From NCBI GenBank assembly GCA_964549165.1, contig CAZJUH010000001.1, positions 863-64,862 on the forward strand: a DNA stretch of 64,000 nt. The letters run 5' to 3'. Below the pieces are notes generated by a model. It ran no database searches. It worked only from the letters and a program-made list of their open reading frames with translations, and was not told where the DNA came from. Shown here one piece after another: positions 1 to 64,000 of this stretch (the first letter of the stretch is position 1; each line of letters starts with the position of its first letter). The position numbers and the translations under genes were made by a program. Source of the stretch: an uncultured Gammaproteobacteria bacterium (GTDB lineage Bacteria; Patescibacteriota; Microgenomatia; UBA12405).

Positions 1-28
1 GTCCTATTGTACCAAGAGTAAAGCCCTT

Positions 29-790
29 TTACTCATTTACATAACCCTCAACCACCACACATTGTCCATTTTGGTTAATACATTTCTTGCCCACAGGTAC
101 TACATCTGGACAAGCAAAGCTTTCTTTTTCACTTGCTTCTATGCAAGCTTCTCCACACCAGCTACATTCTATTTCTCTTGGAGCTTGTGTATTTCTTGCC
201 TCTATCCCCACAACCCTATAAATTGCACTACTAATTTTATCCACTTTTAATTCTTGATCCGATCCGGCTTCATTATACCCAGCCACCATATTTCCATAAC
301 TGGTGTCGAGGCTAACCTTGGCCTGTCCATTAGTAATTGCCACAAAATTAAGTTTTACTATGCTGACCACTCCCTTTGGTAAACCTTTTGTTTCCTTCTC
401 TGTATTTGCTCCCACCAAATCATAAATTCCCGCTTCGTCATTAATATTTGACACTATTATTTCTTCCTCTCCCCTAAGCCAAGCATTTGTGACATTTGAC
501 GTGGAAGCTCTATTTCTTGTCACCACTTCTACGCTTTCTAGTTTCAATACTGACTGCTCGTATCTTACTCTTAAATCAGCTCCAGTTAAGAGTCGGTCTT
601 TGGTGTCAATCATTAAAGTAGTTGTTAGTTTTTCGCCCACTTTAAGTGTTTTTTCATTAGGTAGGAATAATGCCTCCACGTTAGCAAAAGAAGCTCCACT
701 TCTTGTCTCTTGATTGTTTTTAACCAAAAAACCAGCTCCAGCCAAAGTGGCTATTAAAATTAGAATTACTAGAATATTCTTTATTCTCAT
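29..790 (-). CDS. Secreted/membrane-anchored protein, beta-rich central region (possible cohesin-like module) and a Cys-rich C-terminus
   Basis: 253-aa ORF with an N-terminal hydrophobic signal/anchor (ILVILILIATLAGAGFLV) and a C-terminal cluster of 8 Cys. It lies directly downstream of the dockerin-bearing gene. The cohesin call is a guess from context only. Confidence 0.4.
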   Translation of the reverse strand: MRIKNILVILILIATLAGAGFLVKNNQETRSGASFANVEALFLPNEKTLKVGEKLTTTLMIDTKDRLLTGADLRVRYEQSVLKLESVEVVTRNRASTSNVTNAWLRGEEEIIVSNINDEAGIYDLVGANTEKETKGLPKGVVSIVKLNFVAITNGQAKVSLDTSYGNMVAGYNEAGSDQELKVDKISSAIYRVVGIEARNTQAPREIECSWCGEACIEASEKESFACPDVVPVGKKCINQNGQCVVVEGYVNE

Positions 791-795
791 ATTTT

Positions 796-3225
796 TTAAT
801 TACTGTCACTAACCGTTAATCTTTTTGTTTCCAAAAAAATCTCTCTCCAGATCTTATAGTCAGTTGTCTCCACCTTTTTATCACAGTTAAAATCAGCTTT
901 ACTTACCAGTCCCTTGGCATATTCATACCTCCAGATTGCATAATCAGCCAGATTAATCTTTCCGTCTCTGTTGGCATCACCTTTACCATTGACACATTCA
1001 CCACTTCTCGAGGTTGGTTTTAAGGTTACACTTTTTGTCGGCACTAATGTTACAGAAATTCTACATTTCTCGTTAAATGCCCTATAAATTGTTTGATCAC
1101 TTTTAGGGTTATCCTCACAAGTTTTATTTTCAAGTCTTTCCCACCAAGTATATTGCAAATTATTTACCTTACTACATCTAGAACATTGTAATGATTTTCT
1201 TGTCTCCATTGGTGCTCTACAGTTTGCATCATAAGTTCGAAGAACCTCTATTGAAGCCAAAGGATCAATAGAACAATCTACTGCTGTCCACACCGTTCTC
1301 ATAAAATCATAAAACTTACTACATCGATTACAATTATTTTCAACTGATGTTGGTTTACTTGTGGGTGTTAAAGTTATGGGTATCTTTTTCGGGGTTGGGG
1401 TTGGTTTATTAATACTCCATGAATAATTCGCATCAACCAGCTGCCAATTTGTGCCTTTATCTTTTGAGACAAGTAAAACTGGATCTTGAGGCACAACTTC
1501 TTTGTATTCACAATACCCTCTTTCTGCAAAACAGTTTGTTTTTATTACCAAGGGTTTTTCTGGCCATTTTTTATTGTAAGCAATAACATTTTCAGGAGTA
1601 AAACGAGTTATTAGTGTTGAATAGTTTAGATATATGTTACCCATATTATCGATAGTCATTTTTTGCTGCCAAGCACCATAATCAGTTCTCCAGGGAGTTA
1701 CCAGTTCTTTATGTTTTAAATTTATAATTCCACTGTTTGGATCTCCGGGATTTTTTAAATTACTAAAAGTTGACCATATTCCATCTTTTTTCATTTGCAT
1801 GTAAACAAGATATCTATATCCACTATATCCACCACCCCGATTACTGTTACGTGCCGCTAGATGCAAGGTATTATCAGCGTCAGAAACAAGACTGATGTAT
1901 GTATATCCAGAAACATCGCTAATTTTTTTAGCTTCCGTCCAAGAAGAATCAGCCGCATAGCTAGTCGGGACCGTATGTTTCGATTTAACATAATAAAAAT
2001 GTCCATTATGTGACCCTATAATAACGTGAAGATAACCATTTGAGTCAAGAGTAATAGCCGGATTTCCATGCGAATCAGGCCCAAGCTGATTAGTAAACTC
2101 ACCCCCAATGGCACAACCAATAAAAACTGGAGTACTTGTAGAATTAGTATTTCTATCATAGGCTACAACATAATTTGGCAAAGAATAATTTGCTCCAGCT
2201 ACTTGTTTACATATTTCTTTAGAATTTTCAGCCTCATAAACAATATATGAAAAAGAACCTTTGGTAACAACATTATTTGATCCACCCGAATGATTAATAC
2301 TTAACAAAGCGTCGATAGCAATAATTTTTGGTTCAGGAATGGTTAAGGTTTTGTCTGAATTGAGAATCGGTTTTGTTATGTATAAATTTTTATTAGTTCT
2401 ATAAGGAGATGGCGAAGAATCAAGTGACCCAGAATTTAAACGGTGAATTAGTATAGTCGGAGGACCAATGATGCGATTATGTCCACTATTAAATTCAAGC
2501 GTCGCCGCCATTCTATTACCATTAGACAGATTTACCACTCCGGGAATTTTGTACGCTTCCCAGTTTTGACCATAATCCTTGGAAAAAAGGAGTAGTCCCA
2601 CCGATTTACTTCCATCTTTAAAAGAAGGTGTGTCGATATAGGTATAAGCGTAGCAGTTGTTATCAAAAACAATTCTATCTTCGTAATTGACACTATCTTT
2701 CATCTTTCCATCCCAAGTACCTATTTCAGGATGTTTTTTTACGTATTCAAAGGCACTTGCGCGCATATCAACAATTTTCCAGGTTCCATTATCATCTAAA
2801 ATTTGAACTTTACCCGTACTATCTTGAATTCTTATATAAGGACGATTATTACAATCAAAACTTACTACCCCAGGTAAAAAATTTGGATTATACCCAAAGT
2901 CTCTTTCGTTTTTTATCTGTGAATTTTCAAATTTTTGAAAAATTGGTATAGTTAGACTTGACTTTGTCGCTGAACACTTTTTTTGTAAACCAAGGGATAA
3001 CAAATTATAATCCACCTTATCAACATTCCCATCATTATTAAAATCGGCAGTTTTTCCACCTGATCCCACACTTTCTTTATTCCAAATAAGTAAATCGAGT
3101 GGATTTATTGTATTATCACAATTTGCATCTCCGCATTTTTTTAATCCACAAGTATCTTCAGCAAAAATAAAATTAGTTTCAAACAAAAAAACAAAAGCCA
3201 AAAAGCACCAAATTATCTTCTTCAT
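796..3225 (-). CDS. Large secreted BNR/Asp-box repeat protein with N- and C-terminal dockerin-like Ca-binding repeat pairs
   Basis: 809-aa ORF with a signal peptide. Dockerin-type motifs DANCDNTINPLDLLIW / DFNNDGNVDKVDYNLL near the N-terminus and DANRDGKINLADYAIW / DFNCDKKVETTDYKIW at the C-terminus. Asp-box motifs (SKDYGQNW, SKDKGTNW) occur in between. Confidence 0.6.
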   Translation of the reverse strand: MKKIIWCFLAFVFLFETNFIFAEDTCGLKKCGDANCDNTINPLDLLIWNKESVGSGGKTADFNNDGNVDKVDYNLLSLGLQKKCSATKSSLTIPIFQKFENSQIKNERDFGYNPNFLPGVVSFDCNNRPYIRIQDSTGKVQILDDNGTWKIVDMRASAFEYVKKHPEIGTWDGKMKDSVNYEDRIVFDNNCYAYTYIDTPSFKDGSKSVGLLLFSKDYGQNWEAYKIPGVVNLSNGNRMAATLEFNSGHNRIIGPPTILIHRLNSGSLDSSPSPYRTNKNLYITKPILNSDKTLTIPEPKIIAIDALLSINHSGGSNNVVTKGSFSYIVYEAENSKEICKQVAGANYSLPNYVVAYDRNTNSTSTPVFIGCAIGGEFTNQLGPDSHGNPAITLDSNGYLHVIIGSHNGHFYYVKSKHTVPTSYAADSSWTEAKKISDVSGYTYISLVSDADNTLHLAARNSNRGGGYSGYRYLVYMQMKKDGIWSTFSNLKNPGDPNSGIINLKHKELVTPWRTDYGAWQQKMTIDNMGNIYLNYSTLITRFTPENVIAYNKKWPEKPLVIKTNCFAERGYCEYKEVVPQDPVLLVSKDKGTNWQLVDANYSWSINKPTPTPKKIPITLTPTSKPTSVENNCNRCSKFYDFMRTVWTAVDCSIDPLASIEVLRTYDANCRAPMETRKSLQCSRCSKVNNLQYTWWERLENKTCEDNPKSDQTIYRAFNEKCRISVTLVPTKSVTLKPTSRSGECVNGKGDANRDGKINLADYAIWRYEYAKGLVSKADFNCDKKVETTDYKIWREIFLETKRLTVSDSN

Positions 3226-3234
3226 AGCATGATA

Positions 3235-4224
3235 CTATACATTTTTATCAATCATTTCAACAATCAATTTAGCCACATTTATTCCCGTCGCTTTTTCAAA
3301 GCCCTGAAACTGGCACTGCCGGTTTACTTCTAAAATATAATTTTCGTAATCTTCTTTATTGTATTTTTTAGAATTTAGATTTTTGGATTTAGGATTTTTC
3401 ATAATATCAACTCCCCCATAATCAAGGCCACACACCCGAGCCACCTTTTCCGCCAAATTTCTCTCTTCTTCGTTTAAATTCCACGCCTCAACCTCTCCCC
3501 CCAGCGAAAAATTACTTCTAAACTCCTCCCCCACTGCTGATCTTTTCATCCCTCCAATTGCCCTTCCATCAACAATCAACGCCCTTATATCCCACCTTGT
3601 CGGTAAATATTTCTGCCAGAGAAACATTCCCAAATTCTTTTCGTTAATTTTATTCACGAATTTTTCCATCTCGTCTCTATTTTCAAACTTTCTCACCGAT
3701 TTTCCTTGATACCCTCTTTCATGTTTGGCAATTACCGGATACCCCCATTCAGAAAAATTGTCGCCACTTAATATTTGTTCCTTTGTATAAAAAATTCTTG
3801 TCGGTACTATCGGAATATCATTTTCCAAAAACACCCCATGCTGAGCTATTTTACCCATTCTCGTCCACCCCAAATAACCCTTTTTATTCACGCAAAATAT
3901 TTTTTCTCCCAAAATTCTTATTACCAAATTTCTCGCCTCGGTGTATTTCCCGCTTTTTGTCCCCGCCACCCTAAACCACAGCCCCAAAGTATTTTCCTCC
4001 ATCAACTCTTCCCCTCGAACATAGACTCTTGCAATATTTTTTTTCTCTCCCTTGTCAAAGGGAGAAGCGGCCAACGGCCGAGAGGGATTGAGATCAAACG
4101 ATAGCTCCCTATAAAGTACTCTGTTTACTTCAATCCCCAAAGCCCTTGCCTCGCTTTCTAATCTGTCCACCTCAAACTGGCTTTGCTTTGGTGACATCGT
4201 AAAAGTTACAATTTTTCTGGTCAT
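3235..4224 (-). CDS. RimK-family ATP-grasp ligase (alpha-L-glutamate ligase-like)
   Basis: 329 aa. ATP-grasp motifs include ...IRALIVDGRAIGGMKR...FRSNFSLGGEVEAW...GLDYGGVDIM. The gene carries in-frame insertions of two repeat elements (RPLAASPFDKGEKK, KNPKSKNLNSKK). Confidence 0.75.
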   Translation of the reverse strand: MTRKIVTFTMSPKQSQFEVDRLESEARALGIEVNRVLYRELSFDLNPSRPLAASPFDKGEKKNIARVYVRGEELMEENTLGLWFRVAGTKSGKYTEARNLVIRILGEKIFCVNKKGYLGWTRMGKIAQHGVFLENDIPIVPTRIFYTKEQILSGDNFSEWGYPVIAKHERGYQGKSVRKFENRDEMEKFVNKINEKNLGMFLWQKYLPTRWDIRALIVDGRAIGGMKRSAVGEEFRSNFSLGGEVEAWNLNEEERNLAEKVARVCGLDYGGVDIMKNPKSKNLNSKKYNKEDYENYILEVNRQCQFQGFEKATGINVAKLIVEMIDKNV

Positions 4225-4337
4225 AATTTTATTTATAAAAAATATTGAAAAATTCGCAATTATCTTTTTTTATTGACGTTGAACGTGGTAACACATTCAC
4301 AGGAAACAAAAAAATGGTAATAAGAATTTTTCATAAA

Positions 4338-5342
4338 CTATTTTTTAAGCGAAACTAAATATTTAACTATTTCCATTGGGACATCAATTCCGGTCGCTTT
4401 CATAAACCCTTTAAATTGAGGTCCTTTGTTTATTTCCCAAATTACCGGCTTTTTCATATCAAAACCTCTAAAGGCCACATCGACTCCGGCCACGGCCAGT
4501 CCGCAAACTTTCGCCGCTTTTACCGCTAGCTCTTTAATTTCCTCCGGCAAATCCGCCACTTCCACTGTCCCTCCGGCACTATAATTATTTCTAAATTCAT
4601 TTTTAGCGGTTCTGGCTCTTTTCATCACCCCCAGTACCTTTTCTCCCAGCACCAAAACTCTAAAATCACCGTCATTTTCAATATATTCCTGGAGCATATA
4701 TCTTTTTCCCTCTTCGGTTTCGCTTTTTCTCAAATCCCGAACCAATTTTTCGAGCTCTTCTATACTATTCGCTTTAAACACCCTCGTCCCCCTGTCTCCC
4801 CCGCTACCTTTTAATATTACAGGGAAACTAAATCGATAATTCGAGGCCAACAATTTTTCCTGACATTGAGCCTGCTTTGCAGACTCGCCGGAAGAAAAAA
4901 TTCGTTGGTGAGAATTATCTTCTCGTGCCATCACCTCATATAAATACCACAAAGATCCATAAACACTTCTCGGAACTTCAATCCCCTCTTCTTTTAATTT
5001 CAGCATTTGCCAAGCCTTACACGCGTAGCTCGGCTTCCCAAATCTTACGAGTGGGTCAACCACAATTGGCCCATGCCCTTCCGAAGCCTTAGGCGAAGGA
5101 GGGTTTATACTATTTATAATAAGATCTACCTCCTCCCAGTGCTTTCCCGTAGTTCTAAAAAATAAAACATCATAATCACTGGCATTTTTTCCTCTCAAAG
5201 AAATTTTTCCTGTTTCCGTTTCAAAACAAACCTGATTATATGACACCAAATCAAGTGACACCCCCATTTTTCTGGCCGCTTCTCTGACAAGGACCAGATG
5301 TTTACTAATTTTTCCTCCAAAAAATACTGCAATCTTAATCAT
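4338..5342 (-). CDS. RimK-family ATP-grasp ligase paralog
   Basis: 334 aa. Motifs FRVLVLGEKVLGVMKR...FRNNYSAGGTVEVADL...GLAVAGVDVAF match RimK / glutathione-synthetase-like ATP-grasp enzymes. Confidence 0.75.
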   Translation of the reverse strand: MIKIAVFFGGKISKHLVLVREAARKMGVSLDLVSYNQVCFETETGKISLRGKNASDYDVLFFRTTGKHWEEVDLIINSINPPSPKASEGHGPIVVDPLVRFGKPSYACKAWQMLKLKEEGIEVPRSVYGSLWYLYEVMAREDNSHQRIFSSGESAKQAQCQEKLLASNYRFSFPVILKGSGGDRGTRVFKANSIEELEKLVRDLRKSETEEGKRYMLQEYIENDGDFRVLVLGEKVLGVMKRARTAKNEFRNNYSAGGTVEVADLPEEIKELAVKAAKVCGLAVAGVDVAFRGFDMKKPVIWEINKGPQFKGFMKATGIDVPMEIVKYLVSLKK

Positions 5343-5343
5343 C

Positions 5344-6846
5344 TTATTTTCTATTCTTTTTTAATAAATAATTTCTCCCCTCCTTGTCAAGGGAGGTGGC
5401 AGGGGTGAGTTTTACTGCGCTCACTAAAAATCCTTCTAAATCTTTCCTTCCGAGTAAAAATTTTGTTCTCAGTTTTTCTCTATCGGCCACATTGACGGCT
5501 GTTACCACTTTTTTTCCTTGCAGCCAAAAACTTACCCCAATTACCGGTCGATTTTTATGTTTACCGAGGCTTGATTTATAATGCCTAAAATATAATATTT
5601 TTTCCGAGGAAAGTAGTCCCAATTTTTCGGCCAGGCTTCTATCAATTGAGCTTCTAAAAGCTCCCGTGTCTACCTTTGCCCGTACTTCAACTACCCGGTG
5701 CTTTCCCTGTTTTATGATTGGGCTTTTTTGTAAATCCGGCTTAAAACCTTTAGGGATTTTCATTCTAATAATTTCGAGGGGCTGAATAGTTTTATCTTTT
5801 TCTTTTTCCGATACCTTATCCGAAAACTTTTCTCCAAATAAATATTTAGCGAGAGCTATTCCATGTTCATCACTTCTTACTGTTATATCGTCAATTTTTT
5901 CGATTCTACTTTTTAGACCTGCTTTATTACAAAGTTGAATAGAAAGTCCCGACCGGGCATTTACTTCGAGTATTTTAGGACCGTCTTCTTTGTCAATCAC
6001 CACATCCACTCCGACAAAGCCGAGACCCGGAATCGCCCCCTGGCATTTTACTGCCGTCTCGAGCACCTCTTTCCAAAAAGGAATTTTTATCCCATTCACT
6101 TTTATCATCTTTTTTTTACCAAAATCATGTATTTTTCTAATTTCGACCCCCTTTCCCTCAATTCCAAAAGTGGTAATTCCACTGGCGAGGTCAATTCCGA
6201 GGCCATAGGCCCCCTGTTGTAAATTAGCTTTTCCCCCGCTCTTTTCGGTGGGAATTCGCAGCATCGCCATCACCGGCACCCGATTGTAAATAATTACCCT
6301 AATATCGGGGGTTCCTGATTTTGTCAAAGTCAAAAACAACGGGTGAATCTTAATTCTCTCTTCCACAATTACCCCATCCGCCGTTCCATGCAAACTATAT
6401 TTTCCCCCAAGTATTTCGAGACAATGTAGTTTAATTTCTTCGAGACTTATTACCTTTCCATTCATCATTAAAAAATTTATATTTTCGCTTTTAGAATTTA
6501 GATTTTTTTTTCTAATTATAAGTATTCCCTCCCCTCCATATCCTGACACCGGCTTAATCACAAAATTTCCTTCAAGTTTGCTCCACTCAAAATTCTCTCC
6601 TTCTTCTCTGTTTTTAAACCTCACAATTAGTTTCGGGACCCCTATTCCCGCTTTTGCTAGTCTTCTCTTTGTTTTATATTTATTATCGGCAATCGCCCTA
6701 CCCTCCGCTGTATTTTTTCTCAAATACACCTTATTTCTCTCATTTTTGGTCAAAAACTGATGATATTGCTTAAAATTTATTCCAAACATATGAAAATCAA
6801 TGACCAATAACCAAATTACAAGAAACAAACAAATTACAATTAACAA
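5344..6846 (-). CDS. ATP-grasp ligase (alpha-L-glutamate ligase-like) fused to a C-terminal retropepsin-like putative Zn-protease (RimB-like) domain; N-terminal TM helix
   Basis: 500 aa. N-terminal TM helix. ATP-grasp core (GYGGEGILII ... ILEVNARSGLSIQ). The C-terminal ~130 aa (HRVVEVRAKVDTGAFRSSID...VSFWLQGKK) resemble the RimK-associated 'ATP-dependent zinc protease' domain family. Two repeat-element insertions are present. Confidence 0.6.
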   Translation of the reverse strand: MLIVICLFLVIWLLVIDFHMFGINFKQYHQFLTKNERNKVYLRKNTAEGRAIADNKYKTKRRLAKAGIGVPKLIVRFKNREEGENFEWSKLEGNFVIKPVSGYGGEGILIIRKKNLNSKSENINFLMMNGKVISLEEIKLHCLEILGGKYSLHGTADGVIVEERIKIHPLFLTLTKSGTPDIRVIIYNRVPVMAMLRIPTEKSGGKANLQQGAYGLGIDLASGITTFGIEGKGVEIRKIHDFGKKKMIKVNGIKIPFWKEVLETAVKCQGAIPGLGFVGVDVVIDKEDGPKILEVNARSGLSIQLCNKAGLKSRIEKIDDITVRSDEHGIALAKYLFGEKFSDKVSEKEKDKTIQPLEIIRMKIPKGFKPDLQKSPIIKQGKHRVVEVRAKVDTGAFRSSIDRSLAEKLGLLSSEKILYFRHYKSSLGKHKNRPVIGVSFWLQGKKVVTAVNVADREKLRTKFLLGRKDLEGFLVSAVKLTPATSLDKEGRNYLLKKNRK

Positions 6847-6933
6847 TAATCAAAAGTACAAACCATTTAGTTATTGTGATTTGAGACATTGGTAATTGTT
6901 TGGAATACTTGGTTATTGTCTCTTGGTTATTAG

Positions 6934-7692
6934 TCATTTTTTTCTAATCGCCCCTTTAAATCTTTTTATCTCTGTCAGCCTTATTCCTCCATATCTTCCG
7001 ACCAGCACATTAATTATTACTACAATTAAAATAACTATTTCTGCCCTTTTTAGCACCATTTCTTCAATTCCCTCTACCCCCATTATCATCGCCCCCACTG
7101 CCGCCAGCACTAGTGTTCCCGTCGTCAGGCTTACCGCCTCTTTTTTACTTTTAATCAGCTGGGTTCTGGCAAATTCTTCGGTTAAAAGTATCATAAACAG
7201 GATTGGGAAAATAGAAATTTTACTCACATCAACCATTTTAATATAAGAAGCTAGAATCATCGCCCCAAAAGTCCCCATACTGACAAAGAGCAGCGTAATT
7301 GATCTGGCCGGCCAAAAATGTAATTTTAATTTTTTAACCAAAAGATTACTCAGTAATGTAATTGCCAGTATTACGACAAACAGTATCAGCCCACTTCCTA
7401 CCCCCGTGGCCAGCAGAGCCACTGCCATCATGGTTGGCATAAAAATTCCATAACCGGAAAACCCGATCACATAGTGAATTACTGAAACGAGAGTTGCCAC
7501 CAGCGGTAGAAGCAGTAGTAAGGCCACCGTATTTTCCGGCACCCCTCTACTCACTGCTTCTGAGATTAAATAGCTGATTCCATTCCAAAACTTAAAAACA
7601 ACCCTTCCGCCTGTCTCCACTCCTTCCTGGGCATTCACTGCTCCCACATTTATAAAAAGCCACGCCAAAAATAAAAGGGCAGTTTTTCTCAT
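6934..7692 (-). CDS. Signal-peptide-bearing 7-TM membrane protein, first gene of the ATP-grasp cluster (7TM module of 7TM/ATP-grasp/protease systems)
   Basis: 252 aa. Signal peptide (FLAWLFINVGAVNAQE), a ~40-aa extracytoplasmic segment, then about 7 hydrophobic helices. Co-directional with and immediately upstream of the three ATP-grasp genes. Confidence 0.5.
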   Translation of the reverse strand: MRKTALLFLAWLFINVGAVNAQEGVETGGRVVFKFWNGISYLISEAVSRGVPENTVALLLLLPLVATLVSVIHYVIGFSGYGIFMPTMMAVALLATGVGSGLILFVVILAITLLSNLLVKKLKLHFWPARSITLLFVSMGTFGAMILASYIKMVDVSKISIFPILFMILLTEEFARTQLIKSKKEAVSLTTGTLVLAAVGAMIMGVEGIEEMVLKRAEIVILIVVIINVLVGRYGGIRLTEIKRFKGAIRKK

Positions 7693-7717
7693 ATTTTATA
7701 GTTTAATTTATAATTAT

Positions 7718-7776
7718 TGTAGATTGATAATTGAAGATTGTAGATTGTAGATTGTCCGCCAGAGGCGGAAAGATTG
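7718..7776. repeat. Heptad (AGATTGN)n array fused to a CCGCCAGAGGCGG hairpin (intergenic, between the 7TM gene and the pilin array)
   Basis: ttgtagattgataattgaagattgtagattgtagattgtCCGCCagaGGCGGaaagattg. Related heptad arrays lie at 19527-19557, 23984-24009, 24992-25034, 25222-25248, 27341-27375, 27487-27520, 29071-29100, 30364-30392, 37307-37340, 39709-39745, 45676-45710, 46657-46677, 54921-54955 and 59521-59544. CDS-embedded relatives lie at 3361-3400, 6488-6511 and 44801-44836. Confidence 0.8.
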
Positions 7777-7838
7777 TTTTCGTGGCGTATTATAACACCC
7801 TTTTATCCTAGTTTATTGTATAATTTGTTTATTAAAAT

Positions 7839-8162
7839 ATGAATAAATTTTTACTGGCTGAAGTCAATATAAGTAGCACCCCCTTAGGTACTGGTAAAAA
7901 TCTCGGGAATGTCTACAAAGATCCCGCCACTTTAGTTACTTTGATAGTCAGAAATAGCCTAACTGTCGCCGGAATTATTCTATTGGTTCTCATAATCGCC
8001 GGTGGTTTTATGATGATTTCTAGTGCTGGTTCCGGAGATCAAAAAAAAGCCGCCTCGGCTAGCGCCATGATTACCGATGCCGCCATTGGCTTCTTGGTAA
8101 TTTTTCTTAGTTACTTTATAATTCAAATCATAGAAGTTATTACCGGATTAACTATTTTATAA
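7839..8162 (+). CDS. TrbC/VirB2-like T4SS pilin-family small membrane protein (paralog 1 of 6)
   Basis: 107 aa. Two hydrophobic helices flank a short charged loop (AGGFMMISSAGSGDQKKAAS ... AIGFLVIFL). The same architecture and motif recur in the next five genes. Confidence 0.5.
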   Translation: MNKFLLAEVNISSTPLGTGKNLGNVYKDPATLVTLIVRNSLTVAGIILLVLIIAGGFMMISSAGSGDQKKAASASAMITDAAIGFLVIFLSYFIIQIIEVITGLTIL

Positions 8163-8165
8163 ATA

Positions 8166-8498
8166 ATGATTGGCATTTTTGGCACTATCACCAACCCCAC
8201 CAATTACGGCACTGCCGGTGACAAGGGCCAGGGACTTTTCACCTTTTTAAGCAACATTTTTAAATTTGCCGCTGTCGCTGGTGGTCTTTACATGATTGTT
8301 CAAATTATTCTAGCTGGCTTTGAATACATCAGTGCCTCAGGTGATACCAAAAAAACCGAAGCCGCTTGGGCCAAAATTTGGCAAAGTATTCTCGGTCTTG
8401 TCATTATTTCTTCTGCTTTTATTATTGCTGGTATCGTTGGTCGCTTCACTGGTATTGATATTCTCAATCCTGTTATAAAAGGCCCCGGTCAACCATAA
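8166..8498 (+). CDS. TrbC/VirB2-like pilin-family paralog 2
   Basis: 110 aa. Motif ILAGFEYISASGDTKKTEAAWAKIWQSILGLVII. Tightly packed with its neighbours (gaps of 1-4 nt). Confidence 0.5.
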   Translation: MIGIFGTITNPTNYGTAGDKGQGLFTFLSNIFKFAAVAGGLYMIVQIILAGFEYISASGDTKKTEAAWAKIWQSILGLVIISSAFIIAGIVGRFTGIDILNPVIKGPGQP

Positions 8499-8499
8499 T

Positions 8500-8841
8500 A
8501 TGAAATTAATTGCCTACACGCTCACAGGTCCCGGTAAAAATCCCACCGGTGGGGTCGAAGCCACCACCATGCTGGAAAAGCTCGCCAGCAATCTAATTGG
8601 CATTCTTACTATTGTTGCTGTCCTCTTTTTTGTCATTCAAATTATTTTTGCTGGTTATAGTTTCATCTCTTCCGGTGGCGACGAAAAAATGATGGAGACT
8701 AGCCGTAAAAAACTTACCAATGGTATTCTTGGTTTAGTTATCGTTATTCTCGCTGTTGGGATTGGCTCACTTATCGCCAAGCTTCTGGGACTTGAAAATA
8801 TTTTTAGTCTCAACGAAATGTTTATTAAAATGGGTTTATAA
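8500..8841 (+). CDS. TrbC/VirB2-like pilin-family paralog 3
   Basis: 113 aa. Motif IFAGYSFISSGGDEKMMETSRKKLTNGILGLVIVIL. Confidence 0.5.
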   Translation: MKLIAYTLTGPGKNPTGGVEATTMLEKLASNLIGILTIVAVLFFVIQIIFAGYSFISSGGDEKMMETSRKKLTNGILGLVIVILAVGIGSLIAKLLGLENIFSLNEMFIKMGL

Positions 8842-8853
8842 AATTAAAAAACT

Positions 8854-9177
8854 ATGCCAATATGCAATCCACTCTTAAAAAATTGTAACAACGTTACTGA
8901 CCCCTTAGGTTACACTAATAACGTTCTCCAGTCGGCATTTTCCATCTTGTTTGTTATTGGTATTATCAATTTTATTTGGAATTTTATGATGGGTGCTTAT
9001 AGTTTAATCAGTCAAGGGGGAGAGAAAGAAAAGGTAGAAACTGCCAAACATAAATTCACTAATGCTTTTCTTGGCCTCGTACTCATGTTTGTCATCTTTG
9101 CCATTCTCAAGCTGGTTGGATATATTACCGGTATCAAGGGTCTTGATACTCTCCAGCTAAGCTGGCCTACCCTTTAA
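8854..9177 (+). CDS. TrbC/VirB2-like pilin-family paralog 4
   Basis: 107 aa. Motif MMGAYSLISQGGEKEKVETAKHKFTNAFLGLVLMFVIF. Confidence 0.5.
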   Translation: MPICNPLLKNCNNVTDPLGYTNNVLQSAFSILFVIGIINFIWNFMMGAYSLISQGGEKEKVETAKHKFTNAFLGLVLMFVIFAILKLVGYITGIKGLDTLQLSWPTL

Positions 9178-9230
9178 AATAATCCATTTCCCTGTTAAAC
9201 TTTATTAATTTATTAAAAATTTAAAAAAAT

Positions 9231-9602
9231 ATGTCTTCAATCAAAAACAAGCTTCAATTTGCCCTCTTAGCCATTCCCGCCTTTGCCGCAGAGACAATTG
9301 ATCTCGCTCCAAAAGATAATTTTGCCGGTTTAGCTGATTTAAGTTTTAGTGGTATTATTTCCGGAGCCGTCTCCCTAATTCTTTTAGTGGTCGCTCTAGT
9401 TTTCTTTTTTATCCTTATCACAGGCGGTTTAAAATGGGTTATGTCCGGTGGTGACCAAAAAAATGTCGAGGCGGCTCGCAATCAAATCACCAACGCTCTT
9501 ATTGGCCTGGCCATTGTCTTTGCTACTTTCGCCATTATGAAATTAATTGAAACCCTTTTTGGCATCACCATCCTCAGTAATCTTACTATCAAGCCTTTTT
9601 AA
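9231..9602 (+). CDS. TrbC/VirB2-like pilin-family paralog 5 (with cleavable signal peptide)
   Basis: 123 aa. Signal peptide LLAIPAFAAE, then LKWVMSGGDQKNVEAARNQITNALIGLAIVFATF. A rho-independent terminator follows. Confidence 0.5.
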   Translation: MSSIKNKLQFALLAIPAFAAETIDLAPKDNFAGLADLSFSGIISGAVSLILLVVALVFFFILITGGLKWVMSGGDQKNVEAARNQITNALIGLAIVFATFAIMKLIETLFGITILSNLTIKPF

Positions 9603-9625
9603 GAAAATTCGAATTAAATCCCAAA

Positions 9626-9653
9626 CCCCCCGAAATAACATCGGGGGGTTTTT
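9626..9653 (+). terminator. Rho-independent terminator after the fifth pilin paralog
   Basis: Stem CCCCCCGA, loop aataaca, stem TCGGGGGG, followed by TTTTT. Confidence 0.7.
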
Positions 9654-9669
9654 AAGTTATAATTAACTC

Positions 9670-10092
9670 ATGAAATCTATTTTCACTTTTTTTCTTTGTC
9701 TCGCCATAGCTTCTTGCATCGGCGTATCCATTCTGTCTTCTCCTGTTTTTGCCCAAACAACCAAGCCCTGGACTGGTCGCTGTGTCCAGACTTTCAACGT
9801 TAACGGAAAAATTATTGATGATGTTGCCACTATTCAGGGCTTTGAATGTCTTTTTTACAATGTTCTCCAGGTTATTGTCACCATCGCTGGTCTAGCTTTT
9901 CTCTTTATGTTTATCAGCGGTGGCTATAAATATCTCTTTAGCGGTAGTGAACCAAAGGCGGTCGCCGCCGCCTCTTCTGCCATCACCAGTGCTTTTATCG
10001 GTCTCATTGGTGTAATCGCTTCTTGGCTTATTATAAAATTAATTCAGGATTTCACCGGCATCAACGTTACCATATTTAAAATTCCCGGCTAA
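9670..10092 (+). CDS. TrbC/VirB2-like pilin-family paralog 6 (signal peptide, extra Cys-containing N-domain)
   Basis: 140 aa. Signal peptide, then FISGGYKYLFSGSEPKAVAAASSAITSAFIGLIGVIASWLII. Confidence 0.45.
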   Translation: MKSIFTFFLCLAIASCIGVSILSSPVFAQTTKPWTGRCVQTFNVNGKIIDDVATIQGFECLFYNVLQVIVTIAGLAFLFMFISGGYKYLFSGSEPKAVAAASSAITSAFIGLIGVIASWLIIKLIQDFTGINVTIFKIPG

Positions 10093-10095
10093 ATA

Positions 10096-11541
10096 GTGAA
10101 AAAAAATAGCTTATTATTATTCTTTTGTTTTTTCTTTTTATCTGTCACCCCTTCTCGTGCCTTCGATCTTCTCAATTTTCTTTTTCCCTCAGTTCAAATG
10201 GAGAACAGTACCCGCTCCGCTCCCGATCCTGCATTAGCGCCAGAAGTTCCGAGCAACAACACCTATTCCAATACCCTAAAAAACGACATCATTATCTGTA
10301 GTGGTAATGGCGCCGCTGGTAATAGTTGGTCAAAAGAGGACCACAAAACTACGGTAACTAAGGTAGATTCGAATGGCAATCCTTATACAGAAAATCTGTA
10401 TCTAGATTACAATGCCGAGAACCTAGGTGGAGAAATTGATTTAAAAAACCTATCTAACGAATATTATCGTAATTTTCAATCTTTTTTTGCTCGTGGCAGC
10501 ATTAAGTGTACCGAAGAAAAGGCAAAAAATAGTTTTCTTTCTCTTGAAATGAATGGCACCAGTGCTTCTCTACGTTCTTTGCCCACCAGCCAAATTAATT
10601 ATTATCGCAGTCTATTTTTAACTGAAGCCGCCCTGTCTCTAAATAACAGTGATCAATTAGATACCGTTACACAGGATTACCAAATCGCCTGGGACTGTCA
10701 GGGCACCTGTATCGAAATGTCTCAAGATAAATCAAAATTAGCTTCTTCCTGCCGTCCTGTCTATCTTAGTGAAATTATTTTCGGTCTCCAAAACGAAGCC
10801 CTTTATTACCGAAATCCCACCTCAGAACCAGAATCTTTTCCCTCGGCGCTCCTCACTCCAATTTTAAGCCATTATAGCGGTAGCTGTGGCACTTATGGTT
10901 GTTATTCAACCAGGTCTAAAGGCAAAAGTTTTGTTCCCCTTGCTAAAGAGGACTATCTTCTTTTTTACAAACAACTAAATTATATTCCCAAAGGAAACGT
11001 CAATAGTCGTGTTACCGTTACCAACTATAAAGGTTTTGATATTAACGGAGATCGTCCTATTGATCCCGTCGAGACAACCGATGATCGTACTTTACCAAAC
11101 GCCGCCGCTGCCTATTCTCCTCACTCCACCACCCTAAGTTTTGTTAATCCAAGCCTTCAAAAACCACTTGAAAATACCGATATGTGTCAAAACAGTGAGG
11201 TCAGCCATTTGACCTCTCGAGATAAGCCTGAATTTAATAATATTCCCACTTTCGTTGAGGGAATAATCGCATTTGTCGAAGCAGCTTTTGATTTTAGTAA
11301 AAGTGTCCCCATTCCCGTCAGTACCACCTACGATAAAAAAATTGTTGATAATGTGAAAGTAAGTGAACAAGCTTTTTTCAACATGATTCCTTCCGAATCT
11401 CTGGAAAAGAAAAAATTATTAGAAGAAAGTTTTTCCAGTAAAACTCCTTCTAACGACGATGCCAATGTTGTTGATCCTGGATACCGTTCTGATCTCCTTT
11501 ATCAAGAAATGCGTTCCCTGCTTCGCCCCTCATCTTGGTAA
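10096..11541 (+). CDS. Secreted Cys-containing protein of unknown function (T4SS-associated candidate: minor pilin or adhesin)
   Basis: 481 aa. Signal peptide (LLLFFCFFFLSVTPSRAFD) and no further TM helix. Sits between the pilin array and the polytopic membrane protein. Confidence 0.45.
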   Translation: MKKNSLLLFFCFFFLSVTPSRAFDLLNFLFPSVQMENSTRSAPDPALAPEVPSNNTYSNTLKNDIIICSGNGAAGNSWSKEDHKTTVTKVDSNGNPYTENLYLDYNAENLGGEIDLKNLSNEYYRNFQSFFARGSIKCTEEKAKNSFLSLEMNGTSASLRSLPTSQINYYRSLFLTEAALSLNNSDQLDTVTQDYQIAWDCQGTCIEMSQDKSKLASSCRPVYLSEIIFGLQNEALYYRNPTSEPESFPSALLTPILSHYSGSCGTYGCYSTRSKGKSFVPLAKEDYLLFYKQLNYIPKGNVNSRVTVTNYKGFDINGDRPIDPVETTDDRTLPNAAAAYSPHSTTLSFVNPSLQKPLENTDMCQNSEVSHLTSRDKPEFNNIPTFVEGIIAFVEAAFDFSKSVPIPVSTTYDKKIVDNVKVSEQAFFNMIPSESLEKKKLLEESFSSKTPSNDDANVVDPGYRSDLLYQEMRSLLRPSSW

Positions 11542-11560
11542 TATTTTGCTACAATAAATT

Positions 11561-13132
11561 ATGGCCAATAATTTTCTAAAGAAAATTTTATTTTTAACCC
11601 TCTTCTTTTCTTTGATAATCCTCCCCTCCAAGGCCTTTGCTCAAGAAGCCCCCACCACCTCAACTAATCTTTTTTCTCAAAAACAAAAGGCCATTAAAAA
11701 TAATACCGGTCTCGAATCCTGGACCAACGAAGCCATGAGCAGCAACATGGTTTCCCTCTTTGTTGGTATAAATGGCACCGTCCCCGAGGAAGTACTCAAT
11801 GACGAAGCCAACTTCGACACTACCTATGTTCCTGGAGGAGCTATAGGTCAACTCAATAATGCTATTGTTGCTCTTCATCAGCCACCGGCCTCAGGAATTG
11901 AATATCTTGCCCAAATGAAAGATGCTTTTCTTGGCAAACCTGCTTATGCCCAGAATGGCACTCTTCAAAAACTGCAGTTCATTTTACCCCTTTGGCGCAT
12001 CTTTAGAAATGTAGTTTACGTTCTTTCTACTATTATGTTTATTGTCATTGGGATGATGATTATGCTCCGAGTAAAAGTTAGTCCCCAAGCTGTCATTACC
12101 GTTCAAAGCGCTATTCCTCGAATTATTACCGTTTTGATTTTGGTTACTTTTTCTTATGCCATTGCCGGACTAGTCTTAGATCTTTGTAACTTTCTCCAGG
12201 CTATTACTATTTCTTTACTTTTTTCCGTCCAAAATAAAGGACTTTCCGAGCAATTGTTTGAAAATACAAATTGGTATTCTACCTTTCTTACCAATCTTGG
12301 AGAATGGATAAAAAATATTTTTAGAACAGATCCAGATTTCGGTTATTTATCGCTTGTCAACATGAACTCAAGAACTTTCAGAAACTTGTCTGCAAGAATC
12401 TCGCCAAATGTCGTTACGGGTAATTATTTAGGGGTATTCATTGGAAGAGTTACTGGTGTTGGTGCCCTACTGGGTGGTGTTGGTGGTGTCTTATTACCCT
12501 TATTAATTTCCATTATGAAATTCTTCTGGTTATTTAAATTGTTTTTTGGTTTACTAAAGTGCTACGCCACTTTGCTTTTAAAGATAATCCTTGCCCCTCT
12601 CGAAATTGCCATGGGAGCTTTTCCAAACTCTAAAATGAATTTTTCTTCTTGGATTACTGATTTTGCCGCCAATGCTCTTGTTTTCCCTGTGGTTGCCATA
12701 TTTTTAGTTATAGTCAACGTCATTATCGACGTTTTTATCGCTGGGACAAGGGGTACCAGCCAAGCATTTTGGATGCCCGGCTTAATCGACGCCACCAGTC
12801 TATTTAAAACTAATCAAGATCAAGCCTATGTTGCCATTGCCACTGGCCTCGGTCTCATCGCCCTCTCTCTTTTAAGTAAACTACCGGAAATGATCCCTGT
12901 TATGATTAAGGAAATGAAAGGTCCCGATTTTGGTAAAGCCATCGGCGAAAGTCTTAAGGGAATAGGTAACAATCCTGTCACTGGATTCGCCAAATCCATT
13001 GGCGGTGAAGCCCTTGAAAAAAGGTTTATTAATTCAGAATTTGGAAAAAGCCTAACTAAAGCGACAACTAGACCGGCTTCTGTAAAAAAAGGTACTGCAA
13101 CTGAACCCACCCAACCAACAACCAAACAGTAA
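11561..13132 (+). CDS. Polytopic membrane protein, VirB6/TrbL-like candidate
   Basis: 523 aa. Signal peptide, a ~100-aa exported segment, then at least 6 hydrophobic helices and a hydrophilic C-terminal tail. Position after the pilins is typical for VirB6. No specific motif was recognised. Confidence 0.4.
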   Translation: MANNFLKKILFLTLFFSLIILPSKAFAQEAPTTSTNLFSQKQKAIKNNTGLESWTNEAMSSNMVSLFVGINGTVPEEVLNDEANFDTTYVPGGAIGQLNNAIVALHQPPASGIEYLAQMKDAFLGKPAYAQNGTLQKLQFILPLWRIFRNVVYVLSTIMFIVIGMMIMLRVKVSPQAVITVQSAIPRIITVLILVTFSYAIAGLVLDLCNFLQAITISLLFSVQNKGLSEQLFENTNWYSTFLTNLGEWIKNIFRTDPDFGYLSLVNMNSRTFRNLSARISPNVVTGNYLGVFIGRVTGVGALLGGVGGVLLPLLISIMKFFWLFKLFFGLLKCYATLLLKIILAPLEIAMGAFPNSKMNFSSWITDFAANALVFPVVAIFLVIVNVIIDVFIAGTRGTSQAFWMPGLIDATSLFKTNQDQAYVAIATGLGLIALSLLSKLPEMIPVMIKEMKGPDFGKAIGESLKGIGNNPVTGFAKSIGGEALEKRFINSEFGKSLTKATTRPASVKKGTATEPTQPTTKQ

Positions 13133-13169
13133 CCCATAACATCTGACTTAACTCACGGTATTCACCTTG

Positions 13170-15656
13170 TTATTTTGTCACCGCTTTTATTACTTGTCTG
13201 GCTACCTCTGCCACAAAATCCTCTTCTTCTGTCTCCATCTCTCTCTTCAGAATCTTTCTTGAGGCAACTGCATCAGAAATACCCTTCTTATATGCCTCAT
13301 ATATATTATTCCACTGGCTTCTTTTCAAGAAACTAGCCTTTATCTCTACACCCTTGTCATCCCTCAACACCATCTCCCTTACCAAAATTGTTCCCAATTG
13401 CCTAAACTGTGTAACACTCATACCAAGTTCTGGACGTGACGCAGATAAATGAGCAATACCCTCAACCACAATTTCTCTTAATCTAAATTCTTTCCTATAT
13501 GCCAAAATCTTTTTCTCGACACTATAAGCCTTCATTGCCTTCTCATACGCGTCCATGGTCGCCCTTGAAGAATTTTTTGGTGGTCTGTCAGGTTTCACAG
13601 GCATTGACATAATTCCTGATCTTGACATGTCAACCGACCCGTCTTGGGACAACAAAACTATGTCTAATATCTCGTTTCCACTACTATCTCTCAACACTGG
13701 TCCAGGTATATCAATAGTAATAGCACTAGAACCGGATCCCAATACCTCTTTTCCGGGAGAAGACCCTCTTTTTGCATCTACAATCACACTTGGATACTTT
13801 GCAACTTTATTTATTTGATCATACAAGCCCTTCCAGAAAGGGTTAGACAAAACTGCTTTCAAATCAACACCCTCCTCCATTACCGTCTGTTGATATGGAA
13901 CCGTCTTTTTCATTAATATTGCCGTATAGTAATAATATTCACTACCTTTTGGTTCTCTCATTTTGTCAAAATCAATTTCCTTACAATGAATCGGACCAAT
14001 AGCATCCTCGTCACTAATTGCCCTCAACCAAGTTGGAGTCAAACTTACCAGTGATTTCATTGCTCTTCTCGAACCGATTGTTTTTCCTTTTGATTTACGA
14101 TCATATATATTTGCTTCAGTCAAAATCAACTCTGCCAAATCATTGTGGCCAGCAAAAGCTGCATTCATAGTTGCATCTTCACCCGTTGCCACAATCAGTT
14201 TATCTGCTAATTCAATACCCTTACTTAGCAAAGACTTATCACCGGCCATTTGCGACACTAAATATTTCCTAACAATCTGTTTACGAACATCATCTGAGTC
14301 ATATTGATAATTACTTTTTTCATTCCTAAAAAACATTGACCCCTCGTTTAACGAATCACTACTTACCTTACCAAATTTTTTTGAAAGATATTCCGTAGGA
14401 TCATCTATTCCGTTCTTTTCCCAAAAACTTGTATCCGCCAACAATTCATTTATAAAAGTTGCATTGCTTGGATTTAAGATATTATCCACTATTTTCTTAT
14501 AACTACCACCATAATTTATGTCCATTAATTCGTCCCAAAAATGTCCAACCTCCATCCCATTCGCCCCATCTCTCAAGAAAAAAGTCATATCGAACATCGA
14601 TAATTCCGACTTATCATCATACGCCCTCTGTAAGGCGTTTGGAATAGAACCCTGTATCTTTGAATCCATGAAACCACCTGCTCCATACATTAAAGGATAA
14701 AGATAATGTAAATGCAGTCTAGCGTTTATTTCACGCTTAACCTCAGGAGACACTATTTCACTTGAAGACAGGTTGATCAACATTGTACTTTCCCTTGAAA
14801 CCAACAAATCTCCAAATCTCAACCCAGAGTCTTCAATATAATCCAAAGCACCTCTAGCTATTTTCAACTGTGATTTCTCATCTTCCGGTATTACCACTCT
14901 TTCAGCGCTCTCTGCCAACTCTTTTGCTCCTCCAGCAATTGACGATAAATAAGTTATTAACATTTTTGCTTCTGATTTTGGTTTACTCTCCCAGTCGTCT
15001 TCTTCAGGCCATTCCCTTATTACCACCCTTACTATCTCCGCAACTTTTTGGCTGTAATAGGCTGGATCATTATCCCTTAAGTTTCCCCCCAATTCCATCT
15101 GAATCATATCCAACACATTAATCAATTTAGAATCGGTTACCCCCGAATCCAACAAACACTGACCTAAACCCCTTAGTTCTGTTTTTAGACCTAAAAAGTT
15201 ATCAACTTTATCCGCAGTAGTCTCCTTGTCCTTCATTAACTCTTTAAATGTTTTATCAACCTTAAAACCGTTTCCCCACATCGAACCAATAGCTACTCCG
15301 TCAACTAAATCTAAATACATTTGCCTCAATCTAAGGTATTCGGACCTAACCATCTCATTAGGAAACTCTCTTCCTAACTCATCTTTTGACATCTCAGGCC
15401 CGCCGGCTGTTCGCTTCAACTCCTCAAAATTTGTAAACTTGAAAAGATGGTCTGGAGAGGTTTCTGGAACAAATAAATCATTTACCAAGCTTCTCTTCTC
15501 ATCAACATCAACATTTGACACAATACCTCGCACCCCTTCAGATATCTTTAATGCCGCCGGAGTTGGATTTAATTCAGTATAATCAATCGGTCCCTTAAGC
15601 TCACGATTTTTATACAAAACAGCTTCTTTCAACACCACTCTCTCGTTCATGCCCAA
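13170..15656 (-). CDS. Large soluble hypothetical protein (828 aa), function unknown
   Basis: Long uninterrupted ORF with normal composition and no TM helix or P-loop. Divergent from the GC-rich gene at 15738. Confidence 0.5.
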   Translation of the reverse strand: MGMNERVVLKEAVLYKNRELKGPIDYTELNPTPAALKISEGVRGIVSNVDVDEKRSLVNDLFVPETSPDHLFKFTNFEELKRTAGGPEMSKDELGREFPNEMVRSEYLRLRQMYLDLVDGVAIGSMWGNGFKVDKTFKELMKDKETTADKVDNFLGLKTELRGLGQCLLDSGVTDSKLINVLDMIQMELGGNLRDNDPAYYSQKVAEIVRVVIREWPEEDDWESKPKSEAKMLITYLSSIAGGAKELAESAERVVIPEDEKSQLKIARGALDYIEDSGLRFGDLLVSRESTMLINLSSSEIVSPEVKREINARLHLHYLYPLMYGAGGFMDSKIQGSIPNALQRAYDDKSELSMFDMTFFLRDGANGMEVGHFWDELMDINYGGSYKKIVDNILNPSNATFINELLADTSFWEKNGIDDPTEYLSKKFGKVSSDSLNEGSMFFRNEKSNYQYDSDDVRKQIVRKYLVSQMAGDKSLLSKGIELADKLIVATGEDATMNAAFAGHNDLAELILTEANIYDRKSKGKTIGSRRAMKSLVSLTPTWLRAISDEDAIGPIHCKEIDFDKMREPKGSEYYYYTAILMKKTVPYQQTVMEEGVDLKAVLSNPFWKGLYDQINKVAKYPSVIVDAKRGSSPGKEVLGSGSSAITIDIPGPVLRDSSGNEILDIVLLSQDGSVDMSRSGIMSMPVKPDRPPKNSSRATMDAYEKAMKAYSVEKKILAYRKEFRLREIVVEGIAHLSASRPELGMSVTQFRQLGTILVREMVLRDDKGVEIKASFLKRSQWNNIYEAYKKGISDAVASRKILKREMETEEEDFVAEVARQVIKAVTK

Positions 15657-15737
15657 ATTATAACATCTCAGAACCTATAATCATACAATTTCATTGTATC
15701 CCTTGTTTATTTTTTCCTACCCATTGATAATTATCTA

Positions 15738-17381
15738 ATGTCCTCCATCGAATCTATCGATCTCCACGTCCGCACCTACCGCTCTGCCCTCAAGAGCAAT
15801 CTCGAAGTAACCATTCACTCTCTCACTGCTTCTTACCTAAAAATCGATTCAATTCTTCACCCTCTTGCCCGTGACCCCACCGCCATCGATCCCTCCGCCA
15901 TCGTCTATTCCCTCCTCCGTCTCCCCAAAATTATCGATCAATGCAAGCTCGTCATCATGGCCCAAAATCCCCAAGTTTTTATCGATTCCGGCTTTCCCGA
16001 TATCACTAAATGGAAAAAAGTCTCCACCACCGCCCGCCGCCGGACACGCTTTTTTGACCCAAAAACCGGCACTTGTGCCTCCTGCATCAGTTCCGTCACC
16101 GACGTTGACGACATCGTCAACCTTCTCATTGCCTATCAAATCGAATGGAACAAATTCCATCAAATCGTCATCGCCACCTACCCCGAATATCCTCTCTTCA
16201 AAAAGGCCCTCGACACCCCTGATTTTTTAAAATTAATTAAAGTTTTACCGGAGGATTGGCAAAATATAAAAACCGCTCTTGGCAAAAATTGGCGCCTTCG
16301 CCTCAAAAGAATCTATCATCGTCCCCAAAATTTTCGCCTCCGTCTTTTGGCCGGTTCCTGGATTGCCTACACCAAAACCACCCAACGTTGGTGGAAAAAC
16401 ATCGCTTTCAACGTCTCCGAAGATTTTCACCTTTCCCATCAGCACATCTATTTTGTCAGCAGCAACTCCCACTCCCTTCTCAATCTTATTACCGGTTTTG
16501 CCCTAAAATCCGAGAAAAAACTCCAAAAAATCGCCCCTAAAAATTGCAACGACCTTTGCCCCTACATCCCGCCCCAGGATCTTCTTTATTACCTCTCTAA
16601 ATTTTTTAACACCGATAAAAAATACCAAAGTGAATGGCAAAAAATCCAGGAACGTTTAGGTATTATTACCGTTCCCTCCGCCAATTATCTCGACATCAAT
16701 ACTCAAATTTTTCCTATCAAATCTTTTTCCAAATCAAAATTTCTCGACCCCCGTCTGAAAATTAGTAAACCTACCAAAATTGCCAAAAGTGACGCCTTAA
16801 TCTTCAATATCGACTACCCTCTCGGTTTTGCCGCTTATCACGTTCTCAGTGGAGTGTTGGAAAACGTCGCTTCCGTCAAAGGTGTCTACATTCTTGGCAA
16901 GGCTGCTGTTCTCAATTCCGAAGTCGGCGACCTTCAAGTTCCCCGTCTCATTTTCGATGAACATTCCAGTAATTCTTACTTTTTTAAAAATTGTTTCAAC
17001 ACCTCTTTCCCTTTTAATAATTCCCAGGGTTCCATTCTTACCAACCAAAAATCAGTCACCGTCTTTGGCACTTTTTTAGAAAATGAAGCCCTCCTAAAAA
17101 AATATTTTCAAAATAACCTCACCGTCATCGAAATGGAAAATGGTCCCTATTTATCTGCCATTTCCGAAGCCACGTACGATCAACAGGCTCCTCGCGGCAC
17201 CATGGTCGATCTAAATTCCGCACCTTTTGATATTGGCATCATCAACTATACCTCCGATACTCCCTATTCCAAGGCAAAAAATCTCGGTGCTGGTTCTCTC
17301 AATCTCGCCGGCGTCGAACCTGTTTATTTAGGCTCACTGGCCATTCTACAACGAATAATAAACTTAGAAGAGGAAAAATAG
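15738..17381 (+). CDS. Hypothetical protein with a C-terminal nucleoside-phosphorylase (PNP/UDP family)-like domain; compositionally atypical
   Basis: 547 aa. The first ~700 nt have visibly higher GC than the surroundings, which produces many spurious overlapping ORFs on both strands. The C-terminal ~200 aa (YPLGFAAYHVLSG...VKGVYILGKAAVLNSEVGDLQVPRLIFDEHS...VTVFGTFLENEALL...IEMENGPYL) resemble the phosphorylase/nucleosidase fold. Confidence 0.4.
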   Translation: MSSIESIDLHVRTYRSALKSNLEVTIHSLTASYLKIDSILHPLARDPTAIDPSAIVYSLLRLPKIIDQCKLVIMAQNPQVFIDSGFPDITKWKKVSTTARRRTRFFDPKTGTCASCISSVTDVDDIVNLLIAYQIEWNKFHQIVIATYPEYPLFKKALDTPDFLKLIKVLPEDWQNIKTALGKNWRLRLKRIYHRPQNFRLRLLAGSWIAYTKTTQRWWKNIAFNVSEDFHLSHQHIYFVSSNSHSLLNLITGFALKSEKKLQKIAPKNCNDLCPYIPPQDLLYYLSKFFNTDKKYQSEWQKIQERLGIITVPSANYLDINTQIFPIKSFSKSKFLDPRLKISKPTKIAKSDALIFNIDYPLGFAAYHVLSGVLENVASVKGVYILGKAAVLNSEVGDLQVPRLIFDEHSSNSYFFKNCFNTSFPFNNSQGSILTNQKSVTVFGTFLENEALLKKYFQNNLTVIEMENGPYLSAISEATYDQQAPRGTMVDLNSAPFDIGIINYTSDTPYSKAKNLGAGSLNLAGVEPVYLGSLAILQRIINLEEEK

Positions 17382-17474
17382 ATTTGCGAAGATATATATT
17401 TTTAGGAGCGGAAGATCTGAGCTTAATAGCGAAGGGTTGAGCACCGCAAAAATATATATCGAGCAATTTAAAAT

Positions 17475-19505
17475 CTATTTTTTCATCAGCTCCTCAAATT
17501 CCTTGTCATCAAGACTCTCTTTCTCAACTAGTACTTTCGCCAGTTCATCAAGTTTATTTCTGTTCTTCTTTAATAGTTCTTCTGCTCGAAGCAGTGCTGT
17601 ATTTACTAGCTTTTTAATTTCTTCATCAACCCTTCCTTGCATTCCATCAGAAATTTTACTCGGCTCCATCCAGGCTTTACCAAAATCATCAGTGTCAATT
17701 TGTGGTCCCCAGTTTATTGGTCCAAGCTCCGACATTCCCCACTCTACCACCATATTTCTAGCTATGTTAGTCACATGGTTGATGTCACTACTGGCACCAG
17801 TCGTAATGTCATTAAAAACCAGCGCCTCGGCCGCTCTCCCCCCCATCGCCATCGCCATTTGTTTAATCAGTCTTGATCTAGTTTCATGAACTCTGTCCAT
17901 CTTTGGTGGAATCAGGGTAAATCCAAGTGCCATTCCCCGTGAAACGATCGAAATCCGATGAACTGGATCAAGGTCCTCAGCAAAGTTTACAATCGCGTGT
18001 CCTGCCTCATGATAAGCCGTCATCAGTTTATCCTCCTCAGTTTGGTCTCGGCGTTTTTCTGAGCCCAGCTTTACTTTCAGAGCCGCTTCTTCAATGTCCA
18101 CCATTTCAATTTCTTTTTTATTTTCTCTAGCTGCCTTTATGGCTGCCTCATTAAGCATGTTTTCAAGATCTGCTCCTGAAAAACCCACCGTTCTCCTCGC
18201 TACCGTTGTCCAATCAACTCCCTTATTATCCTTCTGTTTTGTTTTCTTCCCCTCCTTGTCAAAGGAGGGGTTAGGGGTAGATTGGCCAGCAAAAGGCTTT
18301 CCCTGAGCATGAATTTTAATTATCTCTTCTCTATCCTTAAGATCAGGCATTTCCAGCATCACTCTTCTATCAAAGCGTCCAGGTCTAAGCAGGGCTGGAT
18401 CAAGTAGATCTCCCCGATTAGTAGCCGCGAGTACTACTACAGCTGTATTAGTTTCAAATCCATCCATTTCTACCAGTATTTGATTGAGTGTTTGTTCTCT
18501 TTCGCCGTGGCCTCCGTCCATCCCTCCTCTCATTCGCCCAATCGCATCAATTTCATCAATAAAAATAATGGCCTTACCCGCCTTTTTCGCCGTACCAAAA
18601 AGATCCCTCACTCGGCTCGCCCCCACCCCTACCAGCATTTCCATAAACTCTGATCCTGCCATGCTATAAAAGGGCACATTTGCCTCTCCTGCCACTGCCC
18701 TGGCGAGCAGTGTTTTACCAACTCCTGCCGGTCCCACAAGGAGTACTCCTCTTGGAGCCCTGGCTCCCATTTTGTGATATTTTTCGGGATGTTTCAAAAA
18801 ATCGACCACTTCTTCGAGGTCTCTTTTGGCTTCTTCAACCCCCGCCACGTCTTTAAAAGTAATATTTTGTTTTCCCTTGATAAAAAGCTTCGCTGTTGAT
18901 TTTCCAAAGCCAAACATCCCTCCCCCTTGAGCTCCACTTTGTCGATTAAAAAACCATAGAATAAACAAGATTGGTATCCCAATTCCGAGCAGTGTTCCCA
19001 AAATTTCCCCAATCGCTTTCCAGCCACTTCTATTTTCTACGGTAAAACTTACTGAGGTGATATCAATTCCTTCTTTTTGCATAATGTCCGACATTGACAC
19101 ATTACTTTCTTTTGATGCTACCAGTATTTTTCCTTGTCTCGACGTAGCCTCTGGCGAAGTCGGATCTTTCATGGTTGCCAAAATTTCATTATCCATTACT
19201 GTCATTTCCTTTACCTCATTCTTTTTTATCGCCTCTATTACCGTTGATAGAGGAACTTTTGATACTTTGTCTCCTACAAGACCCGTGATCAGGGCCGAGC
19301 TAATTATGTAAAACAAAAGCAAGGTAACCAGTGTTTTCATTATCTGTCCCGGACCTATTTCAATTCTTTTTATCTTCACTCCTGGTGGCAGCTTATCTAT
19401 TATTTCCTTCGGAATTTCGCCTCGTCTCGCCGAAGCATTTTTTTGTGTAGGCGGATTTTCTTTTTTCTTAAATATTTTTTTTATTCTTTCCCACATGTCT
19501 TCCAT
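17475..19505 (-). CDS. ftsH: ATP-dependent zinc metalloprotease FtsH
   Basis: 676 aa. N-terminal TM helices, Walker [18 protein letters not shown], second region of homology, HEAGHAIV zinc site. A GC-rich hairpin element inserts ~14 aa ([14 protein letters not shown]) in the AAA lid region. Confidence 0.9.
18247..18285. repeat. GC-rich hairpin element, in-frame copy in ftsH
   Basis: CCCCTCCTTGTCAAAGGAGGGGTTAGGGGTAG. Other copies: 4046-4095, 5375-5410, 36829-36868 (diverged), 40674-40715, 46938-46972, 47044-47094, 48234-48270, 50657-50692. Confidence 0.8.
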
Positions 19506-19554
19506 TATATCATCGTAAAGCTTCTCTTTTTTAGACTTTAGGCTTTAGATTTTT

Positions 19555-22479
19555 TTATTTTCCCATCTCTACCCCCATTTTAATATCCTTCTCCAATTTT
19601 TGATTAAAAAGCAGTTTCCCTCCTACGACGCTCGCCACCGGCTCCACCGCGTTTATTTGCCAATTATTAGGTATAGAAATCAAACTCACCATGTTTGTTT
19701 CTCCGTAGCCACTCTGCTTTTGCACATAATTTAGATAAGAAAAGGTTGTTGTTTTACCCAAATCAATCACAGCGCTATATTTAACTTCAACTTCAATTTT
19801 CTTCCCAATGGGTACCATTACCAAAAAACCCACCTCCTTTTTGCTTCCATTCTGGCTAATTTTTAAATTTTCTCCACTAACTATGTTTTTTCCACTATTG
19901 CCACTCTCACTCCAATTTACTTCCTCCACCCGACTTTCTGCTGGTATGTAGACTCTTAGATAATTCTTATAATCACCCGCCGGCCAGTTGGTACTTTTGG
20001 AAGTGTTTTCGTAAACTATTTTCAGCTTATTTTTGATTGTCTTCTCTCCTATTTCTACCTCTCTTTCAATGTTTCGATACAAAAAATAATTTGCCTTATT
20101 TACCCCCATATTTGCCTCAACAAGATACAAATAATCGGCAAAACAACTAACTTGCTCTGAGCTTGTCGAAGAGCATTTTCCTTCATAAATTGACCCGTCC
20201 CACCCCGCCTCCGCCACTACCCTCGCCGCATTACTTTCATTAAAGCTTATTTGCACCTCGTTTCGATCTAAAAGTTCCACAATTGTCATCAGTAGCTTTT
20301 GCCCCACATTGCCTTCGGCCATTTTTATTTCTTCCATTAATTGTCTACTGACCCCGCCCAGAAAGCTCGCTTTTTGTCCCGAACCAGCAAAAAATTTATT
20401 ATCTGAATAAAACTCAGCCTGTTCATATAAGTTATTTTCGCTTACTTTTTCTTTAAAATCGGGCACAAATATTTCTCCCGTTACGCCGAGTACCGCCTTA
20501 ACCGACGCCAAATTTAAACCAATGACCCCATCCACCTTTCTTCCTGTTTCCTTGTCAAGAAACCACTGGACATCTCTAGAAACAAGGGGAAAACTAGCTT
20601 GCCAATTGGCGTCTCTCATATACCAGCCAGCCTCCCCGAGGTATTTTTTAATTTCTTCGGGTGGTTCCACGTGCCCCCTCAGTTGTCCGTCTGCTTCATA
20701 AATATCGCTAATTTGGAAATTTAAAAACCGTCCACTCTCAAAAGCCAAAATCGCAAAAGAACCAATAAAACCACCCGAGGGTCTAATTTCGTTTTCGTTT
20801 TGTAAAAGCACCATATATTCTCTTCTTTTACCGTCAAGACCAATCATTTCCGGTAGTATTTGGAGTATTTCGTTCATTTTTTCCACTGTTTTTCTTTGAG
20901 TTTCCAGTTTTATCTTTATTTTATTAAGATCTGTTCTAAATCGACTTGGCAGCCAGTCCCATTGTCCCGACAATCTACCTTGCAAAATTCCCATTTTTGA
21001 AATAATCGTTTCCGTTCTTTTTGCCATCTCCGAAAGCTCATTTTCCATTTCAACTTCCCCTTCACCAAAAAGGCCTTTACTAATTTTCTCTCCACTTTTC
21101 ACAAGAGCCAGATTTAACTTTAGCAGATCTATTACTTCGCTCTCAATTCGTAAAAGACTTCCTATTTTTCCAACCTCAAAAATTGCCAAATTCTTTTCGT
21201 TGTTTGTTGCCAGAACTTCTATTTTCTTTTCCGCCTCACTATAATTATTTTCTTCAATGAGACTCTGAATTCTCAAGATATTTTTTGGAATCGTCGCTAA
21301 TTTTACAATATTTACCAGTAGTACGACAAAAATCATCAATAAAACTCCAGCTACCACCCACCCCCACCATTTATTATTCTTTATTGTTTTTTCTTTAGTT
21401 TTTTGATTTTCTTCCTTTTTTACCAGGCGGGTGTCAACTTCGGTTGACATAATAGCCTGGCTTTCCTTTTCCTCCATCTTTCTCTCCGGTATCGGACTCG
21501 TTATAAAATTTTCAAATACAATTTCTTTTTCTTCCTTCGCCTCGCCAAAGTCTTCGGCGAAGGCGGGTTTCTCTTCTTCTTCAATCTCTATCTCAATTTC
21601 TTCTTGTGTTTCCTCTTTAGGTTTTTCCGCCAAAGGCGGATCAGCCTCTGGCTGAAGATTTTTTTCTTCTATTTTTCCCTCTTCCTCCTCTATCTCCACC
21701 TCAAACCTTCTCTCTCTCTTTTCTTCTTCTATTTTTGGCCTAAAATCGCTATTTTTTACAACCGCTTTTTTTCTATTATCCGTATCCACCTTCGCTACAA
21801 AATACTGCACCGCCTCTTTTGCCCCTTGTTTAAAAGGTATTTCAGCCTGCCATCTCAACGCTTGCTGGCTTTCTTTAACCATTTTTTCTTTTTCGGAAGA
21901 CTCTTCATTTTTTGACGAAGCTTGAATTACTTTAGTTCTTGTCATCTTTGCCTCATCAATTAGCACCTCCGCCACTATTTTCGAATTCGTTTCTTTCCCC
22001 CCAATATAAAATATTTTTCCTATTGTTCCAGAGAAAAAACAAGATCTGAGTATTGCCTCAACAAAATCATCAACCATCAGAACCCGATAAAACTCCCCAA
22101 GGCTTGGTAAAACCAAGTTTTTGTTTTTGGCCGCCGTTAAAAAAGCCTGCCCCAAAAAGCCCTCTTCCCCCATTCCCTCCCCATACACATTTTCCCCCAC
22201 TACTATCCTCCAGTTCAATTTAGTTTCGATCAGTTTATTTTTCCACTCCTCAGCCCTATCTTCATTATCAGCTACTAAGACCAATTTTTGATTATTTTCT
22301 AGTCTCATCCACCCACTTTCTCTTCCCTCAAAATCAAAAATATAGGCTGCTTTTTTAGGTATTTCTTCAATATCTCCATCAATTATTTTTATTCCCTGTT
22401 CTTTGAGTTTAGAAACGAGTTTTACCGCTACGTAGTTATCTGTCCCAAAAATAATTGCCACCGAGGTTAAGACTTCCAT
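19555..22479 (-). CDS. Membrane protein: N-terminal cytoplasmic Rossmann-like domain, acidic low-complexity linker, one TM helix, large extracytoplasmic DUF4012-like domain
   Basis: 974 aa. Glu/Lys-rich linker containing the repeat-element-encoded peptides LQPEADPPLAEKPKEE and ESQAIMSTEVDTRLVKKE. TM helix WWGWVVAGVLLMIFVVLLVNIV. Adjacent to Wzx-like and O-antigen-ligase-like genes. Confidence 0.5.
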   Translation of the reverse strand: MEVLTSVAIIFGTDNYVAVKLVSKLKEQGIKIIDGDIEEIPKKAAYIFDFEGRESGWMRLENNQKLVLVADNEDRAEEWKNKLIETKLNWRIVVGENVYGEGMGEEGFLGQAFLTAAKNKNLVLPSLGEFYRVLMVDDFVEAILRSCFFSGTIGKIFYIGGKETNSKIVAEVLIDEAKMTRTKVIQASSKNEESSEKEKMVKESQQALRWQAEIPFKQGAKEAVQYFVAKVDTDNRKKAVVKNSDFRPKIEEEKRERRFEVEIEEEEGKIEEKNLQPEADPPLAEKPKEETQEEIEIEIEEEEKPAFAEDFGEAKEEKEIVFENFITSPIPERKMEEKESQAIMSTEVDTRLVKKEENQKTKEKTIKNNKWWGWVVAGVLLMIFVVLLVNIVKLATIPKNILRIQSLIEENNYSEAEKKIEVLATNNEKNLAIFEVGKIGSLLRIESEVIDLLKLNLALVKSGEKISKGLFGEGEVEMENELSEMAKRTETIISKMGILQGRLSGQWDWLPSRFRTDLNKIKIKLETQRKTVEKMNEILQILPEMIGLDGKRREYMVLLQNENEIRPSGGFIGSFAILAFESGRFLNFQISDIYEADGQLRGHVEPPEEIKKYLGEAGWYMRDANWQASFPLVSRDVQWFLDKETGRKVDGVIGLNLASVKAVLGVTGEIFVPDFKEKVSENNLYEQAEFYSDNKFFAGSGQKASFLGGVSRQLMEEIKMAEGNVGQKLLMTIVELLDRNEVQISFNESNAARVVAEAGWDGSIYEGKCSSTSSEQVSCFADYLYLVEANMGVNKANYFLYRNIEREVEIGEKTIKNKLKIVYENTSKSTNWPAGDYKNYLRVYIPAESRVEEVNWSESGNSGKNIVSGENLKISQNGSKKEVGFLVMVPIGKKIEVEVKYSAVIDLGKTTTFSYLNYVQKQSGYGETNMVSLISIPNNWQINAVEPVASVVGGKLLFNQKLEKDIKMGVEMGK
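21625..21660. repeat. Double-hairpin element encoding PEADPPLAE (copy in the DUF4012-like gene)
   Basis: TTCCGCCAAAGGCGGATCAGCCTCTGGCTGAAGATT has hairpins CCGCCaaaGGCGG and CAGCCtctGGCTG. Other copies: 25297-25333 (intergenic), 35284-35319 (virB4), 59493-59544 (trmH-like); a half copy lies at 7755-7776. Confidence 0.85.
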
Positions 22480-22636
22480 GCTTCTATTCTAAAGCATCTT
22501 TATCCTTGCGGTTATATTTCGGTTATTCTGCGGTTATTTTTCTACTAAATCTGTCATAACTTGTCATACACTCTCCACAAAACGTGAAAATCCGTCATTA
22601 TTCTAAATAGGGGAATATCTCAGAAAGTAGTAATTA

Positions 22637-23839
22637 TCAGCGCTTTTTAAGTCTCCAGCTCATTAGTCCCAGCGATATCGCTTCCGTCAATACCGTCACC
22701 GTTGCCGCCCCCATTATTCCATAGCGGGGAATAGCAATTAAATTGCCGGTCAGATTAAAAATCAAAACAATTAAACCCAGTCCCAGCATATCTTTCTGTC
22801 CCTCTTTAGAAATCAGGGTAAATCCCACCAAATGCCCCATATACGCAAAAAGTAAAGCCATAATTAATATTCTTAGTACCCCCACCGATGCCTCAAATTC
22901 GTTTCCAGCCAGTATCGACACTATTGTCGGTGCCATCAACCACACCCCAATTATTATTGCTATCGAAGCCAGTATCAGTATTCCCATCGATAAACTAAAT
23001 ATTTTTTTATTATTATCTTTTTTTGATGATAATATCGGAAAAATACCATTTACCAAAAAATAGGCCGGCTGAATTAAGACACCGTAGATTTTATAGGCGA
23101 GGCCGTACCAGGCTACCTCTCTGGCACCAAAATATCTTTGAATCATCAAGCTGTCGACTGCTCGATCGTAGGCTGAAAATATCAACAAATAGACCCCCAT
23201 CGGCCAGCTTATTTTAAGCAGTTTACTAATTAGTTTCTTATCTATGAGTCGAAAATTAATCGTTCCTCGACCGAGCCACCAGCCCCAGGCCAGGGTAACG
23301 ATTCTCGCCAGCAAATAAGTTCCAAATACCCATTTTAAACTTATATTTCCTCCAAAAAACCACAGACAAAGCAAAAATATCGTGGGGAACATTACCTCAA
23401 CAAGGACCTTTATTTCCATTCGAATTCGTGTTTGCCAAACAATTCCAAGACTACCTACCAGGGAGGTAAACAAAATCATTACCCAGGCCAATATCGCTTC
23501 CACTCGAATTTCTCTAAAATCATTCCAGGAAAAAATAAAAATTATCCCAAGCGTCAGGCTAAATCCCGCCATTATCAGTCTTGAAACCATCGTATTAGAC
23601 CACACTTTAATTTGTTTTTCGCCTTCTTCTCTAGAGGCCTCCCTCACTCCTATAATTGAAGTTCCAAAATCGGCGAGGCTATCAAAAAAGATTAAAATCG
23701 AAGTAATAAAAATATATTGCCCGTAAACCTCAATTCCCAGCTTTCGAGTTAGAATTCCCGTTGTTATCAAAGACATCAGGACCGTGATTGCCTTTCCTAA
23801 AATTTGCACTCCAGTATTAACCGCCAGCCTCTTAAACAT
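22637..23839 (-). CDS. Polysaccharide biosynthesis protein / Wzx-type flippase (MOP superfamily)
   Basis: 400 aa with about 12 TM helices. The N-terminus (QILGKAITVLMSLITTGILTRKLGIEVYGQY) is typical of the polysaccharide-biosynthesis (Wzx) family. Confidence 0.65.
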   Translation of the reverse strand: MFKRLAVNTGVQILGKAITVLMSLITTGILTRKLGIEVYGQYIFITSILIFFDSLADFGTSIIGVREASREEGEKQIKVWSNTMVSRLIMAGFSLTLGIIFIFSWNDFREIRVEAILAWVMILFTSLVGSLGIVWQTRIRMEIKVLVEVMFPTIFLLCLWFFGGNISLKWVFGTYLLARIVTLAWGWWLGRGTINFRLIDKKLISKLLKISWPMGVYLLIFSAYDRAVDSLMIQRYFGAREVAWYGLAYKIYGVLIQPAYFLVNGIFPILSSKKDNNKKIFSLSMGILILASIAIIIGVWLMAPTIVSILAGNEFEASVGVLRILIMALLFAYMGHLVGFTLISKEGQKDMLGLGLIVLIFNLTGNLIAIPRYGIMGAATVTVLTEAISLGLMSWRLKKR

Positions 23840-23853
23840 TATTTGATTTTACC

Positions 23854-25263
23854 TTAAATGAGCCCTAGTATTATCACCAAAAGCCAAGTGTTTTGGGGGA
23901 GTGTTAGCCAGTAATGATCAAAAAATCCCGTTATCCCTACAATCACCCAGATCCACCAAAATCTATTTTTTGATAATTTTATAATTGTAGATTGTAGATT
24001 GTAGATTATTATTGCTATCCCTAGTATCCCTATTTCACTCCAGGCGAGCAATAGAATATTGTGCACCGGCTGCATCCAGTAAAAATTACCCACTTTATAT
24101 TTCGGTAAATTAACCACAAAATTCCCGGCTCCCACTCCAAAAAGTGGATTTCTTTTTATCATTTTTATCGCCGATACCGCCAGCACTTCTCTTTTTTCAA
24201 TACTATTTGTATCCCAGCCGCCTACAAAATCGCTAATTCGATAATTAACGCTAATTACCCCCAAAATTATCAAAACAACCCCTATTCCTAACAGCAATCT
24301 TCCTATCAACAACCTGTACGGAACATCTAATGGTTTGTACGGAACATCTAATGGTTTGTACGGAACAGTCGCGACTGTTCCCTTCATTTTGATTTTTTTA
24401 TCTTTTAGGATTTCTTCAACTATCAGCATCCCTACCGTCAACACCCATACCACCCTACTTCCCGACAGGACAATTCCCATCATCGCACTCCAGTTTACTA
24501 TCCAGTAAAATATTCTATTAAAATACCCCTGTCCGCCATAACTGCGAAGCTGTTGGCGGAACCACCACCACGCCAGCAGTAAAAATCCGGCCAGGGAGTT
24601 TGGGTGGGAAAAAGTCCCGTAAACTCTTATCCACGCCTGATCAAAAACCCTGAATTGAGCTATCCCAATTCCCCCATAAGTGAATCTTCTCTCTCCAAGC
24701 CACCACCAAATTCCATTTAAGCTTCCACCTTTTACAACCTGGGCCAAACCCAAAAAAGCCTCTATTATAATCCACCAAGGGACTATCTTCATTAAATAGT
24801 TAATAATTTCATTTTTATTTTTACCAAGCAGTTTAATCGTCAACCCCCACTGACCAATCCGAAACCATCTGTAAAGTGCCACCCATTTCGCCGTCGCCAA
24901 AATTATATTTATTCCCACAAACATGGTCAGTATTAAGTTTTTGAAATTTAAAATATTTTGGATTTTTAATTTTTTATTCTTAATTGAATACTGTAGATTG
25001 AAGATTGAAGATTGTCGATTGAAGATTGATGATTTATTTATTACCCACAAAAGCCACATCAAATCCGTTAAGTAAAAAATTATTGACAAATAGTCAATTC
25101 TGATTCCTACCACACTACTTTCTTCCAGCCAAAAATGTCTCCCCAGTTGTGTTGGAATCAACAATAACCAAATTAACAGAAAGATATTTTCGATTTTAGT
25201 CTTTTTTTTCTTTTTATTGAAAATTGAAGATTGTCGATTGAAGATTTGTTTAATTCTCTCCAC
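23854..25263 (-). CDS. O-antigen ligase / polymerase-family (Wzy_C) membrane protein
   Basis: 469 aa, polytopic. Contains a family-typical exported loop with the motif FGVGAGNF. Also contains an in-frame 21-bp tandem repeat and heptad-repeat insertions. The true start may lie downstream of 25263. Confidence 0.55.
   Translation of the reverse strand: MERIKQIFNRQSSIFNKKKKKTKIENIFLLIWLLLIPTQLGRHFWLEESSVVGIRIDYLSIIFYLTDLMWLLWVINKSSIFNRQSSIFNLQYSIKNKKLKIQNILNFKNLILTMFVGINIILATAKWVALYRWFRIGQWGLTIKLLGKNKNEIINYLMKIVPWWIIIEAFLGLAQVVKGGSLNGIWWWLGERRFTYGGIGIAQFRVFDQAWIRVYGTFSHPNSLAGFLLLAWWWFRQQLRSYGGQGYFNRIFYWIVNWSAMMGIVLSGSRVVWVLTVGMLIVEEILKDKKIKMKGTVATVPYKPLDVPYKPLDVPYRLLIGRLLLGIGVVLIILGVISVNYRISDFVGGWDTNSIEKREVLAVSAIKMIKRNPLFGVGAGNFVVNLPKYKVGNFYWMQPVHNILLLAWSEIGILGIAIIIYNLQSTIIKLSKNRFWWIWVIVGITGFFDHYWLTLPQNTWLLVIILGLI
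24316..24382. repeat. In-frame 21-bp tandem repeat (2.3 copies) ending in a perfect 20-bp palindrome
   Basis: (GTACGGAACATCTAATGGTTT)x2 then GTACGGAACAGTCGCGACTGTTCC. GGAACAGTCGCGACTGTTCC is a perfect palindrome. The repeat encodes VPYKPLD repeats in the O-antigen-ligase-like protein. Confidence 0.8.
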
Positions 25264-25345
25264 GCCCTATCCTAACACATTTTGTTCTCTTTGGGCTTTT
25301 CCGCCAAAGGCGGATCAGCCTCTGGCTGAAGATTTTAGACTTTTT

Positions 25346-25855
25346 TTATTTTTTCCTTATCACAATATGCCTCTCTTCTCCCTCACCTTCCGAATCACTG
25401 GTAATTCCCCCGATTTCTGTTAGTATCATATGGCAAATTCTTCTTTCATAAGAACTCATGTTTGAGAGGTGTCTTTCTTCTCCTGTTTCTATTGTCTTAT
25501 TCGCCAGTTCTCTGGCCATGCTTTCCAGTCTTTCTTTCTGTTCTCCTCGGTAATTGTTTATATCGAGAAGTACTCTGACCCACTCTCCTAACTCTTTTTT
25601 AACCATCAAAGACAAGATAAGTTGCAAGGCCGCCATATTTCTCCCCCTAAAACCAATTAATCCGCCTGGTTTATTAACAATTACGCTCACGAGTACCTGT
25701 CCTTCTTCACCGACGACATCTTCGACAAAGGCGTTATCGACCTCATAATTGATTTTTAACAGCAATTCGCAGGTCAGATTTAATATAATTTCGTTTCTTT
25801 TTTTATTATCCATGGTGGCCATTTTATCACAACTTTTATCACTATTTTCTGTCAA
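25346..25855 (-). CDS. jag: Jag/SpoIIIJ-associated KH + R3H RNA-binding protein
   Basis: 169 aa. C-terminal R3H-like segment (SYERRICHMILTEIGGITSDSEGEGEERHIVI). Conserved position after yidC. Confidence 0.7.
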   Translation of the reverse strand: MTENSDKSCDKMATMDNKKRNEIILNLTCELLLKINYEVDNAFVEDVVGEEGQVLVSVIVNKPGGLIGFRGRNMAALQLILSLMVKKELGEWVRVLLDINNYRGEQKERLESMARELANKTIETGEERHLSNMSSYERRICHMILTEIGGITSDSEGEGEERHIVIRKK

Positions 25856-26651
25856 TTTTAGTCATTAACATCTGCTGTCCCACCATTACCGCACTGTTCA
25901 CAAACCAGTAAAGCAGTATCCCAATTGAAAAATTAAAACCGATAAAAATTGTCATCAGTGGCATCATATAAGTTGACTGAGTTCTCATCGCCGCCATCAT
26001 CTCGTCTTCCTTACCCGGAGTTGCTTTTGTATATGCCGTATCGTCAACTGCAGGTAAACCTTTCCGAAGCTCCTTCGGAGCGGAGGAGGGCATCATTTTT
26101 TTAGCGCTCCAAAACTGAAGTAAGCCCGATCCTAGCAGTAAAAACAAAGGCAAAACTAAACTATAGTTTAGTCCACTCCCTATAGCCTTGGCAGGAGTCG
26201 TCGACAAATTGGTTCCGAGAAAGGTATCTTTAAACTTAAAGTTTTCACTGGTTTTAAAATTTTGAATTAGTTGCTGATTCACTGTTTCTCTGGTAATTTT
26301 TCCCTCAGCAAAGCCAGACACCATATTAAAAGCTGAAAAGAAAATCATTAGTACTGCAATTTGCAAAATATTTGGTAGACACCCAGACAGGGGATTAACT
26401 CCTTCTTGTTTATAAAATTCCATTTGAGCTTTAGCCAGACCCTCTTTGTCTTTTCCATATTTTTCTTGTAATTTTTTCAGTTTTGGCTGTAGCTCCTGCA
26501 TTTTTTTAGCAGACTTCAAGCTCGGCAACACCAGGGGTATTAAAATTAGTCTAATAATTACTGTTACCGCAATAATCGACCATCCTAGGTTCCCAAATAA
26601 ATAATAAAAACCAAAAAGAGCGTTAACAAAAGGCGCGGTAAATATGTTCAT
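25842..26651 (-). CDS. yidC: Membrane protein insertase YidC (short, Gram-positive-type)
   Basis: 269 aa. Polytopic, with the conserved YidC/Oxa1 core and C-terminal basic tail. Part of the rpmH-rnpA-yidD-yidC operon. Confidence 0.8.
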   Translation of the reverse strand: MNIFTAPFVNALFGFYYLFGNLGWSIIAVTVIIRLILIPLVLPSLKSAKKMQELQPKLKKLQEKYGKDKEGLAKAQMEFYKQEGVNPLSGCLPNILQIAVLMIFFSAFNMVSGFAEGKITRETVNQQLIQNFKTSENFKFKDTFLGTNLSTTPAKAIGSGLNYSLVLPLFLLLGSGLLQFWSAKKMMPSSAPKELRKGLPAVDDTAYTKATPGKEDEMMAAMRTQSTYMMPLMTIFIGFNFSIGILLYWFVNSAVMVGQQMLMTKIDRK

Positions 26652-26656
26652 GGCTT

Positions 26657-26863
26657 CTATTCTATCAAATCCACCCCACCTCTACCACAAGGATTACATC
26701 GGCCAATTCTTTTTATTCCGAGCCACAAACCCTTTGTCACTCCATATTTTTCCACTGCCTGGTAAGTATACTGGCTACAAGTAGGGATAAAACGACAATT
26801 TTCCCCCTTAGATAAGTATTTTTTATAAAATACTAATAATTTTAAAATAATTTTTTTAAACAC
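26657..26863 (-). CDS. yidD: Membrane protein insertion efficiency factor YidD
   Basis: 68 aa with motifs [10 protein letters not shown] and GRCNPCG. Confidence 0.8.
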
Positions 26864-27159
26864 TCTTCTACTTCTCCTTCTTTTTTATTTAAAATATTTT
26901 TCTTCACCAAAAATATTCCCCGAAAACCTTCTGGAAAAATTTCCATATTCAATCTCACCGCCTCCATTAATCTTCTTTTTATTTGGTTTCTTTCCACCGC
27001 CTTTTTTGAAATCTTCTTGGAAATAATGGCACCAAATGCTTTATTTTCTGTTTTTTTGATCCACACTACCGCAAACAATTCCGTCGCCTTCAATTCTCCT
27101 TTATTTTTTATCTCCTGAAACTCAGCCTTACTCGTAATTCTGTTTATTTTTTTCAGCAC
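26842..27159 (-). CDS. rnpA: Ribonuclease P protein component
   Basis: 105 aa basic protein between rpmH and yidD, with RnpA-like basic helices. Confidence 0.75.
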
Positions 27160-27183
27160 ACTCTATTATCCCACACCAAACGT

Positions 27184-27324
27184 TTAGACTGTTAATTTTT
27201 TTCTACCCTTAGTTCTTCTCTTTTTAATTATCTTTCGACCATTGGCCGTTTCCATTCTTTTTAAAAAACCATGAACTTTGGCTCTTTTTTTCTTTTTTGG
27301 TTGAAATGTCCCTTTTTGTTTCAT
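27184..27324 (-). CDS. rpmH: 50S ribosomal protein L34
   Basis: Not in the ORF track (46 aa). The minus-strand translation is [46 protein letters not shown], a canonical L34. Confidence 0.85.
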
Positions 27325-27530
27325 GCGGTAATTCTACCATCTTTTCTCTTATTTTAGATTTTAGAATTTAGATTTTTTCACTTTCTTCAATTTGACCTCT
27401 TTTCAAATGTGGAAAACTACTTTATGATGATGTGGATAACCCAAAAGGATCTCTTGCCTCGAGACCATTTTTTTACCTGTTTTTAGTTATTTTTTGCTTT
27501 TAGTCTTTAGTCTTTAGACTTTTTTCTATT
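27325..27530. promoter_or_regulatory. oriC part 1 / dnaA promoter region (rpmH-dnaA intergenic)
   Basis: Divergent rpmH/dnaA spacer. DnaA box TGTGGATAA at 27431-27439 (reverse complement of TTATCCACA); near-box TGTGGAAAA at 27410-27418; AT-rich heptad-repeat arrays at 27341-27375 and 27487-27520. Confidence 0.6.
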
Positions 27531-28895
27531 ATGGATCTTGATCAACTTTGGAAAAATACTCAAGAGGAACTTCGTGTTGTTCTCGCTCCTGCCGTCTATC
27601 AAACCTTTGTTGTCAAAACCCAGCTTATTTCTCTTCAAAACTCTGAAGCTACTATTGCCTGTTCTAATGCTTATCTTTGTGATTTAAACCAAAAGCGTTA
27701 TTATCCGCTTTTTAAAAACGCCTTTGATAATCAAACCAAAAAAAATAATAGTCTTAAGTTTATTGTTCAGGAAATAATTAAGAGCGATGAAAACAATAAT
27801 CTCGCTTCTTCACCTCTTTTTTCTTATCAGCCCAAAAGCTCCGCCGCCCATTTTACTCAGGCTGGGCTTCACCCAAACTACACTTTCGATCATCTCATTG
27901 TTGGCAATAGCAATAATTTTGCTTATGCCGCCGCCCAAGGGATTATCAAAAACCCCGGTCTTTCCTACAATCCATTTTTTCTTTGGGGTGGAGTCGGAGT
28001 CGGCAAAACCCATTTAATGCAAGCCATTGGCCACGAACTCCTCAAAAACAAACCTGATTTAAAAATTAAATATTTCCCTGCTGAAACTTTTGGTAATGAA
28101 CTCATCAACGCCCTAAAAACCAAGGCCATTAATCAGTTTAAAAATAAATATCGCCAGCTTGATTGTATTTTAGTTGACGATATTCAGTTTTTAGCCGGCA
28201 AAGAATATATTCAGGAAGAGTTTTTTCATACCTTCAACTCCCTTCATTTAGCAGGCAAGCAGATTGTCCTTACTTCTGACCGTAAACCCGGCGATATCAA
28301 AGAGCTTGAAGACCGTCTTGTTTCCCGTTTTATGGGTGGACTCACTGTCGACATTCAACCTCCAGACCTAGAAATGCGTAGCGCCATTATTCAGCAAAAA
28401 GCCCAAAATAAAGGCATCGACCTCACTTTTGAAGCGGTTCAGTATCTCGCCGACAATATTCAGTCAAACATCCGAGATATTGAGGGTAAAATTCAAGAAA
28501 TTGCTGTTGTTTCCTTAGCTCAAAATCACAAACTGGTTGATATTGATTTGGTTCAAAACTATTTCTCTTCTCAAAACGGTTCTCTCAGCTCCACTTTTTC
28601 TTCCTCCTCTCCCAGGCTCAACGCCAGACATCTCCTTTCGGTTTGTGCTAAATATTTTAACCTAAAAACTGGTGATCTCTGTGGATCTTCCCGCAAAAAA
28701 GAATTGGTTATCGCTCGCCATATTACCGCCCATTTACTCTTAACTGAAATTAAACTACCTCTTAAAGAGGTAGGGGAACTACTTGGTGGTCGTGATCACA
28801 CCAGCATTATGCATGCCAGAGACAAGATTGCCGCTGATCTTCTTACTTCTCCACCATTAAAAGAAGTTATCAACCAAATAAAAAAATCTCTCTAA
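27531..28895 (+). CDS. dnaA: Chromosomal replication initiator DnaA
   Basis: 454 aa. AAA+ Walker A GGVGVGKTHLMQAIG, sensor motifs, and a C-terminal DnaA-box-binding domain. Confidence 0.95.
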   Translation: MDLDQLWKNTQEELRVVLAPAVYQTFVVKTQLISLQNSEATIACSNAYLCDLNQKRYYPLFKNAFDNQTKKNNSLKFIVQEIIKSDENNNLASSPLFSYQPKSSAAHFTQAGLHPNYTFDHLIVGNSNNFAYAAAQGIIKNPGLSYNPFFLWGGVGVGKTHLMQAIGHELLKNKPDLKIKYFPAETFGNELINALKTKAINQFKNKYRQLDCILVDDIQFLAGKEYIQEEFFHTFNSLHLAGKQIVLTSDRKPGDIKELEDRLVSRFMGGLTVDIQPPDLEMRSAIIQQKAQNKGIDLTFEAVQYLADNIQSNIRDIEGKIQEIAVVSLAQNHKLVDIDLVQNYFSSQNGSLSSTFSSSSPRLNARHLLSVCAKYFNLKTGDLCGSSRKKELVIARHITAHLLLTEIKLPLKEVGELLGGRDHTSIMHARDKIAADLLTSPPLKEVINQIKKSL

Positions 28896-29177
28896 ACTTA
28901 TCCACATTTTTAAGGAGATTATCCACCTACTTATTCACTTATTTTACTGATTTTTTCCACCGAAACTTTCCCAAATCCCACTCGCTTACTATAAGCCAAA
29001 AAATATTTAATCAAAACCAATTTTAGGTTAAATTCAACTTACAAACACTAATTTATTAAAAAATATTTGGATTTTTAGGCTTTAGGTTTTAGATTTTTTC
29101 TCTTTCTCCACTTTTCCCCCAGCCCTATTAACAATACTACTATTTTCTAAACCCCCTATCTGTTAATATATAGGTCA
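28896..29177. promoter_or_regulatory. oriC part 2 (dnaA-dnaN intergenic) with clustered DnaA boxes
   Basis: TTATCCACA at 28898-28906, TTATCCACC at 28919-28927, TTATTCACT at 28930-28938. An AT-rich tract and a heptad array follow at 29071-29100. Confidence 0.65.
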
Positions 29178-30296
29178 ATGAAGCTTTCCCTTTTACAAGA
29201 AAACATCTCTCTCGCTCTCAACCATACTTCTCGTTTTGTCGCTTCCAAAATTCAACTTCCTATCTTAAACCATATTCTTTTTTCCACCGACAAAGGTCGT
29301 CTAAAATTATCTGCCACCAATTTAGAGCTTGGTATTAATTACTGGCTCGGAGCCAAGATTGAGGATGAGGGTTCTTTTTGCCTTCCCGCCAAAGAAATCA
29401 CGGAATTTGTTTCTTATTTACCTACTGGTCGTCTTGATCTTTTCTTAAAAAACAACAATATTCTGACTCTATCTTCAAATAAAACCGAATCAAACTTTGC
29501 CTGTCTACCTCCGGCTGATTTTCCCGAAATTCCCTCTCTTGATCCCAAAACTGCCTTTGAAATTGATTTACCAATATTGACTGAGGCGATTAATCAAATC
29601 GCTTTTGCTGCTGCTTCCGATGATTCCCGTCCTATTTTGACCGCCATTCTTTGTACTTTTTCTTCAAGTGAACTTAGTTTAGTGGCCACCGATGGCTTTA
29701 GATTATCTTTAAAAAATATAAAATTAACGAGTCCTCTCGATCTTTCAACTGGGACCAAAACTCTTTTAATTCCCGCCAAAAGTTTGCTTGAAATCGTCAA
29801 ACTGGCTAAAAATGCTAAAAAAATCAAAATAGGACTCACAAAAGATTCCAATCAGGTAGTTTTCGTCTTAGAGGATTTGGAGCTTGTTTCCCGGCTTATC
29901 GAGGGTGATTATCCTGACTATCATCGAATTATCCCAAAGGAAGCAATAACTAAAATTTATCTAAATCGCGACGAACTCGTTCAGGCCATCAAGCAAAGCT
30001 CTGTTTTTGCTCGTCAATCTGCCAATGTTGTTAAATTAAGTCTTAAAGCCTCTTCAATTGAGCTTTCTGCCAATGCTCCTCAAATTGGTCAAAATAAAGT
30101 TAGTGTTGATGCCCGTATCGAAGGAGAATCCCTAGAAATTGCCTTTAACTACAAATTTATCTCTGATTTTTTGACTATTTGTCAAGGCGAGGAAATTATT
30201 ATTGAGTTAAACGAAGCTCTTTCTCCTGGTCTTTTCCGTGATCAGTCTGACCCCGCCCTCACTCATATTATTATGCCTGTTAGGATTCAAGATTAG
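29178..30296 (+). CDS. dnaN: DNA polymerase III beta sliding clamp
   Basis: 372 aa with the three-domain clamp architecture, directly after dnaA. Confidence 0.9.
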   Translation: MKLSLLQENISLALNHTSRFVASKIQLPILNHILFSTDKGRLKLSATNLELGINYWLGAKIEDEGSFCLPAKEITEFVSYLPTGRLDLFLKNNNILTLSSNKTESNFACLPPADFPEIPSLDPKTAFEIDLPILTEAINQIAFAAASDDSRPILTAILCTFSSSELSLVATDGFRLSLKNIKLTSPLDLSTGTKTLLIPAKSLLEIVKLAKNAKKIKIGLTKDSNQVVFVLEDLELVSRLIEGDYPDYHRIIPKEAITKIYLNRDELVQAIKQSSVFARQSANVVKLSLKASSIELSANAPQIGQNKVSVDARIEGESLEIAFNYKFISDFLTICQGEEIIIELNEALSPGLFRDQSDPALTHIIMPVRIQD

Positions 30297-30398
30297 CCAT
30301 ATTATTATGTTTACCAAGCCGAAGCTTTAGCGCAGGCTGGCCTGTTAGGATTCAAGATTAGTTTTTTTAGGTTTTAGAATTTAGATTTTTTCTGTTTT

Positions 30399-30758
30399 TT
30401 ATTCTTCTTCAAATATCAGCCTTTGACTTTCTGTCGCGATCTTATTTTCTCTCATCCAGTTGTATATTTCTTGTTTAATTATTTTCTCATCCACCTTTTC
30501 ACTTTTCTTAATCAAAAGAGTATTTGGCTCTGTGTAGCGCTCTACAACATAGCCAACTCCCTTATAAGGTAACTTTTCCCATAATGGATACTCAACACTG
30601 ATTTGAGAGGAAATAGTTGGGCTTGGAGAGATAATTTGGAGCACTTCCTTTTGTTCCCACTTTACATTTCTATATTTAAATTTTACTATCCCCATTGCTG
30701 TCGCAATCACCAGCAGTATGATTATTAATCGGTATTTATATATATCTTTAAAATTCAT
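30399..30758 (-). CDS. Small membrane-anchored protein (T4SS-cluster accessory candidate)
   Basis: 119 aa with an N-terminal TM helix (LIIILLVIATAMGIV). Overlaps the upstream gene by 4 nt and is last in the minus-strand operon with virB4. Confidence 0.4.
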   Translation of the reverse strand: MNFKDIYKYRLIIILLVIATAMGIVKFKYRNVKWEQKEVLQIISPSPTISSQISVEYPLWEKLPYKGVGYVVERYTEPNTLLIKKSEKVDEKIIKQEIYNWMRENKIATESQRLIFEEE

Positions 30759-31681
30759 TTATCTGCTTTTAATAATACTGGAATATTAATCGGTTTATTT
30801 TCTTTTGGAGAAAAAGTATTCCCTTCGAGTATAAAATAAGGCTCGACACTTTCTCTTTTGTTATCGTAAATTTGTACTAGTTGTATTTGATTTGCATTTA
30901 CCTTACCAATTTCATCATAAAGATCATTAACCCCCGCCCTGTAATTATTTATCGGACTTTTTATTGCCTCATCTAGTGTCATTATTTGCCAGTAATCATC
31001 AGTTGTTTTAATTTCTGGTTTTAAATAAATCATTATTTTAACTAAATTTTCCTGACCATCAAAATAAGCCTTTATCGCTTCGCCATGAAAAGTAGTCAAT
31101 CTCATTCCGTCAACCAAATAATCGCCACTAATTTCCAAAAACTGAGCCTCGTTTTGAGTTGTTTCAATCAAATATGGCTGATTGTATTTTCTGTAGCTGT
31201 TGTTTGTCCATTCGACTTCCAAAGCTGTTTCTTTATTTAAATCACTGGCAATTTTTCGCAGCTTGTTTTTTAATTCACCAATTTCCCATTTTGTCGTCAC
31301 GGGCACCTTATCAAGATTGCTTGGCATATTTGTATACTGAATATAGTTTAGCTCTTTTACTACATAGCCATTTTGCTTGTTAATGCCAAAATATTTTATT
31401 ATTTCTCCTTCTATTTTTTCATCAATAATCTTTCTTTTTATGGTTATTTTTTTAAATTCTTCCGGATAATTTTGCTTTATATCTGAATTCCAATTTACTG
31501 CCCCAATTTTTTTTAAGGTTTCAGGAAAAGTCGTCTGCTTATTATCTACCCCCAAAGTTGGAGCTATTCCGGGCACTATCGGTGTCTTGGTTGGTTCTTT
31601 TTTGTCTTTAGGCCATATCAACCAAATAAACAATCCTAAAAATATTATTCCTAATATTATTAATTTATTTTTTTTAATCAT
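30755..31681 (-). CDS. Membrane-anchored extracytoplasmic protein (VirB8-like topology; function unknown)
   Basis: 308 aa. N-terminal TM helix (LIILGIIFLGLFIWLIW), then a soluble domain. Lies immediately downstream of the M23 hydrolase gene. Confidence 0.4.
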   Translation of the reverse strand: MIKKNKLIILGIIFLGLFIWLIWPKDKKEPTKTPIVPGIAPTLGVDNKQTTFPETLKKIGAVNWNSDIKQNYPEEFKKITIKRKIIDEKIEGEIIKYFGINKQNGYVVKELNYIQYTNMPSNLDKVPVTTKWEIGELKNKLRKIASDLNKETALEVEWTNNSYRKYNQPYLIETTQNEAQFLEISGDYLVDGMRLTTFHGEAIKAYFDGQENLVKIMIYLKPEIKTTDDYWQIMTLDEAIKSPINNYRAGVNDLYDEIGKVNANQIQLVQIYDNKRESVEPYFILEGNTFSPKENKPINIPVLLKADK

Positions 31682-31694
31682 ATTTTATTTTAGC

Positions 31695-34600
31695 CTATCG
31701 ACATAGGCTATTGAATTCGTCCTGACTAATTCCAAAATAAGGACCTGCAATATCCCAGTCTATGTTTGCTCCTACCACTTCATAATGTAAATGATTTCCG
31801 CTTGAATACCCAGTATTGTCAACGATTCCAATTTGCTGACCGGCTTGTACTACTTCTCCGTCACCAACTCTGTATCCTCCAGCCGGCATGTGGGCATAGC
31901 GGATAAAAAAATCGTCCCCACCATAACTACTGTGAATGTCGATATAAAATCCATATCCATTTCCTTCACCAAGTCTGGCAATACCAGAAAAAGTTGAGAA
32001 AATTGGTGTGCCAAAATCTGCTCCCCAGTCCATTGCCCAAATTCCATTATGAGAATAAGAACCAAAAGGACACTGTGTTCTGGTGCCGGCAACGGGCGCC
32101 CCGCCGGGATTCATTGTTGATGGTCCACCACCTCCACTTGTACTACAAAGATAGGTTTGACCATCGTCTCCTATAATTTCCTTTGTTGGTCCGGTCAGTG
32201 AAAAAGGCGCCCCTGCCTGTTCACAGTTTTGCCCACCCTTTTCCACATAAATATCCTTTGGTAGGGGTACACCCGCAATCCACGTCCAGGTTTCTTTCAT
32301 TCCGTCATTGGGATTATTCAAATATTTTCTTCCAGTATTTCCGCTTTGTGTCTGTCCGGCGTCTGGATCACATTGTCCCGTTAAAAAATTAGTGGCCCAG
32401 GCCAGCCAGTAATCGCCTCCAATTTTTGGTTCATTAATACACGCTGACGCCGGATCCAGTCTTAAAAACACTTTAATTTGAGCATCAAAATTATTTTCAA
32501 TTGAACTATCGTTAATTCCAAAATCCTGAACCTTTCCATTATCATAATTACTTCCGGCGGTCTCATGCATCCAAACCCAAAGAGCGTACAGAGGATTAAT
32601 TCCGGCACAAAGAGACCTGTTGACTACGTCGTTATAACATTCCTCAACATGACTTTTACCAGCCTGCCAATCTTTTACAACCCTAAAATAATTACTCTTA
32701 CTTATTAAACCCGGCACCTCATTTTCTGGCGCATTCATATCACAGTTAATCTCTCCTTCCGGTAATCCTCCCGGACCACTTCCTCTTTTTAGAATACAAC
32801 CGCTCAAATCTTTTGGAGGAACAATCGATGATACCTGTTGGTGCATTAGCATGTTATACAAAAAACTTCCCGCAAAAAAAACAATAAATATTGGTAATAA
32901 AAAAGATCCAAAATTAACTAATCCCAGCAGTGCTGGTATTCCAACTAAAAAAGTTCCAATATCAAAAACAAACTGAGCCACCCCCCCAACAAACTTTCCC
33001 AGTCCCAAATCTTCGGCAACAAATTTTTTGATTTTGTTTAGACTCGTTCCTAAAATTTTTTCTAAAAATTTTTTAGCCGCATCTATTATAGGTTTAGCTA
33101 CTACTATTACCAAAGCCACAACGGCAATTATTTGTCCCACCACCGGTAGGGCTTGAAAAGCAGCTACTACTCCAGCGAGTGCTCCTCCACTTGCTGCGCC
33201 CCCAGCTGCCGTTACCGCACCTTTACCCGAGATAGATTTTAGAATTAATCCCACCCCTTTTACTGTTCCCTCTTTGGCAATTACTGCGGCTGAGTTTTTA
33301 ACAAAAGCTGCTGTTGCTTGACCTCCGATTTTTTCGATTATTTTTAAACCAGCTTTTTGGACTCCTATTTTTGACAATACATTTCCCGGAAAAACACTTA
33401 TCTTTTGCCAAACACCAACCATTTTTTGAGTTCCGTTCATTAATTTCAACATTTCCGGACTATTTTTAAAAATAGTTGCCATTTTTTCCGTCACTCTAAT
33501 TTCTTTTAATTTTGGCAATTTATCACTCCCTATCTTTTCTCGCAGTCTGTTGTATTTTTGAATTAGATTATTAAACTTTTTCGGTGCCATTACCACGTTA
33601 CTAGCCATAAATCTGGCCTCATCTATCGATCTTTCTATTTCTCCGTCACTTTTATTTTGGTTTTCGTTTTTAACAAAATTATATGTATCGCTCCTATTTT
33701 CCTCAGCCATGGCACTAGCTGGATCATTTATAAAGGCATTAACCACCGTGACATATTCTTTAATTAATTTTTCATTTTTTACTCCACTTTTCCTTAACTC
33801 TTCGCCTATTTCCTTTCCAAGTTCCAGTCTTCGGTAGTTTACAATTGCTTTTATATTTTCGTTTTTATAATTATCGGTTGCTTTTTCTGCTTCGGCAACT
33901 ATTACCCGGGCCTCTTTCATGTTAGACAGATCTTCGGGTACCCGAAGACGATCTCCTTCTTTCCAGGCGATTAATATTTCGTTTTTAATTTTTTCTTTAA
34001 TTTCATTATTAATTGGCAACTTTTCTTCAACCAGTTTTTCGTAGGTAGCTTTAGCAACTTCTTCGGCCCTTTCTTTTACTTTAATTTCTGCTCTAATCTC
34101 TTCAACTTTTTGAATTAAATCATCAACCTTTTCCGAATCTTTAATTCTTTTTTTTAGTTCTTTTTTTAATTCTTTTGTTTTATAATCTTGATCATTTTTA
34201 AGACTATTCTCTTCGAAAATTTCAAACAATCTTTCTTTCTCCTTTTGTTCATCCGAGGTTAAAACTTCAACGATTTTCTCTTTTTTAATTTCTTCCACCT
34301 TGTCAATTCGTGTCCGTCCATCTTCTTCAGCCAGTCTATTCATTGCCAGGTCTTCAACTATCTTTGTTTTGGTTTTAAAATTGAGCCTATTGAGTTTATT
34401 GGCATTTCTTAAAGCAATTTCCTTTTGAACCTCAATAAATCGCTTAACATCTTTTTGACCCGTTCTTTGATAAATTTCTTTTTCTATTTTTTCTCTTTCG
34501 TTATTACTTTTAGCTTTTTCATAATCTTCAAGTAGTTCTTTCAAATCCTGCTTGTTCAAAGATTTTGTTTCTAGTTTTTTTTCTCCAATTTCTAGCTCTT

Positions 34601-34811
34601 CTATTTTTAGTTCTTTTATTTCTGGCGGCAAATCCCTTAGGGTTTTAATTGTTTTTTTTAGATTTCCCGGATCAAAGTTACTTAATATCTTAAGTTTTTC
34701 AAAGACACCTCGACAAGACCAAAACAGGTCATGTTCATCGTTTAATTTTTTTTTGCCAAGCCCTTCAAGTGACACAATTAATTCCGTAATATTATTGGGC
34801 GATTGACTCAT
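31695..34811 (-). CDS. T4SS-associated giant cell-wall hydrolase: coiled-coil N-region, TM segment cluster, C-terminal M23/LytM peptidase domain
   Basis: 1038 aa. Long K/E-rich coiled-coil region, a Gly/Ala-rich hydrophobic block (about 3 TM helices), and a Cys-containing central domain. The C-terminus carries M23 signatures (HMPAGGYRVGDGEVVQAGQQIG...GYSSGNHLHYEV). The architecture resembles PrgK/TcpG-type conjugation hydrolases. Confidence 0.7.
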   Translation of the reverse strand: MSQSPNNITELIVSLEGLGKKKLNDEHDLFWSCRGVFEKLKILSNFDPGNLKKTIKTLRDLPPEIKELKIEELEIGEKKLETKSLNKQDLKELLEDYEKAKSNNEREKIEKEIYQRTGQKDVKRFIEVQKEIALRNANKLNRLNFKTKTKIVEDLAMNRLAEEDGRTRIDKVEEIKKEKIVEVLTSDEQKEKERLFEIFEENSLKNDQDYKTKELKKELKKRIKDSEKVDDLIQKVEEIRAEIKVKERAEEVAKATYEKLVEEKLPINNEIKEKIKNEILIAWKEGDRLRVPEDLSNMKEARVIVAEAEKATDNYKNENIKAIVNYRRLELGKEIGEELRKSGVKNEKLIKEYVTVVNAFINDPASAMAEENRSDTYNFVKNENQNKSDGEIERSIDEARFMASNVVMAPKKFNNLIQKYNRLREKIGSDKLPKLKEIRVTEKMATIFKNSPEMLKLMNGTQKMVGVWQKISVFPGNVLSKIGVQKAGLKIIEKIGGQATAAFVKNSAAVIAKEGTVKGVGLILKSISGKGAVTAAGGAASGGALAGVVAAFQALPVVGQIIAVVALVIVVAKPIIDAAKKFLEKILGTSLNKIKKFVAEDLGLGKFVGGVAQFVFDIGTFLVGIPALLGLVNFGSFLLPIFIVFFAGSFLYNMLMHQQVSSIVPPKDLSGCILKRGSGPGGLPEGEINCDMNAPENEVPGLISKSNYFRVVKDWQAGKSHVEECYNDVVNRSLCAGINPLYALWVWMHETAGSNYDNGKVQDFGINDSSIENNFDAQIKVFLRLDPASACINEPKIGGDYWLAWATNFLTGQCDPDAGQTQSGNTGRKYLNNPNDGMKETWTWIAGVPLPKDIYVEKGGQNCEQAGAPFSLTGPTKEIIGDDGQTYLCSTSGGGGPSTMNPGGAPVAGTRTQCPFGSYSHNGIWAMDWGADFGTPIFSTFSGIARLGEGNGYGFYIDIHSSYGGDDFFIRYAHMPAGGYRVGDGEVVQAGQQIGIVDNTGYSSGNHLHYEVVGANIDWDIAGPYFGISQDEFNSLCR

Positions 34812-34825
34812 TCAAAAATTATACC

Positions 34826-37288
34826 TTAAGTCGCATCATCGTTTCCAAATAGCTTGTCGTATGTCATCTTTGCCTCATCTTTTTTTGCTTCTGCTGTCTT
34901 TATTTCTTCTTTGGGCTTTAGGCTTTCTTCTATTTTTGTCGTAAATTCTGCCTTTGTTTTTTTGGCGAGCTGTGGTGGTTGTGGAATCACTGGCTCTTTT
35001 TGTTGGTTAATAAACAGGGGTTTTGTCGGTGCTTCGAATTTTGGCAGGGGCGGAAGTGGGGGCGTCGATTTAAATAATTCTTGATATTTGGGTAAAGATC
35101 CACCGGTATTTTTATCCTCTTCGCTATTGTTTTTTTCACTACTTACCTCCTTAAGCTCTTCTTCTGTTTTCTTATTTTCTTCTTCTTCCATTTGGGTGAC
35201 TCTTTTTAGAAGCGCCTCTTCCGGTGATTCCTCCACCTCAGACTTAAAGAGCAATGTTGGCTTCTGTTCCTCCTCTTTAGGCTTTTCCACCAAAGGCGGA
35301 TCAGCCTCTGGCTGAAGATTTTCTTCCGGCTTTACCTCAATTAAAACTTCTTTTACTGGTTCTGTCACCACCGTTTTCTCTTCCTCTTTTTCTTCTTTTT
35401 TTACCAGGCTGGTATCGACGTCAGTCGATATAATAGCCTGGCTTTCTTTCTTCACCAGTGCTGCCTGTTTTTCGGCAATTTTTTGCCGAAGTATCTCTTC
35501 TGGATTTGAAGTAATTAATTTATGTTCTTCTTCTGAGGCGATTACCTGAATTGCCACGTGATTTTGTCCGGCAAAAAATATTCCCTCTCCTTTATCTGCT
35601 GACAAGAGCAGTTGTTTTTCCCCTTCAGATAGGTAAAACGTTTCTCCAATTAGGTCGATAGCGGCACTGTGTTGTTTGAGCAGTATTTGAATTGAGCTGT
35701 TTGTCACTATTTCTTTTCCATAAGGAGTGTTTAAAAAGTCGTCAACATCTTGGGTGATTGTTGTTACTCCGAGATAATATTTTCGACCTCTTTTAATAAT
35801 TCCCCTGAGAAATGCCGCCGAATCATCATATTGCATCAAATACCAAGCCTCATCCACCACCAAAATTCTCTTTTTAAGTTCTTTTTTCACAATTGTCCAA
35901 ATGTAGTCAAGTATTATGTGCATTGCCACTGGTCGTAAACTTTCTTCAAGGTTGCGAATTCCAAAAACCACAAAGCTATTATTTAAGTTTACGGTTGTTT
36001 TTTGATTAAAAATTCCCGCAAAGGAACCCTTAATATATTTTTCCAGTCTTGCCGCCAGGCTTTTCGCCTTTTCTTCTTCGGCTCCAATCAGGGCTTTGTA
36101 TAAGTCTTCAATTAGAGGCGCTTCTCGGGTCTGGGTCTCGGGATCTGGTGATATTCCCTTGGCCTTATAGGCCTCCATAATAGACCTATCTAAAATTGAT
36201 TCCTCGATAGGATCCATGGCCCCGAGCATTATTTTAAACATTTTATGTAAGGTTAGGATTTTGTCATTTAAGGCGTTTTCCCCCTCTTCTGTTACCAGCG
36301 ACAAATCAAAAGGATTGATTTTTGAAGCTTCTCCATAGCCAAAGGCAATATATTGGCCTCCCACCGATTCGGCTAGACTCTTATATTCATTCTCTGGGTC
36401 AATAACAATAATGTCGGTTCCGAGCATTAGTGACCTCATTGCTTCGAGTTTGATCATATATGATTTACCGGCACCGGCCGAGGCAAAAACCACCGAGTTG
36501 TAGTTTAGCATCGAAAATCTATCAAAAATTACGAGAGATCCGTTATGTTCATTGATTCCAAACATAATTCCCTTATCATCTGATAGGTCCGACGATACAA
36601 AAGGAAAAGTACTGGCGAGGGAGGTTGTATCCATATTTCTGGTAATGTTTAGTCTATCGGAACATATCGGTAAAGTCGTTATAAAACCCTCCTCCATTTG
36701 TAGACTGGCTTTTTTGGAAATAATCATCAGCGCTCCTAGTCCCGATTCCAAGTTTTTGGTTGAAGTATCAAGTTCTTCTTTGGTTTTTGCCGACAAGGTC
36801 AGATATAGGCCAAACTGGAAAAATCTTTCTTCTCCCTTGACAAGGTCTGCTTGCAAGGTCAGGGCATCTTCAAGTTTTGCCTGAGTTGCGGGGTTTACTA
36901 TTTTACCTCTTTGGATATCGGTACTTAGCTCTGCCTCCATTTCGGCAATTTTTCGCCTTAGATCATCAAGAATTTCTTTCCCGTCGGTTGGATAAATAAA
37001 CATCGAAATTTTTAATGACGCATCAAAATTAATTAATGTTGATAACCAATTAAGTCCCACAAATCTTGGATATCCAGCCACAAAACAGGTTCGGTAATAT
37101 TTGTTATCAATTCTGATGTGGTTAAAATCAACTTCAATTGCCGAGGGGGCAATAATGTCTTTAATTGATACCAGTCCCTCCACAAATTGCTTCGCCTCGC
37201 CAACAGTGGGCTTTGCCTCAATCGTAGGGCTGGAAACCGACTTGTCGGTTTTAATAGCCCTATTTTTTATTAAATCTAATATTTTCAT
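34826..37288 (-). CDS. VirB4/TrbE-family type IV secretion ATPase with an added Pro/Glu/Lys-rich C-terminal tail
   Basis: 820 aa. Walker A VVFASAGAGKSYMIKLE, Walker B region RILVVDEAWYLM, and conserved ...GRKYYLGVTTITQDVDDF. The C-terminal ~230 aa is low-complexity and contains the repeat-encoded ESQAIISTDVDTSLVKKE and NLQPEADPPLVEKPKEE. Confidence 0.75.
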   Translation of the reverse strand: MKILDLIKNRAIKTDKSVSSPTIEAKPTVGEAKQFVEGLVSIKDIIAPSAIEVDFNHIRIDNKYYRTCFVAGYPRFVGLNWLSTLINFDASLKISMFIYPTDGKEILDDLRRKIAEMEAELSTDIQRGKIVNPATQAKLEDALTLQADLVKGEERFFQFGLYLTLSAKTKEELDTSTKNLESGLGALMIISKKASLQMEEGFITTLPICSDRLNITRNMDTTSLASTFPFVSSDLSDDKGIMFGINEHNGSLVIFDRFSMLNYNSVVFASAGAGKSYMIKLEAMRSLMLGTDIIVIDPENEYKSLAESVGGQYIAFGYGEASKINPFDLSLVTEEGENALNDKILTLHKMFKIMLGAMDPIEESILDRSIMEAYKAKGISPDPETQTREAPLIEDLYKALIGAEEEKAKSLAARLEKYIKGSFAGIFNQKTTVNLNNSFVVFGIRNLEESLRPVAMHIILDYIWTIVKKELKKRILVVDEAWYLMQYDDSAAFLRGIIKRGRKYYLGVTTITQDVDDFLNTPYGKEIVTNSSIQILLKQHSAAIDLIGETFYLSEGEKQLLLSADKGEGIFFAGQNHVAIQVIASEEEHKLITSNPEEILRQKIAEKQAALVKKESQAIISTDVDTSLVKKEEKEEEKTVVTEPVKEVLIEVKPEENLQPEADPPLVEKPKEEEQKPTLLFKSEVEESPEEALLKRVTQMEEEENKKTEEELKEVSSEKNNSEEDKNTGGSLPKYQELFKSTPPLPPLPKFEAPTKPLFINQQKEPVIPQPPQLAKKTKAEFTTKIEESLKPKEEIKTAEAKKDEAKMTYDKLFGNDDAT
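35402..35442. repeat. 40-bp nested palindromic element encoding SQAIISTDVDTSLV (copy in virB4)
   Basis: ACCAGGCTGGTATCGACGTCAGTCGATATAATAGCCTGGCT: outer arms CCAGGCT/AGCCTGG, inner ATCGAC/GTCGAT. Other copies: 21422-21462, 38429-38467, 38471-38510, 38522-38561. Confidence 0.85.
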
Positions 37289-37338
37289 TTTATTTTTTAA
37301 TTTATTTAGGTTTTAGACTTTAGATTTTAGTCTTTTTT

Positions 37339-38040
37339 TTACTGTTTCCTCGTTACCGCTGCGGCGGTGTAATCAATGTTTTGTAATCTTTGGTTGTTAG
37401 CGAGATCTTCATTGTAAGTTCTGTAAAATAAATCAATTAATTCTTTGGTATTTAAGGCTTTAATTTCCAGTCCCAGTCTCGAAAAAAGTCTGACGATATG
37501 ATCTTCTTTTGGTTTAAGGGCCGCCTTAGCCTTTTCTAAAATATATTCTTTTGAGTATGGCAGTTCTGCCTTCTTTTTAATTGGATTTAACACCGCAAAA
37601 GCTTGTTTTTGGGCATTTTTTATTCCGAGTTCAAGGCTGGAAAAAGGAACCACCACATAAAAGGTTTTCGACAAAACATCATTTCTTTTTACCGTTTCTT
37701 CCACGAACTTTTTGTATGAAGTAATCCTGTCCTTTAATTTTTGATTTACTTGTTTATTTTTTGCCTCTTCCAAATTGTTTAAGTAATTTCCTACGTCTTT
37801 GGTGGTTGAATTAATGACAATTTGAATCGTAAAATTTAACGAATTTAAAATCCCTCCATAGGCAAAGACTAGAGCTCCCTGTTCTCTTTCTGATAATAAA
37901 TCAAAATTTACTGAGGAGACCTGAAGTACCATTGAGGCTGAGCCGTCTTTTAGAAGCACTATTCCATCAACGATATCTTCAATTGGCAAATTGTCTTGAG
38001 TGCTTCCTTTTATGGCATTTTTTAGAGGATCATTTGACAT
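37339..38040 (-). CDS. Hypothetical soluble protein immediately upstream of virB4
   Basis: 233 aa with no TM helix. Co-oriented with virB4 and separated from it by a 50-nt spacer containing a heptad repeat array. Confidence 0.45.
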   Translation of the reverse strand: MSNDPLKNAIKGSTQDNLPIEDIVDGIVLLKDGSASMVLQVSSVNFDLLSEREQGALVFAYGGILNSLNFTIQIVINSTTKDVGNYLNNLEEAKNKQVNQKLKDRITSYKKFVEETVKRNDVLSKTFYVVVPFSSLELGIKNAQKQAFAVLNPIKKKAELPYSKEYILEKAKAALKPKEDHIVRLFSRLGLEIKALNTKELIDLFYRTYNEDLANNQRLQNIDYTAAAVTRKQ

Positions 38041-38067
38041 GCTATTTAATAATAACCTATTTGTCTA

Positions 38068-38982
38068 TTATTTGGCGAGAATTTTTATTGGTTCAATAAT
38101 TTTTCCGGTTAGGTTTATTTCTACCCGGTCAAATTCTAAATTTTCTTTTTCTGTCACTACCAAATATTTCCCATTACTAAGTTGAGTCAAAGTTTTAAAC
38201 TGTCCCAGCTTGTTTGTTTTCAGCACTCGGCTCGGATTGCCATCTTTATCTTGAATTTCAATAATCGCCCCCTCTACTATTTTGTGATTTAGATCGAGAA
38301 CCATTCCTACTACCAGATTGGGCAAATCAGGAATATCTGGCATGGGAATTTCTCCAAATACCACTGTTCCCGTTGCCCCCAGTTTTTCTGTTTTTAATCC
38401 CAAATTAGCCGCCTTCGCCTCTTCCTTTGCCAGGCTGGTATCGACGTCAATCGGTTTTGTACCCTGGTTTACCAGGCTGGTGTCAACTCCTGTTGACATA
38501 ATAGCCTGGCTTTCTTCTTTTACCAGGCCGGTATCGACGTCAGTCGATTTAATAGCCTGGCTCTCTCTCCCGATTGACGGTAAAGAGTTTATAAACTCTT
38601 TGACTTTTTTGTCCTCTTTAATTGGCACCACCATCTCTTCTTCCTCGTCACTTTTTAATTGTTTGCTCAAATCAATTTCCAGCCAGTTTTCCGGACTTTC
38701 TTTTTTATAAGTAAAAATTGTCGGTGAATAAATTGATTTAATAAAAGCCATCAGCCAGGTTTCTAGTGGTCGATCTTGAAAGGGGACAAAGGCGAGGGCG
38801 AGACCTCCAGCCGCAAAGATAAAAATTAACGGCCATTTAATAAAAAAAACGAGCTTACTTGAATTAATTAACAGGGCAATAATCACTCCCCCGGCTGCTT
38901 TCCCAAATTGTTTTAGGGTCATATCTCCCACGAGTTTAAATTCGTAGGAGGTTATTTGTTGTGGAATCGGGTGTTGTTCCAT
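38068..38982 (-). CDS. Membrane protein with N-terminal TM hairpin (VirB3-like topology), three tandem repeat-element-encoded peptide copies, C-terminal beta-sandwich-like domain
   Basis: 304 aa. Two TM helices near the N-terminus. Three copies of ...SQAI(K/M)ST(D/G)VDT(G/S)LV... are each encoded by a 40-bp palindromic element (38429-38561). Confidence 0.45.
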   Translation of the reverse strand: MEQHPIPQQITSYEFKLVGDMTLKQFGKAAGGVIIALLINSSKLVFFIKWPLIFIFAAGGLALAFVPFQDRPLETWLMAFIKSIYSPTIFTYKKESPENWLEIDLSKQLKSDEEEEMVVPIKEDKKVKEFINSLPSIGRESQAIKSTDVDTGLVKEESQAIMSTGVDTSLVNQGTKPIDVDTSLAKEEAKAANLGLKTEKLGATGTVVFGEIPMPDIPDLPNLVVGMVLDLNHKIVEGAIIEIQDKDGNPSRVLKTNKLGQFKTLTQLSNGKYLVVTEKENLEFDRVEINLTGKIIEPIKILAK

Positions 38983-39030
38983 TACTAAATTCTACCTTAA
39001 AAACTCTTCCAATTCTTTAATTATTATCGA

Positions 39031-39390
39031 TTATATCAATTCCAACCCTTTAATCCTCTCAAAATGTTTTTTGTTTAAAGTCCATAAAACCATTTTGTTT
39101 TCAAGCGCGCTACAAGCAATCAAAAGATCATTATCGGCAATTGGATTATTTTTTAATTTAACCTTAAGTTTCGCATAAAACTTACTTGTTACCATATTTA
39201 TATCAACAACAAAAATATTTTTGCTTTCCAAAAAAATATCAAATTCCTCTAATTTCTTTCCCATATTTTCCAATCCATATGCTAATTCTCCATAAACAAT
39301 TGGATTAATAAAATATTCCATTTCAGAATCTAACCCTATTCTTTTTCTTATTATTTCAATCAATACACAAGAATCAAGCAGTATCTTCAT
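39031..39390 (-). CDS. vapC: PIN-domain ribonuclease toxin VapC
   Basis: 119 aa. PIN acidic residues (ILLDSCVLIE...D...DLLIA...). Overlaps the upstream antitoxin gene by 1 nt. Confidence 0.65.
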   Translation of the reverse strand: MKILLDSCVLIEIIRKRIGLDSEMEYFINPIVYGELAYGLENMGKKLEEFDIFLESKNIFVVDINMVTSKFYAKLKVKLKNNPIADNDLLIACSALENKMVLWTLNKKHFERIKGLELI

Positions 39391-39614
39391 TAGAAATTAA
39401 ATTTAAACGAATCTCTAAATTCCTTCATTCCTTTTTCCAACTTCTCGAATTCGCTAGCCGATAAATTCATTTCAAAATCATTGTAAATTGGAGTTACATA
39501 AACTGCCGGTCTTCCAGCTCTTTTTACTAATATTTTCTTTTTGGTAGAGATTACTCTGTTAATCATTTCTCCAAAATTATTTTTAGCATAAGTTGCTGTT
39601 ACTGTTGTCATCAT
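39390..39614 (-). CDS. Phd/YefM-type antitoxin (VapB partner)
   Basis: 74 aa. The N-terminus (VTATYAKNNFGEMINRV) is typical of Phd/YefM antitoxins. Operon partner of the PIN toxin. Confidence 0.6.
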   Translation of the reverse strand: MMTTVTATYAKNNFGEMINRVISTKKKILVKRAGRPAVYVTPIYNDFEMNLSASEFEKLEKGMKEFRDSFKFNF

Positions 39615-39746
39615 TAGCTATTTTAGCTAAATTAGCCATTTTTGTCAATATAAAAACAATTTAATCCCATTAAACCCCTTGGTCATATATAATCCTCTTA
39701 TATTCATTTTTCTAGAATCTCGAATCTAGAATCTAATCTCTATCCT

Positions 39747-40673
39747 ATGCATTTAGTTATCATCGATGGTCATGCCATTGCCCACCGAGCCTATCATTCC
39801 ATTCCTCCTCTCACTCTCAATGGTCAACCGGTCAATGCTCTCTATGGTTTTTATTCCATGATTTTGTCCTCAATTGATCAGTTAAAACCTGACTATTTAT
39901 TGGTCTGTCTCGATTCCCCAGGCCCTACTTTTCGTAACGAAGAATTTCTTGGTTATCGCGCCAAGCGTCAGCCAGCCGATCGTGATCTAATTTCTCAACT
40001 ACCGCTTTTGTCGGAAACTTTAGACAAAACTGGTATTCCAAATATTTCCATGGGTGGTTTTGAAGCCGATGATTTAATTGGAACTCTCACTAAAAAAGCC
40101 CAAAAGAAAAAATTTATTAATCAAATTACTATCATTACCGGTGATAAAGATTTAATGCAGTTAGTCAACAAAAAAGTCTCCCTTTTTGTTCCAGTTCGTG
40201 GCCTTTCCGAAACCAAAACCTATCACTCCGACGAAGTCAAAGAAAAATTAGGGGTTACCCCCGCTCAAGTTATCGACTTAAAAGCCCTGATGGGGGATAT
40301 GTCCGATTCTTATCCTGGTGTCACTGGTATTGGCCCCAAAACTGCCATCGATCTTCTGGAAAAATATCAAGACTTGGACAATATTTATGCCCACCTTGAT
40401 GAAATCGGCGACAATGTCAGAGAAAAATTAATTAAAGATAAAGATAATGCCTATATGTCGCAAAAATTAGCCACCATTATTTGTAACATTCCTCTAAAAT
40501 TTAAATTTAAAAAAGCTCGTTTGAACAATGATAAATTTCTCGGTCTCCTCTCACTTTTTGAAGAATATAATTTCAAATCCCTTTCAGCTCGTCTTAAAAG
40601 AAAATTAAACTATTCCACCGAAATTAAAGTTTCAAAACCAAAAGTTGATTCAAACCAAACATCTCTTTTCTAA
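39747..40673 (+). CDS. 5'-3' exonuclease (Pol I N-terminal domain-like / flap endonuclease)
   Basis: 308 aa. N-terminus MHLVIIDGHAIAHRAYHSIP...NALYGF, plus the helix-3-turn-helix 53EXO C-region. Confidence 0.8.
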   Translation: MHLVIIDGHAIAHRAYHSIPPLTLNGQPVNALYGFYSMILSSIDQLKPDYLLVCLDSPGPTFRNEEFLGYRAKRQPADRDLISQLPLLSETLDKTGIPNISMGGFEADDLIGTLTKKAQKKKFINQITIITGDKDLMQLVNKKVSLFVPVRGLSETKTYHSDEVKEKLGVTPAQVIDLKALMGDMSDSYPGVTGIGPKTAIDLLEKYQDLDNIYAHLDEIGDNVREKLIKDKDNAYMSQKLATIICNIPLKFKFKKARLNNDKFLGLLSLFEEYNFKSLSARLKRKLNYSTEIKVSKPKVDSNQTSLF

Positions 40674-40675
40674 GC

Positions 40676-40722
40676 CTCCTTTCCTCAAAGGAGGTGGCCC
40701 GCAAGGCCGGTGGGTTTAATTT
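40676..40722 (+). terminator. Tandem-hairpin rho-independent terminator (also a copy of the GC-rich hairpin repeat family)
   Basis: CCTCCTTTcctcAAAGGAGG, then GGCCcgcaaGGCC, then a T-rich tail. Confidence 0.5.
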
Positions 40723-40735
40723 GTTATCATAACTC

Positions 40736-41830
40736 ATGCGCATTGCTCTTGTTCACGATTTTATTAGTGAATTTGGTGGTGCCGAACGGGTTCTTCTCGC
40801 TCTTTCCGAGGCTTATCCAGAGGCTCCAATTTATACTGCTTTTTGTAAACGGGGTTCTCCGGCTTGGGAACGTTTTAAAAATAAAGATCTCCGACCCTCT
40901 TGGGCGCAATATATTCCTTTTTTTAATCGTCTCTACAGCCCTCTCCGTTTTTTAACCCCCCTAATTTGGGGAAGTTTTAATTTCAAAGATTATGATGTTA
41001 TTTTAAGTTCCTCTTCTTGGTTTATTACCAAAGGTTTTCGTAAAGGTCCGAATACTAAAGAAATTTGTTATTGTCACACCCCTCCCCGTTGGCTTTATGG
41101 TTTTAAAACTTCAGTTGAATTACAACGTTACTGGATAGTTAGACTTTATGCCCATGTAGTGGGACATTTCATGCGTCTCTATGATTTTTCCGCCGCTCAA
41201 AAAGTTACCCAATTTATTGCTAATTCTAAAAATGTTGCCGACCGTATTCAAAAATATTATCGTCGCGATTCAATAGTCATTTATCCTCCAGTCTCCTTAC
41301 CTCATGTCGATAATCTTCCTCAAAAACAAGATTATTATTTGATCATTACCCGTATTGTTGGTGCCAAAGGACTCGATCTTGCTGTCCACGCTGCTATGGA
41401 ATTGGGAATTCATTTAAAAATCGCCGGAAAAGCTACTGGTCTTTACACTGAATATAAAAATCTCCAAGAAATTAGTAAAAAAAATGTCGAATTTTTAGGT
41501 TATGTTTCTGATGAAGAGTTAGTTCGTCTCTATGCTGGTGCCAAAGCTTTTTTAGTTCTTTCCATCGACGAGGATTTTGGTATTACTCCGGTTGAGTCAA
41601 TGCTTATGGGAACTCCAGTCATTGCCTACCACGGCGGGGGATATTTAGAAACTGTTATTGAGGGTAAAACAGGTATTTTCTTTAATGAACCAACAGTAGA
41701 TTCTTTAAAAACTGCTATCAAAAAATTTGAAACCATGAAATTTGATCCCCAAAACTGTATCGCTCAAGCCCAAAATTTTTCCAAAGAAAAATTTATTGAG
41801 AAAATCAAAAAACTAGTTTTTTCTTTTTAG
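40736..41830 (+). CDS. Glycosyltransferase family 4 (GT-B, group 1)
   Basis: 364 aa. The C-terminal EX7E-type region (EDFGITPVESMLMGTPVIAYHGGGYLETVIEGKTGIFF) is characteristic of GT4. Confidence 0.8.
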   Translation: MRIALVHDFISEFGGAERVLLALSEAYPEAPIYTAFCKRGSPAWERFKNKDLRPSWAQYIPFFNRLYSPLRFLTPLIWGSFNFKDYDVILSSSSWFITKGFRKGPNTKEICYCHTPPRWLYGFKTSVELQRYWIVRLYAHVVGHFMRLYDFSAAQKVTQFIANSKNVADRIQKYYRRDSIVIYPPVSLPHVDNLPQKQDYYLIITRIVGAKGLDLAVHAAMELGIHLKIAGKATGLYTEYKNLQEISKKNVEFLGYVSDEELVRLYAGAKAFLVLSIDEDFGITPVESMLMGTPVIAYHGGGYLETVIEGKTGIFFNEPTVDSLKTAIKKFETMKFDPQNCIAQAQNFSKEKFIEKIKKLVFSF

Positions 41831-42238
41831 TTTTTCCCATACCATTTCCATATTTTTATCAAAAGTCATTAGTTCAATTTTGTTTTCCAAACAATATTCA
41901 ATCAATTCAGTGTCAACTACTCCAATCTCAGGATATTTTTCAAACATTTTTATTATTTTTTCATCAACTATAATGGGTATTTCTAAAATTTTGTATTTTT
42001 TAGAATTATAAAGTTCTTTTCTAACGATTTTTTCGCCACTTAAACCTCCTCGATATTTAATCAAAGACAATACTTCCAAAAGTACCAAAGGATGGATCAT
42101 TAATATTGCATCTTCTTTTTTCGCCACTTCAACCATCAGTTTCCGAGCTTTATCATATAATCTGTCACTATTTACAAAAATTGCATATAGAACACTAGTA
42201 TCAACGAGATAATTCTTTTCCATTTCTATCAACCCCAT
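41813..42238 (-). CDS. PIN-domain toxin (VapC-like)
   Basis: 141 aa with a PIN-like acidic residue pattern (YLVDTSVL...). Overlaps the upstream antitoxin gene. Confidence 0.6.
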   Translation of the reverse strand: MGLIEMEKNYLVDTSVLYAIFVNSDRLYDKARKLMVEVAKKEDAILMIHPLVLLEVLSLIKYRGGLSGEKIVRKELYNSKKYKILEIPIIVDEKIIKMFEKYPEIGVVDTELIEYCLENKIELMTFDKNMEMVWEKLKRKN

Positions 42239-42506
42239 AAACTATTCTATCAATTTCATTAACCAATTCTTCTGCATTTTTTGCTTCAGTTTTTAAATTT
42301 ATCTGTCGTCTTACTTTATCCATTGATTCTAAAATATTAGTAGCCATATTTTTTCTATTAATAGTTTTTTCAATAGTGTTAGGCACAAACCATCCCACAA
42401 TCTTTTTCCCTTTAGTTACACCTATTTGCTTCTGTTTCTTTGTTGCCAAATCAATATAGTTAAAAATATCATTTCTAAAATTAGACACCGACACATTATT
42501 CAACAT
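42201..42506 (-). CDS. Phd/YefM-like antitoxin
   Basis: 101 aa with N-terminal SVSNFRNDIFNYIDLA. Overlaps the PIN gene by 38 nt. Confidence 0.5.
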   Translation of the reverse strand: MLNNVSVSNFRNDIFNYIDLATKKQKQIGVTKGKKIVGWFVPNTIEKTINRKNMATNILESMDKVRRQINLKTEAKNAEELVNEIDRIVYGVDRNGKELSR

Positions 42507-42560
42507 AAATATATTTTATGACCAGATGTACATCATGTCAATACCATGTACAGTAGTTTT

Positions 42561-44372
42561 CTAATCCTTATACCCCTTCGCCTGAGCATTAAACATTTTT
42601 GAGTATTTACCATTATTTTTTATCAACTCTTGGTGACTTCCATGTTCCACCACTTTTCCCCCATCGATTACATAAATTTGATTAGCATTTCTCACTGTTG
42701 AAAAACGATGTGATACCAAAACCAAAGTTTTATTTCTATAAATTTTTTGTAAGTTAGCAAATATTTCCATCTCCGCCTCCGCATCAATGGCACTAGTCGG
42801 TTCATCTAAAATTAAAAGGGGAGCTTGTTCATAAAATGCCCGAGCTATGGCCAATTTTTGCCATTGTCCTCCGGATATTTCTTCACCATCATCAAATTCT
42901 CTTCCCAATATTTGATCATATTTATCAGGAAATTTTTCAATAAAACTTGCCGCTCCAGCTTGTGTTGCCGCCAACTTCATTTTTTCTTCATCGTCTAAGT
43001 TGGGGTCGCCCATCACTATATTTTCTTTGACTGTAAAGTGGAATTGGGCAAAACTTTGAAATAACGTTCCCATTAAACTATATAAATCTTTTTTAGAAAT
43101 ATCCTTAACATTAATACCATTAATTAATATTTCCCCCTCATCAACATCGTAAAATCGGCATAAAAGTTTAATTAGAGTTGATTTGCCAGCTCCATTTATT
43201 CCCACCAACGCCACGTTTGTTCCTGCTTCAATTACAATATTAATTTTATTCAATATCATCACTTCTGTTCCTGGGTATTTAAAGTTGACGCCCTTAAACT
43301 CAACCCGAGGCGCTTTCTTAATGTCAATTTTAGTTGTCTCCAGCTTTTCCTTTACCAAGTCTGGCAATTCCATTACCTGTCTAAAATCATTTATATACAA
43401 ATTATTTGCAAACACCTCACCTAAATTTATAGCTGTATTTACGACATTACTTTGTAAATTCAAAACCATATCTATAAATAACACCAAAGATCCTATTGTA
43501 ATTGCTCCCGATGTTACCCCAGAGATTTGTAAATAAACCAAAGTCAAACCAAATAAAACTTCCCAGGAGTTAAGTCCGAACCAAATTATCAAATATTTAT
43601 CTAAGGGTTTTTTAAACATCTCATACAACTCACCTTGAATATTTTTCATTTTATTCATCAAGTATTCAGCTGATTGAAACACCCTTATTTCTTTTAAAAT
43701 ATTTGGTTCCGTAAAAATCCATTCAAAGTACCATAATCTTCTTGCTTTTGGTGCTCCACCTCCATAAATAGACCATTGAATTGTTCCCAATTTTGTCTGT
43801 GACCACAGTCTTGGTAAACAAGCAATTATTACTAAAATCGGCCACCACCATCCAAAAGTGCCCAATACTATTCCTGCTGAAATCAATATCGTTATTGATC
43901 TGGTGGTGTATGAGAGGGTTCTTAGCTCTTCAGTTAGTTTCCAGGTTTTGGTATCTCTTGTTTTGGTAATTAAATTTTGTGCCTTAGGGTCTTCAAAATA
44001 AGCCGCGTCCATTGTTGTCATTTTTTGATTAAAATGGTAGTTAATTGCATTTTGCATTTTCGATCTCAATAAATAGTCCAAATAAGAAGTATTACCTATC
44101 CAATAAATCACTCCTTCAAACCAAATCATGACAAAACGTAAACCAATTAAAAACATTATCATTCCCACAGCATTCGATAAATTTAACTGATTTTTATTTA
44201 AAAAATCGATTAAATATTTTGTTACCACTCCTACACCCACTGGCATTAATGATCCCATCATTGCCGTCAGATAATACGCCGCCACTAATTTTCTATCCGT
44301 ATCCCAGGCCAACTTTAACAGGAATTTTATATTTTTCCCTGCGTTCAATAATATTTGTAACTTTTTATTCAC
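42561..44372 (-). CDS. ABC exporter, fused permease + ATP-binding protein (MsbA/MdlB-like)
   Basis: 603 aa. Six TM helices, then an NBD with Walker A GINGAGKSTL, signature SGGQWQKLAIARA, and Walker B LLILDEPTSAID. Confidence 0.85.
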   Translation of the reverse strand: MNKKLQILLNAGKNIKFLLKLAWDTDRKLVAAYYLTAMMGSLMPVGVGVVTKYLIDFLNKNQLNLSNAVGMIMFLIGLRFVMIWFEGVIYWIGNTSYLDYLLRSKMQNAINYHFNQKMTTMDAAYFEDPKAQNLITKTRDTKTWKLTEELRTLSYTTRSITILISAGIVLGTFGWWWPILVIIACLPRLWSQTKLGTIQWSIYGGGAPKARRLWYFEWIFTEPNILKEIRVFQSAEYLMNKMKNIQGELYEMFKKPLDKYLIIWFGLNSWEVLFGLTLVYLQISGVTSGAITIGSLVLFIDMVLNLQSNVVNTAINLGEVFANNLYINDFRQVMELPDLVKEKLETTKIDIKKAPRVEFKGVNFKYPGTEVMILNKINIVIEAGTNVALVGINGAGKSTLIKLLCRFYDVDEGEILINGINVKDISKKDLYSLMGTLFQSFAQFHFTVKENIVMGDPNLDDEEKMKLAATQAGAASFIEKFPDKYDQILGREFDDGEEISGGQWQKLAIARAFYEQAPLLILDEPTSAIDAEAEMEIFANLQKIYRNKTLVLVSHRFSTVRNANQIYVIDGGKVVEHGSHQELIKNNGKYSKMFNAQAKGYKD

Positions 44373-44500
44373 AATTCAAATTATAAACCAAAACCCAATA
44401 GTTACGTCATTTTACCTGTCCCTACACCTATTACTAATAAACTAATTAAAATTATTTTTTTCATTTTTTTTACTATTTATCTATTAATCTATTCAACTAA

Positions 44501-45463
44501 TTATCTGTTATTAAGCCATCTTTCTACATCAATCGCCGCTTTAGCCCCGGATCCGGCCGCCACAATTGCCTGTCGGTAACTTTCATCCATACAGTCCCCC
44601 GCGGCAAAAATTCCTTCAACTGAAGTCATTGACGGATACTCAATATTTTTACTAACCACTACATATCCATTTTCTTTTAATTCAATTAGATTCTTCGCAA
44701 AACCTGTCGCTGGAATTCTTCCAATTGCCACAAACAACCCATCAATTTCCAGAGTTTTTTCTTCTCCTGTCTTCAAATTTTTTACTCTAATATTTTGTAA
44801 TTTGTCATTAGTAATTGGTAATTGGTAATTGATTTCCGTCACCACTGTATCCCAAATTATTTCTATAGCCTTATTTTCCATCACTCTTTTAGCTTCTATT
44901 GGGCTGGCCCGCAATTCGCACCGACGGTGAAACATATAAACTTTTTTACAAATTTTTGCTAAATAATGAGCTTCTTCACAGGCGACATTACCGCCTCCCA
45001 CCACCGCCACTGTTTTATCTTTAAAAAATAACCCATCGCAGGTGGCACAACCCGAAACTCCTCTGCCAATTAATTCCTTCTCTTTAGGTAAATCCAGCCA
45101 CTTTGCTCCCGCCCCGGTAGCCACAATAACCGCCCTAGTTTTCAATATTTCTCCATTATCCAATTTTATTTCAAATCTAGAATCTTGTTTCTCGTCTCTA
45201 GAATCTATTTTTGTGACATTGCCATATTTAATCTCTACCCCTAAATTTTTTACCTGTTGCTGCATATCCATCATTAATTTCAAACCGCCAACGCCATTGG
45301 GAAAACCGGGATAATTCTCCACTACTGTCGTTACTGTCAATTGTCCACCTGGAATATTACCCGAAATTACCACTGTTTTTAAAAACGCTCTCACATTATA
45401 AATTGCCGCCGTCAGTCCCGCTGGTCCTGAACCAATGATAATCGTATCGTATATCTGTTCCAT
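44501..45463 (-). CDS. trxB: Thioredoxin-disulfide reductase
   Basis: 320 aa. FAD motif GSGPAG, redox CATCDG, NADPH-binding GGGNVA. Contains an in-frame (CAATTAC)3 heptad insertion. The 5' end is duplicated upstream. Confidence 0.9.
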   Translation of the reverse strand: MEQIYDTIIIGSGPAGLTAAIYNVRAFLKTVVISGNIPGGQLTVTTVVENYPGFPNGVGGLKLMMDMQQQVKNLGVEIKYGNVTKIDSRDEKQDSRFEIKLDNGEILKTRAVIVATGAGAKWLDLPKEKELIGRGVSGCATCDGLFFKDKTVAVVGGGNVACEEAHYLAKICKKVYMFHRRCELRASPIEAKRVMENKAIEIIWDTVVTEINYQLPITNDKLQNIRVKNLKTGEEKTLEIDGLFVAIGRIPATGFAKNLIELKENGYVVVSKNIEYPSMTSVEGIFAAGDCMDESYRQAIVAAGSGAKAAIDVERWLNNR

Positions 45464-45711
45464 ATTTATAATTCGATGCTAAATAATAAGGCTGGTTTAC
45501 CCGTCCGAAGCTCAATAGCGAAGGAGGGTCCTGAACCAATGATAATCGTATCGTAAATATTTTTATTTTCGTCCATGTTCCTATTTTACAGTAAAAGTCA
45601 AATATGTTTAAAAACTTATTTCTTCTCTTTAGTTTTTATAATTTAGAATTTTTTGTTTTTTTTATTAGTTACTCATTGATAATTGAAGATTGTCAATTGA
45701 TAATTGAATAG

Positions 45712-46632
45712 ATGTCCCACGAAACTCGCAAAGTTTTTAAATTTGTTTTGAAAATTATTTCCAATCGTACCGGCTTTTTTTTCTGGACCTTTGTTCGTTT
45801 TATTTCCGCCATTCTTCCTTTAATTACTATCTATTTATATTCTTTAGTTATTAAACAATTAGAAACAAATTTATCCTTATCTGCAGTTGTTTTAACCATA
45901 ATTCTTACCTTTATCATTCGAATTATCGATAATTATACCCGTCTTATTTCTATAACCCGTCTCGAGGATGTTATCAGTAATATTGGTTTTGATATTCACA
46001 ATTATTTTTTATCCGATCTGGCTTCTAAAAGTAAGGAAGATCGTCATGCTGCTGTCCAAGCCGTTCGTAATTTTTCCGATGCTAGCAGTGTGACTTTAAA
46101 TTTAATCAAACAACCAGGAATAGACAGTGTTGTTTCTTTTTTATTTATTCCTTTTATTCTACTTTCCCAAGATTTTCCCTCTTTTATTATTACCATTGCC
46201 TACATTGTCATTTATGAGGTTATCGATTTATACACCACTCAACGTTATTTCCAACTTAAGGATATTCAAAATTCTAAAACCGAAGCTTATTATGCCAAAC
46301 TTCAGGATAGTAACGATTTTGATTTGGAACAAACTTCTTATAATCGCCACTTCAATCGTCTCTGCAAATGGGGTTTTACTGAATGGTTTGCTCTCCAAAA
46401 TTCTGCTGTCTTTTTTTATTGTCTAAATTTATTCTATTTGGTTTATCAGGTTTCTACTAATCAAAAAGATATCTCTGATTTAGTTTTAATTATGGGTTAC
46501 GTTACCCAAACTCAAACTTTTCTCAATTCTTTTTCTCAAATCAAAGATTCCCTTACCGACATGAATGTTGGTCTCAAACATTTGGCTAAAAATGAAGCTA
46601 TCTCCGCCATCGATCTAGAAGATTTAATCTAA
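45712..46632 (+). CDS. ABC-exporter transmembrane-domain-like protein lacking a nucleotide-binding domain (possible truncated gene)
   Basis: 306 aa with about 6 TM helices and an ABC-TMD-like N-terminus. The ORF stops where an NBD would begin. Confidence 0.4.
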   Translation: MSHETRKVFKFVLKIISNRTGFFFWTFVRFISAILPLITIYLYSLVIKQLETNLSLSAVVLTIILTFIIRIIDNYTRLISITRLEDVISNIGFDIHNYFLSDLASKSKEDRHAAVQAVRNFSDASSVTLNLIKQPGIDSVVSFLFIPFILLSQDFPSFIITIAYIVIYEVIDLYTTQRYFQLKDIQNSKTEAYYAKLQDSNDFDLEQTSYNRHFNRLCKWGFTEWFALQNSAVFFYCLNLFYLVYQVSTNQKDISDLVLIMGYVTQTQTFLNSFSQIKDSLTDMNVGLKHLAKNEAISAIDLEDLI

Positions 46633-46684
46633 TGTAAAATAGTCTAATTATTATTTTTTTAGTCTTTAGATTTTTTCTTTCTCT

Positions 46685-47611
46685 ATGCCCGAACTCCCCG
46701 AAGTTGAGGTAGTTAAACTCTTTTTGGAACAAAAACTACTTCATAAAACCATTACCGATTTGGAGATTTTAAATAAAAAACCTGCCCGCCATGGTGGGTC
46801 TTTTATTGGCGATCCAAAAAAAGTTATTAATCAAGAAATAGTTAAGTTTTCTCGGATTGGTAAACAACTTTCTATCTACTTATCTAATCAACTAATCCTC
46901 TTAGTTCACCTTAAAATGACTGGCCAGCTAGTTTTCTGTCCCCCTTCATCAAGGGGGATTAAGGGGGTTTTGCTTGGTCATCCCACTAAAAATGCTTTAG
47001 ATAAATTACCCAACAAATCCACTCGTCTGATTTTCCATTTTAGCCCCCCTTCATCCCTGTCCGCCTTTGGTGGAAAGGGGGATACGGGGGTTTTGTATTT
47101 TAACGATCAGCGTAAATTTGGTTGGATAAAATTATTGTCCCCAGAAGAACTAATTGAATCTCAAAAAAATCTTGGTCTCGACATTTTTGACCCCCAATTT
47201 TCTCCAAAATATATTTTTAACCAGCTTCAAAAATCCCATCGTCCGGTCAAAATTGTGCTTTTAGACCAAAATTTCTTTGCTGGTATTGGCAATATTTATG
47301 CTAATGATGCCTTATTTTTAGCTGGTATTCATCCCAAAACTCCATCTAATAAAATTACCTTAAAACAGGCTAAATTAATCCATAAATTTTTAATTGACAT
47401 TATGAAACAGTCGGTCTTAGCCGGTGGTTCCACCGCTCGTGACAATAAATATGTCCGGCCTGACGGTACCTTTGGTCAAAATCAATTCTTTTTTCGGGTT
47501 TACGAGCGAAAAGGAGAGCCTTGCCTCAAGTGTGGCACCAAGATTGAATATTTTAAACTCGGTGGCCGCGGCACCTTCTTCTGCCCCTACTGTCAATCAT
47601 CTAAAATCTAG
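46685..47611 (+). CDS. mutM: Formamidopyrimidine-DNA glycosylase (Fpg/MutM)
   Basis: 308 aa. N-terminal catalytic MPELPEVE, H2TH, and C-terminal zinc finger CLKCGTKIEYFKLGGRGTFFCPYCQ. Two GC-rich hairpin element insertions lie in the N-domain. Confidence 0.85.
   Translation: MPELPEVEVVKLFLEQKLLHKTITDLEILNKKPARHGGSFIGDPKKVINQEIVKFSRIGKQLSIYLSNQLILLVHLKMTGQLVFCPPSSRGIKGVLLGHPTKNALDKLPNKSTRLIFHFSPPSSLSAFGGKGDTGVLYFNDQRKFGWIKLLSPEELIESQKNLGLDIFDPQFSPKYIFNQLQKSHRPVKIVLLDQNFFAGIGNIYANDALFLAGIHPKTPSNKITLKQAKLIHKFLIDIMKQSVLAGGSTARDNKYVRPDGTFGQNQFFFRVYERKGEPCLKCGTKIEYFKLGGRGTFFCPYCQSSKI
46938..47094. repeat. Two GC-rich hairpin elements inserted in-frame in mutM
   Basis: CCCCCTTCATCAAGGGGGATTAAGGGGG (46938-46972) and CCCCCCTTCATCCCTGTCCGCCTTTGGTGGAAAGGGGGATACGGGGG (47044-47094). 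The second embeds a CCGCCTTTGGTGG hairpin. Confidence 0.75.
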
Positions 47612-47628
47612 TTTCTATTGTCTAATCT

Positions 47629-48222
47629 CTATTTAATAAGCCCTACCGGCATATACCAGGTAAAAGGTTTTTTACAGAGTGGGCAAGTCACCGGTGGTTT
47701 CTTTCCAAAAAAAGTATAGCCGCAGTTAACACACTTCCATTCCATTTCTGTTTCGCTGTCATACAGAGTTTTATCGTCCATCTTTCGGGCAATAATAATA
47801 TATCTTTCTTCATGTAATTTCTCCACTTCTTTTAATTTTCCAAACAATCTTTCTGCTTCGGCCGCCATAGCTTTAGCGTCGGCGGCGCTCGCTGATTCCT
47901 TTTCCTCTCTCGCCATTTTTTCAAAATCAGGGTACATTGTGGTCCACTCATATTTTTCGCCCTCGGCAGCCATTTTTAAATTCTCTACAGTACTGGTTGA
48001 AAATGGTGCAATTCCTAATTCACCAGTAGTTGTTACTGGTCCGGTAATTAGTTCAAATTCCTCTCCGGCGTGAACTCTCTCATTTTCCGCCGTTTCTTCA
48101 AACACCCTGGCTATCCATTCCAAGTTTTCTTTTCTGGCCATTTTAGCAAACTGAGTGTATTTATTTCTGGCTTGTGACTCACCAGCGAAAGCTTTTAGGA
48201 GGTTTTGTTGTGTTTGACTCAT
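47629..48222 (-). CDS. Rubrerythrin (ferritin-like diiron domain + C-terminal rubredoxin-like CxxC...CxxC)
   Basis: 197 aa. E...ExxH diiron motifs and C-terminal CVNCGYTFFG...CPLCKKP. Confidence 0.8.
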   Translation of the reverse strand: MSQTQQNLLKAFAGESQARNKYTQFAKMARKENLEWIARVFEETAENERVHAGEEFELITGPVTTTGELGIAPFSTSTVENLKMAAEGEKYEWTTMYPDFEKMAREEKESASAADAKAMAAEAERLFGKLKEVEKLHEERYIIIARKMDDKTLYDSETEMEWKCVNCGYTFFGKKPPVTCPLCKKPFTWYMPVGLIK

Positions 48223-48292
48223 ACTTAATTCTACACCCCTCTTGTTAAAGAGGGGGTTGGGGGAGATTGAGAATTTGTACTATAATTATTTT

Positions 48293-48601
48293 ATGAAAGG
48301 TTTTCTTAATTTTATCCGTGAGCAAGGTGTTGTCGGTCTAGCCGTCGGTTTTATTTTCGGTGGTGCTGTGGCTAAATTTGTCACTGCCTTTATTACCGAC
48401 CTAATTAGCCCTATTTTAGGCGTAATTTTAGGTTTAGCTGGTGGTTTAAAAGATGCTTCTCTTAACATTGGTCCGGTTAAATTATTTTATGGCGACTTTA
48501 TTTCTTCGTTTATCGACTTTTTAGTTATCGCCTTTGTAGTTTATTTTGGGGTCAAACTACTCCGTCTCGATCGTTTAGATAAGCCAAAATCTTCTAAATA
48601 A
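48293..48601 (+). CDS. mscL: Large-conductance mechanosensitive channel MscL (start reassigned to internal Met)
   Basis: MKGFLNFIREQGVVGLAVGFIFGGAVAKFV matches the MscL N-terminus. The track ORF's 5' extension (48242-48292) is a repeat-element copy and is probably not coding. Confidence 0.75.
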   Translation: MKGFLNFIREQGVVGLAVGFIFGGAVAKFVTAFITDLISPILGVILGLAGGLKDASLNIGPVKLFYGDFISSFIDFLVIAFVVYFGVKLLRLDRLDKPKSSK

Positions 48602-48659
48602 AAAATGTTAAAATTCAAACCATATGAATTGTAATTGTAATTGTAACGGCAAATGTAAA

Positions 48660-48980
48660 ATGTTGGGTGGCTTAGAACAAAAAGTTATGGAAGCTCTTTG
48701 GTCAAGTGATACCCCACTTAAACCTTCCGAGGTTTTAGTTAAAGTCAATGGTGATCACGCTTACACCACTATCATGACCGTTTTAAAAAGGATAACCGAT
48801 AAAAAAATTGTCAAAAGAGAATTAAAAAACCGAGTTTACTACTATCAGGCCACGGTCGACAAGTGTACTTTTGCCGCCGATTCTTTAGAAGATCTTTTTG
48901 AGCGTCTTTTTTCTTCTTATGGGGACCACACCGTCACCGCCTTCCAAAAAACCGCCAAAAAGCACGGCATTAAACTCTAA
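48660..48980 (+). CDS. BlaI/MecI/CopY-family transcriptional repressor (likely copper-responsive CopY-like)
   Basis: MLGGLEQKVMEALW...PLKPSEVL...AYTTIMTVLKRITDKKIV is a winged-helix of the penicillinase-repressor family. The upstream (aattgt)3 MNCNCN extension is probably untranslated. The neighbouring genes carry cop boxes. Confidence 0.6.
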   Translation: MLGGLEQKVMEALWSSDTPLKPSEVLVKVNGDHAYTTIMTVLKRITDKKIVKRELKNRVYYYQATVDKCTFAADSLEDLFERLFSSYGDHTVTAFQKTAKKHGIKL

Positions 48981-49690
48981 TATTTTGGATATTTTTCCCC
49001 ACTCAAAGTTGTCTCCATAAATTTTTCCGGATCAAAATTAATTTCAAATACTTCTTTTAACACAATTTTAGCGATATAAGCATTTCCTAATTGGTTTGGA
49101 TGTCCCGGATCAGTTTCTCGTCCAATGTTTTTATATTCACTTGTTTTTAGCGTATATATCTTTTCCAAATCATACTTTTTATATTCTGAAAAAGCATCAT
49201 AAACTCTCTGATTTTCTTCCTTTTCTATCGACAATGTTGTTTTATTGTAATCTTCATATTTTGTATTTCTATCTTCTCTCATTTCCGTTAAACTGGTCAT
49301 CCAAAAAACTTCTATTCCTTTAAATTTACTCATCAGATTTTCAATATTACTTTTTGTTTCCTCAACTTTAATCCCTAATGTTGGGTCATTTCCACCCATG
49401 AGGCTAATAATTAAATCAGGTTTAATTTCCAAAATTTCATCTGTTTTTTTCAAAATATCTCTGGTTGTCGACCCATCAAATCCAAAATTAAAACATCTAA
49501 TTCCCCAGGAGGGAATTTTCCAATCTTCAAATTTATTTTCCAATTCTTGTTTTAATACATATTCCACAATTTCTCGCCAATTCGGGTGTATCCACTCACA
49601 ACTAGTTAAAGAATCTCCCACAAAAACAATATTAAATTTATTATCTTTGATTAATTTTTTCTTAACTTCTTTTAAATAACTCATCACCAA
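48977..49690 (-). CDS. SGNH/GDSL-family hydrolase
   Basis: 237 aa. Block I FVGDSLT, block III GGND, block V near the C-terminus. Confidence 0.7.
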   Translation of the reverse strand: MVMSYLKEVKKKLIKDNKFNIVFVGDSLTSCEWIHPNWREIVEYVLKQELENKFEDWKIPSWGIRCFNFGFDGSTTRDILKKTDEILEIKPDLIISLMGGNDPTLGIKVEETKSNIENLMSKFKGIEVFWMTSLTEMREDRNTKYEDYNKTTLSIEKEENQRVYDAFSEYKKYDLEKIYTLKTSEYKNIGRETDPGHPNQLGNAYIAKIVLKEVFEINFDPEKFMETTLSGEKYPKY

Positions 49691-49726
49691 ATTTTACCAT
49701 TTATAAATATTGTAATATTATTAACT

Positions 49727-50086
49727 ATGAAAGATGACCAAAATTGGAAAATTGTTTATTATCACGACTCTCAAGGTCAAGAACCAGTCTATGAATTTAT
49801 CGAGTCATTGGATTCAAATGTTCAAGCCAAACTTTCCAATACTTTCGATCTATTGATCCAGTTCGGTATTAAACTCGGATTACCACACGTTAAAAAAGTA
49901 ACTAATACTGATCTTTGGGAATTAAGAATTTTGGGAGTTGATAATATTCGTATTTTTTATATTGCCTCAACTGGTCGTCAATTTTTATTACTTCACGGAT
50001 ATATTAAAAAATCTCAAAAGACAGATAAGAAAAATTTAAAGATAGCGATCTCTCGGCTAAAAGAATTCAAACAACATAGTTCTTGA
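49727..50086 (+). CDS. RelE/ParE-superfamily toxin (HigB / Gp49-like)
   Basis: 119 aa (WKIVYY...LWELRI...IRIFYI...QFLLLHGYIKKSQKT). Followed by an HTH antitoxin. Confidence 0.55.
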   Translation: MKDDQNWKIVYYHDSQGQEPVYEFIESLDSNVQAKLSNTFDLLIQFGIKLGLPHVKKVTNTDLWELRILGVDNIRIFYIASTGRQFLLLHGYIKKSQKTDKKNLKIAISRLKEFKQHSS

Positions 50087-50117
50087 TATATCACAAAATT
50101 GTGATATTATATAAAAC

Positions 50118-50387
50118 ATGGATTGGGAAACACATAAAAAACAATTATTAAAAAAAACTGAATTTAAAAAGGCCCTTAAAGATTCTGAATTAGAATTTCA
50201 GATTGCTAAATCAGTTATCGAGGCTAGGTTAAAAAAGGGTTTAACTCAAAAACAACTAGCTAAAAAGTTAAACACTAAACAATCGGTTATTTCTCGATTA
50301 GAAAACATTAAAACCACCCCCTCACTCTCTTTTCTTAAAAAATTAGCAGTTGCCACCGGTAGTAAACTAACCGTTACTTTTCAGTAA
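50118..50387 (+). CDS. XRE-family HTH antitoxin (HigA-like)
   Basis: 89 aa with HTH LTQKQLAKKLNTKQSVISRLEN. Confidence 0.6.
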   Translation: MDWETHKKQLLKKTEFKKALKDSELEFQIAKSVIEARLKKGLTQKQLAKKLNTKQSVISRLENIKTTPSLSFLKKLAVATGSKLTVTFQ

Positions 50388-50406
50388 TTGACAATCACCA
50401 CTTCTA

Positions 50407-50422
50407 TACTACACTTGTAGTA
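50407..50422 (+). promoter_or_regulatory. cop box operator (TACAnnTGTA) upstream of the HMA/DsbD-like gene
   Basis: TACTACACTTGTAGTA is a perfect 16-bp palindrome containing TACACTTGTA, 5 nt before the ATG at 50428. Confidence 0.6.
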
Positions 50423-50427
50423 TTCAA

Positions 50428-51753
50428 ATGGCTAAAAAAACAAAATCCACCACTTATTCCGTTGCCGGCACTCATTGTCGTTCCTGTGAACTTTTAATTG
50501 AAAATGAAGTCAAAAAACTCTCCGGTGTCAAAAACGTCTCTGCATCTTCCACCGATGGTACCGTTAAAATCGAATATCAAAAATCCAAACCCGACCTAAA
50601 CACCCTTAATAAAATATTTAAAGAAAATAATTATGTATTTACAACAGAATTAAATCACCCCTCCTTGTCAAGGGAGGGGTTGGGGGTGGGTTTAGATAAA
50701 AAAGGGGGCTTATTTTTTTCTATTTTTATCGTTGCCCTCCTTTGTCTAATTTATTTTTTTCTCCTAAAATCCGATCTTTTACCAAAATTTAATGTTTCCG
50801 TCACTTCCTATCCACCGGCTTTTTTTATATTTGGTCTCCTTGCCGGTTTCTCCACTTGTGCTGCTTTGGTTGGTGGCTTAGTTTTATCTCTGTCTCAATC
50901 CTGGTCTCAATATAAATTAGTTCCCGTCATTTCTTTTAATTTAGGCCGTTTAATTATTTTTGCTATTTTAGGCGGTATTTTGGGATATTTTGGTAGTTTT
51001 TTTCGTCTCTCTATTACTTTAAATATCATCATTACAGTTCTAGTTTCTCTCTTGATGCTTATTTTGGGCCTTCAAATGTTAGGGATTAAGGCCTTTCAAA
51101 AATTTTCTTTGGCCCTTCCCAAATCTTTTACCAGTAAATTTTCTTCCGCTGATAAATTCCAAGGCAAATATTTACCTTTTATTTTAGGTGGTCTGACTTT
51201 TTTTCTACCCTGTGGTTTTACCCTAACTACTCAAAGTTTAGCTTTAGCTTCGGGATCTCCTGTAACCGGTGCTCTTATCATGGGCTTTTTTGCCCTTGGT
51301 ACTTTTATCCCTCTATTTTTAATTGGCTTAACTGGTACCAAAATTACCGGTAATAAAACTGTTTCCCAAATCGCCGGCCTTTTACTTTTAATTTTTGCTT
51401 TTTTTAATCTCAAAAGTCAATTTAATCTTTTAGATTTTAATCATTCTTTTTCAAATCAAAATATTTCTCAGTCTAGTGAAACCGTTATTTTAAAAATGTC
51501 TGCTTCCGCCACCGGCTACACCCCAAATAATTTTAAAGTTAAGGCTGGTCAAAAGGTCCGTTGGGAAATTACCGATACCGGCACTAGTGGTTGTACCAAT
51601 GGGGTTGTTGCTCGCTCTCTGTTCCAGGGAGTCATCAACTTAGTTCCTGGGACCACCTCCATCAAAGAATTTACTGCTCCCACCACCCCGGGCACCTATC
51701 GTTTTTCCTGTTGGATGGGTATGATTAGCGGCACTATCGAAGTGATAAACTAA
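50428..51753 (+). CDS. Fusion protein: N-terminal heavy-metal-associated (HMA) domain, DsbD/CcdA-like thiol-disulfide TM core, C-terminal cupredoxin-like domain
   Basis: 441 aa. HMA fold with CRSC; TM1 FSTCAAL and TM4 FFLPCGF paired Cys as in CcdA/DsbD; C-terminal beta domain ending GTYRFSCWMGMISGTIEV. A GC hairpin element is inserted between HMA and the TM domain. Confidence 0.55.
   Translation: MAKKTKSTTYSVAGTHCRSCELLIENEVKKLSGVKNVSASSTDGTVKIEYQKSKPDLNTLNKIFKENNYVFTTELNHPSLSREGLGVGLDKKGGLFFSIFIVALLCLIYFFLLKSDLLPKFNVSVTSYPPAFFIFGLLAGFSTCAALVGGLVLSLSQSWSQYKLVPVISFNLGRLIIFAILGGILGYFGSFFRLSITLNIIITVLVSLLMLILGLQMLGIKAFQKFSLALPKSFTSKFSSADKFQGKYLPFILGGLTFFLPCGFTLTTQSLALASGSPVTGALIMGFFALGTFIPLFLIGLTGTKITGNKTVSQIAGLLLLIFAFFNLKSQFNLLDFNHSFSNQNISQSSETVILKMSASATGYTPNNFKVKAGQKVRWEITDTGTSGCTNGVVARSLFQGVINLVPGTTSIKEFTAPTTPGTYRFSCWMGMISGTIEVIN
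50657..50692. repeat. GC-rich hairpin element, in-frame copy in the HMA/DsbD-like gene
   Basis: CACCCCTCCTTGTCAAGGGAGGGGTTGGGGGTGGG is the near-consensus copy. Confidence 0.8.
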
Positions 51754-51791
51754 AATCTTGACACTTCGGGTTATATTCGGTAATATTTAGT

Positions 51792-52613
51792 ATGGAAAAT
51801 GACAAATTAGCTCTCTTTGAAGGCAAACAAGTTCGAAAAACTTTTTATAAAAATGATTGGTGGTTTTCTATCATTGATGTAATTTTTGTTTTAACCGATT
51901 CTGACCGACCCAGAAAATATTGGAGTGATTTAAAAACTAAAATTAATAATGAAGGTTATGGTCAGTTGTCCGAAAATATCGGACAACTGAAATTAATTGC
52001 CTCTGATGGAAAAAAATATCTTTCAGATTGTGCAAATACTCAAACTTTACTTCGTATTATCCAAACCATTCCTTCTCCTAAGGCCGAACCATTTAAACAA
52101 TGGCTGGCTCAAGTTGGCCACGAACGCATTCAAGAAATTGAAAATCCAGAATTGGCCATGGATCGAATGAAAGCTATTTATGAAAAGAAAGGCTACCCCT
52201 CTGAGTGGATTGATAAACGTGCCCGGGGTATTGCTGTCCGGCACACTTTAACCGATGAGTGGAAAAATAGGGGAGTCAAACGTGGCCTAGATTTTGCCAT
52301 TCTCACTAACGAAATTATGGAAAGTGGATTTGGATTAACAGTTTCAGAATATAAAAAATTAAAAGGTTTAAAACGCGAAAATTTACGTGACCATATGGAT
52401 GATATTGAATTAATTTTGACCATGCTTGGTGAGGCTTCAACCACCAAATTTACCCAAGACCGCGATACCAAAGATATCCCTAATCTCAAAATAGACGCCC
52501 AAGATGGTGGTCATGTTGTCAAAGTCGCCCGTAACGAAATTGAATCAAAATCGCCAAAACCAGTCATTTCCTCAAAAAATAATCTCAATATTACTCAAAA
52601 ACCTATTAAATAG
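51792..52613 (+). CDS. Bro-N domain protein (DinD / antirepressor-like)
   Basis: 273 aa. The N-terminus (LALFEGKQVRKTFYKNDWWFSIIDVIFVL) follows the Bro-N pattern. Confidence 0.4.
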   Translation: MENDKLALFEGKQVRKTFYKNDWWFSIIDVIFVLTDSDRPRKYWSDLKTKINNEGYGQLSENIGQLKLIASDGKKYLSDCANTQTLLRIIQTIPSPKAEPFKQWLAQVGHERIQEIENPELAMDRMKAIYEKKGYPSEWIDKRARGIAVRHTLTDEWKNRGVKRGLDFAILTNEIMESGFGLTVSEYKKLKGLKRENLRDHMDDIELILTMLGEASTTKFTQDRDTKDIPNLKIDAQDGGHVVKVARNEIESKSPKPVISSKNNLNITQKPIK

Positions 52614-52890
52614 TTCTGTTTTCTTTACGAACTTTTTCCGCTAACCACACCTTCATTAATGATTGATATGGTATGTCTCTTTTATTGGCTAACCTTTTTA
52701 AATCTGATAATAGAGACAATGGTAATCGTAAAGTAATTGGTTTTGAGGTTGGTTTCAGTTCTGAAAAATCAAATTCAACTTTATTTGACATATCAAAATA
52801 TTCAGTTGTATCGTGGGTTGACCAAAACTCGCGTTCTTGATCTTCATTTTTAAATTTTGGTATTGGTTTAATTTTGTTTTTCATTATCAA
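52606..52890 (-). CDS. BrnA-like / CopG-family type II antitoxin (orphan: no BrnT partner recognised)
   Basis: 94 aa. IKPIPKFKNEDQEREFWSTHDTTEYF ... LRLPLSLLSDLKRLANKRDIPYQSLMKVWL is typical of BrnA. Confidence 0.5.
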   Translation of the reverse strand: MIMKNKIKPIPKFKNEDQEREFWSTHDTTEYFDMSNKVEFDFSELKPTSKPITLRLPLSLLSDLKRLANKRDIPYQSLMKVWLAEKVRKENRTI

Positions 52891-52913
52891 TTATATCTTG
52901 ATAAACTAGTTTT

Positions 52914-53519
52914 ATGATTAAAGCGGTAACTTTTGACCTTGATGGTGTTTATTTTACCCAGGATTCTATCGACGCTTTTATTAAAAATTTTCCCAAAAAA
53001 ATCACTGACCCGGAACGTATGCTTTATGTTCTTGCCAAATCCGACGAGATGGCCAAGTTTAAAAAGGGGACTCTGACAGAGGTCGATTATTGGTCCTATG
53101 TCCAAAAAGAATTTAGTATCGAAATTTCTTTAGATGAAATCACTCAATTATTTATGGATTCCTATAAAGTAGACCCCAATGTTGTTGAAGTAGTCAAAAA
53201 AGTCCGTAAATTAGGTATAAAAACCTGTATTTGCACCAATAATTATTCCACCCGTATCAATGCTTTAAATAAAAAATTTAATTTTTTAAACGATTTTGAT
53301 GTCCAAGTTTTTTCCTATCAAGTTGCTGCCATGAAACCGGATCTAAAAATTTTTCAATCCTTAATTGAAAAGTCTGAATGTCAACCAAATGAAATTGTTT
53401 TTGCCGATGATAAACAATCCAATGTCGACGCCGCTCTTTCCCTTGGCATCAATGCTTTTCTTTATAATGGTTTTGAAGATTTCCTTTCTCATTTAAAACA
53501 GCAGGGTATTGCATTCTGA
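52914..53519 (+). CDS. HAD-superfamily hydrolase
   Basis: 201 aa. Motif I FDLDGV, motif II T, motif III/IV ...ADDKQSNVDAA. Confidence 0.75.
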   Translation: MIKAVTFDLDGVYFTQDSIDAFIKNFPKKITDPERMLYVLAKSDEMAKFKKGTLTEVDYWSYVQKEFSIEISLDEITQLFMDSYKVDPNVVEVVKKVRKLGIKTCICTNNYSTRINALNKKFNFLNDFDVQVFSYQVAAMKPDLKIFQSLIEKSECQPNEIVFADDKQSNVDAALSLGINAFLYNGFEDFLSHLKQQGIAF

Positions 53520-53528
53520 ATACCACTC

Positions 53529-53544
53529 TACTACACTTGTAGTA
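53529..53544 (+). promoter_or_regulatory. cop box operator overlapping the copA start
   Basis: The identical palindrome TACTACACTTGTAGTA. Its last A is the A of the copA ATG. Confidence 0.6.
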
Positions 53545-55676
53545 TGTCATCTCAAAGCAAGGTGGAAACTCTGAATATTGCCGGCATGCATTGCGCTTCC
53601 TGCGCCCTGCTTATCAAAAAATCTCTGGAATCTGTCAAAGGTGTCGAAACTGCCTCGGTTAACTATGCTTCCCAAAAAGCCGTTATTAAATATGATTCAA
53701 ATCAAACTGATATCCGAGATCTGACATCTGCAATCACCAAAAGTGGCTACCGGGTTGTTGCTCAAAAGGTCGATGAAGCCGCCGAAAGCCGCATTTATCG
53801 CACCCGCTTTTTTCTTTCTTTATTCCTAACTCTCCCTCTGTTCCTTTTTATGTTTTTTCCTTTTCCTCTCGAATCTAGAATCTCGTTTCTAGTCTCTCTT
53901 TTCTTAACTACTCTCAACGTTTTCATTATTGGTCGCAATTTTTATCTTGGTTTTTGGGCGGCCTTGAAACTAAAAACCTCAACTATGGATTCTCTTATCG
54001 CCATTGGCACTTTTTCTGCCTATCTTTTTAGTCTCGTAACTCACACCCACCATTATTTTGAAGTCGCTGCTTCCCTCGTCACTTTTGTGACCTTAGGTAA
54101 ATGGCTCGAGTCCCTGGCGAAGGCCAAAACTTCAGCCGCTCTCAGTAAATTAGTCGACTTATCTCCAAAATTCGCTCATTTAAAAAATGGTAAAGAGTTT
54201 AAGGATATTCCCGTAAATACGGTAAAAATAAACGATATTCTTTTAGTAAAATCCGGTGAAATTATTCCTCTGGATGCTACTGTTGTCACCGGTTCTTCTT
54301 CAGTCGATCAATCCTCATTAACCGGTGAAAGTATCCCTGTCGATTTAGTTGCTGGCGACAAAGTTTTTGCCGGCACTCAAAATTTAACTGGTGTTTTAGA
54401 AATAAAAGTAACTTTTGATTCAAACAATTCTCTGCTATCTAGAATTATCAAAATGGTTGACGAGGCTCAAAGTACTCGGGCTCCCATTCAAAATTTCGCC
54501 GACAAAATTTCTTCCATTTTTGTTCCTACTGTTTTAATAATTGCCACCATAACTTTTATTTTTTGGTTTTTTATTCTTCGTTCGACTTTAGAATTTAGTC
54601 TCTTGACCTTTATTTCGGTCATTGTCATTGCCTGTCCCTGTGCTCTGGGTCTCGCCACTCCCACCGCCGTCATGGTGGCTACTGGACTTGCCGCCAAGTT
54701 CGGAATACTAATCAAGGGCGGGGAAGCTCTTCAAAATGCGGTTGATATCAATGCCATTGCCTTTGACAAAACTGGCACCCTCACCACTGGCACTCCAGTT
54801 GTAACTGGCTTTAAAAATATCAGCCAAATTTCTGACTCAAAAATATTAGAAATAGCCCATGCTCTTGAAATAAATTCAACCCATCCTTTGGCAAAGGCAA
54901 TTATCAATTTTTGTAAATCAAAAGGGATTGAAGATTGTAGTCTGAAGATTGAAAATTTCAAAACTCTTCCGGGCTTTGGTCTTAGTGGTGAAATTGGTAA
55001 AGATAAATATTTTCTAGGCAAAACTAAATCTTCCCAAATCGAACTCACCAAAAATAATAAATCTTTGGCGACTTTTATTATCAAGGACACGGTTAAACCA
55101 GAATCAATTTTGGCCATTAAAAAACTGCAACAAAATAATTATCACGTTTATTTAGTTTCTGGTGATAGTCGTGCCAATTCTATCGCTATTGCCTCTGAGT
55201 TATCTATTCCTTCTGATCATGTTTTTGCTGATGTTTTACCCGATCAAAAGGCCGAAATTATTAAAAATCTGCAAAATTCCGTCATTGCGAGCGAAGCGAA
55301 GCAATCTTTACATATCGCCTTTGTTGGCGATGGTATCAACGACTCTGTTGCTCTGACTCAATCAGATCTGGGTATTGTCATGGGTTCTGGTTCTGATATT
55401 GCCATCGAGTCGGGCAATGTCGTTATTATGAACAACAATCTCCAAAGCCTTATTACTCTTTTTGATATTTCCAAAACTTCTCTCAAAAAGATAAAGCAAA
55501 ATCTTTTCTATGCCCTCATTTATAATCTCATTGGCATTCCCATCGCCGCCGGTCTTTTAAATCCTCTTGGCGTCACCCTCCGTCCTGAGTTTGCCGCTCT
55601 GGCCATGTCATTGTCTAGTGTCAGTGTGGTTTTAAATTCTTTATCTCTTAATCGTTACCGCTTTAAGGTAAAATAA
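53544..55676 (+). CDS. copA: Copper-translocating P1B-type ATPase
   Basis: 710 aa. N-terminal HMA with GMHCASC, TM CPC motif (IACPCALGLATP), DKTGTLT, GDGINDS. Contains a heptad-repeat insertion (EDCSLKIENF). Confidence 0.9.
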   Translation: MSSQSKVETLNIAGMHCASCALLIKKSLESVKGVETASVNYASQKAVIKYDSNQTDIRDLTSAITKSGYRVVAQKVDEAAESRIYRTRFFLSLFLTLPLFLFMFFPFPLESRISFLVSLFLTTLNVFIIGRNFYLGFWAALKLKTSTMDSLIAIGTFSAYLFSLVTHTHHYFEVAASLVTFVTLGKWLESLAKAKTSAALSKLVDLSPKFAHLKNGKEFKDIPVNTVKINDILLVKSGEIIPLDATVVTGSSSVDQSSLTGESIPVDLVAGDKVFAGTQNLTGVLEIKVTFDSNNSLLSRIIKMVDEAQSTRAPIQNFADKISSIFVPTVLIIATITFIFWFFILRSTLEFSLLTFISVIVIACPCALGLATPTAVMVATGLAAKFGILIKGGEALQNAVDINAIAFDKTGTLTTGTPVVTGFKNISQISDSKILEIAHALEINSTHPLAKAIINFCKSKGIEDCSLKIENFKTLPGFGLSGEIGKDKYFLGKTKSSQIELTKNNKSLATFIIKDTVKPESILAIKKLQQNNYHVYLVSGDSRANSIAIASELSIPSDHVFADVLPDQKAEIIKNLQNSVIASEAKQSLHIAFVGDGINDSVALTQSDLGIVMGSGSDIAIESGNVVIMNNNLQSLITLFDISKTSLKKIKQNLFYALIYNLIGIPIAAGLLNPLGVTLRPEFAALAMSLSSVSVVLNSLSLNRYRFKVK

Positions 55677-55680
55677 CTCT

Positions 55681-56184
55681 ATGCTTTCTTTTATTCTTTG
55701 CCTCGCTGTAGCCTTTAGCGTCAGCGGGTTTATCGCCTCTACAGCCTATGCTCAGTGTCCCATCTGTATTGTTACTGTTGGTGGAGGGATGCTGATTGCC
55801 AAAAAACTTGGTATCGATGATTTTTTAGTTTCTATTTGGATTTCTGCCTTAAATACGGCCATTGCTTTTTGGTTGGCCCCAAAAATAAAAATTAAATTGC
55901 TTAATAATGGACACATCCTTGCTCTTCTGTTGCTCGCCACCACCCTTTTGTATTTTCAATTTACCGATCAAATTGGCTCGGCCACCAATCGACTCTTAGG
56001 TCTCGACAAAATTGTTTTTGGCCAGATTGTTGGTCTAATTGCCATGACTCTCGGTAGCCACTTATATTTATTTTTGAAAAAACGCAACGGTGGTAAAACT
56101 ATTTTCCCCTATGCTCGGGTTGTTTTCCCCGTTTCTCTAGTTCTTTTGGCCACCTTGATCTTTAAACTCATTTTTAAATTATAA
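55681..56184 (+). CDS. Small polytopic membrane protein, unknown function
   Basis: 167 aa. Signal-like N-terminus and 4 hydrophobic segments. Co-directional with copA, separated by 4 nt. Confidence 0.4.
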   Translation: MLSFILCLAVAFSVSGFIASTAYAQCPICIVTVGGGMLIAKKLGIDDFLVSIWISALNTAIAFWLAPKIKIKLLNNGHILALLLLATTLLYFQFTDQIGSATNRLLGLDKIVFGQIVGLIAMTLGSHLYLFLKKRNGGKTIFPYARVVFPVSLVLLATLIFKLIFKL

Positions 56185-56223
56185 AATCTTTCCTAAGCCG
56201 AGAGGGATTTAGTACAATATAGT

Positions 56224-56757
56224 ATGACCAACAATCTTGACCTAGAAAAATTCATGGATAAAATCAAAAAAGCTGAAGCTGGAAATAAGCTTGATCTCTC
56301 TTCTGATGAAGACCTGTCTATCGCCATCATGAATTTGATCAGTATCGAAGAGCATCTATTTTTTACGGCAAATAAAACCGGCAAAACCAAATATTTTGAT
56401 CTTCTTAATGAAACCAGGGAAATGCGCAAGGAACTGCTTAAACTCATTGTCAAAAATCCAGAAGGGGAGATTTGGTGTACCAGTAAACATCTTCTAGCCG
56501 CCTCAATGCGTCTTTTTGAAGTCGGTACCAAGGCTCAGACCAAGGGTGATCAAAAAAGTGCTTTCAGCTTCTTTGAAAAATCCTACCATCTCTACAATTT
56601 ATTCTGGGGAATTAATCTTGGTTTGGTTGATAATATAGGGGCTCAATTTATTGAGCCCAAGAAAAACAAAGACACCCCCCTCTCCTACAAAAAATCAGAT
56701 TTTCTTGGTAAGGTCAGTGGTGTTATCGGCAAAATCCTCGACTGTTGCCGCGAGTAA
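56224..56757 (+). CDS. Hypothetical soluble protein
   Basis: 177-aa ORF with normal composition. Confidence 0.4.
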   Translation: MTNNLDLEKFMDKIKKAEAGNKLDLSSDEDLSIAIMNLISIEEHLFFTANKTGKTKYFDLLNETREMRKELLKLIVKNPEGEIWCTSKHLLAASMRLFEVGTKAQTKGDQKSAFSFFEKSYHLYNLFWGINLGLVDNIGAQFIEPKKNKDTPLSYKKSDFLGKVSGVIGKILDCCRE

Positions 56758-56758
56758 T

Positions 56759-57409
56759 TTACTCGTACCCCAATAGTTTTTTCAGTTCTTTTATCTCCAT
56801 TACCACAATCTGTCTCTTGTCATTATCAATCACCTTATTCTTTTCTAGTTTTAGCATTTGGAGTGTCACCGTTTCTCTGGTCAGTCCGGTCAGAGTGGCA
56901 ATTTGTTTGTGAGTAATTTTTACTTTTATACTTACTTCTTTTCCCCTGCTTACCCCATATTCTCTGGCCATTGAGTAAATTAATCCCGCCACCTTTAGAT
57001 AAGCATTTCCGGAAATAAGCTGCGATACATAAGTAGTCAAATCCAAAAATTTTTCCATAACCAGATTGTTTAATTCACTTTCTAGTTTTGGATTTTCTTT
57101 TAAAAATTTTTCAAATTCTTCTGCTGGTGCCATCCAGGCTTCAACTGGTGTCATTGTTTCCACAAAATGACGACTTTTAAGCCCTGTTTTGGCGCCGATT
57201 AGGGACAAATAAAACCAGGGGTTAAAAACTTGGATTCCACTTTCTTTTTCTTCAGCTCTGACATCGTAGACTCGCAGATACCCACTCTTGACATAATAAA
57301 CGCCCTTAAAATTTTCATTGCTTTCCACTACTATTTGCCCTTTTTTATATTTTTTTAGGGGATATTTAGTAAAAAATTCAACGAGCTTTTTCTTTGTTTC
57401 TTCTTTCAT
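56759..57409 (-). CDS. Crp/Fnr-family transcriptional regulator
   Basis: 216 aa. cNMP-binding beta-roll and C-terminal HTH (KQIATLTGLTRETVTLQMLKLEKNKVI). Confidence 0.75.
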   Translation of the reverse strand: MKEETKKKLVEFFTKYPLKKYKKGQIVVESNENFKGVYYVKSGYLRVYDVRAEEKESGIQVFNPWFYLSLIGAKTGLKSRHFVETMTPVEAWMAPAEEFEKFLKENPKLESELNNLVMEKFLDLTTYVSQLISGNAYLKVAGLIYSMAREYGVSRGKEVSIKVKITHKQIATLTGLTRETVTLQMLKLEKNKVIDNDKRQIVVMEIKELKKLLGYE

Positions 57410-57459
57410 ATGTTTAATGGCAGTACTACTTAACTAGTACTACATCTGTAACAATTCTA

Positions 57460-59217
57460 TCACAATTTTTCCAGTTCGTTTTGCCACTCTTCAATCGTCT
57501 TAAAACTCTTTTGCCAAAACTTAGGCGAGCCAATATCAACTCCAGCTCTTTTTAAGACTATTTGCGGATCCTCACTCCCACCGCTCTCCAAAATATTTTC
57601 TATTATTTTTATCCATTTCTTAGGTTCTTTTTTGTAGTTGGCAAAGAGAGCATATGACACCAGTTCGCCAAAATTATAGGCGTAGCAGTAAAAAGGACTT
57701 TCAAAAATATGGGAAATATAGCTCCATTCATATTTAAACAAGGGGTCAATCTGAACACTGCCTCCAAACTGTTCTTTTAAAGTTTTTAAGTAGAGTTTTG
57801 ACAAGTTTTCACTACTTATCCCTTTTTCAATCTCCTCGTGGGCTTCGATTTCAAATTTAATAAAATAATTTTGTCGACAAATCGTAGCGTAGGCATCGGC
57901 CATTTTATCTGACAGCCATGCCCTTTTTATTTCTTTGTCTTGTTCGCTCTTCATCATTTTTTCAAATAAAATAAGTTCTGAGAGGGTGGAGGCTGTTTCC
58001 GCCAGGGGTAAATTTGCTTGTTGGCTTGAAGGGTAGTGTTTGTTGGCGTAGAGTGAATGAATTCCGTGTCCCAGCTCATGAGCCAGAGTACTAATATCTC
58101 GAGATTTACCGGTAAAATTTAAAAGTATGTATGGTGTAATTTTCGGGGCCACGGTGGCACAAAAGGCTCCGCCTCTCTTGTTTTTGCCGGGCATCACATC
58201 AATATGATTTTCTTCAATAATTTTTTTGGCTTTACTTTCAAAATCCGGTGAAAATTCTTTTAGAGTACTCAGTACTTGCCTCTTTGCTTCTTCATAAGTT
58301 ATCTTTTTATCTTTACTTTGGAGTGGGGCGTAAATATCAAAGCGCCTAAGCTTTTTCAGTCCGAGCTCCTTTGCCTTCCACTTAAAATATCTTTGAAAAA
58401 TATCAATATTATTACTACAGACCTTTAGTAGGCTCTCTACCGCCGCGTCAGGAACATGGTTAGCCCAGTTTCTTACTGAGAAAGGGGACCTGTGGCCTCG
58501 TAGTCTGGCTTCGTAGCCCCAGTCTTTGACGATTCCCTGATAAATTGCAAAGAATTTATCTAAATGATCCTTCTGTTTTTTTAATAATGTCTTATAAGCT
58601 CCCTCTCTAATTTTAGCTTTTGGATTATAAACCAAAGCCAAAAGTTCCGACTGAGATTTAATATGTTTAATTTTATTACCTACTTTAAGGTCATATTCAA
58701 ATTCGGTTTCAATCATTTCTCTCAACTCTCCGAGTACCCCCACTCCATTGACATCTTTGTGGTCAATTATCTGTTCTTCTCTTTCGTTGAGGCTGTACCT
58801 TGCCCCTTCACGGCTTCTTTTAAGGCCATATTCGAGATCAGGTATAGTCGAAAAAAGTCTTTTTGCGTTTGTATCGTCGAGCAATGGTTCTCTTTTTCCT
58901 TGTAACCACAAACCCAGTTTTGTGGCAATATCGCTAATTTTTAAACCGAGATTATCAATCCGGCTTTTCATTAGCTTTGCTTTTTGATTTTTTTGATCGA
59001 CTGCCTCTATTAGTTCCGGAAGATAGGCCAGTTTAGCCACTTTTACTCCCATTTTTTCGTTGAATTCTAGCATCTCTCCAAATTCCTTCTGGCTCATCGC
59101 CGGCTTCACTCTTTCAACCCATTTCTCCAGTGTTTTAATTTCGCTCTCAATCTCATTATATAAATCATCAAATTTATCTATTGGCATTATGTCGTCAAGA
59201 TTCCATTTCATGTCCAT
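57460..59217 (-). CDS. pepF: Oligoendopeptidase F (M3B)
   Basis: 585 aa. HELGHGIHS zinc site plus a downstream E. Confidence 0.85.
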   Translation of the reverse strand: MDMKWNLDDIMPIDKFDDLYNEIESEIKTLEKWVERVKPAMSQKEFGEMLEFNEKMGVKVAKLAYLPELIEAVDQKNQKAKLMKSRIDNLGLKISDIATKLGLWLQGKREPLLDDTNAKRLFSTIPDLEYGLKRSREGARYSLNEREEQIIDHKDVNGVGVLGELREMIETEFEYDLKVGNKIKHIKSQSELLALVYNPKAKIREGAYKTLLKKQKDHLDKFFAIYQGIVKDWGYEARLRGHRSPFSVRNWANHVPDAAVESLLKVCSNNIDIFQRYFKWKAKELGLKKLRRFDIYAPLQSKDKKITYEEAKRQVLSTLKEFSPDFESKAKKIIEENHIDVMPGKNKRGGAFCATVAPKITPYILLNFTGKSRDISTLAHELGHGIHSLYANKHYPSSQQANLPLAETASTLSELILFEKMMKSEQDKEIKRAWLSDKMADAYATICRQNYFIKFEIEAHEEIEKGISSENLSKLYLKTLKEQFGGSVQIDPLFKYEWSYISHIFESPFYCYAYNFGELVSYALFANYKKEPKKWIKIIENILESGGSEDPQIVLKRAGVDIGSPKFWQKSFKTIEEWQNELEKL

Positions 59218-59225
59218 ATTTTACT

Positions 59226-59888
59226 CTATCTCAGCCGAGCAAATTCTTCTATTAGTTTTTCTTTTTCACTTTTAGTTAATTTAAAATCGCCCTTCGTCTC
59301 GCCGTAGCTTTTTGCGGAGGCGGACCTTTGTCTATCAATTTCATACATCACTATCCCAGCAGTTACTGATATATTTAGACTCTGCACCATTCCCTTCATT
59401 GGGATATAAATTTTTTCGTCGGCTCCTTTTATGGCTTCTTCAGAAAGTCCTCGATGCTCGTTCCCTAGTACTATGGCAATTTTTTGAAGTTTGTCCGCCA
59501 AAGGCGGATCCGCCTCTGGCGGAAAGATTGTAGATTGAAGATTGATAGTCTCTTTGTCGAGAACTGTGGCATAAATTTTGTATCCGTTTTTTCGAAGCTG
59601 CCCATAGCATTCGTCAATATTTTTAAATATTTTAAAGCTCAGCCATTTGTTGGCGCTGGCCGAGGAGGCCTTGCCAATTTTTTTTGGATTAATGGCTTTT
59701 TCTTTTGAATAAACTAGATATATTTTTTGAAAGCCAAAGGCATCGGCGCTTCGCCACACCGCCGCCGCGTTATGCGGATCGGCAATATTTTCCAGTACTA
59801 TCACCCCTTCCTGTCGATTTTCAATCATTCTTTTAATTTTTCTTTGCCTCGCCGTAGCTTCAGCGTAGGCAGGTCCATTTTTTATCAT
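59226..59888 (-). CDS. SpoU/TrmH-family RNA 2'-O-methyltransferase
   Basis: 220 aa. Motifs IVLGNEHRGLS and SLNISVTAGIVMYE. Carries three repeat-element insertions (ETINLQSTIFPPEADPPLAD; PAYAEATAR; SASAKSYGET). Confidence 0.75.
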   Translation of the reverse strand: MIKNGPAYAEATARQRKIKRMIENRQEGVIVLENIADPHNAAAVWRSADAFGFQKIYLVYSKEKAINPKKIGKASSASANKWLSFKIFKNIDECYGQLRKNGYKIYATVLDKETINLQSTIFPPEADPPLADKLQKIAIVLGNEHRGLSEEAIKGADEKIYIPMKGMVQSLNISVTAGIVMYEIDRQRSASAKSYGETKGDFKLTKSEKEKLIEEFARLR

Positions 59889-61186
59889 TTCTTTTCCTCC
59901 GTGCTTTTTTCGAGTTCATAAAACACAATTTTTTCACTTAATTTTTCCCGTCTATTAACTTTAAATTTTCCAAGAGAACTAACTTCCCAAACTCTTTCCG
60001 TTTCTGGAGCTCTGTTTTCTGGTGCCACCAAAAATAATTTTTCCGCTTTGGGATATTCTTCCACCCCCATTGGATTACAATTCCTAATTTTTAATAAATA
60101 TCGGATATCATATGCTCTGGTATCTCCCTGAACTGTTGCCGCCACATTAAAGTTTTTTGGACAACCATCTTTAATTATTAAATCGGCTACTTTTTGTTGT
60201 TCTGTATAATTCCACCCTTCTATCACATCAAGCGGTGCATAACTAGAAATAAATTTAGTCTGAAGGCACCACGTTGCTCCTAAAATTACAACCAAAGCTA
60301 GACTTGCGACTTTATTGTTTTTTATTTTATTAATAAAAATTAATAAACTATATAGTCCAAAAATTAACAACGGAAAAACAAAATAATGAGGTGTTAACCC
60401 ATTTCCAGCTGACGAATTTATAAAGACTAAGAGGATTGTTTTTATATTATAAAAACCGTGTCGAATTTCAAAAACAAAAAAGGGTAAATTTCCCAGGATA
60501 AAACCGAAAAAAATGATTAAATAAGCTTTAACTTTTAGATACTGTTTTGATTTAACTAAAAGGTAAATAAAAAATATTCCCCAAAACACCGCGCTATAGT
60601 GGCAAGCAAAACCAAAACCCCAACAAAACGCTGTTAAAAATAAATACCCAAATCGTTTTTTTAATAAATATTTATCTCCAAAATATAAAACGAGTATTGA
60701 TAGGGGTACCAACAAATGTGGATTCCAATAAAATCGGCTGTGAGTAATCAAATAAGGGGATACTGATATCAACAAAAAAACTAAAAGTGCCCAAAAATAA
60801 TTAAATTTCTGTTTTAGAAAAAAGATAAAAAGCAAATAAAAACCAAGTTCTAAAAAAATAAAAATAATCGTAATTCTCAATGGGTTCCATTGTCCGATTA
60901 ATCCAATAATTCCCAAAACATAATAATAATTAGCCCCAATAAAAAACTGTCTCCCCATAAAAGTTTTTGAAGTTACCAAGGGTCCCACCAAGCTTATTTT
61001 TTTAGTGTCAAAAATTATTTTCGTTTCGAGCAAATGAATTCCTTGATCCAGTCGAAAGCCAATCAAATCATTTAATCGGTAAAGCCTCGCAAAAAGGTAT
61101 ACAAACGAAATTAGAATTAATCCGACAATAAAAACAATTTTTATCTTATTTATTTTCACTATTTTCTCTTCACTCTTATTGTGCAC
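59885..61186 (-). CDS. Polytopic membrane protein, possible GT-C (ArnT/PMT-like) glycosyltransferase
   Basis: 433 aa. About 11 TM helices, then a C-terminal ~100-aa soluble domain. Confidence 0.4.
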   Translation of the reverse strand: MHNKSEEKIVKINKIKIVFIVGLILISFVYLFARLYRLNDLIGFRLDQGIHLLETKIIFDTKKISLVGPLVTSKTFMGRQFFIGANYYYVLGIIGLIGQWNPLRITIIFIFLELGFYLLFIFFLKQKFNYFWALLVFLLISVSPYLITHSRFYWNPHLLVPLSILVLYFGDKYLLKKRFGYLFLTAFCWGFGFACHYSAVFWGIFFIYLLVKSKQYLKVKAYLIIFFGFILGNLPFFVFEIRHGFYNIKTILLVFINSSAGNGLTPHYFVFPLLIFGLYSLLIFINKIKNNKVASLALVVILGATWCLQTKFISSYAPLDVIEGWNYTEQQKVADLIIKDGCPKNFNVAATVQGDTRAYDIRYLLKIRNCNPMGVEEYPKAEKLFLVAPENRAPETERVWEVSSLGKFKVNRREKLSEKIVFYELEKSTEEKK

Positions 61187-61422
61187 TCGGTCAGTAGGGC
61201 GGCGATGGCGCCGACAGCCGCCAAGGTGGGGAGTAAAGCCGCTCCAATTACTCCTGCGGTCAGAGGGAAGACCATAATGGTTTTTCCTTCTTTATTTTCT
61301 ATCGTAATTTCCCTGACATTGCCTTCTTTAATCAATTCCTTAATCTTTTTCAGCAGTTCCTCACCACTAACCCTAAATGAATCCTCACTTGCCTTAGTTT
61401 TTTTAGTTGCTTTTGTCGCCAT
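61159..61422 (-). CDS. Small DUF4342-like protein
   Basis: 87 aa. Basic N-terminus and a Gly/Ala-rich hydrophobic C-terminus. Confidence 0.4.
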   Translation of the reverse strand: MATKATKKTKASEDSFRVSGEELLKKIKELIKEGNVREITIENKEGKTIMVFPLTAGVIGAALLPTLAAVGAIAALLTECTIRVKRK

Positions 61423-61712
61423 ATCTTATTATAGTCTATAATTCTCTCATGAAGAAAAATAAAGATTATTTAGTCTGGGGGATAACAGCGACTATTTCAT
61501 TTTTAATTCTGGCCGCTCTGGCTTATTGGAAAATTTCTCCCGCCACTTTCCGTGAATTTGACACTACCTGTCAGCATTTTAATTACCAAGATTGTATGCG
61601 CTGGTTTTATAATACGAAGCCTTATTTTCAAAAAGTTACTATCGGTAGTCTAATTCTCGCCTTTTTCTCCCTTATTACCACTTTTGTTTTCTATTTTAGG
61701 AAAAACAATTAA
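61407..61712 (+). CDS. Small membrane protein, unknown
   Basis: 101 aa with 2 TM helices. Confidence 0.3.
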   Translation: MLLSPYLIIVYNSLMKKNKDYLVWGITATISFLILAALAYWKISPATFREFDTTCQHFNYQDCMRWFYNTKPYFQKVTIGSLILAFFSLITTFVFYFRKNN

Positions 61713-61912
61713 AATCAATATATTACCGATAAATAGGCAAAGAAAAAAAAGTTAAACAACTTTGCAGTCAGTAAATCGAGCATCACTTTTTGGAATTTCC
61801 GGATACATGGGGTATTTTATACTCAAATATCGATAATAGCAAAAAAGTTATTTTGAAATTATGCTTATAAAATTATCTGCATACAGGTCTCAACTTTTCT
61901 ATTTCATTAATT

Positions 61913-62965
61913 CTAAAACTCAACAATAATTGTTTTATTTATTGAGTCGATATTCATCTTTTTACCAACAGGTAGGGCAATTTGTGGAGCCGTATGGCCG
62001 ATGTCAATGTTTTGAACAATAGGAATATTTTGATTATATTTTCGAACTGTTTCCAAAAACATTTTTCTTTGTCCCTGCTTATGTTTTTCTTTTTGTTCAT
62101 CAGTATTTGGTTTATCAAATTCCCAAGCTTTTGGTCGACCGACTAATAGCCCTTTAATATTTTTCAAAATTCCTCTTTCCCCTAATGCTCTTAATACTCG
62201 ACGAACATAATCATGATCGGGAATTTCTTCTGATGTTTCTATAAACAGAATTATATTTTCAAAATCTTGAAGAGTCGGGATTGCAGTACCATGACGCAAT
62301 AATTCATCAATTGATTCAAGGCAGCCACCCCAGGTAATCCCTTCAACGTTAGTTAATCCGTTCCAATGCCAACCATCATTATCTTGATACTTTCTTTTTT
62401 GAGTTAAGAGGGTGGGGTCATTCCAGTCTAAGCCAATGTCATTGAAAACAGGACTGGAGTCTAGATTAAATATTCCACTTTCAAATAAGGCACACCTTAG
62501 ATATTTTATTGTAAATTCATCCATTTCATTTTGCATGGCAAACTCGGTAAAGAGATGTCCACCATAAAATGAAGGAATGCCCGAGAGCCACAAAAAGTTA
62601 ATAAAATGAGTATTGTCGCTATAGCCAAAAAACGGTTTTGGATTATTTATAAATGGCTCCTTTGGTAGATTCTTTATGTAAGTTATTTGATCATCACCCC
62701 CAATTGAAGCAATGACAGCTTTAATTTCTTTGTTTTCAAAAGCGTCAATTAAATCTTTTGATCTTTCTTCTGTAGTGGCTCCAAGTTTTTTGGTAGCAGG
62801 AAACTCGACCGGTTCTAGACCAAAAACATCACGTAAACGCTGACAACCAAGTTCGTAAACATTAGGCCATTTCCCCGGTGCCGCAAATGATGGTGAAAGA
62901 ATGGCTACTTTGTCATCTCTTTTTAATTTTGGAAGCGTTACAAAATTCATATTATAGTTTATCAC
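61913..62965 (-). CDS. S66-family LD-carboxypeptidase / MccF-like serine peptidase
   Basis: 350 aa. DKVAILSPSFAAP ... IKAVIASIGGDD ... FFGYSDNTHF matches S66. Confidence 0.7.
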   Translation of the reverse strand: MINYNMNFVTLPKLKRDDKVAILSPSFAAPGKWPNVYELGCQRLRDVFGLEPVEFPATKKLGATTEERSKDLIDAFENKEIKAVIASIGGDDQITYIKNLPKEPFINNPKPFFGYSDNTHFINFLWLSGIPSFYGGHLFTEFAMQNEMDEFTIKYLRCALFESGIFNLDSSPVFNDIGLDWNDPTLLTQKRKYQDNDGWHWNGLTNVEGITWGGCLESIDELLRHGTAIPTLQDFENIILFIETSEEIPDHDYVRRVLRALGERGILKNIKGLLVGRPKAWEFDKPNTDEQKEKHKQGQRKMFLETVRKYNQNIPIVQNIDIGHTAPQIALPVGKKMNIDSINKTIIVEF

Positions 62966-63390
62966 TTTACCTTATTTTCAATTAAATCTCGATAGTTTGA
63001 TAATGTAATTCTGGTTCCAGGAGAAAGCTTATTAGCCAATGCCTCATCTATAGTAAACCAGCCGATTTCCTGACCTTCGCCCTGACCCAGAACAAATTTT
63101 GCTTCTTCATCTTTTTCAACAAAAGCGACATACACCCAAACATCCTCACCCATTGATCCGGTGATTTTATTTATTAATTTATATTCTTTGAGATCATAAC
63201 TAGCCTCTTCTTTGACTTCACGAAGCAGGCCCTGCTCCGGCGTCTCGTCTTTTTCAATCCCTCCACCGACCAGCTGCCAACAATCAGGAAAGGGGATGGT
63301 GGGAATGTCGTCTCGGTGAAAAAGCAATATTTTATCCTGGCTAAAGATAATAACTTTCGCCCCGTTTTTGGGTTTAATAATTGATTTCAT
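62962..63390 (-). CDS. NUDIX hydrolase
   Basis: 142 aa with Nudix box GGGIEKDETPEQGLLREVKEEASY. Confidence 0.75.
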   Translation of the reverse strand: MKSIIKPKNGAKVIIFSQDKILLFHRDDIPTIPFPDCWQLVGGGIEKDETPEQGLLREVKEEASYDLKEYKLINKITGSMGEDVWVYVAFVEKDEEAKFVLGQGEGQEIGWFTIDEALANKLSPGTRITLSNYRDLIENKVK

Positions 63391-63393
63391 TTT

Positions 63394-63807
63394 TTATTTT
63401 TCTGCGATTTCCTCAGAAAATCGTAACAGATATCCATCCGGATCTAAGACTAAAATTTCTCGGCATCCATATGATTTGTTTCCCGCCTTGTACCAGCTAT
63501 CTTTTATCCCTCTTTTAAGGGGATAATTATTTTTTGCCAGAGAATCAATAATTGAATGCACGTTTTTGGTCTCAATCTGAAAATTAATCCCTTTTTCAAA
63601 CGGATACTCTAGTTTTTCCAACTCTTTTTCTCCTGGTCTTAATTCTTGAATCATTATTTGACTACAGTTGTAGGACAAAAAAGCAAAGCTTGGGTTTTCT
63701 CTTTGATATTCGATCTTAAATCCGATTATATCAACGTAAAAATTTATACTTTTAGCAAAATCAGTAATCGAAAACTCGGTCAGTATTGGTAAAAATTTCA
63801 TAAACAA
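63394..63807 (-). CDS. VOC-family (glyoxalase/bleomycin-resistance) protein
   Basis: 137 aa with a beta-alpha-beta-beta-beta module (FAKSINFYVDIIGFKI). Confidence 0.7.
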   Translation of the reverse strand: MFMKFLPILTEFSITDFAKSINFYVDIIGFKIEYQRENPSFAFLSYNCSQIMIQELRPGEKELEKLEYPFEKGINFQIETKNVHSIIDSLAKNNYPLKRGIKDSWYKAGNKSYGCREILVLDPDGYLLRFSEEIAEK

Positions 63808-63813
63808 TTATAA

Positions 63814-64000
63814 CTAATTTATCTCAACTCCAAACTCTCTCAGCAAAATCTCCATCTCTTGCATTTGGTTTGGAAATACAAGGTAATTTGAAAGCTCTTT
63901 TGGCAAAACCCACTTTATCTTTCTAATTTCTTCTGGCTCTGGCTTTAAATCTCCTTCTTCACCCAAAAATTTAACCAAAAATTGAGTTATTTCTTGTCCG
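63814..64000 (-). CDS. Partial CDS (C-terminal end only, start beyond the window edge), unknown function
   Basis: Minus-strand translation ...GQEITQFLVKFLGEEGDLKPEPEEIRKIKWVLPKELSNYLVFPNQMQEMEILLREFGVEIN* ending at the TAG at 63814-63816. This C-terminal fragment contains no Nudix box, so no family can be assigned. Confidence 0.4.
   Translation of the reverse strand, partial: GQEITQFLVKFLGEEGDLKPEPEEIRKIKWVLPKELSNYLVFPNQMQEMEILLREFGVEIN

What the first reader, a model, noticed from the sequence alone, without database searches (positions are those of the whole stretch)
3235..7692. 7TM protein + three tandem RimK-type ATP-grasp ligases, one fused to a retropepsin-like protease domain
A co-directional four-gene cluster. 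It starts with a signal-peptide 7-TM protein and an ATP-grasp ligase carrying a C-terminal RimB-like ('ATP-dependent Zn protease' / retropepsin fold) domain, and ends with two further RimK-like ligases. Established comparative genomics links 7TM modules, alpha-L-glutamate-ligase-like ATP-grasp enzymes and this protease domain in peptide-tagging/processing systems of unknown substrate. The protease domain is usually N-terminal or stand-alone. Here it is C-terminal to the ligase, the 7TM protein lacks the usual transglutaminase-like domain, and the ligase is triplicated. This variant arrangement may modify C-termini of proteins or a secreted peptide, possibly signalling through the 7TM protein.
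Basis: partly seen in the sequence, partly recalled or inferred. Interest (0 to 1): 0.6.

Follow-up and report, generated by a model that had tools for sequence, protein, structure and literature searches.

The report
Streamlined Rlo-like ligase–protease membrane module
This four-gene cluster from an ultra-small (Patescibacteria/CPR) bacterium is a compact, previously undescribed version of the Pseudomonas "Rlo" envelope-stress system, in which a peptide-building enzyme is fused to the protease that trims its product and is always paired with a seven-helix membrane protein.

Summary
Four co-directional minus-strand genes encode:
- a signal-peptide 7TM protein (PF14402, with no transglutaminase domain);
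- a 481-aa fusion (start corrected to the ATG at 6789) of an RloC-type ATP-grasp ligase (PF14397/TIGR02291) and a C-terminal retropepsin-like domain;
- two old, divergent RimK-family paralogs.

A profile of the protease domain hits the RloA crystal structures 9G59 and 9G58 at E≈1e-9. DTG, the GR(K)D motif and the basic residues are invariant.

The arrangement is not a one-off. The fusion occurs across Patescibacteria (Shapiro-, Woese-, Levy-, Moran-, Paceibacteria). A 7TM gene lies directly upstream in 78 of 79 loci, and 0–3 RimK-like ligases lie downstream. Relatives add a MATCAP/DUF1704 carboxypeptidase and then usually lose the DTG motif. The T4SS-pilin adjacency is lineage synteny only.

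Best reading: a membrane-tethered machine that builds and trims acidic (poly-Glu-like) peptide chains, homologous to RloB/RloC/RloA and analogous to RimK/RimB. Ribosomal protein S6 is an unlikely substrate, because Shapirobacteria S6 lacks an acidic tail. The product and the 7TM role remain inferred.

I rate it a new variant of a known kind, of moderate interest. The fusions give Rosetta-stone clues to the unknown chemistry of RloC.

The parts
6934..7692 (-). RloB-like 7TM membrane protein (252 aa). It has a signal peptide (aa 1-21), a ~30-aa ectodomain, seven TM helices (aa ~53-232) and a conserved basic cytoplasmic C-terminal helix (YGGIRLTEIKRFKxAIRKK). It has no transglutaminase domain.
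   Evidence: Pfam PF14402 E=3.2e-24, aa 56-246. The NCBIfam RloB model matches only at positions 312-506 of 508, with 65 bits against a cutoff of 900. Hydropathy and the AF2 helices give the topology. Conservation is shown in alignment A4. A homologous gene lies directly upstream of the fusion in 78 of 79 loci.
5344..6789 (-). Fusion gene (481 aa, start corrected from the TTG at 6846 to the ATG at 6789): an RloC-type ATP-grasp ligase joined to a retropepsin-like aspartic protease. It has no signal peptide or TM segment, so it is cytoplasmic.
   Evidence: Alignment A1 shows that all homologues start at M20 of the TTG ORF. More than 2297 homologues were found, and the top 120 are 70-94% identical with the same two domains. 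No hydrophobic segment was detected.
5830..6789 (-). Ligase domain of the fusion (aa 1-320): ATPgrasp_ST / 'alpha-L-glutamate ligase-like' (RloC-type).
   Evidence: PF14397 scores 200.8 bits. TIGR02291 scores 240 bits, which is the best family by more than 180 bits but is below the equivalog cutoff of 314. Unfused relatives about 40% identical pass that cutoff. The AF2 ATP-grasp part resembles CphA1, Ddl, ArgX/LysX and RimK at E~1e-8 to 1e-9.
5410..5739 (-). Retropepsin-like (RimB/RloA family, PF05618) protease domain (aa 351-460). It contains K372-x-D374-T-G-A (the D374 codon is at 5668-5670), R414, R437 and G447-R448-K449-D450. It is strongly basic: 24 K+R against 10 D+E.
   Evidence: The profile search against the PDB gives 9g59 at E=2.8e-9 and 9g58 at 1.9e-8 (both RloA), 2pma at 2.6e-5, and then Ddi1 and retroviral proteases. 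These residues are invariant in 26 homologues.
4338..5342 (-). RimK-family ATP-grasp ligase, paralog 1 (334 aa). Its start lies 1 nt after the fusion's stop codon, which suggests translational coupling.
   Evidence: PF08443 E=3e-29. TIGR00768 scores 139.1 bits against a cutoff of 143.4. The best PDB hits are E. coli and Pseudomonas RimK at E~7e-17. The ATP-grasp motifs QEY, DFR, EFRNN, GVD and EIN are present. It is always first after the fusion in the Shapirobacteria clade.
3235..4224 (-). RimK-family ATP-grasp ligase, paralog 2 (329 aa). It has a divergent N-terminal ~120 aa and a 14-residue Lys/Asn-rich insert before the E-x-N motif.
   Evidence: PF08443 E=1.4e-26. TIGR00768 scores 128.7 bits against 143.4. 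The best PDB hit is RimK 5zct at E=2e-13, and the alignment shows the insert. It is 37% identical to paralog 1 over 170 aa only. It holds a fixed second position in the Shapirobacteria clade.

Best explanation
The cluster is the Patescibacteria (CPR) version of the Rlo system (RloB/RloC/RloA), reduced and partly fused.

Shown:
- A 7TM RloB-like membrane protein without the periplasmic transglutaminase-like domain is invariably encoded next to a cytoplasmic protein.
- That protein joins an RloC-type ATP-grasp amide ligase to a catalytically intact, strongly basic retropepsin-like protease of the RimB/RloA family.
- Two old RimK-family ligase paralogs follow it.

Inferred mechanism:
1. The ATP-grasp domains use ATP to add L-glutamate (or another acidic residue) stepwise to a carboxyl terminus. 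This builds an acidic alpha-peptide chain, either free or on a protein tail. The RimK paralogs prime the chain or extend it with their own specificities.
2. Two fusion chains pair their retropepsin domains into an active aspartic endopeptidase. This cuts inside the acidic run. It thereby limits chain length, releases product and creates new ends, as RimB does when it both trims and stimulates RimK.
3. The 7TM partner holds this machine at the cytoplasmic face through its three conserved basic cytoplasmic segments. It either passes the product to the cell surface or couples the activity to the state of the envelope.

The product and the 7TM function are unknown even in Pseudomonas. I put assignment to the Rlo family at about 0.9 and this mechanism at about 0.4-0.5.
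For: Family assignment:
- Pfam and NCBIfam hits for all four proteins.
- The protease-domain profile hits the RloA crystal structures at E~1e-9.
- Unfused relatives of the ligase are true TIGR02291 members.

Catalytic competence:
- AKVDTGA, R414, R437 and GRKD are invariant.
- The two Arg residues are 23 apart, like RloA R114 and R137. Mutating those two abolishes poly-E cleavage (PMC12239564).
- The domain has a net charge of +14.
- ATP-grasp motifs are present in all three ligases.

Functional linkage:
- 7TM plus fusion are adjacent in 78 of 79 loci across several CPR classes.
- The fusion gene and RimK1 are 1 nt apart.
- There are independent domain fusions in relatives: ligase + retropepsin + MATCAP carboxypeptidase, ligase + retropepsin + a second ATP-grasp, and fused double RimK-likes.
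- DTG is kept in 29 of 42 two-domain representatives but only 9 of 46 long (mostly MATCAP) forms. This suggests that a hydrolase partner is needed and is interchangeable.

Published biochemistry and genetics of the homologues:
- RloA and RimB cleave runs of at least 8 Glu.
- rloB and rloC deletions suppress the rloA1-3 triple mutant.
- RimB stimulates RimK ATPase activity about fourfold, and poly-alpha-Glu was detected only when RimB was present.
- A RimB-RimK hybrid is active.

Against: - No substrate or product is identified. No acidic-tailed ORF, poly-D/E tract or S6 gene lies in the 64-kb window.
- The amino-acid specificity of RloC-type ligases has never been determined.
- The window protein alone scores just below Pfam's cutoff for PF05618 (25.7 against 27). 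The AF2 model of that domain is of low confidence, with pLDDT below 50.
- In Pseudomonas the protease is periplasmic, while here it is cytoplasmic. The logic of the two systems may therefore differ.
- The 7TM fold matched nothing in the PDB (best E=0.5), so export or tethering is pure inference.
- 17 of 61 loci have no RimK-like gene, so the RimK paralogs are accessory.
Confidence: 0.5

Rival explanations
1. Classic RimK/RimB function. [quoted passage not shown]
For: Both 330-aa proteins hit authentic RimK structures best. RimB-type proteases act on glutamylated RpsF.
Against: - S6 proteins of Shapirobacteria and Microgenomates are minimal (96-97 aa). They end at the last beta-strand (...RHLLIVIE/D) with no disordered acidic tail.
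- Both paralogs score far below the S6-Glu ligase equivalog model (68 and 57 bits against 331) and just below the RimK subfamily cutoff.
- The strict pairing with a 7TM membrane protein, and with an RloC-type rather than a RimK-type ligase, does not fit a ribosome-directed system.
- The S6 of this exact genome was not seen.
Confidence: 0.07
2. Stepwise, non-ribosomal assembly of a small peptide or peptide-like metabolite, such as an osmolyte, a signal or a RiPP-type product. Several ATP-grasp ligases would build it, the protease would process it, and the 7TM protein would export it.
For: - The number of ligases in series varies from 1 to 4, as in stepwise assembly lines.
- The ATP-grasp fold resembles L-amino-acid ligases, Ddl and LysX/ArgX as closely as it resembles RimK.
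- The Rlo phenotypes are osmotic.
Against: - No conserved small precursor ORF lies in or beside the cluster. The intergenic gaps are not conserved: 144 nt here, 1 nt in L001.
- The graspetide maturase model scores 30 bits against a cutoff of 350.
- The protease family is known only to cut long Glu runs of at least 8 residues, not short peptides.
- 17 of 61 loci have a single ligase only.
Confidence: 0.15
3. Envelope-polymer modification. The ligases add amino acids to a lipid-linked or surface glycopolymer or peptidoglycan precursor (the Pfam name is 'sugar-transfer associated ATP-grasp'), and the 7TM protein acts as flippase or acceptor scaffold.
For: - The Pfam family name reflects its gene-neighbourhood context.
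- rlo mutants have defects in cell shape, beta-lactam sensitivity and hypo-osmotic survival.
- A Shewanella RloB-type mutant over-produces membrane vesicles.
- A PBP1 gene is nearby in 17 Moranbacteria-type loci.
Against: - No glycosyltransferase or polysaccharide gene is conserved next to the module. The recurrent neighbours are housekeeping genes and differ by lineage.
- The obligatory partner is a peptide-cleaving retropepsin or a MATCAP carboxypeptidase. That points to a peptide chain rather than a sugar.
Confidence: 0.15
4. The cluster belongs functionally to the divergently transcribed T4SS-pilin gene array and modifies or processes pilins.
For: Six T4SS_pilin genes (PF18895) lie directly upstream and divergent, both in the window and in all close relatives.
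Against: The adjacency is limited to 17 loci of the Shapirobacteria clade. It is absent from Woese-, Levy-, Moran- and Paceibacteria loci that keep the 7TM-fusion pair. The pilin C-termini are not acidic.
Confidence: 0.04

Closest known systems
rloABC operon of Pseudomonas aeruginosa / Vibrio cholerae (Lormand et al. 2025, mBio, PMC12239564)
   Same: It has the same three protein families in one operon:
- a 7TM_transglut-family membrane protein (RloB);
- a TIGR02291/PF14397 ATP-grasp protein (RloC);
- a PF05618 retropepsin-like protease (RloA) with the K-x-D-T-G motif and two key Arg residues conserved.
   Different: - The 7TM protein lacks the ~310-aa inactive transglutaminase domain. Here it has a ~30-aa ectodomain; relatives have PT-rich linkers or a PKD domain.
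- The protease is not a secreted stand-alone enzyme. It is fused to the C-terminus of the cytoplasmic ligase.
- There are two extra RimK-family ligases.
- The host is Patescibacteria, whereas RloB was reported as 96% proteobacterial.
- The ligase scores below the TIGR02291 equivalog cutoff.
RimK-RimB (RimABK) system and the RimBK hybrid of Desulfotalea (Little et al. 2016; 2025, PMC11957791)
   Same: A cytoplasmic poly-Glu-type ATP-grasp ligase works with a retropepsin-like endopeptidase that both trims and stimulates it. A covalent ligase-protease hybrid exists and is active. The window also holds two RimK-family genes.
   Different: - In RimBK the protease is N-terminal to a RimK-type ligase. 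Here it is C-terminal to an RloC-type ligase, so this is an independent fusion.
- Rim systems have no 7TM partner.
- The Rim substrate S6 has an acidic tail that Shapirobacteria S6 lacks.
Tubulin tail code enzymes: TTL/TTLL ATP-grasp ligases with MATCAP/CCP carboxypeptidases (analogy only; MATCAP = PF08014)
   Same: A writer-eraser pair acts on acidic C-terminal tails. Relatives of the window fusion carry a MATCAP/DUF1704 domain in the same polypeptide.
   Different: There is no tubulin-like substrate. The window protein itself has no MATCAP domain. The homology is limited to fold families.
Cyanophycin synthetase CphA1 (analogy; the primer-generating hydrolytic site is recalled from my own knowledge, not checked here)
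   Same: An ATP-grasp polymerase makes a poly-amino-acid and has a built-in hydrolase that creates new chain ends. It was the top Foldseek hit for the ligase domain.
   Different: The hydrolase fold, the polymer and the domain order all differ, and there is no 7TM partner.

Membership tests
Rlo system (RloA/RloB/RloC) | RloC: cytoplasmic ATP-grasp protein of the 'alpha-L-glutamate ligase-like' family (TIGR02291 / PF14397) | tested here: inconclusive
   PF14397 scores 200.8 bits against a gathering score of 31.4, so the Pfam test is met. TIGR02291 scores 240 bits against an equivalog cutoff of 314, so that test is not met, although it is the best family by more than 180 bits. Unfused relatives about 40% identical do pass, at 333-420 bits. 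I read the window domain as a divergent subfamily.
Rlo system (RloA/RloB/RloC) | RloB: seven TM helices of the 7TM_transglut family | tested here: met
   PF14402 E=3.2e-24, 86 bits against 25. Seven helices are seen in the hydropathy scan and the AF2 model.
Rlo system (RloA/RloB/RloC) | RloB: N-terminal periplasmic inactive transglutaminase domain | tested here: not met
   The NCBIfam RloB model aligns only at positions 312-506 of 508, scoring 65 bits against 900. The ectodomain is about 30 aa. All 120 listed homologues of the 7TM protein are 206-307 aa and carry PF14402 only.
Rlo system (RloA/RloB/RloC) | RloA: retropepsin-like aspartic protease with catalytic D-T-G and a basic cleft | tested here: met
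   The profile search gives E=2.8e-9 and 1.9e-8 to the RloA structures 9G59 and 9G58. K372, D374-T-G, R414, R437 and R448 are invariant. The net charge is +14.
Rlo system (RloA/RloB/RloC) | RloA: stand-alone, secreted (N-terminal signal peptide) | tested here: not met
   The domain is fused C-terminally to the ligase, and the 481-aa protein has no signal peptide or TM segment.
Rlo system (RloA/RloB/RloC) | The genes are co-located in one operon | tested here: met
   The genes are co-directional, with gaps of 144, 1 and 113 nt. The 7TM gene is directly upstream in 78 of 79 loci.
Rlo system (RloA/RloB/RloC) | Role in hypo-osmotic tolerance, cell shape and antibiotic tolerance; rloB/rloC loss suppresses loss of the proteases | not testable with these tools
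   This needs genetics. The host is uncultured.
RimK (ribosomal protein S6 : L-glutamate ligase) | RimK-type ATP-grasp domain with its catalytic motifs | tested here: met
   PF08443 E=3e-29 and 1e-26. The best PDB hits are RimK 5zct, 4iwx and 7qyr, and the motifs align.
RimK (ribosomal protein S6 : L-glutamate ligase) | Scores above the curated RimK subfamily or equivalog cutoffs | tested here: not met
   TIGR00768 scores 139.1 and 128.7 bits against 143.4. NF007764 scores 68.5 and 57.4 bits against 331.
RimK (ribosomal protein S6 : L-glutamate ligase) | A substrate S6 with an acidic (Glu-Glu) C-terminal tail | tested here: not met
   S6 proteins named Shapirobacteria or Microgenomates are 96-97 aa and end ...RHLLIV[IL][ED] with no tail. 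This was tested on relatives. The S6 of this genome is not in the window.
RimBK hybrid | RimB domain at the N-terminus of a RimK-type ligase | tested here: not met
   Here the protease is C-terminal and the ligase is ATPgrasp_ST/RloC-type (PMC11957791).
PF05618 'Zn_protease' / RimB-like retropepsins | Score above the Pfam gathering threshold | tested here: inconclusive
   The window sequence scores 25.7 bits against 27. Most of the 120 homologues listed carry precomputed PF05618. P0121, 56% identical, scores 42.4 bits.
PF05618 'Zn_protease' / RimB-like retropepsins | Homodimer forming a two-Asp active site | not testable with these tools
   Only a monomer AF2 model was possible. The domain has pLDDT below 50.
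Graspetide / ATP-grasp RiPP clusters | An adjacent precursor peptide gene and a graspetide-type maturase | tested here: not met
   There is no conserved small ORF. TIGR04187 scores 29.9 and 13.1 bits against 350.
Anti-phage defence systems (PADLOC) | Any component matching a known defence-system model | tested here: not met
   None of the four proteins had a hit.

The most novel reading that the evidence does not exclude
The fused enzyme is a writer-eraser for a reversible poly-glutamate tail placed on the cytoplasmic C-terminus of its own 7TM partner (or of itself). This would be a bacterial counterpart of the tubulin tail code, controlling a membrane protein.

The accessory RimK-like ligases would prime non-acidic tails. 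In lineages without them, a genome-encoded -EEEE tail would replace priming.

The hint is this. Seven of 17 loci without RimK-like genes have a 7TM or fusion protein ending in an acidic tail (for example -IIEEEE, -KDDEEE, -EMLEE), against 1 of 44 loci with RimK-like genes (Fisher p=3e-4). These fall in only about 4 independent clades. MATCAP carboxypeptidase fusions in relatives fit C-terminal tail editing.
Probability: 0.12. Interest if true: 0.85.

Novelty: new variant of a known kind. Interest (0 to 1): 0.55.

Why it matters
The chemistry of the Rlo system is an open question: what RloC makes, and what RloB does. The system is clinically relevant because it affects osmotic survival, biofilm formation and beta-lactam tolerance in Pseudomonas.

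The Patescibacteria version gives natural Rosetta-stone evidence. The RloC-type ligase is covalently joined to a poly-Glu-type endopeptidase and, in relatives, to a MATCAP-type carboxypeptidase that edits tails. This argues that RloC-type enzymes build acidic peptide chains that must be trimmed.

It also shows three further things:
- The system is not essentially proteobacterial.
- The transglutaminase-like domain is dispensable.
- The 7TM-ligase pair is the conserved core.

The genomes of these ultra-small bacteria are heavily reduced, yet many of them keep a module with up to four ATP-consuming ligases. That suggests an important role, probably related to the envelope or to the symbiotic lifestyle. 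A single soluble 481-aa polypeptide carrying both ligase and protease would also be a convenient object for biochemistry.

Tried and rejected
1. A single-sequence PDB search with the C-terminal domain gave only E=0.003, and the full fusion gave nothing. A family profile was needed.
2. The AF2 model of the fusion is good for the ATP-grasp part, but the protease domain has pLDDT below 50. No fold-level confirmation of the retropepsin domain was possible. Foldseek of the model only shows a generic amino-acid/peptide ligase fold.
4. Searches for a substrate found no small ORF with an acidic tail in or near the cluster, no poly-D/E tract and no S6 gene in the 64-kb window.
5. Promoter and terminator scans were not above shuffled expectation in any useful way. 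Rfam gave no hit and there are no tRNAs.
6. PADLOC gave no hits, so a defence-system reading is rejected.
7. A functional link to the T4SS-pilin array is rejected, because the adjacency is confined to the Shapirobacteria clade.
8. The other recurrent neighbours (RuvC, YebC, PBP1, MgsA, L10/L12, ABC ATPase) are housekeeping synteny, not partners.
9. Iyer et al. 2009 (PMC3268129), the original comparative-genomics paper, is not held. Its predictions could not be quoted.
10. An exact look-up of the window's fusion protein in the assemblies index found nothing, so the source sample is unknown.
11. My iterated 'ligase' HMM drifted to include RimK-likes. The paralogs were therefore classified by direct BLAST scores instead.

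Full report
**What is there**

The window region 3235-7692 holds four co-directional genes on the minus strand:
- 7692..6934, 252 aa;
- 6846..5344, 500 aa as the longest ORF;
- 5342..4338, 334 aa;
- 4224..3235, 329 aa.

G+C content (0.36-0.41) does not differ from the surroundings.

Pfam and NCBIfam give these assignments:
- The 252-aa protein matches 7TM_transglut (PF14402, E=3e-24). It also matches the C-terminal half only (positions 312-506 of 508) of NCBI's RloB model.
- The 500-aa protein matches ATPgrasp_ST (PF14397, E=3e-59) and TIGR02291 'alpha-L-glutamate ligase-like protein'. The TIGR02291 score is 240 bits, below the equivalog cutoff of 314 but more than 180 bits ahead of any other family. 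It also has weak C-terminal matches to Zn_protease PF05618 (25.7 bits against 27), Asp_protease_2, RloA2/RloA3 and RimB.
- Both 330-aa proteins match RimK (PF08443). They fall just under the RimK subfamily cutoff, at 139 and 129 bits against 143.

**Corrections to the gene models**

An alignment with 15 homologues shows that the fusion protein starts at M20 of the TTG ORF, the ATG at 6789. This gives 481 aa. The hydrophobic 19-residue extension is not conserved, and in relatives the upstream gene leaves no room for it. The protein has no TM segment, so it is cytoplasmic.

The 7TM protein has these features:
- a signal peptide (aa 1-21);
- an ectodomain of only about 30 aa, where close relatives carry a Pro/Thr-rich linker;
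- seven TM helices;
- three conserved basic cytoplasmic segments, including the C-terminal helix YGGIRLTEIKRFKxAIRKK.

The gaps between the genes are 144, 1 and 113 nt. The next gene, for a secreted dockerin/BNR protein, follows after 9 nt.

**Is the C-terminal domain really a retropepsin?**

With the single sequence the evidence is marginal (E=0.003 to 9g59). A profile built from 20 diverse copies of the domain gives a clear answer:
- 9g59_A at E=2.8e-9 and 9g58_A at E=1.9e-8;
- 2pma at E=2.6e-5;
- then Ddi1, foamy-virus and EIAV proteases and ApRick.

9G58 and 9G59 are the RloA crystal structures of Lormand et al..

The motifs A-K372-V-D374-T-G-A, R414, R437 and G447-R448-K449-D450 are invariant in 26 homologues that are 70-89% identical overall. 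The domain is more conserved than the ligase. The two arginines are 23 residues apart, as are RloA R114 and R137. Alanine substitutions at those two positions had the strongest effect on poly-Glu cleavage. This mapping rests on spacing and on the HMM alignment, not on a structure. The domain carries 24 K+R against 10 D+E, which fits an acidic substrate.

The AF2 model of the fusion was confident only for the ATP-grasp part. That part resembles cyanophycin synthetase, Ddl, ArgX/LysX and RimK about equally.

**The two RimK-like genes**

Both hit E. coli and Pseudomonas RimK structures best, and both keep the ATP-grasp motifs. They are only 37% identical to each other, and only over the C-terminal 170 residues. 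Within the Shapirobacteria clade their order is fixed, type 1 then type 2. Within-type scores are about 290-580 bits against roughly 100 bits across types. They are therefore old paralogs, not a recent triplication, and the third ligase belongs to another family.

**Distribution and context**

The fusion protein has more than 2297 homologues in the large protein collection. The top 120 (70-94% identical) all have a length consistent with the two-domain protein, most carry both PF14397 and PF05618, and where named they are called Candidatus Shapirobacteria or Woesebacteria.

An exhaustive search of 50%-identity cluster representatives finds 355 clusters at E≤1e-30. One hundred of the best 150 carry the C-terminal domain.

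In species-representative genomes at least 592 stretches encode a relative. The best 80 loci come from Shapiro-, Woese-, Levy-, Moran-, Paceibacteria and Kaiserbacteria, plus MAGs with evidently wrong labels.

In these loci:
- A 7TM_transglut-family gene lies directly upstream on the same strand in 78 of 79 cases that have room for it.
- The number of downstream RimK-like ligase domains is 0 (17 loci), 1 (12), 2 (25) or 3 (7). Some are fused into double ligases.
- The divergent array of six T4SS-pilin genes seen in the window occurs only in 17 loci of the Shapirobacteria clade.

All other recurrent neighbours are housekeeping genes that differ by lineage. The conserved core is therefore the pair [7TM][ligase-retropepsin], and the RimK-like ligases are accessories.

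**Informative relatives**

About a third of the best representatives are proteins of roughly 780-820 aa in which the ligase-retropepsin unit is followed by a MATCAP/DUF1704 (PF08014, TIGR02421) domain. That family includes the tubulin detyrosinating carboxypeptidase. Other relatives add a second ATP-grasp domain or a YdjC domain.

One such locus, L066, has a PKD-7TM gene, the 800-aa triple fusion and three RimK-like genes.

The catalytic D-[TS]-G is kept in 29 of 42 two-domain representatives but in only 9 of 46 long forms. My inference is that a peptide hydrolase is an obligatory partner of this ligase. Where a carboxypeptidase is present, the retropepsin-like domain often survives only as a non-catalytic module.

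**Comparison with what is known**

The closest known system is the rloABC operon (PMC12239564). Its features are:
- RloA, a secreted retropepsin that cleaves runs of at least 8 Glu.
- RloB, an inactive transglutaminase plus 7TM protein.
- RloC, a cytoplasmic ATP-grasp protein.
- Loss of rloB or rloC suppresses the hypo-osmotic lethality of the triple protease mutant.
- The product of RloC is unknown, and RloB was reported to be 96% proteobacterial.

The second relative is RimK/RimB (PMC11957791). RimB trims polyglutamylated S6 and raises RimK ATPase activity about fourfold, and poly-alpha-Glu was detected only when RimB was present. An active hybrid, RimBK, carries the protease at the N-terminus of RimK.

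The window system differs from both:
- It has no transglutaminase domain.
- The protease is fused C-terminally to an RloC-type ligase, so it is cytoplasmic and the fusion event was independent.
- It has extra RimK-family ligases.
- It is in a different phylum.

No paper in the searchable library describes it.

**Substrate**

The classic RimK substrate is unlikely. S6 proteins named Shapirobacteria or Microgenomates are 96-97 aa and end at the last beta-strand without an acidic tail. The window has no S6 gene, no ORF with an acidic C-terminus and no poly-D/E tract.

One hint came from other lineages. Some 7TM proteins end in -IIEEEE, -KDDEEE, -SQEEEE or -REEDEEE, and some fusion proteins end in -DDIEE or -EMLEE. 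These acidic tails occur in 7 of 17 loci without RimK-like genes against 1 of 44 with them (Fisher p=3e-4), but in only about four independent clades. The window's own tails are basic.

**Most likely mechanism**

Shown:
- the domain identities;
- intact catalytic motifs;
- a cytoplasmic location for ligase and protease;
- strict genetic coupling to the 7TM protein;
- recurrent fusion to peptide hydrolases.

Inferred:
1. The ATP-grasp domains build an acidic (most likely alpha-linked Glu) chain on a carboxyl terminus.
2. The retropepsin domains of two chains dimerise and cut within the chain. This controls length, releases product and makes new ends, as RimB does for RimK.
3. The RimK paralogs prime or extend the chain.
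4. The 7TM partner anchors the machine and either exports the product or couples it to the state of the envelope.

I put the family assignment at about 0.9 and this mechanism at about 0.4-0.5.

The rivals are S6 modification, small-peptide or RiPP assembly, glycopolymer modification and pilin processing. They are listed with their evidence in the Rival explanations section. PADLOC and Rfam searches were negative.

**Verdict**

The finding is a new, clade-wide variant of a known kind of system, of moderate interest. Its value lies mainly in offering a compact, fused and widespread form that makes the unknown chemistry of the Rlo system directly testable.

Noticed in passing
window 7839-13132 (+), and L001-L018, L020: There is an array of six small paralogous T4SS_pilin (PF18895) genes, followed by two large unannotated proteins (481 and 523 aa, the latter multi-TM). 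It is divergent from the cluster and conserved in gene order throughout the Shapirobacteria clade only.
   Followed up: partly
window 796-3225 (-) and 29-790 (-): A secreted 809-aa protein starts 9 nt after the second RimK gene. It has Dockerin_1 repeats at both ends and BNR repeats. It is followed by a 253-aa protein with a weak cohesin match, so this may be a cohesin-dockerin surface pair in a CPR bacterium. Partial homologues follow the cluster in about 6 related loci.
   Followed up: partly
L019, L038, L065, L072, L074 (7TM genes); L043, L075, L077 (fusion genes): In some lineages the 7TM protein or the fusion protein ends in an acidic tail (-IIEEEE, -KDDEEE, -SQEEEE, -REEDEEE, -DDIEE, -EMLEE). 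These are almost only loci that lack accessory RimK-like genes (7 of 17 against 1 of 44, Fisher p=3e-4), and they fall in about 4 independent clades.
   Followed up: partly
representatives P0126-P0262; L066:3474-5876: Long relatives fuse the ligase-retropepsin unit to a MATCAP/DUF1704 (TIGR02421 'QEGLA') carboxypeptidase. In these the retropepsin D-T/S-G motif is mostly lost (kept in 9 of 46), whereas it is kept in 29 of 42 two-domain forms.
   Followed up: yes
L051, L062, L064, L067 (ORFs of 592-646 aa downstream of the fusion); L026:11268-11699 and L081:7131-7667: Some Moranbacteria-type loci carry two RimK-like ligases fused into one polypeptide. Two loci have an extra stand-alone retropepsin-like ORF right after the fusion gene.
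   Followed up: no
L066:1870-3420, L070:8410-10002: The ectodomain of the 7TM partner is variable: about 30 aa in the window, PT-rich linkers in close relatives, and a PKD domain in L066 (516 aa). None of those examined has the transglutaminase-like domain. The 530-aa L070 copy was not scanned.
   Followed up: partly
loci L006, L011, L013-L015, L017-L019, L034 and others; proteins P0026, P0313: Many public MAG records that carry this typically patescibacterial locus are labelled 'uncultured Gammaproteobacteria', 'Pseudomonadales', 'Bdellovibrionales', 'Woesearchaeota' or 'Candidatus Methanoperedens'. These taxonomy labels are probably wrong.
   Followed up: no
window 15738-17381 (+), 19555-22479 (-): The window contains a full-length DUF6909 protein (E=8e-153) and a 974-aa DUF4012 protein. 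Both are large conserved proteins of unknown function, lying next to an FtsH gene.
   Followed up: no
proteins P0402-P0412: S6 ribosomal proteins of Shapirobacteria and Microgenomates are minimal (96-97 aa) and lack the disordered acidic C-terminal tail found in E. coli and Pseudomonas S6.
   Followed up: yes

Follow-up and report, generated by a model that had tools for sequence, protein, structure and literature searches.

Dispersed heptanucleotide arrays and a 30-nt GC hairpin in the genome of a CPR bacterium

The STRR repeats of heterocystous cyanobacteria are built from the units CCCCAAT, TTGGTCA and CAACAGT. Heptamers are the dominant class of long simple sequence repeats (PMC4679880; PMC4692102). 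TAACTGA direct repeats occur in marine Beggiatoaceae, Cyanobacteria and Bacteroidetes (MacGregor 2015, PMC4679880), and, as with GGGAATC in Xanthomonas and GGGGA(T/C)T in Nostoc, a genome-specific heptamer family occupies more than 180 intergenic sites (PMC4692102). Here we describe heptanucleotide arrays in 64 kb of the genome of a CPR bacterium (the window), compared with about 20 kb of each relative (handles beginning with L).

Period-7 arrays in the window

The window contains ≈ 17-20 short arrays whose period is exactly 7 (about 20 by TRF). They are dispersed and non-random, as the sequence-only reading had it, and far above the composition-matched expectation. Matches to AGATTNNAGATT numbered 12 (0.35 expected), those to TTTAGNNTTTAG 17 (0.57 expected) and those to ATTGN3ATTGN3ATTG 15 (0.01 expected). 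In a period scan against Markov-3 controls, only period 7 was enriched (8 regions versus 0 in the controls); other periods gave 0-1 regions and no enrichment. When intergenic DNA alone was compared with its dinucleotide shuffles, it held 8 period-7 arrays versus 0.10 expected. Coding density is 94%, and the reported enrichment in spacers was borne out: spacers make up 5.9% of the window but hold 8 of 15 arrays (binomial estimate, p about 1e-6).

The AGATT core first proposed as common to the arrays fits only part of them; the rest do not share it, and a description as two families is better: TTTAGNY at 10 loci and ATTGNNN (AGATTGW, TAATTGR) at 7 loci. The usual TTTAGNY array has 2-4 units and then a T-run, in the common layout (TTTAGNY)n followed by TTTTTTC. 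The TTTAG part is invariant and unit position 6 is free; in the VirB4 array, the window and L122 differ by four substitutions, each of them at position 6. This layout and these substitutions hint at sequence constraint. A GC hairpin ('Family A'), here called E30, is a 30-nt, stop-codon-free double palindrome; by our reading, its GGCGGA variant has a stop codon in none of the six frames. Tandem repeats in metagenome contigs with E30 are dominated by period 7 (11.4 per 100 kb, versus 0.3-2.7 for the other periods tested). The features of the window are as follows.

3367..3397, + strand: degenerate TTTAGAA/TTTAGAT-type array within a RimK-like ATP-grasp CDS (3235-4224, - strand)
6490..6510, + strand: two TTTAGNY units and a T-run within an ATP-grasp CDS (5344-6846, - strand)
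7716..7754, + strand: ATTGNNN array (ATTGTAG/ATTGATA/ATTGAAG, 5.7 units) in the spacer from which a 7TM_transglut gene and a T4SS-pilin gene array diverge
7755..7769, unstranded: single 15-nt GC palindrome TCCGCCAGAGGCGGA, half of E30, in phase between units TAGATTG and AAGATTG
19530..19553, + strand: TTTAGAC TTTAGGC TTTAGAT and a T-run, separating the FtsH start from the DUF4012 stop; kept in L122, where two copies flank an RNHCP gene that the window lacks
21626..21655, + strand: E30 double hairpin within the DUF4012 CDS, in frame, with TTTAGGT TTT to its left and AGATTTT to its right; missing from L122
23984..24007, + strand: perfect (ATTGTAG)x3.4, antisense in Wzy_C, encoding NLQSTI; at the same length, degenerate in L122 and TAACTGA-type in L125
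24983..25034, + strand: antisense ATTGAAG/ATTGTAG array of 7.4 units that adds 15 aa to a Wzy_C loop compared with L122
25216..25246, + strand: ATTGAAG-type array, an insertion by comparison with relatives, at the 5' end of the Wzy_C ORF
25300..25343, + strand: intergenic E30 (25300-25329), then AGATTTT AGACTTT; in the orthologous spacer, L122 carries a heptad array but no E30
27351..27376, + strand: TTTAGAT TTTAGAA TTTAGAT, upstream of rpmH by 26 nt (start 27324, - strand); L123 and L126 do not keep it
27499..27522, + strand: TTTAGTC x2 TTTAGAC, 8 nt upstream from the ATG of dnaA; TTTAGAT TTTAGAA in L123, GC hairpins instead in L126
29074..29097, + strand: TTTAGGC TTTAGGT TTTAGAT in the dnaA-dnaN spacer, within the variable AT-rich stretch that separates conserved DnaA boxes from a conserved 3' block
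30365..30389, + strand: TTTAGGT TTTAGAA TTTAGAT where dnaN and a 119-aa gene converge, between their stops; TTTAGAC x2 in L122
35286..35315, + strand: TCCACC variant of E30, lying in frame within the low-complexity C-terminal region of VirB4; L122 has a decayed copy there
37305..37337, + strand: four TTTAGNY units separating the TraC-like stop from the VirB4 start; shared by L122 and absent from L125 and L127, where the genes abut
39711..39735, - strand: AGATTCT/AGATTCG array, 11 nt upstream of a 5'-3' exonuclease gene; the only - strand array
44797..44831, + strand: (GTAATTG)x3-5, antisense in trxB, encoding QLPITN
45675..45707, + strand: ATTGATA/ATTGAAG/ATTGTCA array, 4 nt upstream of the gene at 45712
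46658..46678, + strand: TTTAGTC TTTAGAT and a T-run, 6 nt upstream of mutM
54587..54600, + strand: TTTAGAA TTTAGTC within copA (+ strand gene)
54926..54957, + strand: degenerate GATTGAA/GATTGTA array in forward orientation within copA; by our reading of the frame, its unit changes eliminate stops
59494..59523, + strand: E30 with both 15-nt palindromes perfect, in frame in a SpoU/TrmH-like methylase, encoding PPEADPPLAD
59524..59545, + strand: AAGATTG TAGATTG AAGATTG, antisense in the SpoU CDS, encoding INLQSTIF; many SpoU orthologues of Shapirobacteria keep it, whether they carry E30 or not

Siting and orientation of the arrays

TTTAGNY has stop codons in three frames on both strands (3 + 3) and is therefore located in spacers. 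ATTGTAG has them on one strand (3 + 0), and ATTGWAG, with stops on one strand only, is thus tolerated antisense in protein loops; the perfect ATTG arrays within coding sequence are all antisense. The copies noted before inside CDSs were confirmed in SpoU (INLQSTIF), Wzy_C (three), trxB (QLPITN), copA and the RimK-like genes. All coding sequences seen were intact.

Most spacer arrays end 4-30 nt from a start codon. This proximity, noted before as a position directly upstream of starts, is largely geometry, since the spacers are only about 50 nt; moreover, arrays adjoin stops equally often (19530, 37305, 25330). A preference for start codons did not hold, as orientation tracks the chromosome strand rather than the gene and one array lies between convergent genes (30365). 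All 17 TTTAGNY and ATTGNNN loci are in + orientation independently of the direction of the neighbouring gene, also where they precede or lie within + strand genes.

Arrays serving as multimeric binding sites, either for a nucleoid protein or for a global regulator of transcription or translation, as proposed for the Beggiatoaceae TAACTGA repeats (PMC4679880), would suit the short distance to start codons and a unit with an invariant TTTAG and a free position 6. We regard such sites as quite unlikely: their orientation would be set by the chromosome strand instead of the gene, they would also adjoin stops and lie between convergent genes, the spacer arrays went undetected in a sigma-70-type promoter scan, and relatives with DnaA 84-86% identical, in which real operators are conserved, do not keep the arrays at orthologous spacers. 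A 7-bp period also puts successive sites on different faces of the helix, which counts against them.

GC3 skew is uniformly negative on the + strand of the window, and array orientation tracks the C- and T-rich strand. The local T-richness of the spacers (AT skew -0.14) could account for part of this bias. The same polarity was seen in independent contigs (27 versus 9, p=0.004) and was absent from heptad-rich genomes of other phyla (29 versus 27). We infer that the strand-fixed orientation is linked to replication. Arrays acting as priming or unwinding sites on one template strand would explain both the strict polarity, with 17/17 loci on one strand of a single skew domain and agreement among independent contigs, and the copies near dnaA, one of them in the AT-rich part of the dnaA-dnaN spacer with its DnaA boxes. 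Such a role is nevertheless hardly credible, as the origin-proximal sites hold unrelated sequence in relatives, ordinary spacers and coding sequences also carry arrays, and the other phyla show no polarity. The rpmH-dnaA spacer does hold two arrays (27351-27376 and 27499-27522), as read earlier. Its designation as oriC is unproven: DnaA boxes are present there, also in the dnaA-dnaN spacer, but neither GC skew nor GC3 skew changes sign anywhere in the 64-kb window. The DnaA boxes and an 11-nt repeat are conserved in all relatives, whereas the heptads are not.

Relation of the hairpin to the heptads

Heptads are physically fused to the GC hairpin at 7716-7776 and 59494-59545, as reported. The further proposal, that both form one composite element, was not supported by comparison of the SpoU sites. 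The filled site (L250) exceeds the empty one (L249) by exactly the 30-nt hairpin, target duplication is absent, and both flanking heptad units are already in the empty site; the hairpin was therefore inserted into a pre-existing array. In addition, many SpoU orthologues have the array without E30, and L122 has an array without E30 at a spacer that carries E30 in the window.

More than 120 metagenome contigs carry the E30 29-mer, its flanks there being unrelated, and 107 independent copies share nothing beyond TTY/AAA around the insertion. At 19 of these 107 (18%), the flanking 7-mers match within one mismatch on both sides, versus 0.75% of 42,776 comparable junctions (p about 1e-20). E30 occurs in tRNA genes and housekeeping ORFs, in AT-rich and GC-rich contigs alike; no RAYT or other transposase is encoded within the 64-kb window. 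In favour of a composite miniature mobile element that moves as one, of which naked arrays would be copies minus the hairpin, three E30 copies in the window share a heptad-like flank of 13 + 7 nt, (C)TCTTTRGGYTTT / E30 / AGATTTT, whose halves when joined give a typical naked array (TTTAGGY TTTAGAT TTT), and the DUF4012 copy is missing from L122. These shared flanks make it possible that a longer unit around E30 spread by hitch-hiking or gene conversion within this genome. We nevertheless consider the composite element unlikely, and on balance prefer to see the arrays as landing pads of E30 and not as its arms.

Turnover, origin and known counterparts

Close kin keep arrays at the same spacers, and more distant kin lack them. 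Arrays are the same in L122 and L123 (98.7% identical, 1 gap in 17.4 kb) and in L122 and L124 (99.99% identical). Length polymorphism, and with it phase variation, was thus not seen over the time scale covered by these strains. Slippage expansion, also suggested earlier, is a real process here: the SpoU site of L252 reads (CAATCTA)(CAATCTT)x6, with the (CAATCTT)x6 perfect, versus 3 units in other genomes.

Expression of Haemophilus influenzae hmw is controlled by 7-bp promoter repeats. By analogy, the arrays could be contingency loci at which gain or loss of one unit switches genes by promoter spacing or, as 7 is not a multiple of 3, by frameshift in a CDS (Wzy_C, SpoU, trxB); Wzy_C, with three arrays, is a surface-polysaccharide gene. 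We give this very little credence, given that the arrays are short (3-7 units), constant in copy number between the near-identical strains and situated in essential housekeeping genes (trxB, SpoU, copA), and that all coding sequences seen are intact.

With modest confidence, we favour the view that the arrays are genuine microsatellites of the STRR or 'long simple sequence repeat' type in the tiny genome of a Candidatus Shapirobacteria (CPR/Patescibacteria) member, which would place a repeat class known from cyanobacteria and a few other bacteria in a CPR bacterium. Slipped-strand mispairing would cause the gain and loss of units, as the observed expansion suggests, and presumably their homogenisation. 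Permissive sites do acquire new arrays, as lineage-specific insertions at the VirB4/TraC junction and in the Wzy_C loop, where a 45-nt array of the genome's typical unit arose de novo within about 7% DnaA-protein divergence. Slippage alone accounts neither for this array nor for one unit family at many unlinked sites, and an extra copying or seeding mechanism is needed. Purifying selection on stop codons would set where arrays survive, TTTAGNY persisting only in spacers, or in CDSs as ≤ 2 units or degenerate units, and ATTGWAG antisense in protein loops. E30 would integrate without duplicating its target site and with a preference for junctions of two heptad units. A dedicated function at start codons, promoters or the origin is improbable for the arrays, as is a role as fast phase-variation switches. 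Side effects may include variable spacer length, short peptide insertions in loops and inter-array recombination, by which the RNHCP gene was probably lost.

As to the hairpin only, E30 resembles REP/REPIN and Rickettsia palindromic elements, which are short, non-autonomous GC palindromes of high copy number without target-site duplication, the Rickettsia elements also lying in frame inside ORFs. E30 differs from both in being only 30 nt and preferring heptad junctions. REPs carry a GTAG motif, which E30 lacks. GGGAATC of Xanthomonas and GGGGA(T/C)T of Nostoc are, like the host's units, genome-specific heptamer families, but are G-rich and form quadruplexes (PMC4692102), whereas the host units are A/T-rich without G-runs. 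The TAACTGA repeats have in common with the arrays 2-6 units per array, related split units, a position close to start codons, stops in each of the three forward frames, and ORF-internal copies that are in reverse only and encode short peptides at the protein periphery (PMC4679880). The units are 1-2 bases apart, and L125, a relative of the host, has TAACTGA/TAACCGA-type units in Wzy_C. In contrast, the Beggiatoa repeats point toward the start codon (PMC4679880) while host orientation tracks the chromosome strand, and the second host family, TTTAGNY, has stops on both strands. With the STRR of heterocystous cyanobacteria and Mrazek's 'long simple sequence repeats', the host shares tandem 7-nt units in few copies per array, and many dispersed, mostly intergenic arrays per genome that belong to few unit families. 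It differs from the STRR in its units and in being a CPR bacterium with 94% coding density and a strictly strand-fixed array orientation.

Heptad arrays of the window and their orientation

The dispersed heptad arrays, short 7-nt tandem repeats, are real. TRF returned ~20 period-7 arrays in the window, and when periods 3-15 were scanned, period 7 alone rose above the Markov-3 controls (eight regions versus 0). An intergenic-only dinucleotide shuffle set eight period-7 arrays against 0.10 expected, with 0-1 arrays at other periods. Window counts of the underlying motifs were similarly high: 12 versus 0.35 expected for AGATTNNAGATT, 17 versus 0.57 for TTTAGNNTTTAG and 15 versus 0.01 for ATTGN3ATTGN3ATTG. 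Non-coding DNA, which makes up 5.9% of the window, held eight of 15 arrays. Together, these results refute chance from an AT-rich k-mer composition, the outcome that the sequence-only reading had named as fatal to its own claim. Dispersed heptamer repeats thus occur even in an ultra-compact CPR genome, in which every spacer base is expensive.

The closest named relatives of the window DnaA are in Candidatus Shapirobacteria (Microgenomates, CPR/Patescibacteria), and a protein identical to it is also encoded on a Logan contig from SRR13007705. The window has a GC content of ~37% and is 94% coding by simple ORF tiling. Pfam agreed with the gene names of the sequence-only reading (RimK-like ATP-grasp paralogues, T4SS pilins, FtsH, DUF4012, Wzy_C, Jag/KhpB, YidC, RnpA, DnaA, DnaN, VirB4/TraG-like, 5'-3' exonuclease, TrxB, MutM, CopA and SpoU/TrmH); rpmH is at 27184-27324 on the minus strand. 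The N-terminal domain of MutM exceeds the Pfam model by ~30 aa. Among 54 of the 62 window ORFs, which were annotated with Pfam, none was a transposase, a reverse transcriptase or a Y1 enzyme, and an Rfam scan of the window returned zero matches.

Two unit families were distinguished.

Heptad arrays of the window (position, strand, unit)
3367, 6490, 19530, 27353, 27499, 29074, 30366, 37305, 46658, 54587; plus strand; TTTAGNY
7716, 23984, 24983, 25216, 44797, 45675, 54926, 59527; plus strand; ATTGNNN
39711; minus strand; AGATTCT, a single array

The TTTAGNY arrays (10 loci) consist of two to four units followed nearly always by TTTTTT(C); the TTTAG part is invariant and position 6 is variable. 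The ATTGNNN arrays, counted as seven loci, take the forms ATTGTAG/ATTGAAG (= AGATTGW), ATTGATA and GTAATTG.

The orientation of the arrays is fixed by strand. Both families read on the plus strand at every one of their 17 loci, and such arrays stand 5' of plus-strand genes (dnaA, dnaN, mutM and the gene at 45712), 5' of minus-strand genes (FtsH, VirB4, rpmH) and within plus-strand copA. The plus strand has a GC3 skew of -0.26 to -0.51 in genes of both orientations and on both sides of dnaA, and a single compositional domain spans the whole window. Array orientation goes with the compositional strand and not with the gene, which speaks against regulation at the RNA level and for an origin at the level of DNA, probably linked to replication; the polarity of the arrays would then reflect replication. 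DnaA boxes flank dnaA on both sides (27380-27445 and 28896-28960; TGTGGATAA and three TTATCCAC) and are conserved in all relatives, whereas the heptads in the same spacers are not. Neither GC skew nor GC3 skew changes sign at dnaA; both are strongly negative through the 64 kb. Either the origin lies elsewhere, or skew is no origin marker in this lineage.

Stop-codon content alone predicts where each unit family is permissible. TTTAGNY carries stop codons in three frames on both strands, so perfect TTTAGNY arrays occur in spacers only. ATTGTAG carries them on the plus strand only, and perfect ATTG arrays in coding sequence are therefore all antisense, where the encoded peptides are 'INLQSTIF' (SpoU), 'NLQSTI' and 'SSIFNRQSSIFNLQ' (both Wzy_C) and 'QLPITN' (TrxB). 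The sole forward copy within a coding sequence, in copA, is degenerate, and by our own frame reading its unit changes would remove the stops. The arrays are thus filtered by stop-codon selection.

The arrays had been read as clustering just upstream of start codons. Their proximity to starts is mostly geometry, because spacers are ~50 nt long, several arrays (19530, 37305 and 25330) lie nearer the stop codon before them than the start codon after them, and one (30365) lies between convergent genes. We infer that the arrays have no dedicated regulatory function. A sigma-70 promoter/terminator scan of 20 kb gave 68 promoter-like sites (51 expected) and did not pick up the spacer arrays, an uninformative result.

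Gain and expansion of arrays in relatives, and a possible deletion between arrays

Syntenic loci of relatives were compared at DnaA identities of 93% (L122-L124), 86% (L125, L126) and 84% (L127, L128). The 93% relatives carry TTTAGAC/TTTAGAT arrays in the same spacers as the window (upstream of FtsH, Wzy_C, dnaA and VirB4, and downstream of dnaN), with different unit variants and numbers. In the 84-86% relatives these spacers are mostly without arrays. There the TraC and VirB4 genes abut, so that the array at this junction is a lineage-specific insertion. Arrays have hence been gained in a lineage-specific manner.

At short evolutionary distances the arrays are stable. They are identical between L122 and L123 (98.7% identity, one gap in 17.4 kb) and between L122 and L124 (99.99% identity); this comparison covers only four to six arrays. 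The array-length polymorphism suggested earlier as a mark of phase variation did not appear among these three strains, whose arrays give no hint of rapid phase variation. Within coding sequences a change of one unit in either direction would shift the frame, but every ORF is intact, several of them being housekeeping genes.

Slippage, one of the two origins offered in the sequence-only reading, was borne out. At one SpoU locus (L252) the site reads (CAATCTA)(CAATCTT)x6, perfectly, with three units elsewhere, and we conclude that arrays expand by slippage. Lineages can differ in the short element that a given protein loop hosts. In one Wzy_C loop the window has six CAATCTT units, L122 has GTCTAAATTCTAAA and L125 a GC hairpin. 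In the C-terminal loop the window has (CAATCTA)x3, perfect, L122 an equally long degenerate counterpart and L125 units of TAACTGA type. The Wzy_C gene of L125 carries TAACTGA/TAACCGA and TAATTGA heptads (5571-5600 and 5933-5958).

Heptads may also be sites of loss. An RNHCP gene present in L122, L125 and L127 is absent from the window (19506-19554, compared with L122 1400-1825). In L122 two TTTAGACTTTAGGCTTTAGAC arrays, identical to each other, stand on either side of the gene, and the window retains one of them. The absence looks like the outcome of recombination between heptad arrays that deleted the gene, and we infer that arrays mediate deletions.

Other repeats were seen besides the heptads. 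A perfect 21-nt tandem repeat of 2.5 copies in Wzy_C (24315-24367) encodes VPYKPLD VPYKPLD VPY; in comparison with all relatives, it is an insertion of 16 aa. GCGGTTATATTTCGGTTATTCTGCGGTTATTTTT, a motif of 11-nt period in the spacer 5' of the DUF4012 gene (22509-22542), is kept in all relatives, whereas the heptads are not; it is likely a true operator. In relatives this spacer has an additional GC-rich block of ~190 nt, missing in the window, which is possibly a small RNA.

A 30-nt palindromic element and its insertion between heptads

Five GC palindromes of one type occur in the window, all in phase with abutting heptad sequence. We call the full form E30. It consists of two 15-nt palindromes, TCCGCCAAAGGCGGA and then TC[A/C]GCCTCTGGC[T/G]GA, and is 10 codons long; its GGCGGA variant would, by our reading, contain zero stop codons in six frames.

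GC palindromes of the window (position, description)
21626-21655, E30
25300-25329, E30
35286-35315, E30
59494-59523, E30
7755-7769, half E30 (one 15-mer only)

Heptads and hairpin had been suggested to form one composite mobile element. A filled/empty pair of SpoU loci separates them. In coding orientation the empty site (L249) reads ACAATCTT^CAGTCTTCG and the filled site (L250) ACAATCTT[30 nt]CAATCTTCG. The two differ by E30 only, a clean 30-nt insertion between two heptad units that pre-exist in the empty site, without target duplication. Many Shapirobacteria SpoU proteins contain the heptad-encoded NLQS(T/S)(I/N)F without E30. Of the earlier interpretation, slippage stands; the composite element and start-codon targeting both fall.

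To quantify the preference, we used non-redundant E30 copies among the matches listed in a metagenome scan. The flanking 7-mers were identical in 9 of 107 and within one mismatch in 19. At 42,776 T[TCG]^A[AG] control junctions of the same contigs the frequencies were 0.18% and 0.75% (p = 5e-13 for identity and 1e-20 for one mismatch). E30 hence prefers the junction of two heptad units ~24-fold, and heptad arrays are a preferred integration site of a separate 30-nt palindromic element. An origin of the heptads as a 7-bp target-site duplication or excision footprint was rejected: both units were already in the empty SpoU site, and 88 of the 107 copies had no flanking 7-mer match even with one mismatch allowed.

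The scan, made with a 29-mer, found at least 125 copies on at least 120 contigs (L129-L248), with exact copies of E30 and flanks unrelated beyond TTY|E30|AAA. Both AT-rich and GC-rich contigs were among the matches listed. MiaB-like, ValS, GlpD-like and subtilase ORFs hold E30 in frame. The element also lies within tRNA genes or fragments, in the T-loop (beside an intact duplicate tRNA-Asn), D-loop and anticodon loop (L220 7873-8131; L213 2005-2252; L165 2223-2442; L129 5120-5375; L145 11835-12082; L178 1-234). IMG/VR viral contigs gave 0 matches. Often a second, intact copy of the tRNA, or a duplicate of a tRNA 3' end, lies directly beside the tRNA that bears E30. On eight contigs (L132, L161, L170, L179, L197, L221, L222, L241) a larger palindrome encloses E30 in its loop, CCCTCCCCACT [E30] AAGTGGGAGGG, which suggests that E30 inserted into a different family of repeats. 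The window's lineage has further GC-hairpin families, both in spacers and in coding sequences, for example CCCCCTTCATCAAGGGGG and nested CCGCCTTTGGTGG in mutM (window 46940-46957 and 47040-47090), CCCTCCTTGTCAAAGGAGGG, and TGTCAACTTCAGTTGACA repeats in the L122 DUF4012 gene; positions in relatives are L123 7510-7570, L126 9745-9775 and 9935-9990, and L122 3770-3920.

Period 7 was again dominant in the E30-bearing contigs listed (11.4 arrays per 100 kb versus 0.3-2.7 for the other periods tested), and the T-rich strand of the arrays was the C-rich strand in 27 versus 9 cases (p = 0.004). E30 orientation relative to GC skew had a weak bias in the metagenome contigs (47 versus 26), opposite to that in the window.

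Searches of the literature with E30 strings returned unrelated primers and no description of the element, and nothing specific was found on palindromic repeats of CPR. To our knowledge, dispersed bacterial heptamer repeats have been reported for decades without an accepted origin or function. A speculative reading, which we consider rather unlikely, is that E30 is an undescribed ultra-small stop-free mobile DNA and that heptads and E30 are products or substrates of one strand-asymmetric ssDNA enzyme. E30 may then be spread across CPR and GC-rich bacteria, and may enter tRNA loops and housekeeping ORFs without target duplication. If true, the one-enzyme reading would give the heptamer repeats their first mechanistic partner. 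The integration preference itself supplies a concrete partner, a 30-nt hairpin element landing between units, and makes the question of tandem-heptamer recognition testable.

Comparison with known repeat systems

A genome-collection scan for GATTGWAGATTGWAGATTG, that is (GATTGWA)n, found at least 120 loci, and several genomes contributed more than one contig. The matches listed were in Chloroflexota, Cyanobacteria, Bacteroidota, Planctomycetota, Desulfobacterota and Acidobacteriota, with none in Patescibacteria. Because its seed was the unit itself, the scan is biased. The loci are heptad-rich generally, with as many as 30 arrays in 8 kb and a wide range of unit types, so the GATTGWA unit in other phyla is no evidence of a shared element. 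The orientation of AGATTGW relative to skew in other phyla was unbiased (58 versus 50).

The window heptads are STRR/LSSR-type heptanucleotide repeats (short tandemly repeated repetitive/long simple sequence repeats). They are head-to-tail 7-nt units, at least three per array (TRF and period scan), they exceed composition-based prediction in number and length (dinucleotide and Markov-3 controls), and their unit families recur at dispersed, mainly intergenic loci. The cyanobacterial STRR1-3 units are CCCCAAT, TTGGTCA and CAACAGT; those of the window differ from them (TTTAGNY, ATTGWAG, GTAATTG). Members of the class have been described in cyanobacteria, Xanthomonas, Burkholderia and Beggiatoaceae (PMC4679880, PMC4692102). 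In comparison with the TAACTGA repeats (MacGregor 2015), the window has no TAACTGA array, its nearest units being TAATTGA and AGATTGA. TAACTGA repeats read forward toward the downstream start, whereas the window loci are all on the plus strand whatever the gene direction. Stops in all forward frames and reversed ORF-internal copies are shared, and MacGregor described the same stop-codon logic (PMC4679880). The TAACTGA of L125 is the exact unit described in Beggiatoaceae, Cyanobacteria and Bacteroidetes.

MITEs and transposons have terminal inverted repeats and target-site duplications; on reading, the heptad arrays have no terminal inverted repeats, and the E30-filled site is 30 nt longer with no duplication. 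REP/REPIN elements are extragenic and associated with a RAYT gene, whereas E30 occurs in coding sequences and tRNA genes, and none of the Pfam-annotated window ORFs is a Y1 transposase. In-frame insertion into ORFs is shared with Rickettsia palindromic elements, which are 100-150 bp compared with the 30 nt of E30. The heptads thus belong to a known class, and the E30 hairpin that targets them is more unusual than the heptads themselves.

Follow-up and report, generated by a model that had tools for sequence, protein, structure and literature searches.

The locus considered here adds a case to a type already known, the chromosomal T4SSs of ultrasmall Patescibacteria, which have no relaxase, lie near dnaA and contain arrays of 2-11 VirB2-like genes (Wang 2023; Quinonero-Coronel 2025). 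In S. epibionticum, six PF18895 genes (SEML1_0014-0019) were each scored by Tn-seq as giving a growth defect and then as essential (PMC10633639 Table S1); polar effects of transposon insertions could be a partial cause of this essentiality. The region analyzed here, in a 64-kb stretch of DNA (the window), is probably the pilin-and-platform module of a chromosomal, relaxase-less, monoderm-type T4SS of Candidatus Shapirobacteria (Microgenomatia, Patescibacteria). The interpretation as a T4SS, taken whole, is already in print (PMC10633639, PMC12102498, PMC12857230). What is new is that the six small pilin genes make up a fixed, ancient and ordered set rather than as interchangeable variants.

The block consists of eight ORFs, all on the + strand and all where an earlier note on this DNA had placed them, with intergenic gaps of 3, 1, 12, 53, 67, 3 and 19 nt. 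The six small ORFs (107-140 aa) are called identically by NCBI (on a 191,792-bp contig) and are spaced 1-67 nt apart over five internal gaps, a narrower range than the 1-90 nt of the earlier note, whose ORFs, coordinates and strand are otherwise upheld. A 481-aa signal-peptide protein and then a 523-aa polytopic membrane protein follow on the 3' side.

The six small proteins share 25-40% identity in pairwise comparison, and an HMM made from any five retrieves the sixth (E = 2e-15 to 3e-21) with zero scores at E<=10 among the other 195 window ORFs of at least 50 aa, which bears out their description as tandem paralogs. Each has two hydrophobic helices (Kyte-Doolittle scan) and, between them, a loop with the consensus ISSGGDxKKVEAAxxKITNAxIGL, in agreement with the two-helix architecture and charged-loop motif already noticed. 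On a heuristic reading, two of the six have predicted signal peptides, as had been claimed (clear in pilin 6, MKSIFTFFLCLAIASCIGVSILSSPVFA/QTT; shorter in pilin 5, ..LQFALLAIPAFA/AE), and pilins 1-4 have none. PF18895 (T4SS_pilin; Pfam cut-off 26.6 bits) is the sole family matched by all six. Pilins 2-6 score above the cut-off (34.8, 30.8, 28.6, 31.2 and 39.4 bits, respectively); pilin 1 falls under it at 21.9 bits, and is counted in the family because the HMM of the other five recovers it (E = 2.2e-15). On these profile matches the six genes are classed as T4SS-type, PF18895-family pilin paralogs, as the earlier note had supposed. (The profile-HMM searches proposed there as a check gave PF18895 and, in the VirB4 block, PF12666 (PrgI) matches, and no PF04956 match at E<=1 for any of the six pilins.) Comparison with six alphaproteobacterial VirB2 proteins by hhalign gave P = 0.088 (control families, 0.15-0.3), and a profile search of PDB sequences gave no match for the pilins; judged by sequence and profile, they have no significant tie to canonical VirB2.

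The window was compared with 58 other loci (~59 Shapirobacteria species, 354 pilins), and nearly every array has six genes in one order. Of the 57 arrays with a defined upstream boundary, 54 consist of six pilin ORFs, another packs its six domains into five ORFs, and two (L066 and L069) reach eight genes by carrying three copies of pilin 5, the only pilin triplicated in them; copy number and order are thus fixed in 55/57. The pilin at array position k has window pilin k as its best match in 346/348 cases, and the nearest neighbor in another genome occupies the same array position for all 354 pilins. Identity is 47-60% within groups and ~31% between them, a distinct ectodomain signature is conserved in every group, and dN/dS is 0.05-0.29 (rough values, because dS is near saturation). 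The make-up of the L079 array differs, and close relatives have diverged more rapidly in pilins 3 and 4 than in the other four. The six pilins are accordingly ancient orthologous groups that have retained a single order and one copy each under purifying selection. Fixed order and same-position nearest relatives favor six non-redundant subunits over antigenic variation.

The groups are individually recognizable. Pilin 1 (7839-8162, 107 aa) lacks an N-terminal signal peptide and has a position-1 orthologue in 58/58 other loci. Positional orthology is equally complete (58/58) for pilin 2 (8166-8498, 110 aa), whose group consensus is NPT.Y...G.GLF.FLSNIFK at the N-terminus and ILNP.IYGP at the C-terminus, for pilin 3 (8500-8841, 113 aa) and for pilin 6 (9670-10092, 140 aa), in which a Cys pair is kept in the mature N-terminal region (W.G.CV...DVATIQG.ECLF). 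Pilin 4 (8854-9177, 107 aa; orthology 56/58) is the least conserved (46.8% within-group identity) and its group keeps N-terminal NP.L.N and C-terminal WPTL. Pilin 5 (9231-9602, 123 aa) is the most conserved (60.4%) and is flanked by a conserved ~50-nt gap on its 5' side and a conserved terminator on its 3' side. It is the best candidate for a major subunit; the others would be initiator, adaptor or minor subunits.

One protein is always encoded between pilin 6 and the VirB6-like gene (10096-11541, + strand; here the slot protein), and it is there, not in the pilins, that the locus varies: between the window and locus L045, slot proteins are 24.5% identical and pilins 67-80%. The 481-aa form of the window's slot protein starts at GTG, and only from this start is there a signal-peptide-like N-terminus; NCBI calls a 447-aa protein from an internal ATG, and most homologues are ~481 aa. 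It ends in the motif LLRPSSW and has no recognizable domain or known fold. BLAST ties together 50 of 53 slot proteins, nearly all with signal-peptide-like N-termini and many with a C-terminal LxPxxW, and among the 51 that were scanned for domains there are SpoIID (8), SLT (7), VanY (4) and GH5 (2) modules. The window's slot protein is the core module of a hypervariable, signal-peptide-bearing mosaic family of putatively secreted proteins. Its location next to VirB6 parallels that of VirB5 and IcmX. The 523-aa protein that follows (11561-13132, + strand) combines a hydrophobic segment at the N-terminus with a helical ectodomain and at least five long transmembrane helices, and its C-terminal tail is disordered; it is VirB6/DotA-like by fold and not by sequence, so that its VirB6-like designation stands in that sense. 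Convergent with it lies the gene of a conserved 828-aa protein of unknown function (13170..15656, - strand; no match in Pfam, PHROGs or PDB sequences), a homologue of which adjoins the VirB6-like gene in many loci and, in L079, is located between the VirB6-like gene and PrgI-VirB4; this protein may be associated with the T4SS.

The VirB4 block, on the - strand, begins with a 304-aa PrgI/VirB3-like membrane protein (38068..38982; PF12666 28.8 bits, cut-off 27). A 233-aa protein (37339..38040) is placed by position only, which equals that of SEML1_0009 (TrsD-like) of S. epibionticum; it has no Pfam match and no significant BLASTP match to the VirB4 N-terminus. The 820-aa VirB4 ATPase (34826-37288; PF19044, PF12846 and PF03135; PDB 4ag5 (VirB4), E = 3.7e-48) is next, followed by a 1038-aa membrane protein (31695..34811) with a C-terminal M23 peptidase domain (PF01551; PDB M23 peptidases to E = 2.9e-8), which matches SEML1_0007 in position and is assigned as the block's cell-wall hydrolase, in the role of VirB1. 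Two small bitopic proteins of 308 and 119 aa (30399..31681; no Pfam match) end the operon beside dnaN. A distance of 21.7 kb separates VirB4 from the end of the pilin block (about 20 kb in the earlier note, which had allied the two), and that the blocks belong together is supported on three counts. The gene order of the VirB4 block is that of SEML1_0004-0010. The 119-aa protein has homologues in one block or the other, according to species (between the slot and VirB6-like genes in L014, L017, L019 and L021), which links them, and in L079 the array, slot and VirB6-like genes are only 3.6 kb from PrgI-u233-VirB4. The T4SS of this Shapirobacteria lineage is encoded in two separate loci flanking dnaA.

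The earlier note had offered both diversification and a heteromeric pilus; its observation is confirmed and its interpretation partly supported. Subunits of a heteromeric pilus, in ancient ordered orthologous groups, are much the better fit, whereas diversification through fast-evolving interchangeable copies is at odds with fixed order, fixed copy number and purifying selection. That the six are interchangeable variants of one pilin, for antigenic variation or differing host strains, has been suggested (PMC12102498), with precedents cited for Bartonella and Anaplasma, and could draw on the low identity of the paralogs, the extra copies of pilin 5 and divergent L079 make-up in a few arrays, and the faster change of pilins 3 and 4. 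It is nevertheless improbable in the face of strict positional orthology, orthologues that resemble each other more than paralogs do, exposed N- and C-terminal signatures kept within each group, dN/dS below 0.3, the scoring of all six as essential in S. epibionticum, and variability that resides in the slot protein. It is rather unlikely, on the other hand, that the hairpins build no extended pilus and remain at the membrane or close to it, as parts of the translocation channel or of a short stalk in a monoderm T4SS, like the pilin-like conjugal-transfer proteins of Mycoplasma ICEs. Weak, sub-cut-off matches of all six to NF045849 (Mbov_0395 pilin-like conjugal transfer protein, Mycoplasma ICEs), the general absence of pili from Gram-positive T4SSs (PMC12102498, PMC12857230), the four pilins without signal peptides and the lack of a VirB5-like tip protein in the gene set all point that way; six distinct conserved subunits with extracellular signatures seem excessive for a simple channel lining. 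(As a short stalk and a long filament are not separable here, this reading overlaps the preferred one, the chief difference being how long the structure would be.)

A pilus for DNA transfer between cells, encoded by part of a conjugative element, is very improbable. VirB4, PrgI and VirB6-like proteins do have conjugative ancestry, VirD4-like coupling proteins are found elsewhere in most Patescibacteria genomes (PMC12102498), and the DNA at hand is only 64 kb of a genome. Yet no relaxase or coupling-protein domain was found in 43 of the larger ORFs of the window, as the earlier note had remarked, and no integrase was found in it; relaxases are rare in the phylum (PMC12102498), and S. epibionticum can dispense with its coupling-protein homologue but not with its T4SS. 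The locus is core-chromosomal and not a mobile element: it keeps its synteny with housekeeping genes, FtsH and dnaA among them, in ~60 species, GC content is uniform without anomaly of base composition, and no relaxase or coupling protein was found in the ORFs scanned. In S. epibionticum growth requires the T4SS but not the competence gene comEC (PMC12857230), an argument against ComEC-dependent nucleotide scavenging as the reason for which the system is essential; the T4SS itself may still import DNA. Scarcely credible, finally, is an assignment of the small proteins to unrelated two-helix membrane proteins (holins or bacteriocin-immunity proteins) and of the 523-aa protein to a transporter family, outcomes the earlier note had named as fatal to its own view. 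Short two-helix proteins match many families weakly, and pilin 3 has one PHROGs 'membrane protein' match (E = 0.0017); PF18895, however, is found in all six, searches of Pfam, NCBIfam and PHROGs turned up no holin or immunity family, none of 32 members of the 523-aa family has a transporter domain, and the neighborhood is tied to VirB4. These negatives and the VirB6-like fold effectively refute it.

The preferred explanation, a heteromeric assembly, probably holds as a whole and would work as follows. Pilins would be inserted in the membrane as helical hairpins whose termini both face outward and whose Lys-rich SGGDxKK loop is cytoplasmic; the route of entry would be by cleavable signal peptides for pilins 5 and 6 and by N-tail translocation for pilins 1-4. 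Extracted pilins would stack at an oligomeric VirB6-like platform, with energy provided by the VirB4 ATPase encoded 21.7 kb off, and the product would be an extracellular filament or stalk of heteromeric make-up, to which each of the six proteins contributes a distinct, non-redundant function. The slot protein might be a species-specific distal or wall-acting partner, its copies in sister species often having peptidoglycan- or glycan-cleaving modules. The apparatus would serve host-cell contact or exchange rather than conjugation. To our knowledge, a filament has not yet been seen in any Patescibacterium.

Candidate expression signals are consistent with division of the block into two units. 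The divergent intergenic region 5' of pilin 1 contains tandem (T/A)AGATTG heptamers (7720..7776, + strand), broken up by the hairpin TCCGCCAGAGGCGGA (7755-7769); their number varies in close relatives (~17 in L001, ~5 in L045, ~2 in L002) and the more distant of 15 loci have none. An 18-nt motif, GTGGCGTATTATAACACC (7782..7799), is nearly invariant in 15/15 Shapirobacteria loci inspected, reads on the - strand as an extended -10 (TGTTATAAT), and is probably a promoter or operator of the divergent operons. The extended -10-like element TTGTATAAT (7816..7824, + strand), kept in position and sequence in related loci, probably drives the pilin 1-5 unit; it lies 14 nt 5' of the pilin 1 start codon (ATG), which leaves a very short leader, and the upstream windows inspected show nothing that resembles a Shine-Dalgarno sequence. 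Between pilins 5 and 6 lies an intrinsic-terminator-like hairpin, ACCCCCCGAAATAACATCGGGGGGT, with a T-run (9625..9653, + strand; -17.3 kcal/mol), which the consensus scan did not list. A hairpin of -10 kcal/mol or stronger with a T-run, at most 125 nt past pilin 5, is present in 57/59 loci (0-2/59 for any other pilin), and its stem sequence varies among species. Termination here would leave pilin 6 and the slot and VirB6-like proteins at lower expression than pilins 1-5. The promoter-like ATAACA-17-TATAAT (9635..9663, + strand), a consensus match only (10/12 positions), has a -10 hexamer that stops 6 nt 5' of the pilin 6 ATG and may start the pilin 6/slot/VirB6-like unit.

The six pilin ORFs of the array occupy positions 7839-8162, 8166-8498, 8500-8841, 8854-9177, 9231-9602 and 9670-10092 of the + strand (pilins 1 to 6, numbered by array position; 107-140 aa), and are followed on the same strand by an ORF of 481 aa that begins with GTG and has a signal-peptide-like N-terminus (10096-11541; the slot protein) and by the gene of a 523-aa polytopic membrane protein (11561-13132; the VirB6-like protein). 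Spacers along these eight ORFs, which the earlier note had located correctly, are 3, 1, 12, 53, 67, 3 and 19 nt, and the identical six pilin sequences are annotated as genes on a 191,792-bp NCBI contig. In a hydropathy scan and alignment, each pilin comprises two hydrophobic helices linked by a loop with the consensus ISSGGDxKKVEAAxxKITNAxIGL. Pairwise identity among the six is 25-40%; an HMM made from five of them recovers the sixth with E = 2e-15 to 3e-21 and finds no further match among the 201 window ORFs of at least 50 aa. PF18895 (T4SS_pilin) is the best Pfam match of all six proteins, and its gathering cut-off (26.6 bits) is exceeded by five, pilins 2-6 (34.8, 30.8, 28.6, 31.2 and 39.4 bits, respectively). 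Pilin 1, at 21.9 bits, lies under the cut-off but is still a clear paralog (leave-one-out E = 2.2e-15). NCBIfam yields sub-cut-off matches only, to the Mycoplasma ICE pilin-like family NF045849, and no match to the holin, bacteriocin-immunity or transporter families that the earlier note had named as contrary assignments was found in Pfam, NCBIfam or PHROGs.

The resemblance of these proteins to canonical VirB2/TrbC pilins (PF04956; Agrobacterium VirB2, F TraA) is one of architecture and of genetic company. Like the canonical proteins, which are ~100-140 aa long with two hydrophobic helices and a short basic loop, the window pilins have two transmembrane helices (of presumed in/out orientation) and a short basic loop within ~70-120 aa of mature protein, and are encoded with genes of the VirB4, VirB3 and VirB6 classes. 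Homology to VirB2 is another matter: the Pfam scan gives no pilin match to PF04956 at E<=1, the pilin profile finds nothing below E = 0.6 among PDB sequences and recovers no solved pilin, and hhalign against six bona fide alphaproteobacterial VirB2 places the pilins in register at P = 0.088, which is not significant and is barely better than control families. (The comparison set consists of six alphaproteobacterial virB operons; the VirB2 query used for it was 99.2% identical to annotated VirB2.) The window pilins also differ from canonical VirB2 in that a signal peptide is discerned, by heuristic reading, in only two of six (pilins 5 and 6), and in that there are six distinct subunits instead of one major pilin. 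What stands of the original description as TrbC/VirB2-like is thus membership in a pilin family, PF18895, and the two-helix architecture, but not PF04956 membership or profile homology. Since VirB2 homology is not demonstrable, the accurate label is 'PF18895 pilin-family protein with VirB2-like architecture' and not 'member of TrbC/VirB2'.

The array was compared across 80 loci from different species, chosen by relatives of the 523-aa protein, and an HMM made from the window's six pilins was run against their ORFs; in 57 of these loci the conserved divergent 7TM gene marks the upstream limit of the array. Exactly six pilin ORFs are present in 54 of the 57 bounded loci, six pilin domains are spread over five ORFs in one, and the remaining two (L066 and L069) have eight pilins, with pilin 5 triplicated. 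The pilin at position k has window pilin k as its best match in 346 of 348 cases, and in an all-against-all comparison the nearest neighbour from another genome occupies the same array position for every pilin (354/354). Identity is 47-60% within the six orthologous groups and ~31% between them, and each group carries a conserved extracellular signature of its own (for example, a Cys pair in group 6, NPT.Y..GLF in group 2 and NP.L.N...WPTL in group 4). Rough dN/dS values of the pilins are 0.05-0.29; identity of the VirB6-like protein within the same clade goes down to 32%. Strict positional orthology together with the level of within-group identity implies that the duplications are older than the radiation of the clade, and all six genes have been retained since, their order unchanged.

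A fixed set of this kind is the signature of non-redundant parts and not of an antigenic-variation cassette. Antigenic diversification had been one of the two options put forward for the six divergent copies, and it is disfavoured by the comparison across loci, in which number, order and positional orthology are almost always fixed. The survey of Quinonero-Coronel et al. (2025; PMC12102498) describes 441 VirB2-like arrays, each of 2-11 pilin genes, from 383 assemblies. They are commonest in Microgenomatia and Saccharimonadia, lie near dnaA and show ~25% within-array identity. The arrays are regarded there as variable, and adaptation to different hosts is suggested, whereas the Shapirobacteria array is a fixed six-group set, whose positional orthology argues against the host-variation suggestion. 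The non-redundant-parts reading agrees with Tn-seq scores in Southlakia epibionticum ML1 (Saccharimonadia), in which each of SEML1_0014-0019 was scored as causing a growth defect and then as essential (Wang et al. 2023; PMC10633639), with polar effects as a caveat. The sets of minor pilins in type IV pili, and those in the pseudopili of type II secretion, are comparable as a functional analogy only: they too are fixed tandem sets of divergent small-fold paralogs, each needed for assembly, but their fold is unrelated and their assembly machinery (class III signal peptide, PilD, PilB) is different.

Transcription signals would divide the locus after pilin 5. A GC-rich hairpin followed by a T-run lies 3' of that gene (9625-9653, + strand; -17.3 kcal/mol), and an equivalent hairpin of other sequence follows pilin 5 in 57 of 59 loci, as against 0-2 of 59 for the other pilins. 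(The hairpin was found by eye and by folding with controls; a consensus terminator scan did not list it.) An extended -10 element, TTGTATAAT, is found at 7816-7824, 14 nt 5' of pilin 1, and is conserved in related loci; a promoter-like site lies upstream of pilin 6. These signals suggest two transcription units, one of pilins 1-5 and one of pilin 6, slot protein and VirB6-like protein, with greater output probable from the first. Pilin 5 belongs to the most conserved group and has a signal peptide (read heuristically); its gene is flanked by the two longer spacers, and no other pilin is triplicated in the two bounded eight-gene arrays. We infer that it is a candidate for the major subunit. The upstream region has two further features. 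Heptamer repeats, (T/A)AGATTG, stand in tandem between the divergent 7TM gene and pilin 1 (7720-7776), with ~6 copies in the window and ~17, ~5 and ~2 in the related loci L001, L045 and L002, respectively, and are absent from more distant loci; they may be a variable-number repeat that alters the spacing of two divergent promoters. An 18-nt motif, GTGGCGTATTATAACACC (7782-7799, 5' of pilin 1), is almost invariant in 15 of 15 Shapirobacteria loci inspected, and may be an operator, because a -10 box by itself would require far less conservation.

Between pilin 6 and the VirB6-like gene there is always one large + strand ORF, of 240-1093 aa, and its product nearly always has a signal-peptide-like N-terminus. 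BLAST joins 50 of 53 of these slot proteins into one mosaic family, in which a C-terminal LxPxxW(Q) motif is frequent (LLRPSSW in the window copy). Pfam domains detected among 51 slot proteins are SpoIID (8), SLT (7), VanY (4) and GH5 cellulase (2), in architectures such as GH5 + core + SLT (L033), core + SLT (L026) and SpoIID + VanY (L014). SLT, SpoIID and VanY on the slot proteins of sister species, and the M23 hydrolase of the window's VirB4 block, constitute a likeness to VirB1 and to the wall hydrolases of Gram-positive T4SS (PrgK, CwlT, pIP501 TraG). The window's own slot protein differs from these in that it has no recognisable catalytic domain (neither SLT, PF01464, nor any other peptidoglycan-hydrolase domain in the Pfam scan) and in that its conserved core fits no known fold; Pfam, NCBIfam and PHROGs gave nothing useful for it. 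Between the window and locus L045 the pilins are 67-80% identical and the slot proteins 24.5%; it is therefore the slot protein, and not the pilins, that is the variable and probably host-facing element of the locus. A VirB5-like reading of the 481-aa protein was rejected, as it has no structural match to VirB5/TrwJ, IcmX or anything else in the PDB. The pilin 6 and slot genes share a reading frame, only TAA ATA standing before the GTG (10090-10098). A 621-aa 'pilin 6 + slot' fusion in a public assembly (P0170) at first resembled a Rosetta-stone link. It has W exactly where the stop should be and keeps the internal signal peptide; most likely it arose in gene calling, with TGA translated as Trp, and it was not counted as evidence.

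The 523-aa protein is polytopic, with at least five transmembrane helices, and is encoded with pilin and VirB4 genes. None of 32 members of its family has a Pfam match, PF04610 (VirB6/TrbL) included, and NCBIfam and PHROGs likewise gave nothing useful for the window's protein; a profile of the family finds nothing among PDB sequences, and hhalign against six VirB6 gives P = 0.12, not significant and barely better than control families. An AlphaFold model (32 homologues; pLDDT 71, pTM 0.57) is all-helical with five long transmembrane helices. In a Foldseek search of the PDB, TrwI/VirB6 chains of the R388 T4SS rank first, with a best E of 0.044 and none reaching 0.001, and the best structural matches of the model are TrwI and DotA, the two solved VirB6-class proteins. 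The model accordingly points to a fold similar to that of solved VirB6-class proteins. The VirB6-like assignment made from the DNA alone holds for the predicted fold and the helices, but not for sequence or profile homology. Almost every named homologue of the protein belongs to Candidatus Shapirobacteria or Woesebacteria (Microgenomatia, Patescibacteria/CPR). This fold-based candidate matters because the 2025 survey found VirB6 homologues 'scarce' in Microgenomatia by HMM and suspected extreme divergence (PMC12102498); it fills the gap reported there.

In the R388 VirB6-VirB5 stalk (TrwI/TrwJ; 7o3v, 8rt9, 8rtd) and the Legionella DotA-IcmX protochannel (9ngy) a VirB6-class protein pairs with a secreted partner, and in the window, too, a secreted protein is encoded beside the VirB6-like gene. 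The VirB6-like protein has no sequence or profile similarity to TrwI or DotA, and the secreted partner no structural match to VirB5 or IcmX; because structural similarity is lacking, the likening of the slot/VirB6-like pairing to VirB5-VirB6 and DotA-IcmX is an analogy only. The window's cell, unlike those of the R388 and Legionella systems, is a monoderm without an outer-membrane core complex; a possible pilus in a monoderm is highlighted in a review (PMC12857230).

The VirB4 block runs from 38982 down to 30399 on the - strand and ends beside dnaN and dnaA. It encodes, in order, a PrgI/VirB3-like protein (a PF12666 match, answering the PrgI-like search that had been proposed), a 233-aa protein (u233), VirB4 (E = 3.7e-48 against PDB 4ag5), a 1038-aa membrane protein with an M23 domain and two small bitopic proteins. 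For u233, Pfam, NCBIfam and PHROGs scans gave nothing useful bar one weak PHROGs match, to 'terminase large subunit' (E = 1.1e-4), which was set aside as chance; a TrsD-like reading, favoured by its position alone, was also dropped, BLASTP against the VirB4 N-terminus not being significant. In the related locus L079 the pilin array, slot and VirB6-like genes are 3.6 kb from PrgI-u233-VirB4, and in L014, L017, L019 and L021 a homologue of the 119-aa VirB4-operon protein (u119) lies between the slot and VirB6-like genes; the two arrangements tie the two halves of the window's system together.

The T4SS of S. epibionticum ML1 (SEML1_0004-0019; PMC10633639) has six tandem same-strand PF18895 pilin genes, as in the window, and likewise a VirB6-like polytopic protein. 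It also has, by dnaN/dnaA and in the same order as the window, PrgI, a small protein, VirB4, a large M23/M15 peptidase and further exported proteins. The window's VirB4 block follows the order SEML1_0010 to SEML1_0004, and in S. epibionticum the VirB6-like gene and the six PF18895 pilins come directly after. With the L079 adjacency and the u119 homologue, this gene order bears out the proposal that the pilin and VirB4 blocks belong together. A relaxase and a coupling protein are absent from the S. epibionticum cluster as they are at the window's locus, where the absence had been noticed from the sequence: no relaxase, coupling-protein or integrase domain was found in 43 of the window's larger ORFs. 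Tandem pilins are reported as essential in the relaxase-less, Gram-positive-like Saccharibacteria system (PMC10633639). The two systems differ in layout: S. epibionticum has a single cluster, whereas the pilin/VirB6-like half of the window is 21.7 kb from its VirB4 half; the VirB6-like gene encodes 1088 aa and diverges from the pilins in S. epibionticum, but encodes 523 aa and follows them in the window; and the window has the hypervariable secreted slot protein between pilins and VirB6-like gene.

As to mechanism, the pilins would be inserted as hairpins with the basic loop cytoplasmic, and would be extracted by the action of VirB4 and stacked on the VirB6-like platform. The product would be a heteromeric filament or stalk, and pilin 5 its major subunit; the slot protein would be a distal or wall-acting component, and the role of the whole would be contact or exchange with a host and not conjugation. 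The main rival is a short membrane-proximal channel in place of an extended pilus, which differs from this explanation only in degree. We regard it as possible, but rather doubtful, that the T4SS of Shapirobacteria forms an obligately heteromeric filament or stalk, in which six different VirB2-type subunits are assembled on a divergent VirB6-like base. A secreted protein of new fold, itself rapidly swapped, would cap or accompany this structure and in many species would carry wall-cutting enzymes aimed at the host cell. Perhaps the same holds for Patescibacteria more widely, because S. epibionticum also has six essential pilins. If true, the six-subunit assembly would be a T4SS surface structure unlike any solved system. 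A large part of bacterial diversity belongs to Patescibacteria, and their T4SS is, to our knowledge, the first shown to be essential for its own carrier. A fixed, ordered and ancient pilin set turns the question 'why so many pilins?' into a testable hypothesis, that of a six-component assembly, and the slot protein, whose wall-lytic modules are interchangeable, offers a concrete candidate for the component that makes the machine host-specific.

The interpretation in the earlier note was thus largely right, the antigenic-diversification option excepted, and the whole of it is already in print in PMC10633639, PMC12102498 and PMC12857230. What is new here, and was not found in the parts consulted of these three papers, is that positional orthology is strict across six groups, that a VirB6 candidate for Microgenomatia can be proposed from its fold, that an internal terminator is conserved and that the slot protein is modular and hypervariable. 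These results leave the category of the finding unchanged, because the object itself has already been described in the literature.

The window belongs to the core chromosome: its genes include dnaA, dnaN, yidC, ftsH and cell-envelope genes, and GC content is uniform. All 2-kb bins of 1-64000 have a negative GC skew (-0.05 to -0.41), so that the usual origin skew switch is not visible as a sign change at dnaA/dnaN (27.5-30.3 kb). An 828-aa protein encoded at 13170-15656 on the - strand is conserved beside the VirB6-like gene, and in L079 its gene is flanked by the VirB6-like gene and PrgI-VirB4. No library (Pfam and PHROGs among them) and no PDB sequence search gives a match for it; it shows no obvious transmembrane helix or P-loop, and may be an unrecognised T4SS-associated protein. 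In L026 (5261-11434) the platform gene is duplicated, VirB6-like genes of 552 and 522 aa standing on either side of the 828-aa homologue. The - strand at 3235-7692 encodes two ATP-grasp proteins of RimK type, an ATPgrasp_ST protein whose C-terminus is protease-like, and a membrane protein matching 7TM_transglut; in almost all related loci these genes likewise point away from the pilins. They are predicted to form a peptide-ligase system, which may modify the pilins or simply be syntenic with them. Just past the PrgI end of the T4SS block, two PIN-domain genes (39031-39614 and 41813-42506, - strand), each with a small ORF in front of it, resemble toxin-antitoxin pairs. A full-length and very strong DUF6909 match (510 bits) at 15738-17381 is found downstream of the locus in most related genomes. 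Many public MAGs with a Shapirobacteria-type locus (those of L003, L005, L008, L014 and others) are titled 'uncultured Gammaproteobacteria', 'Lactobacillales' or 'Candidatus Methanoperedens', and look like mislabelled bins or records.
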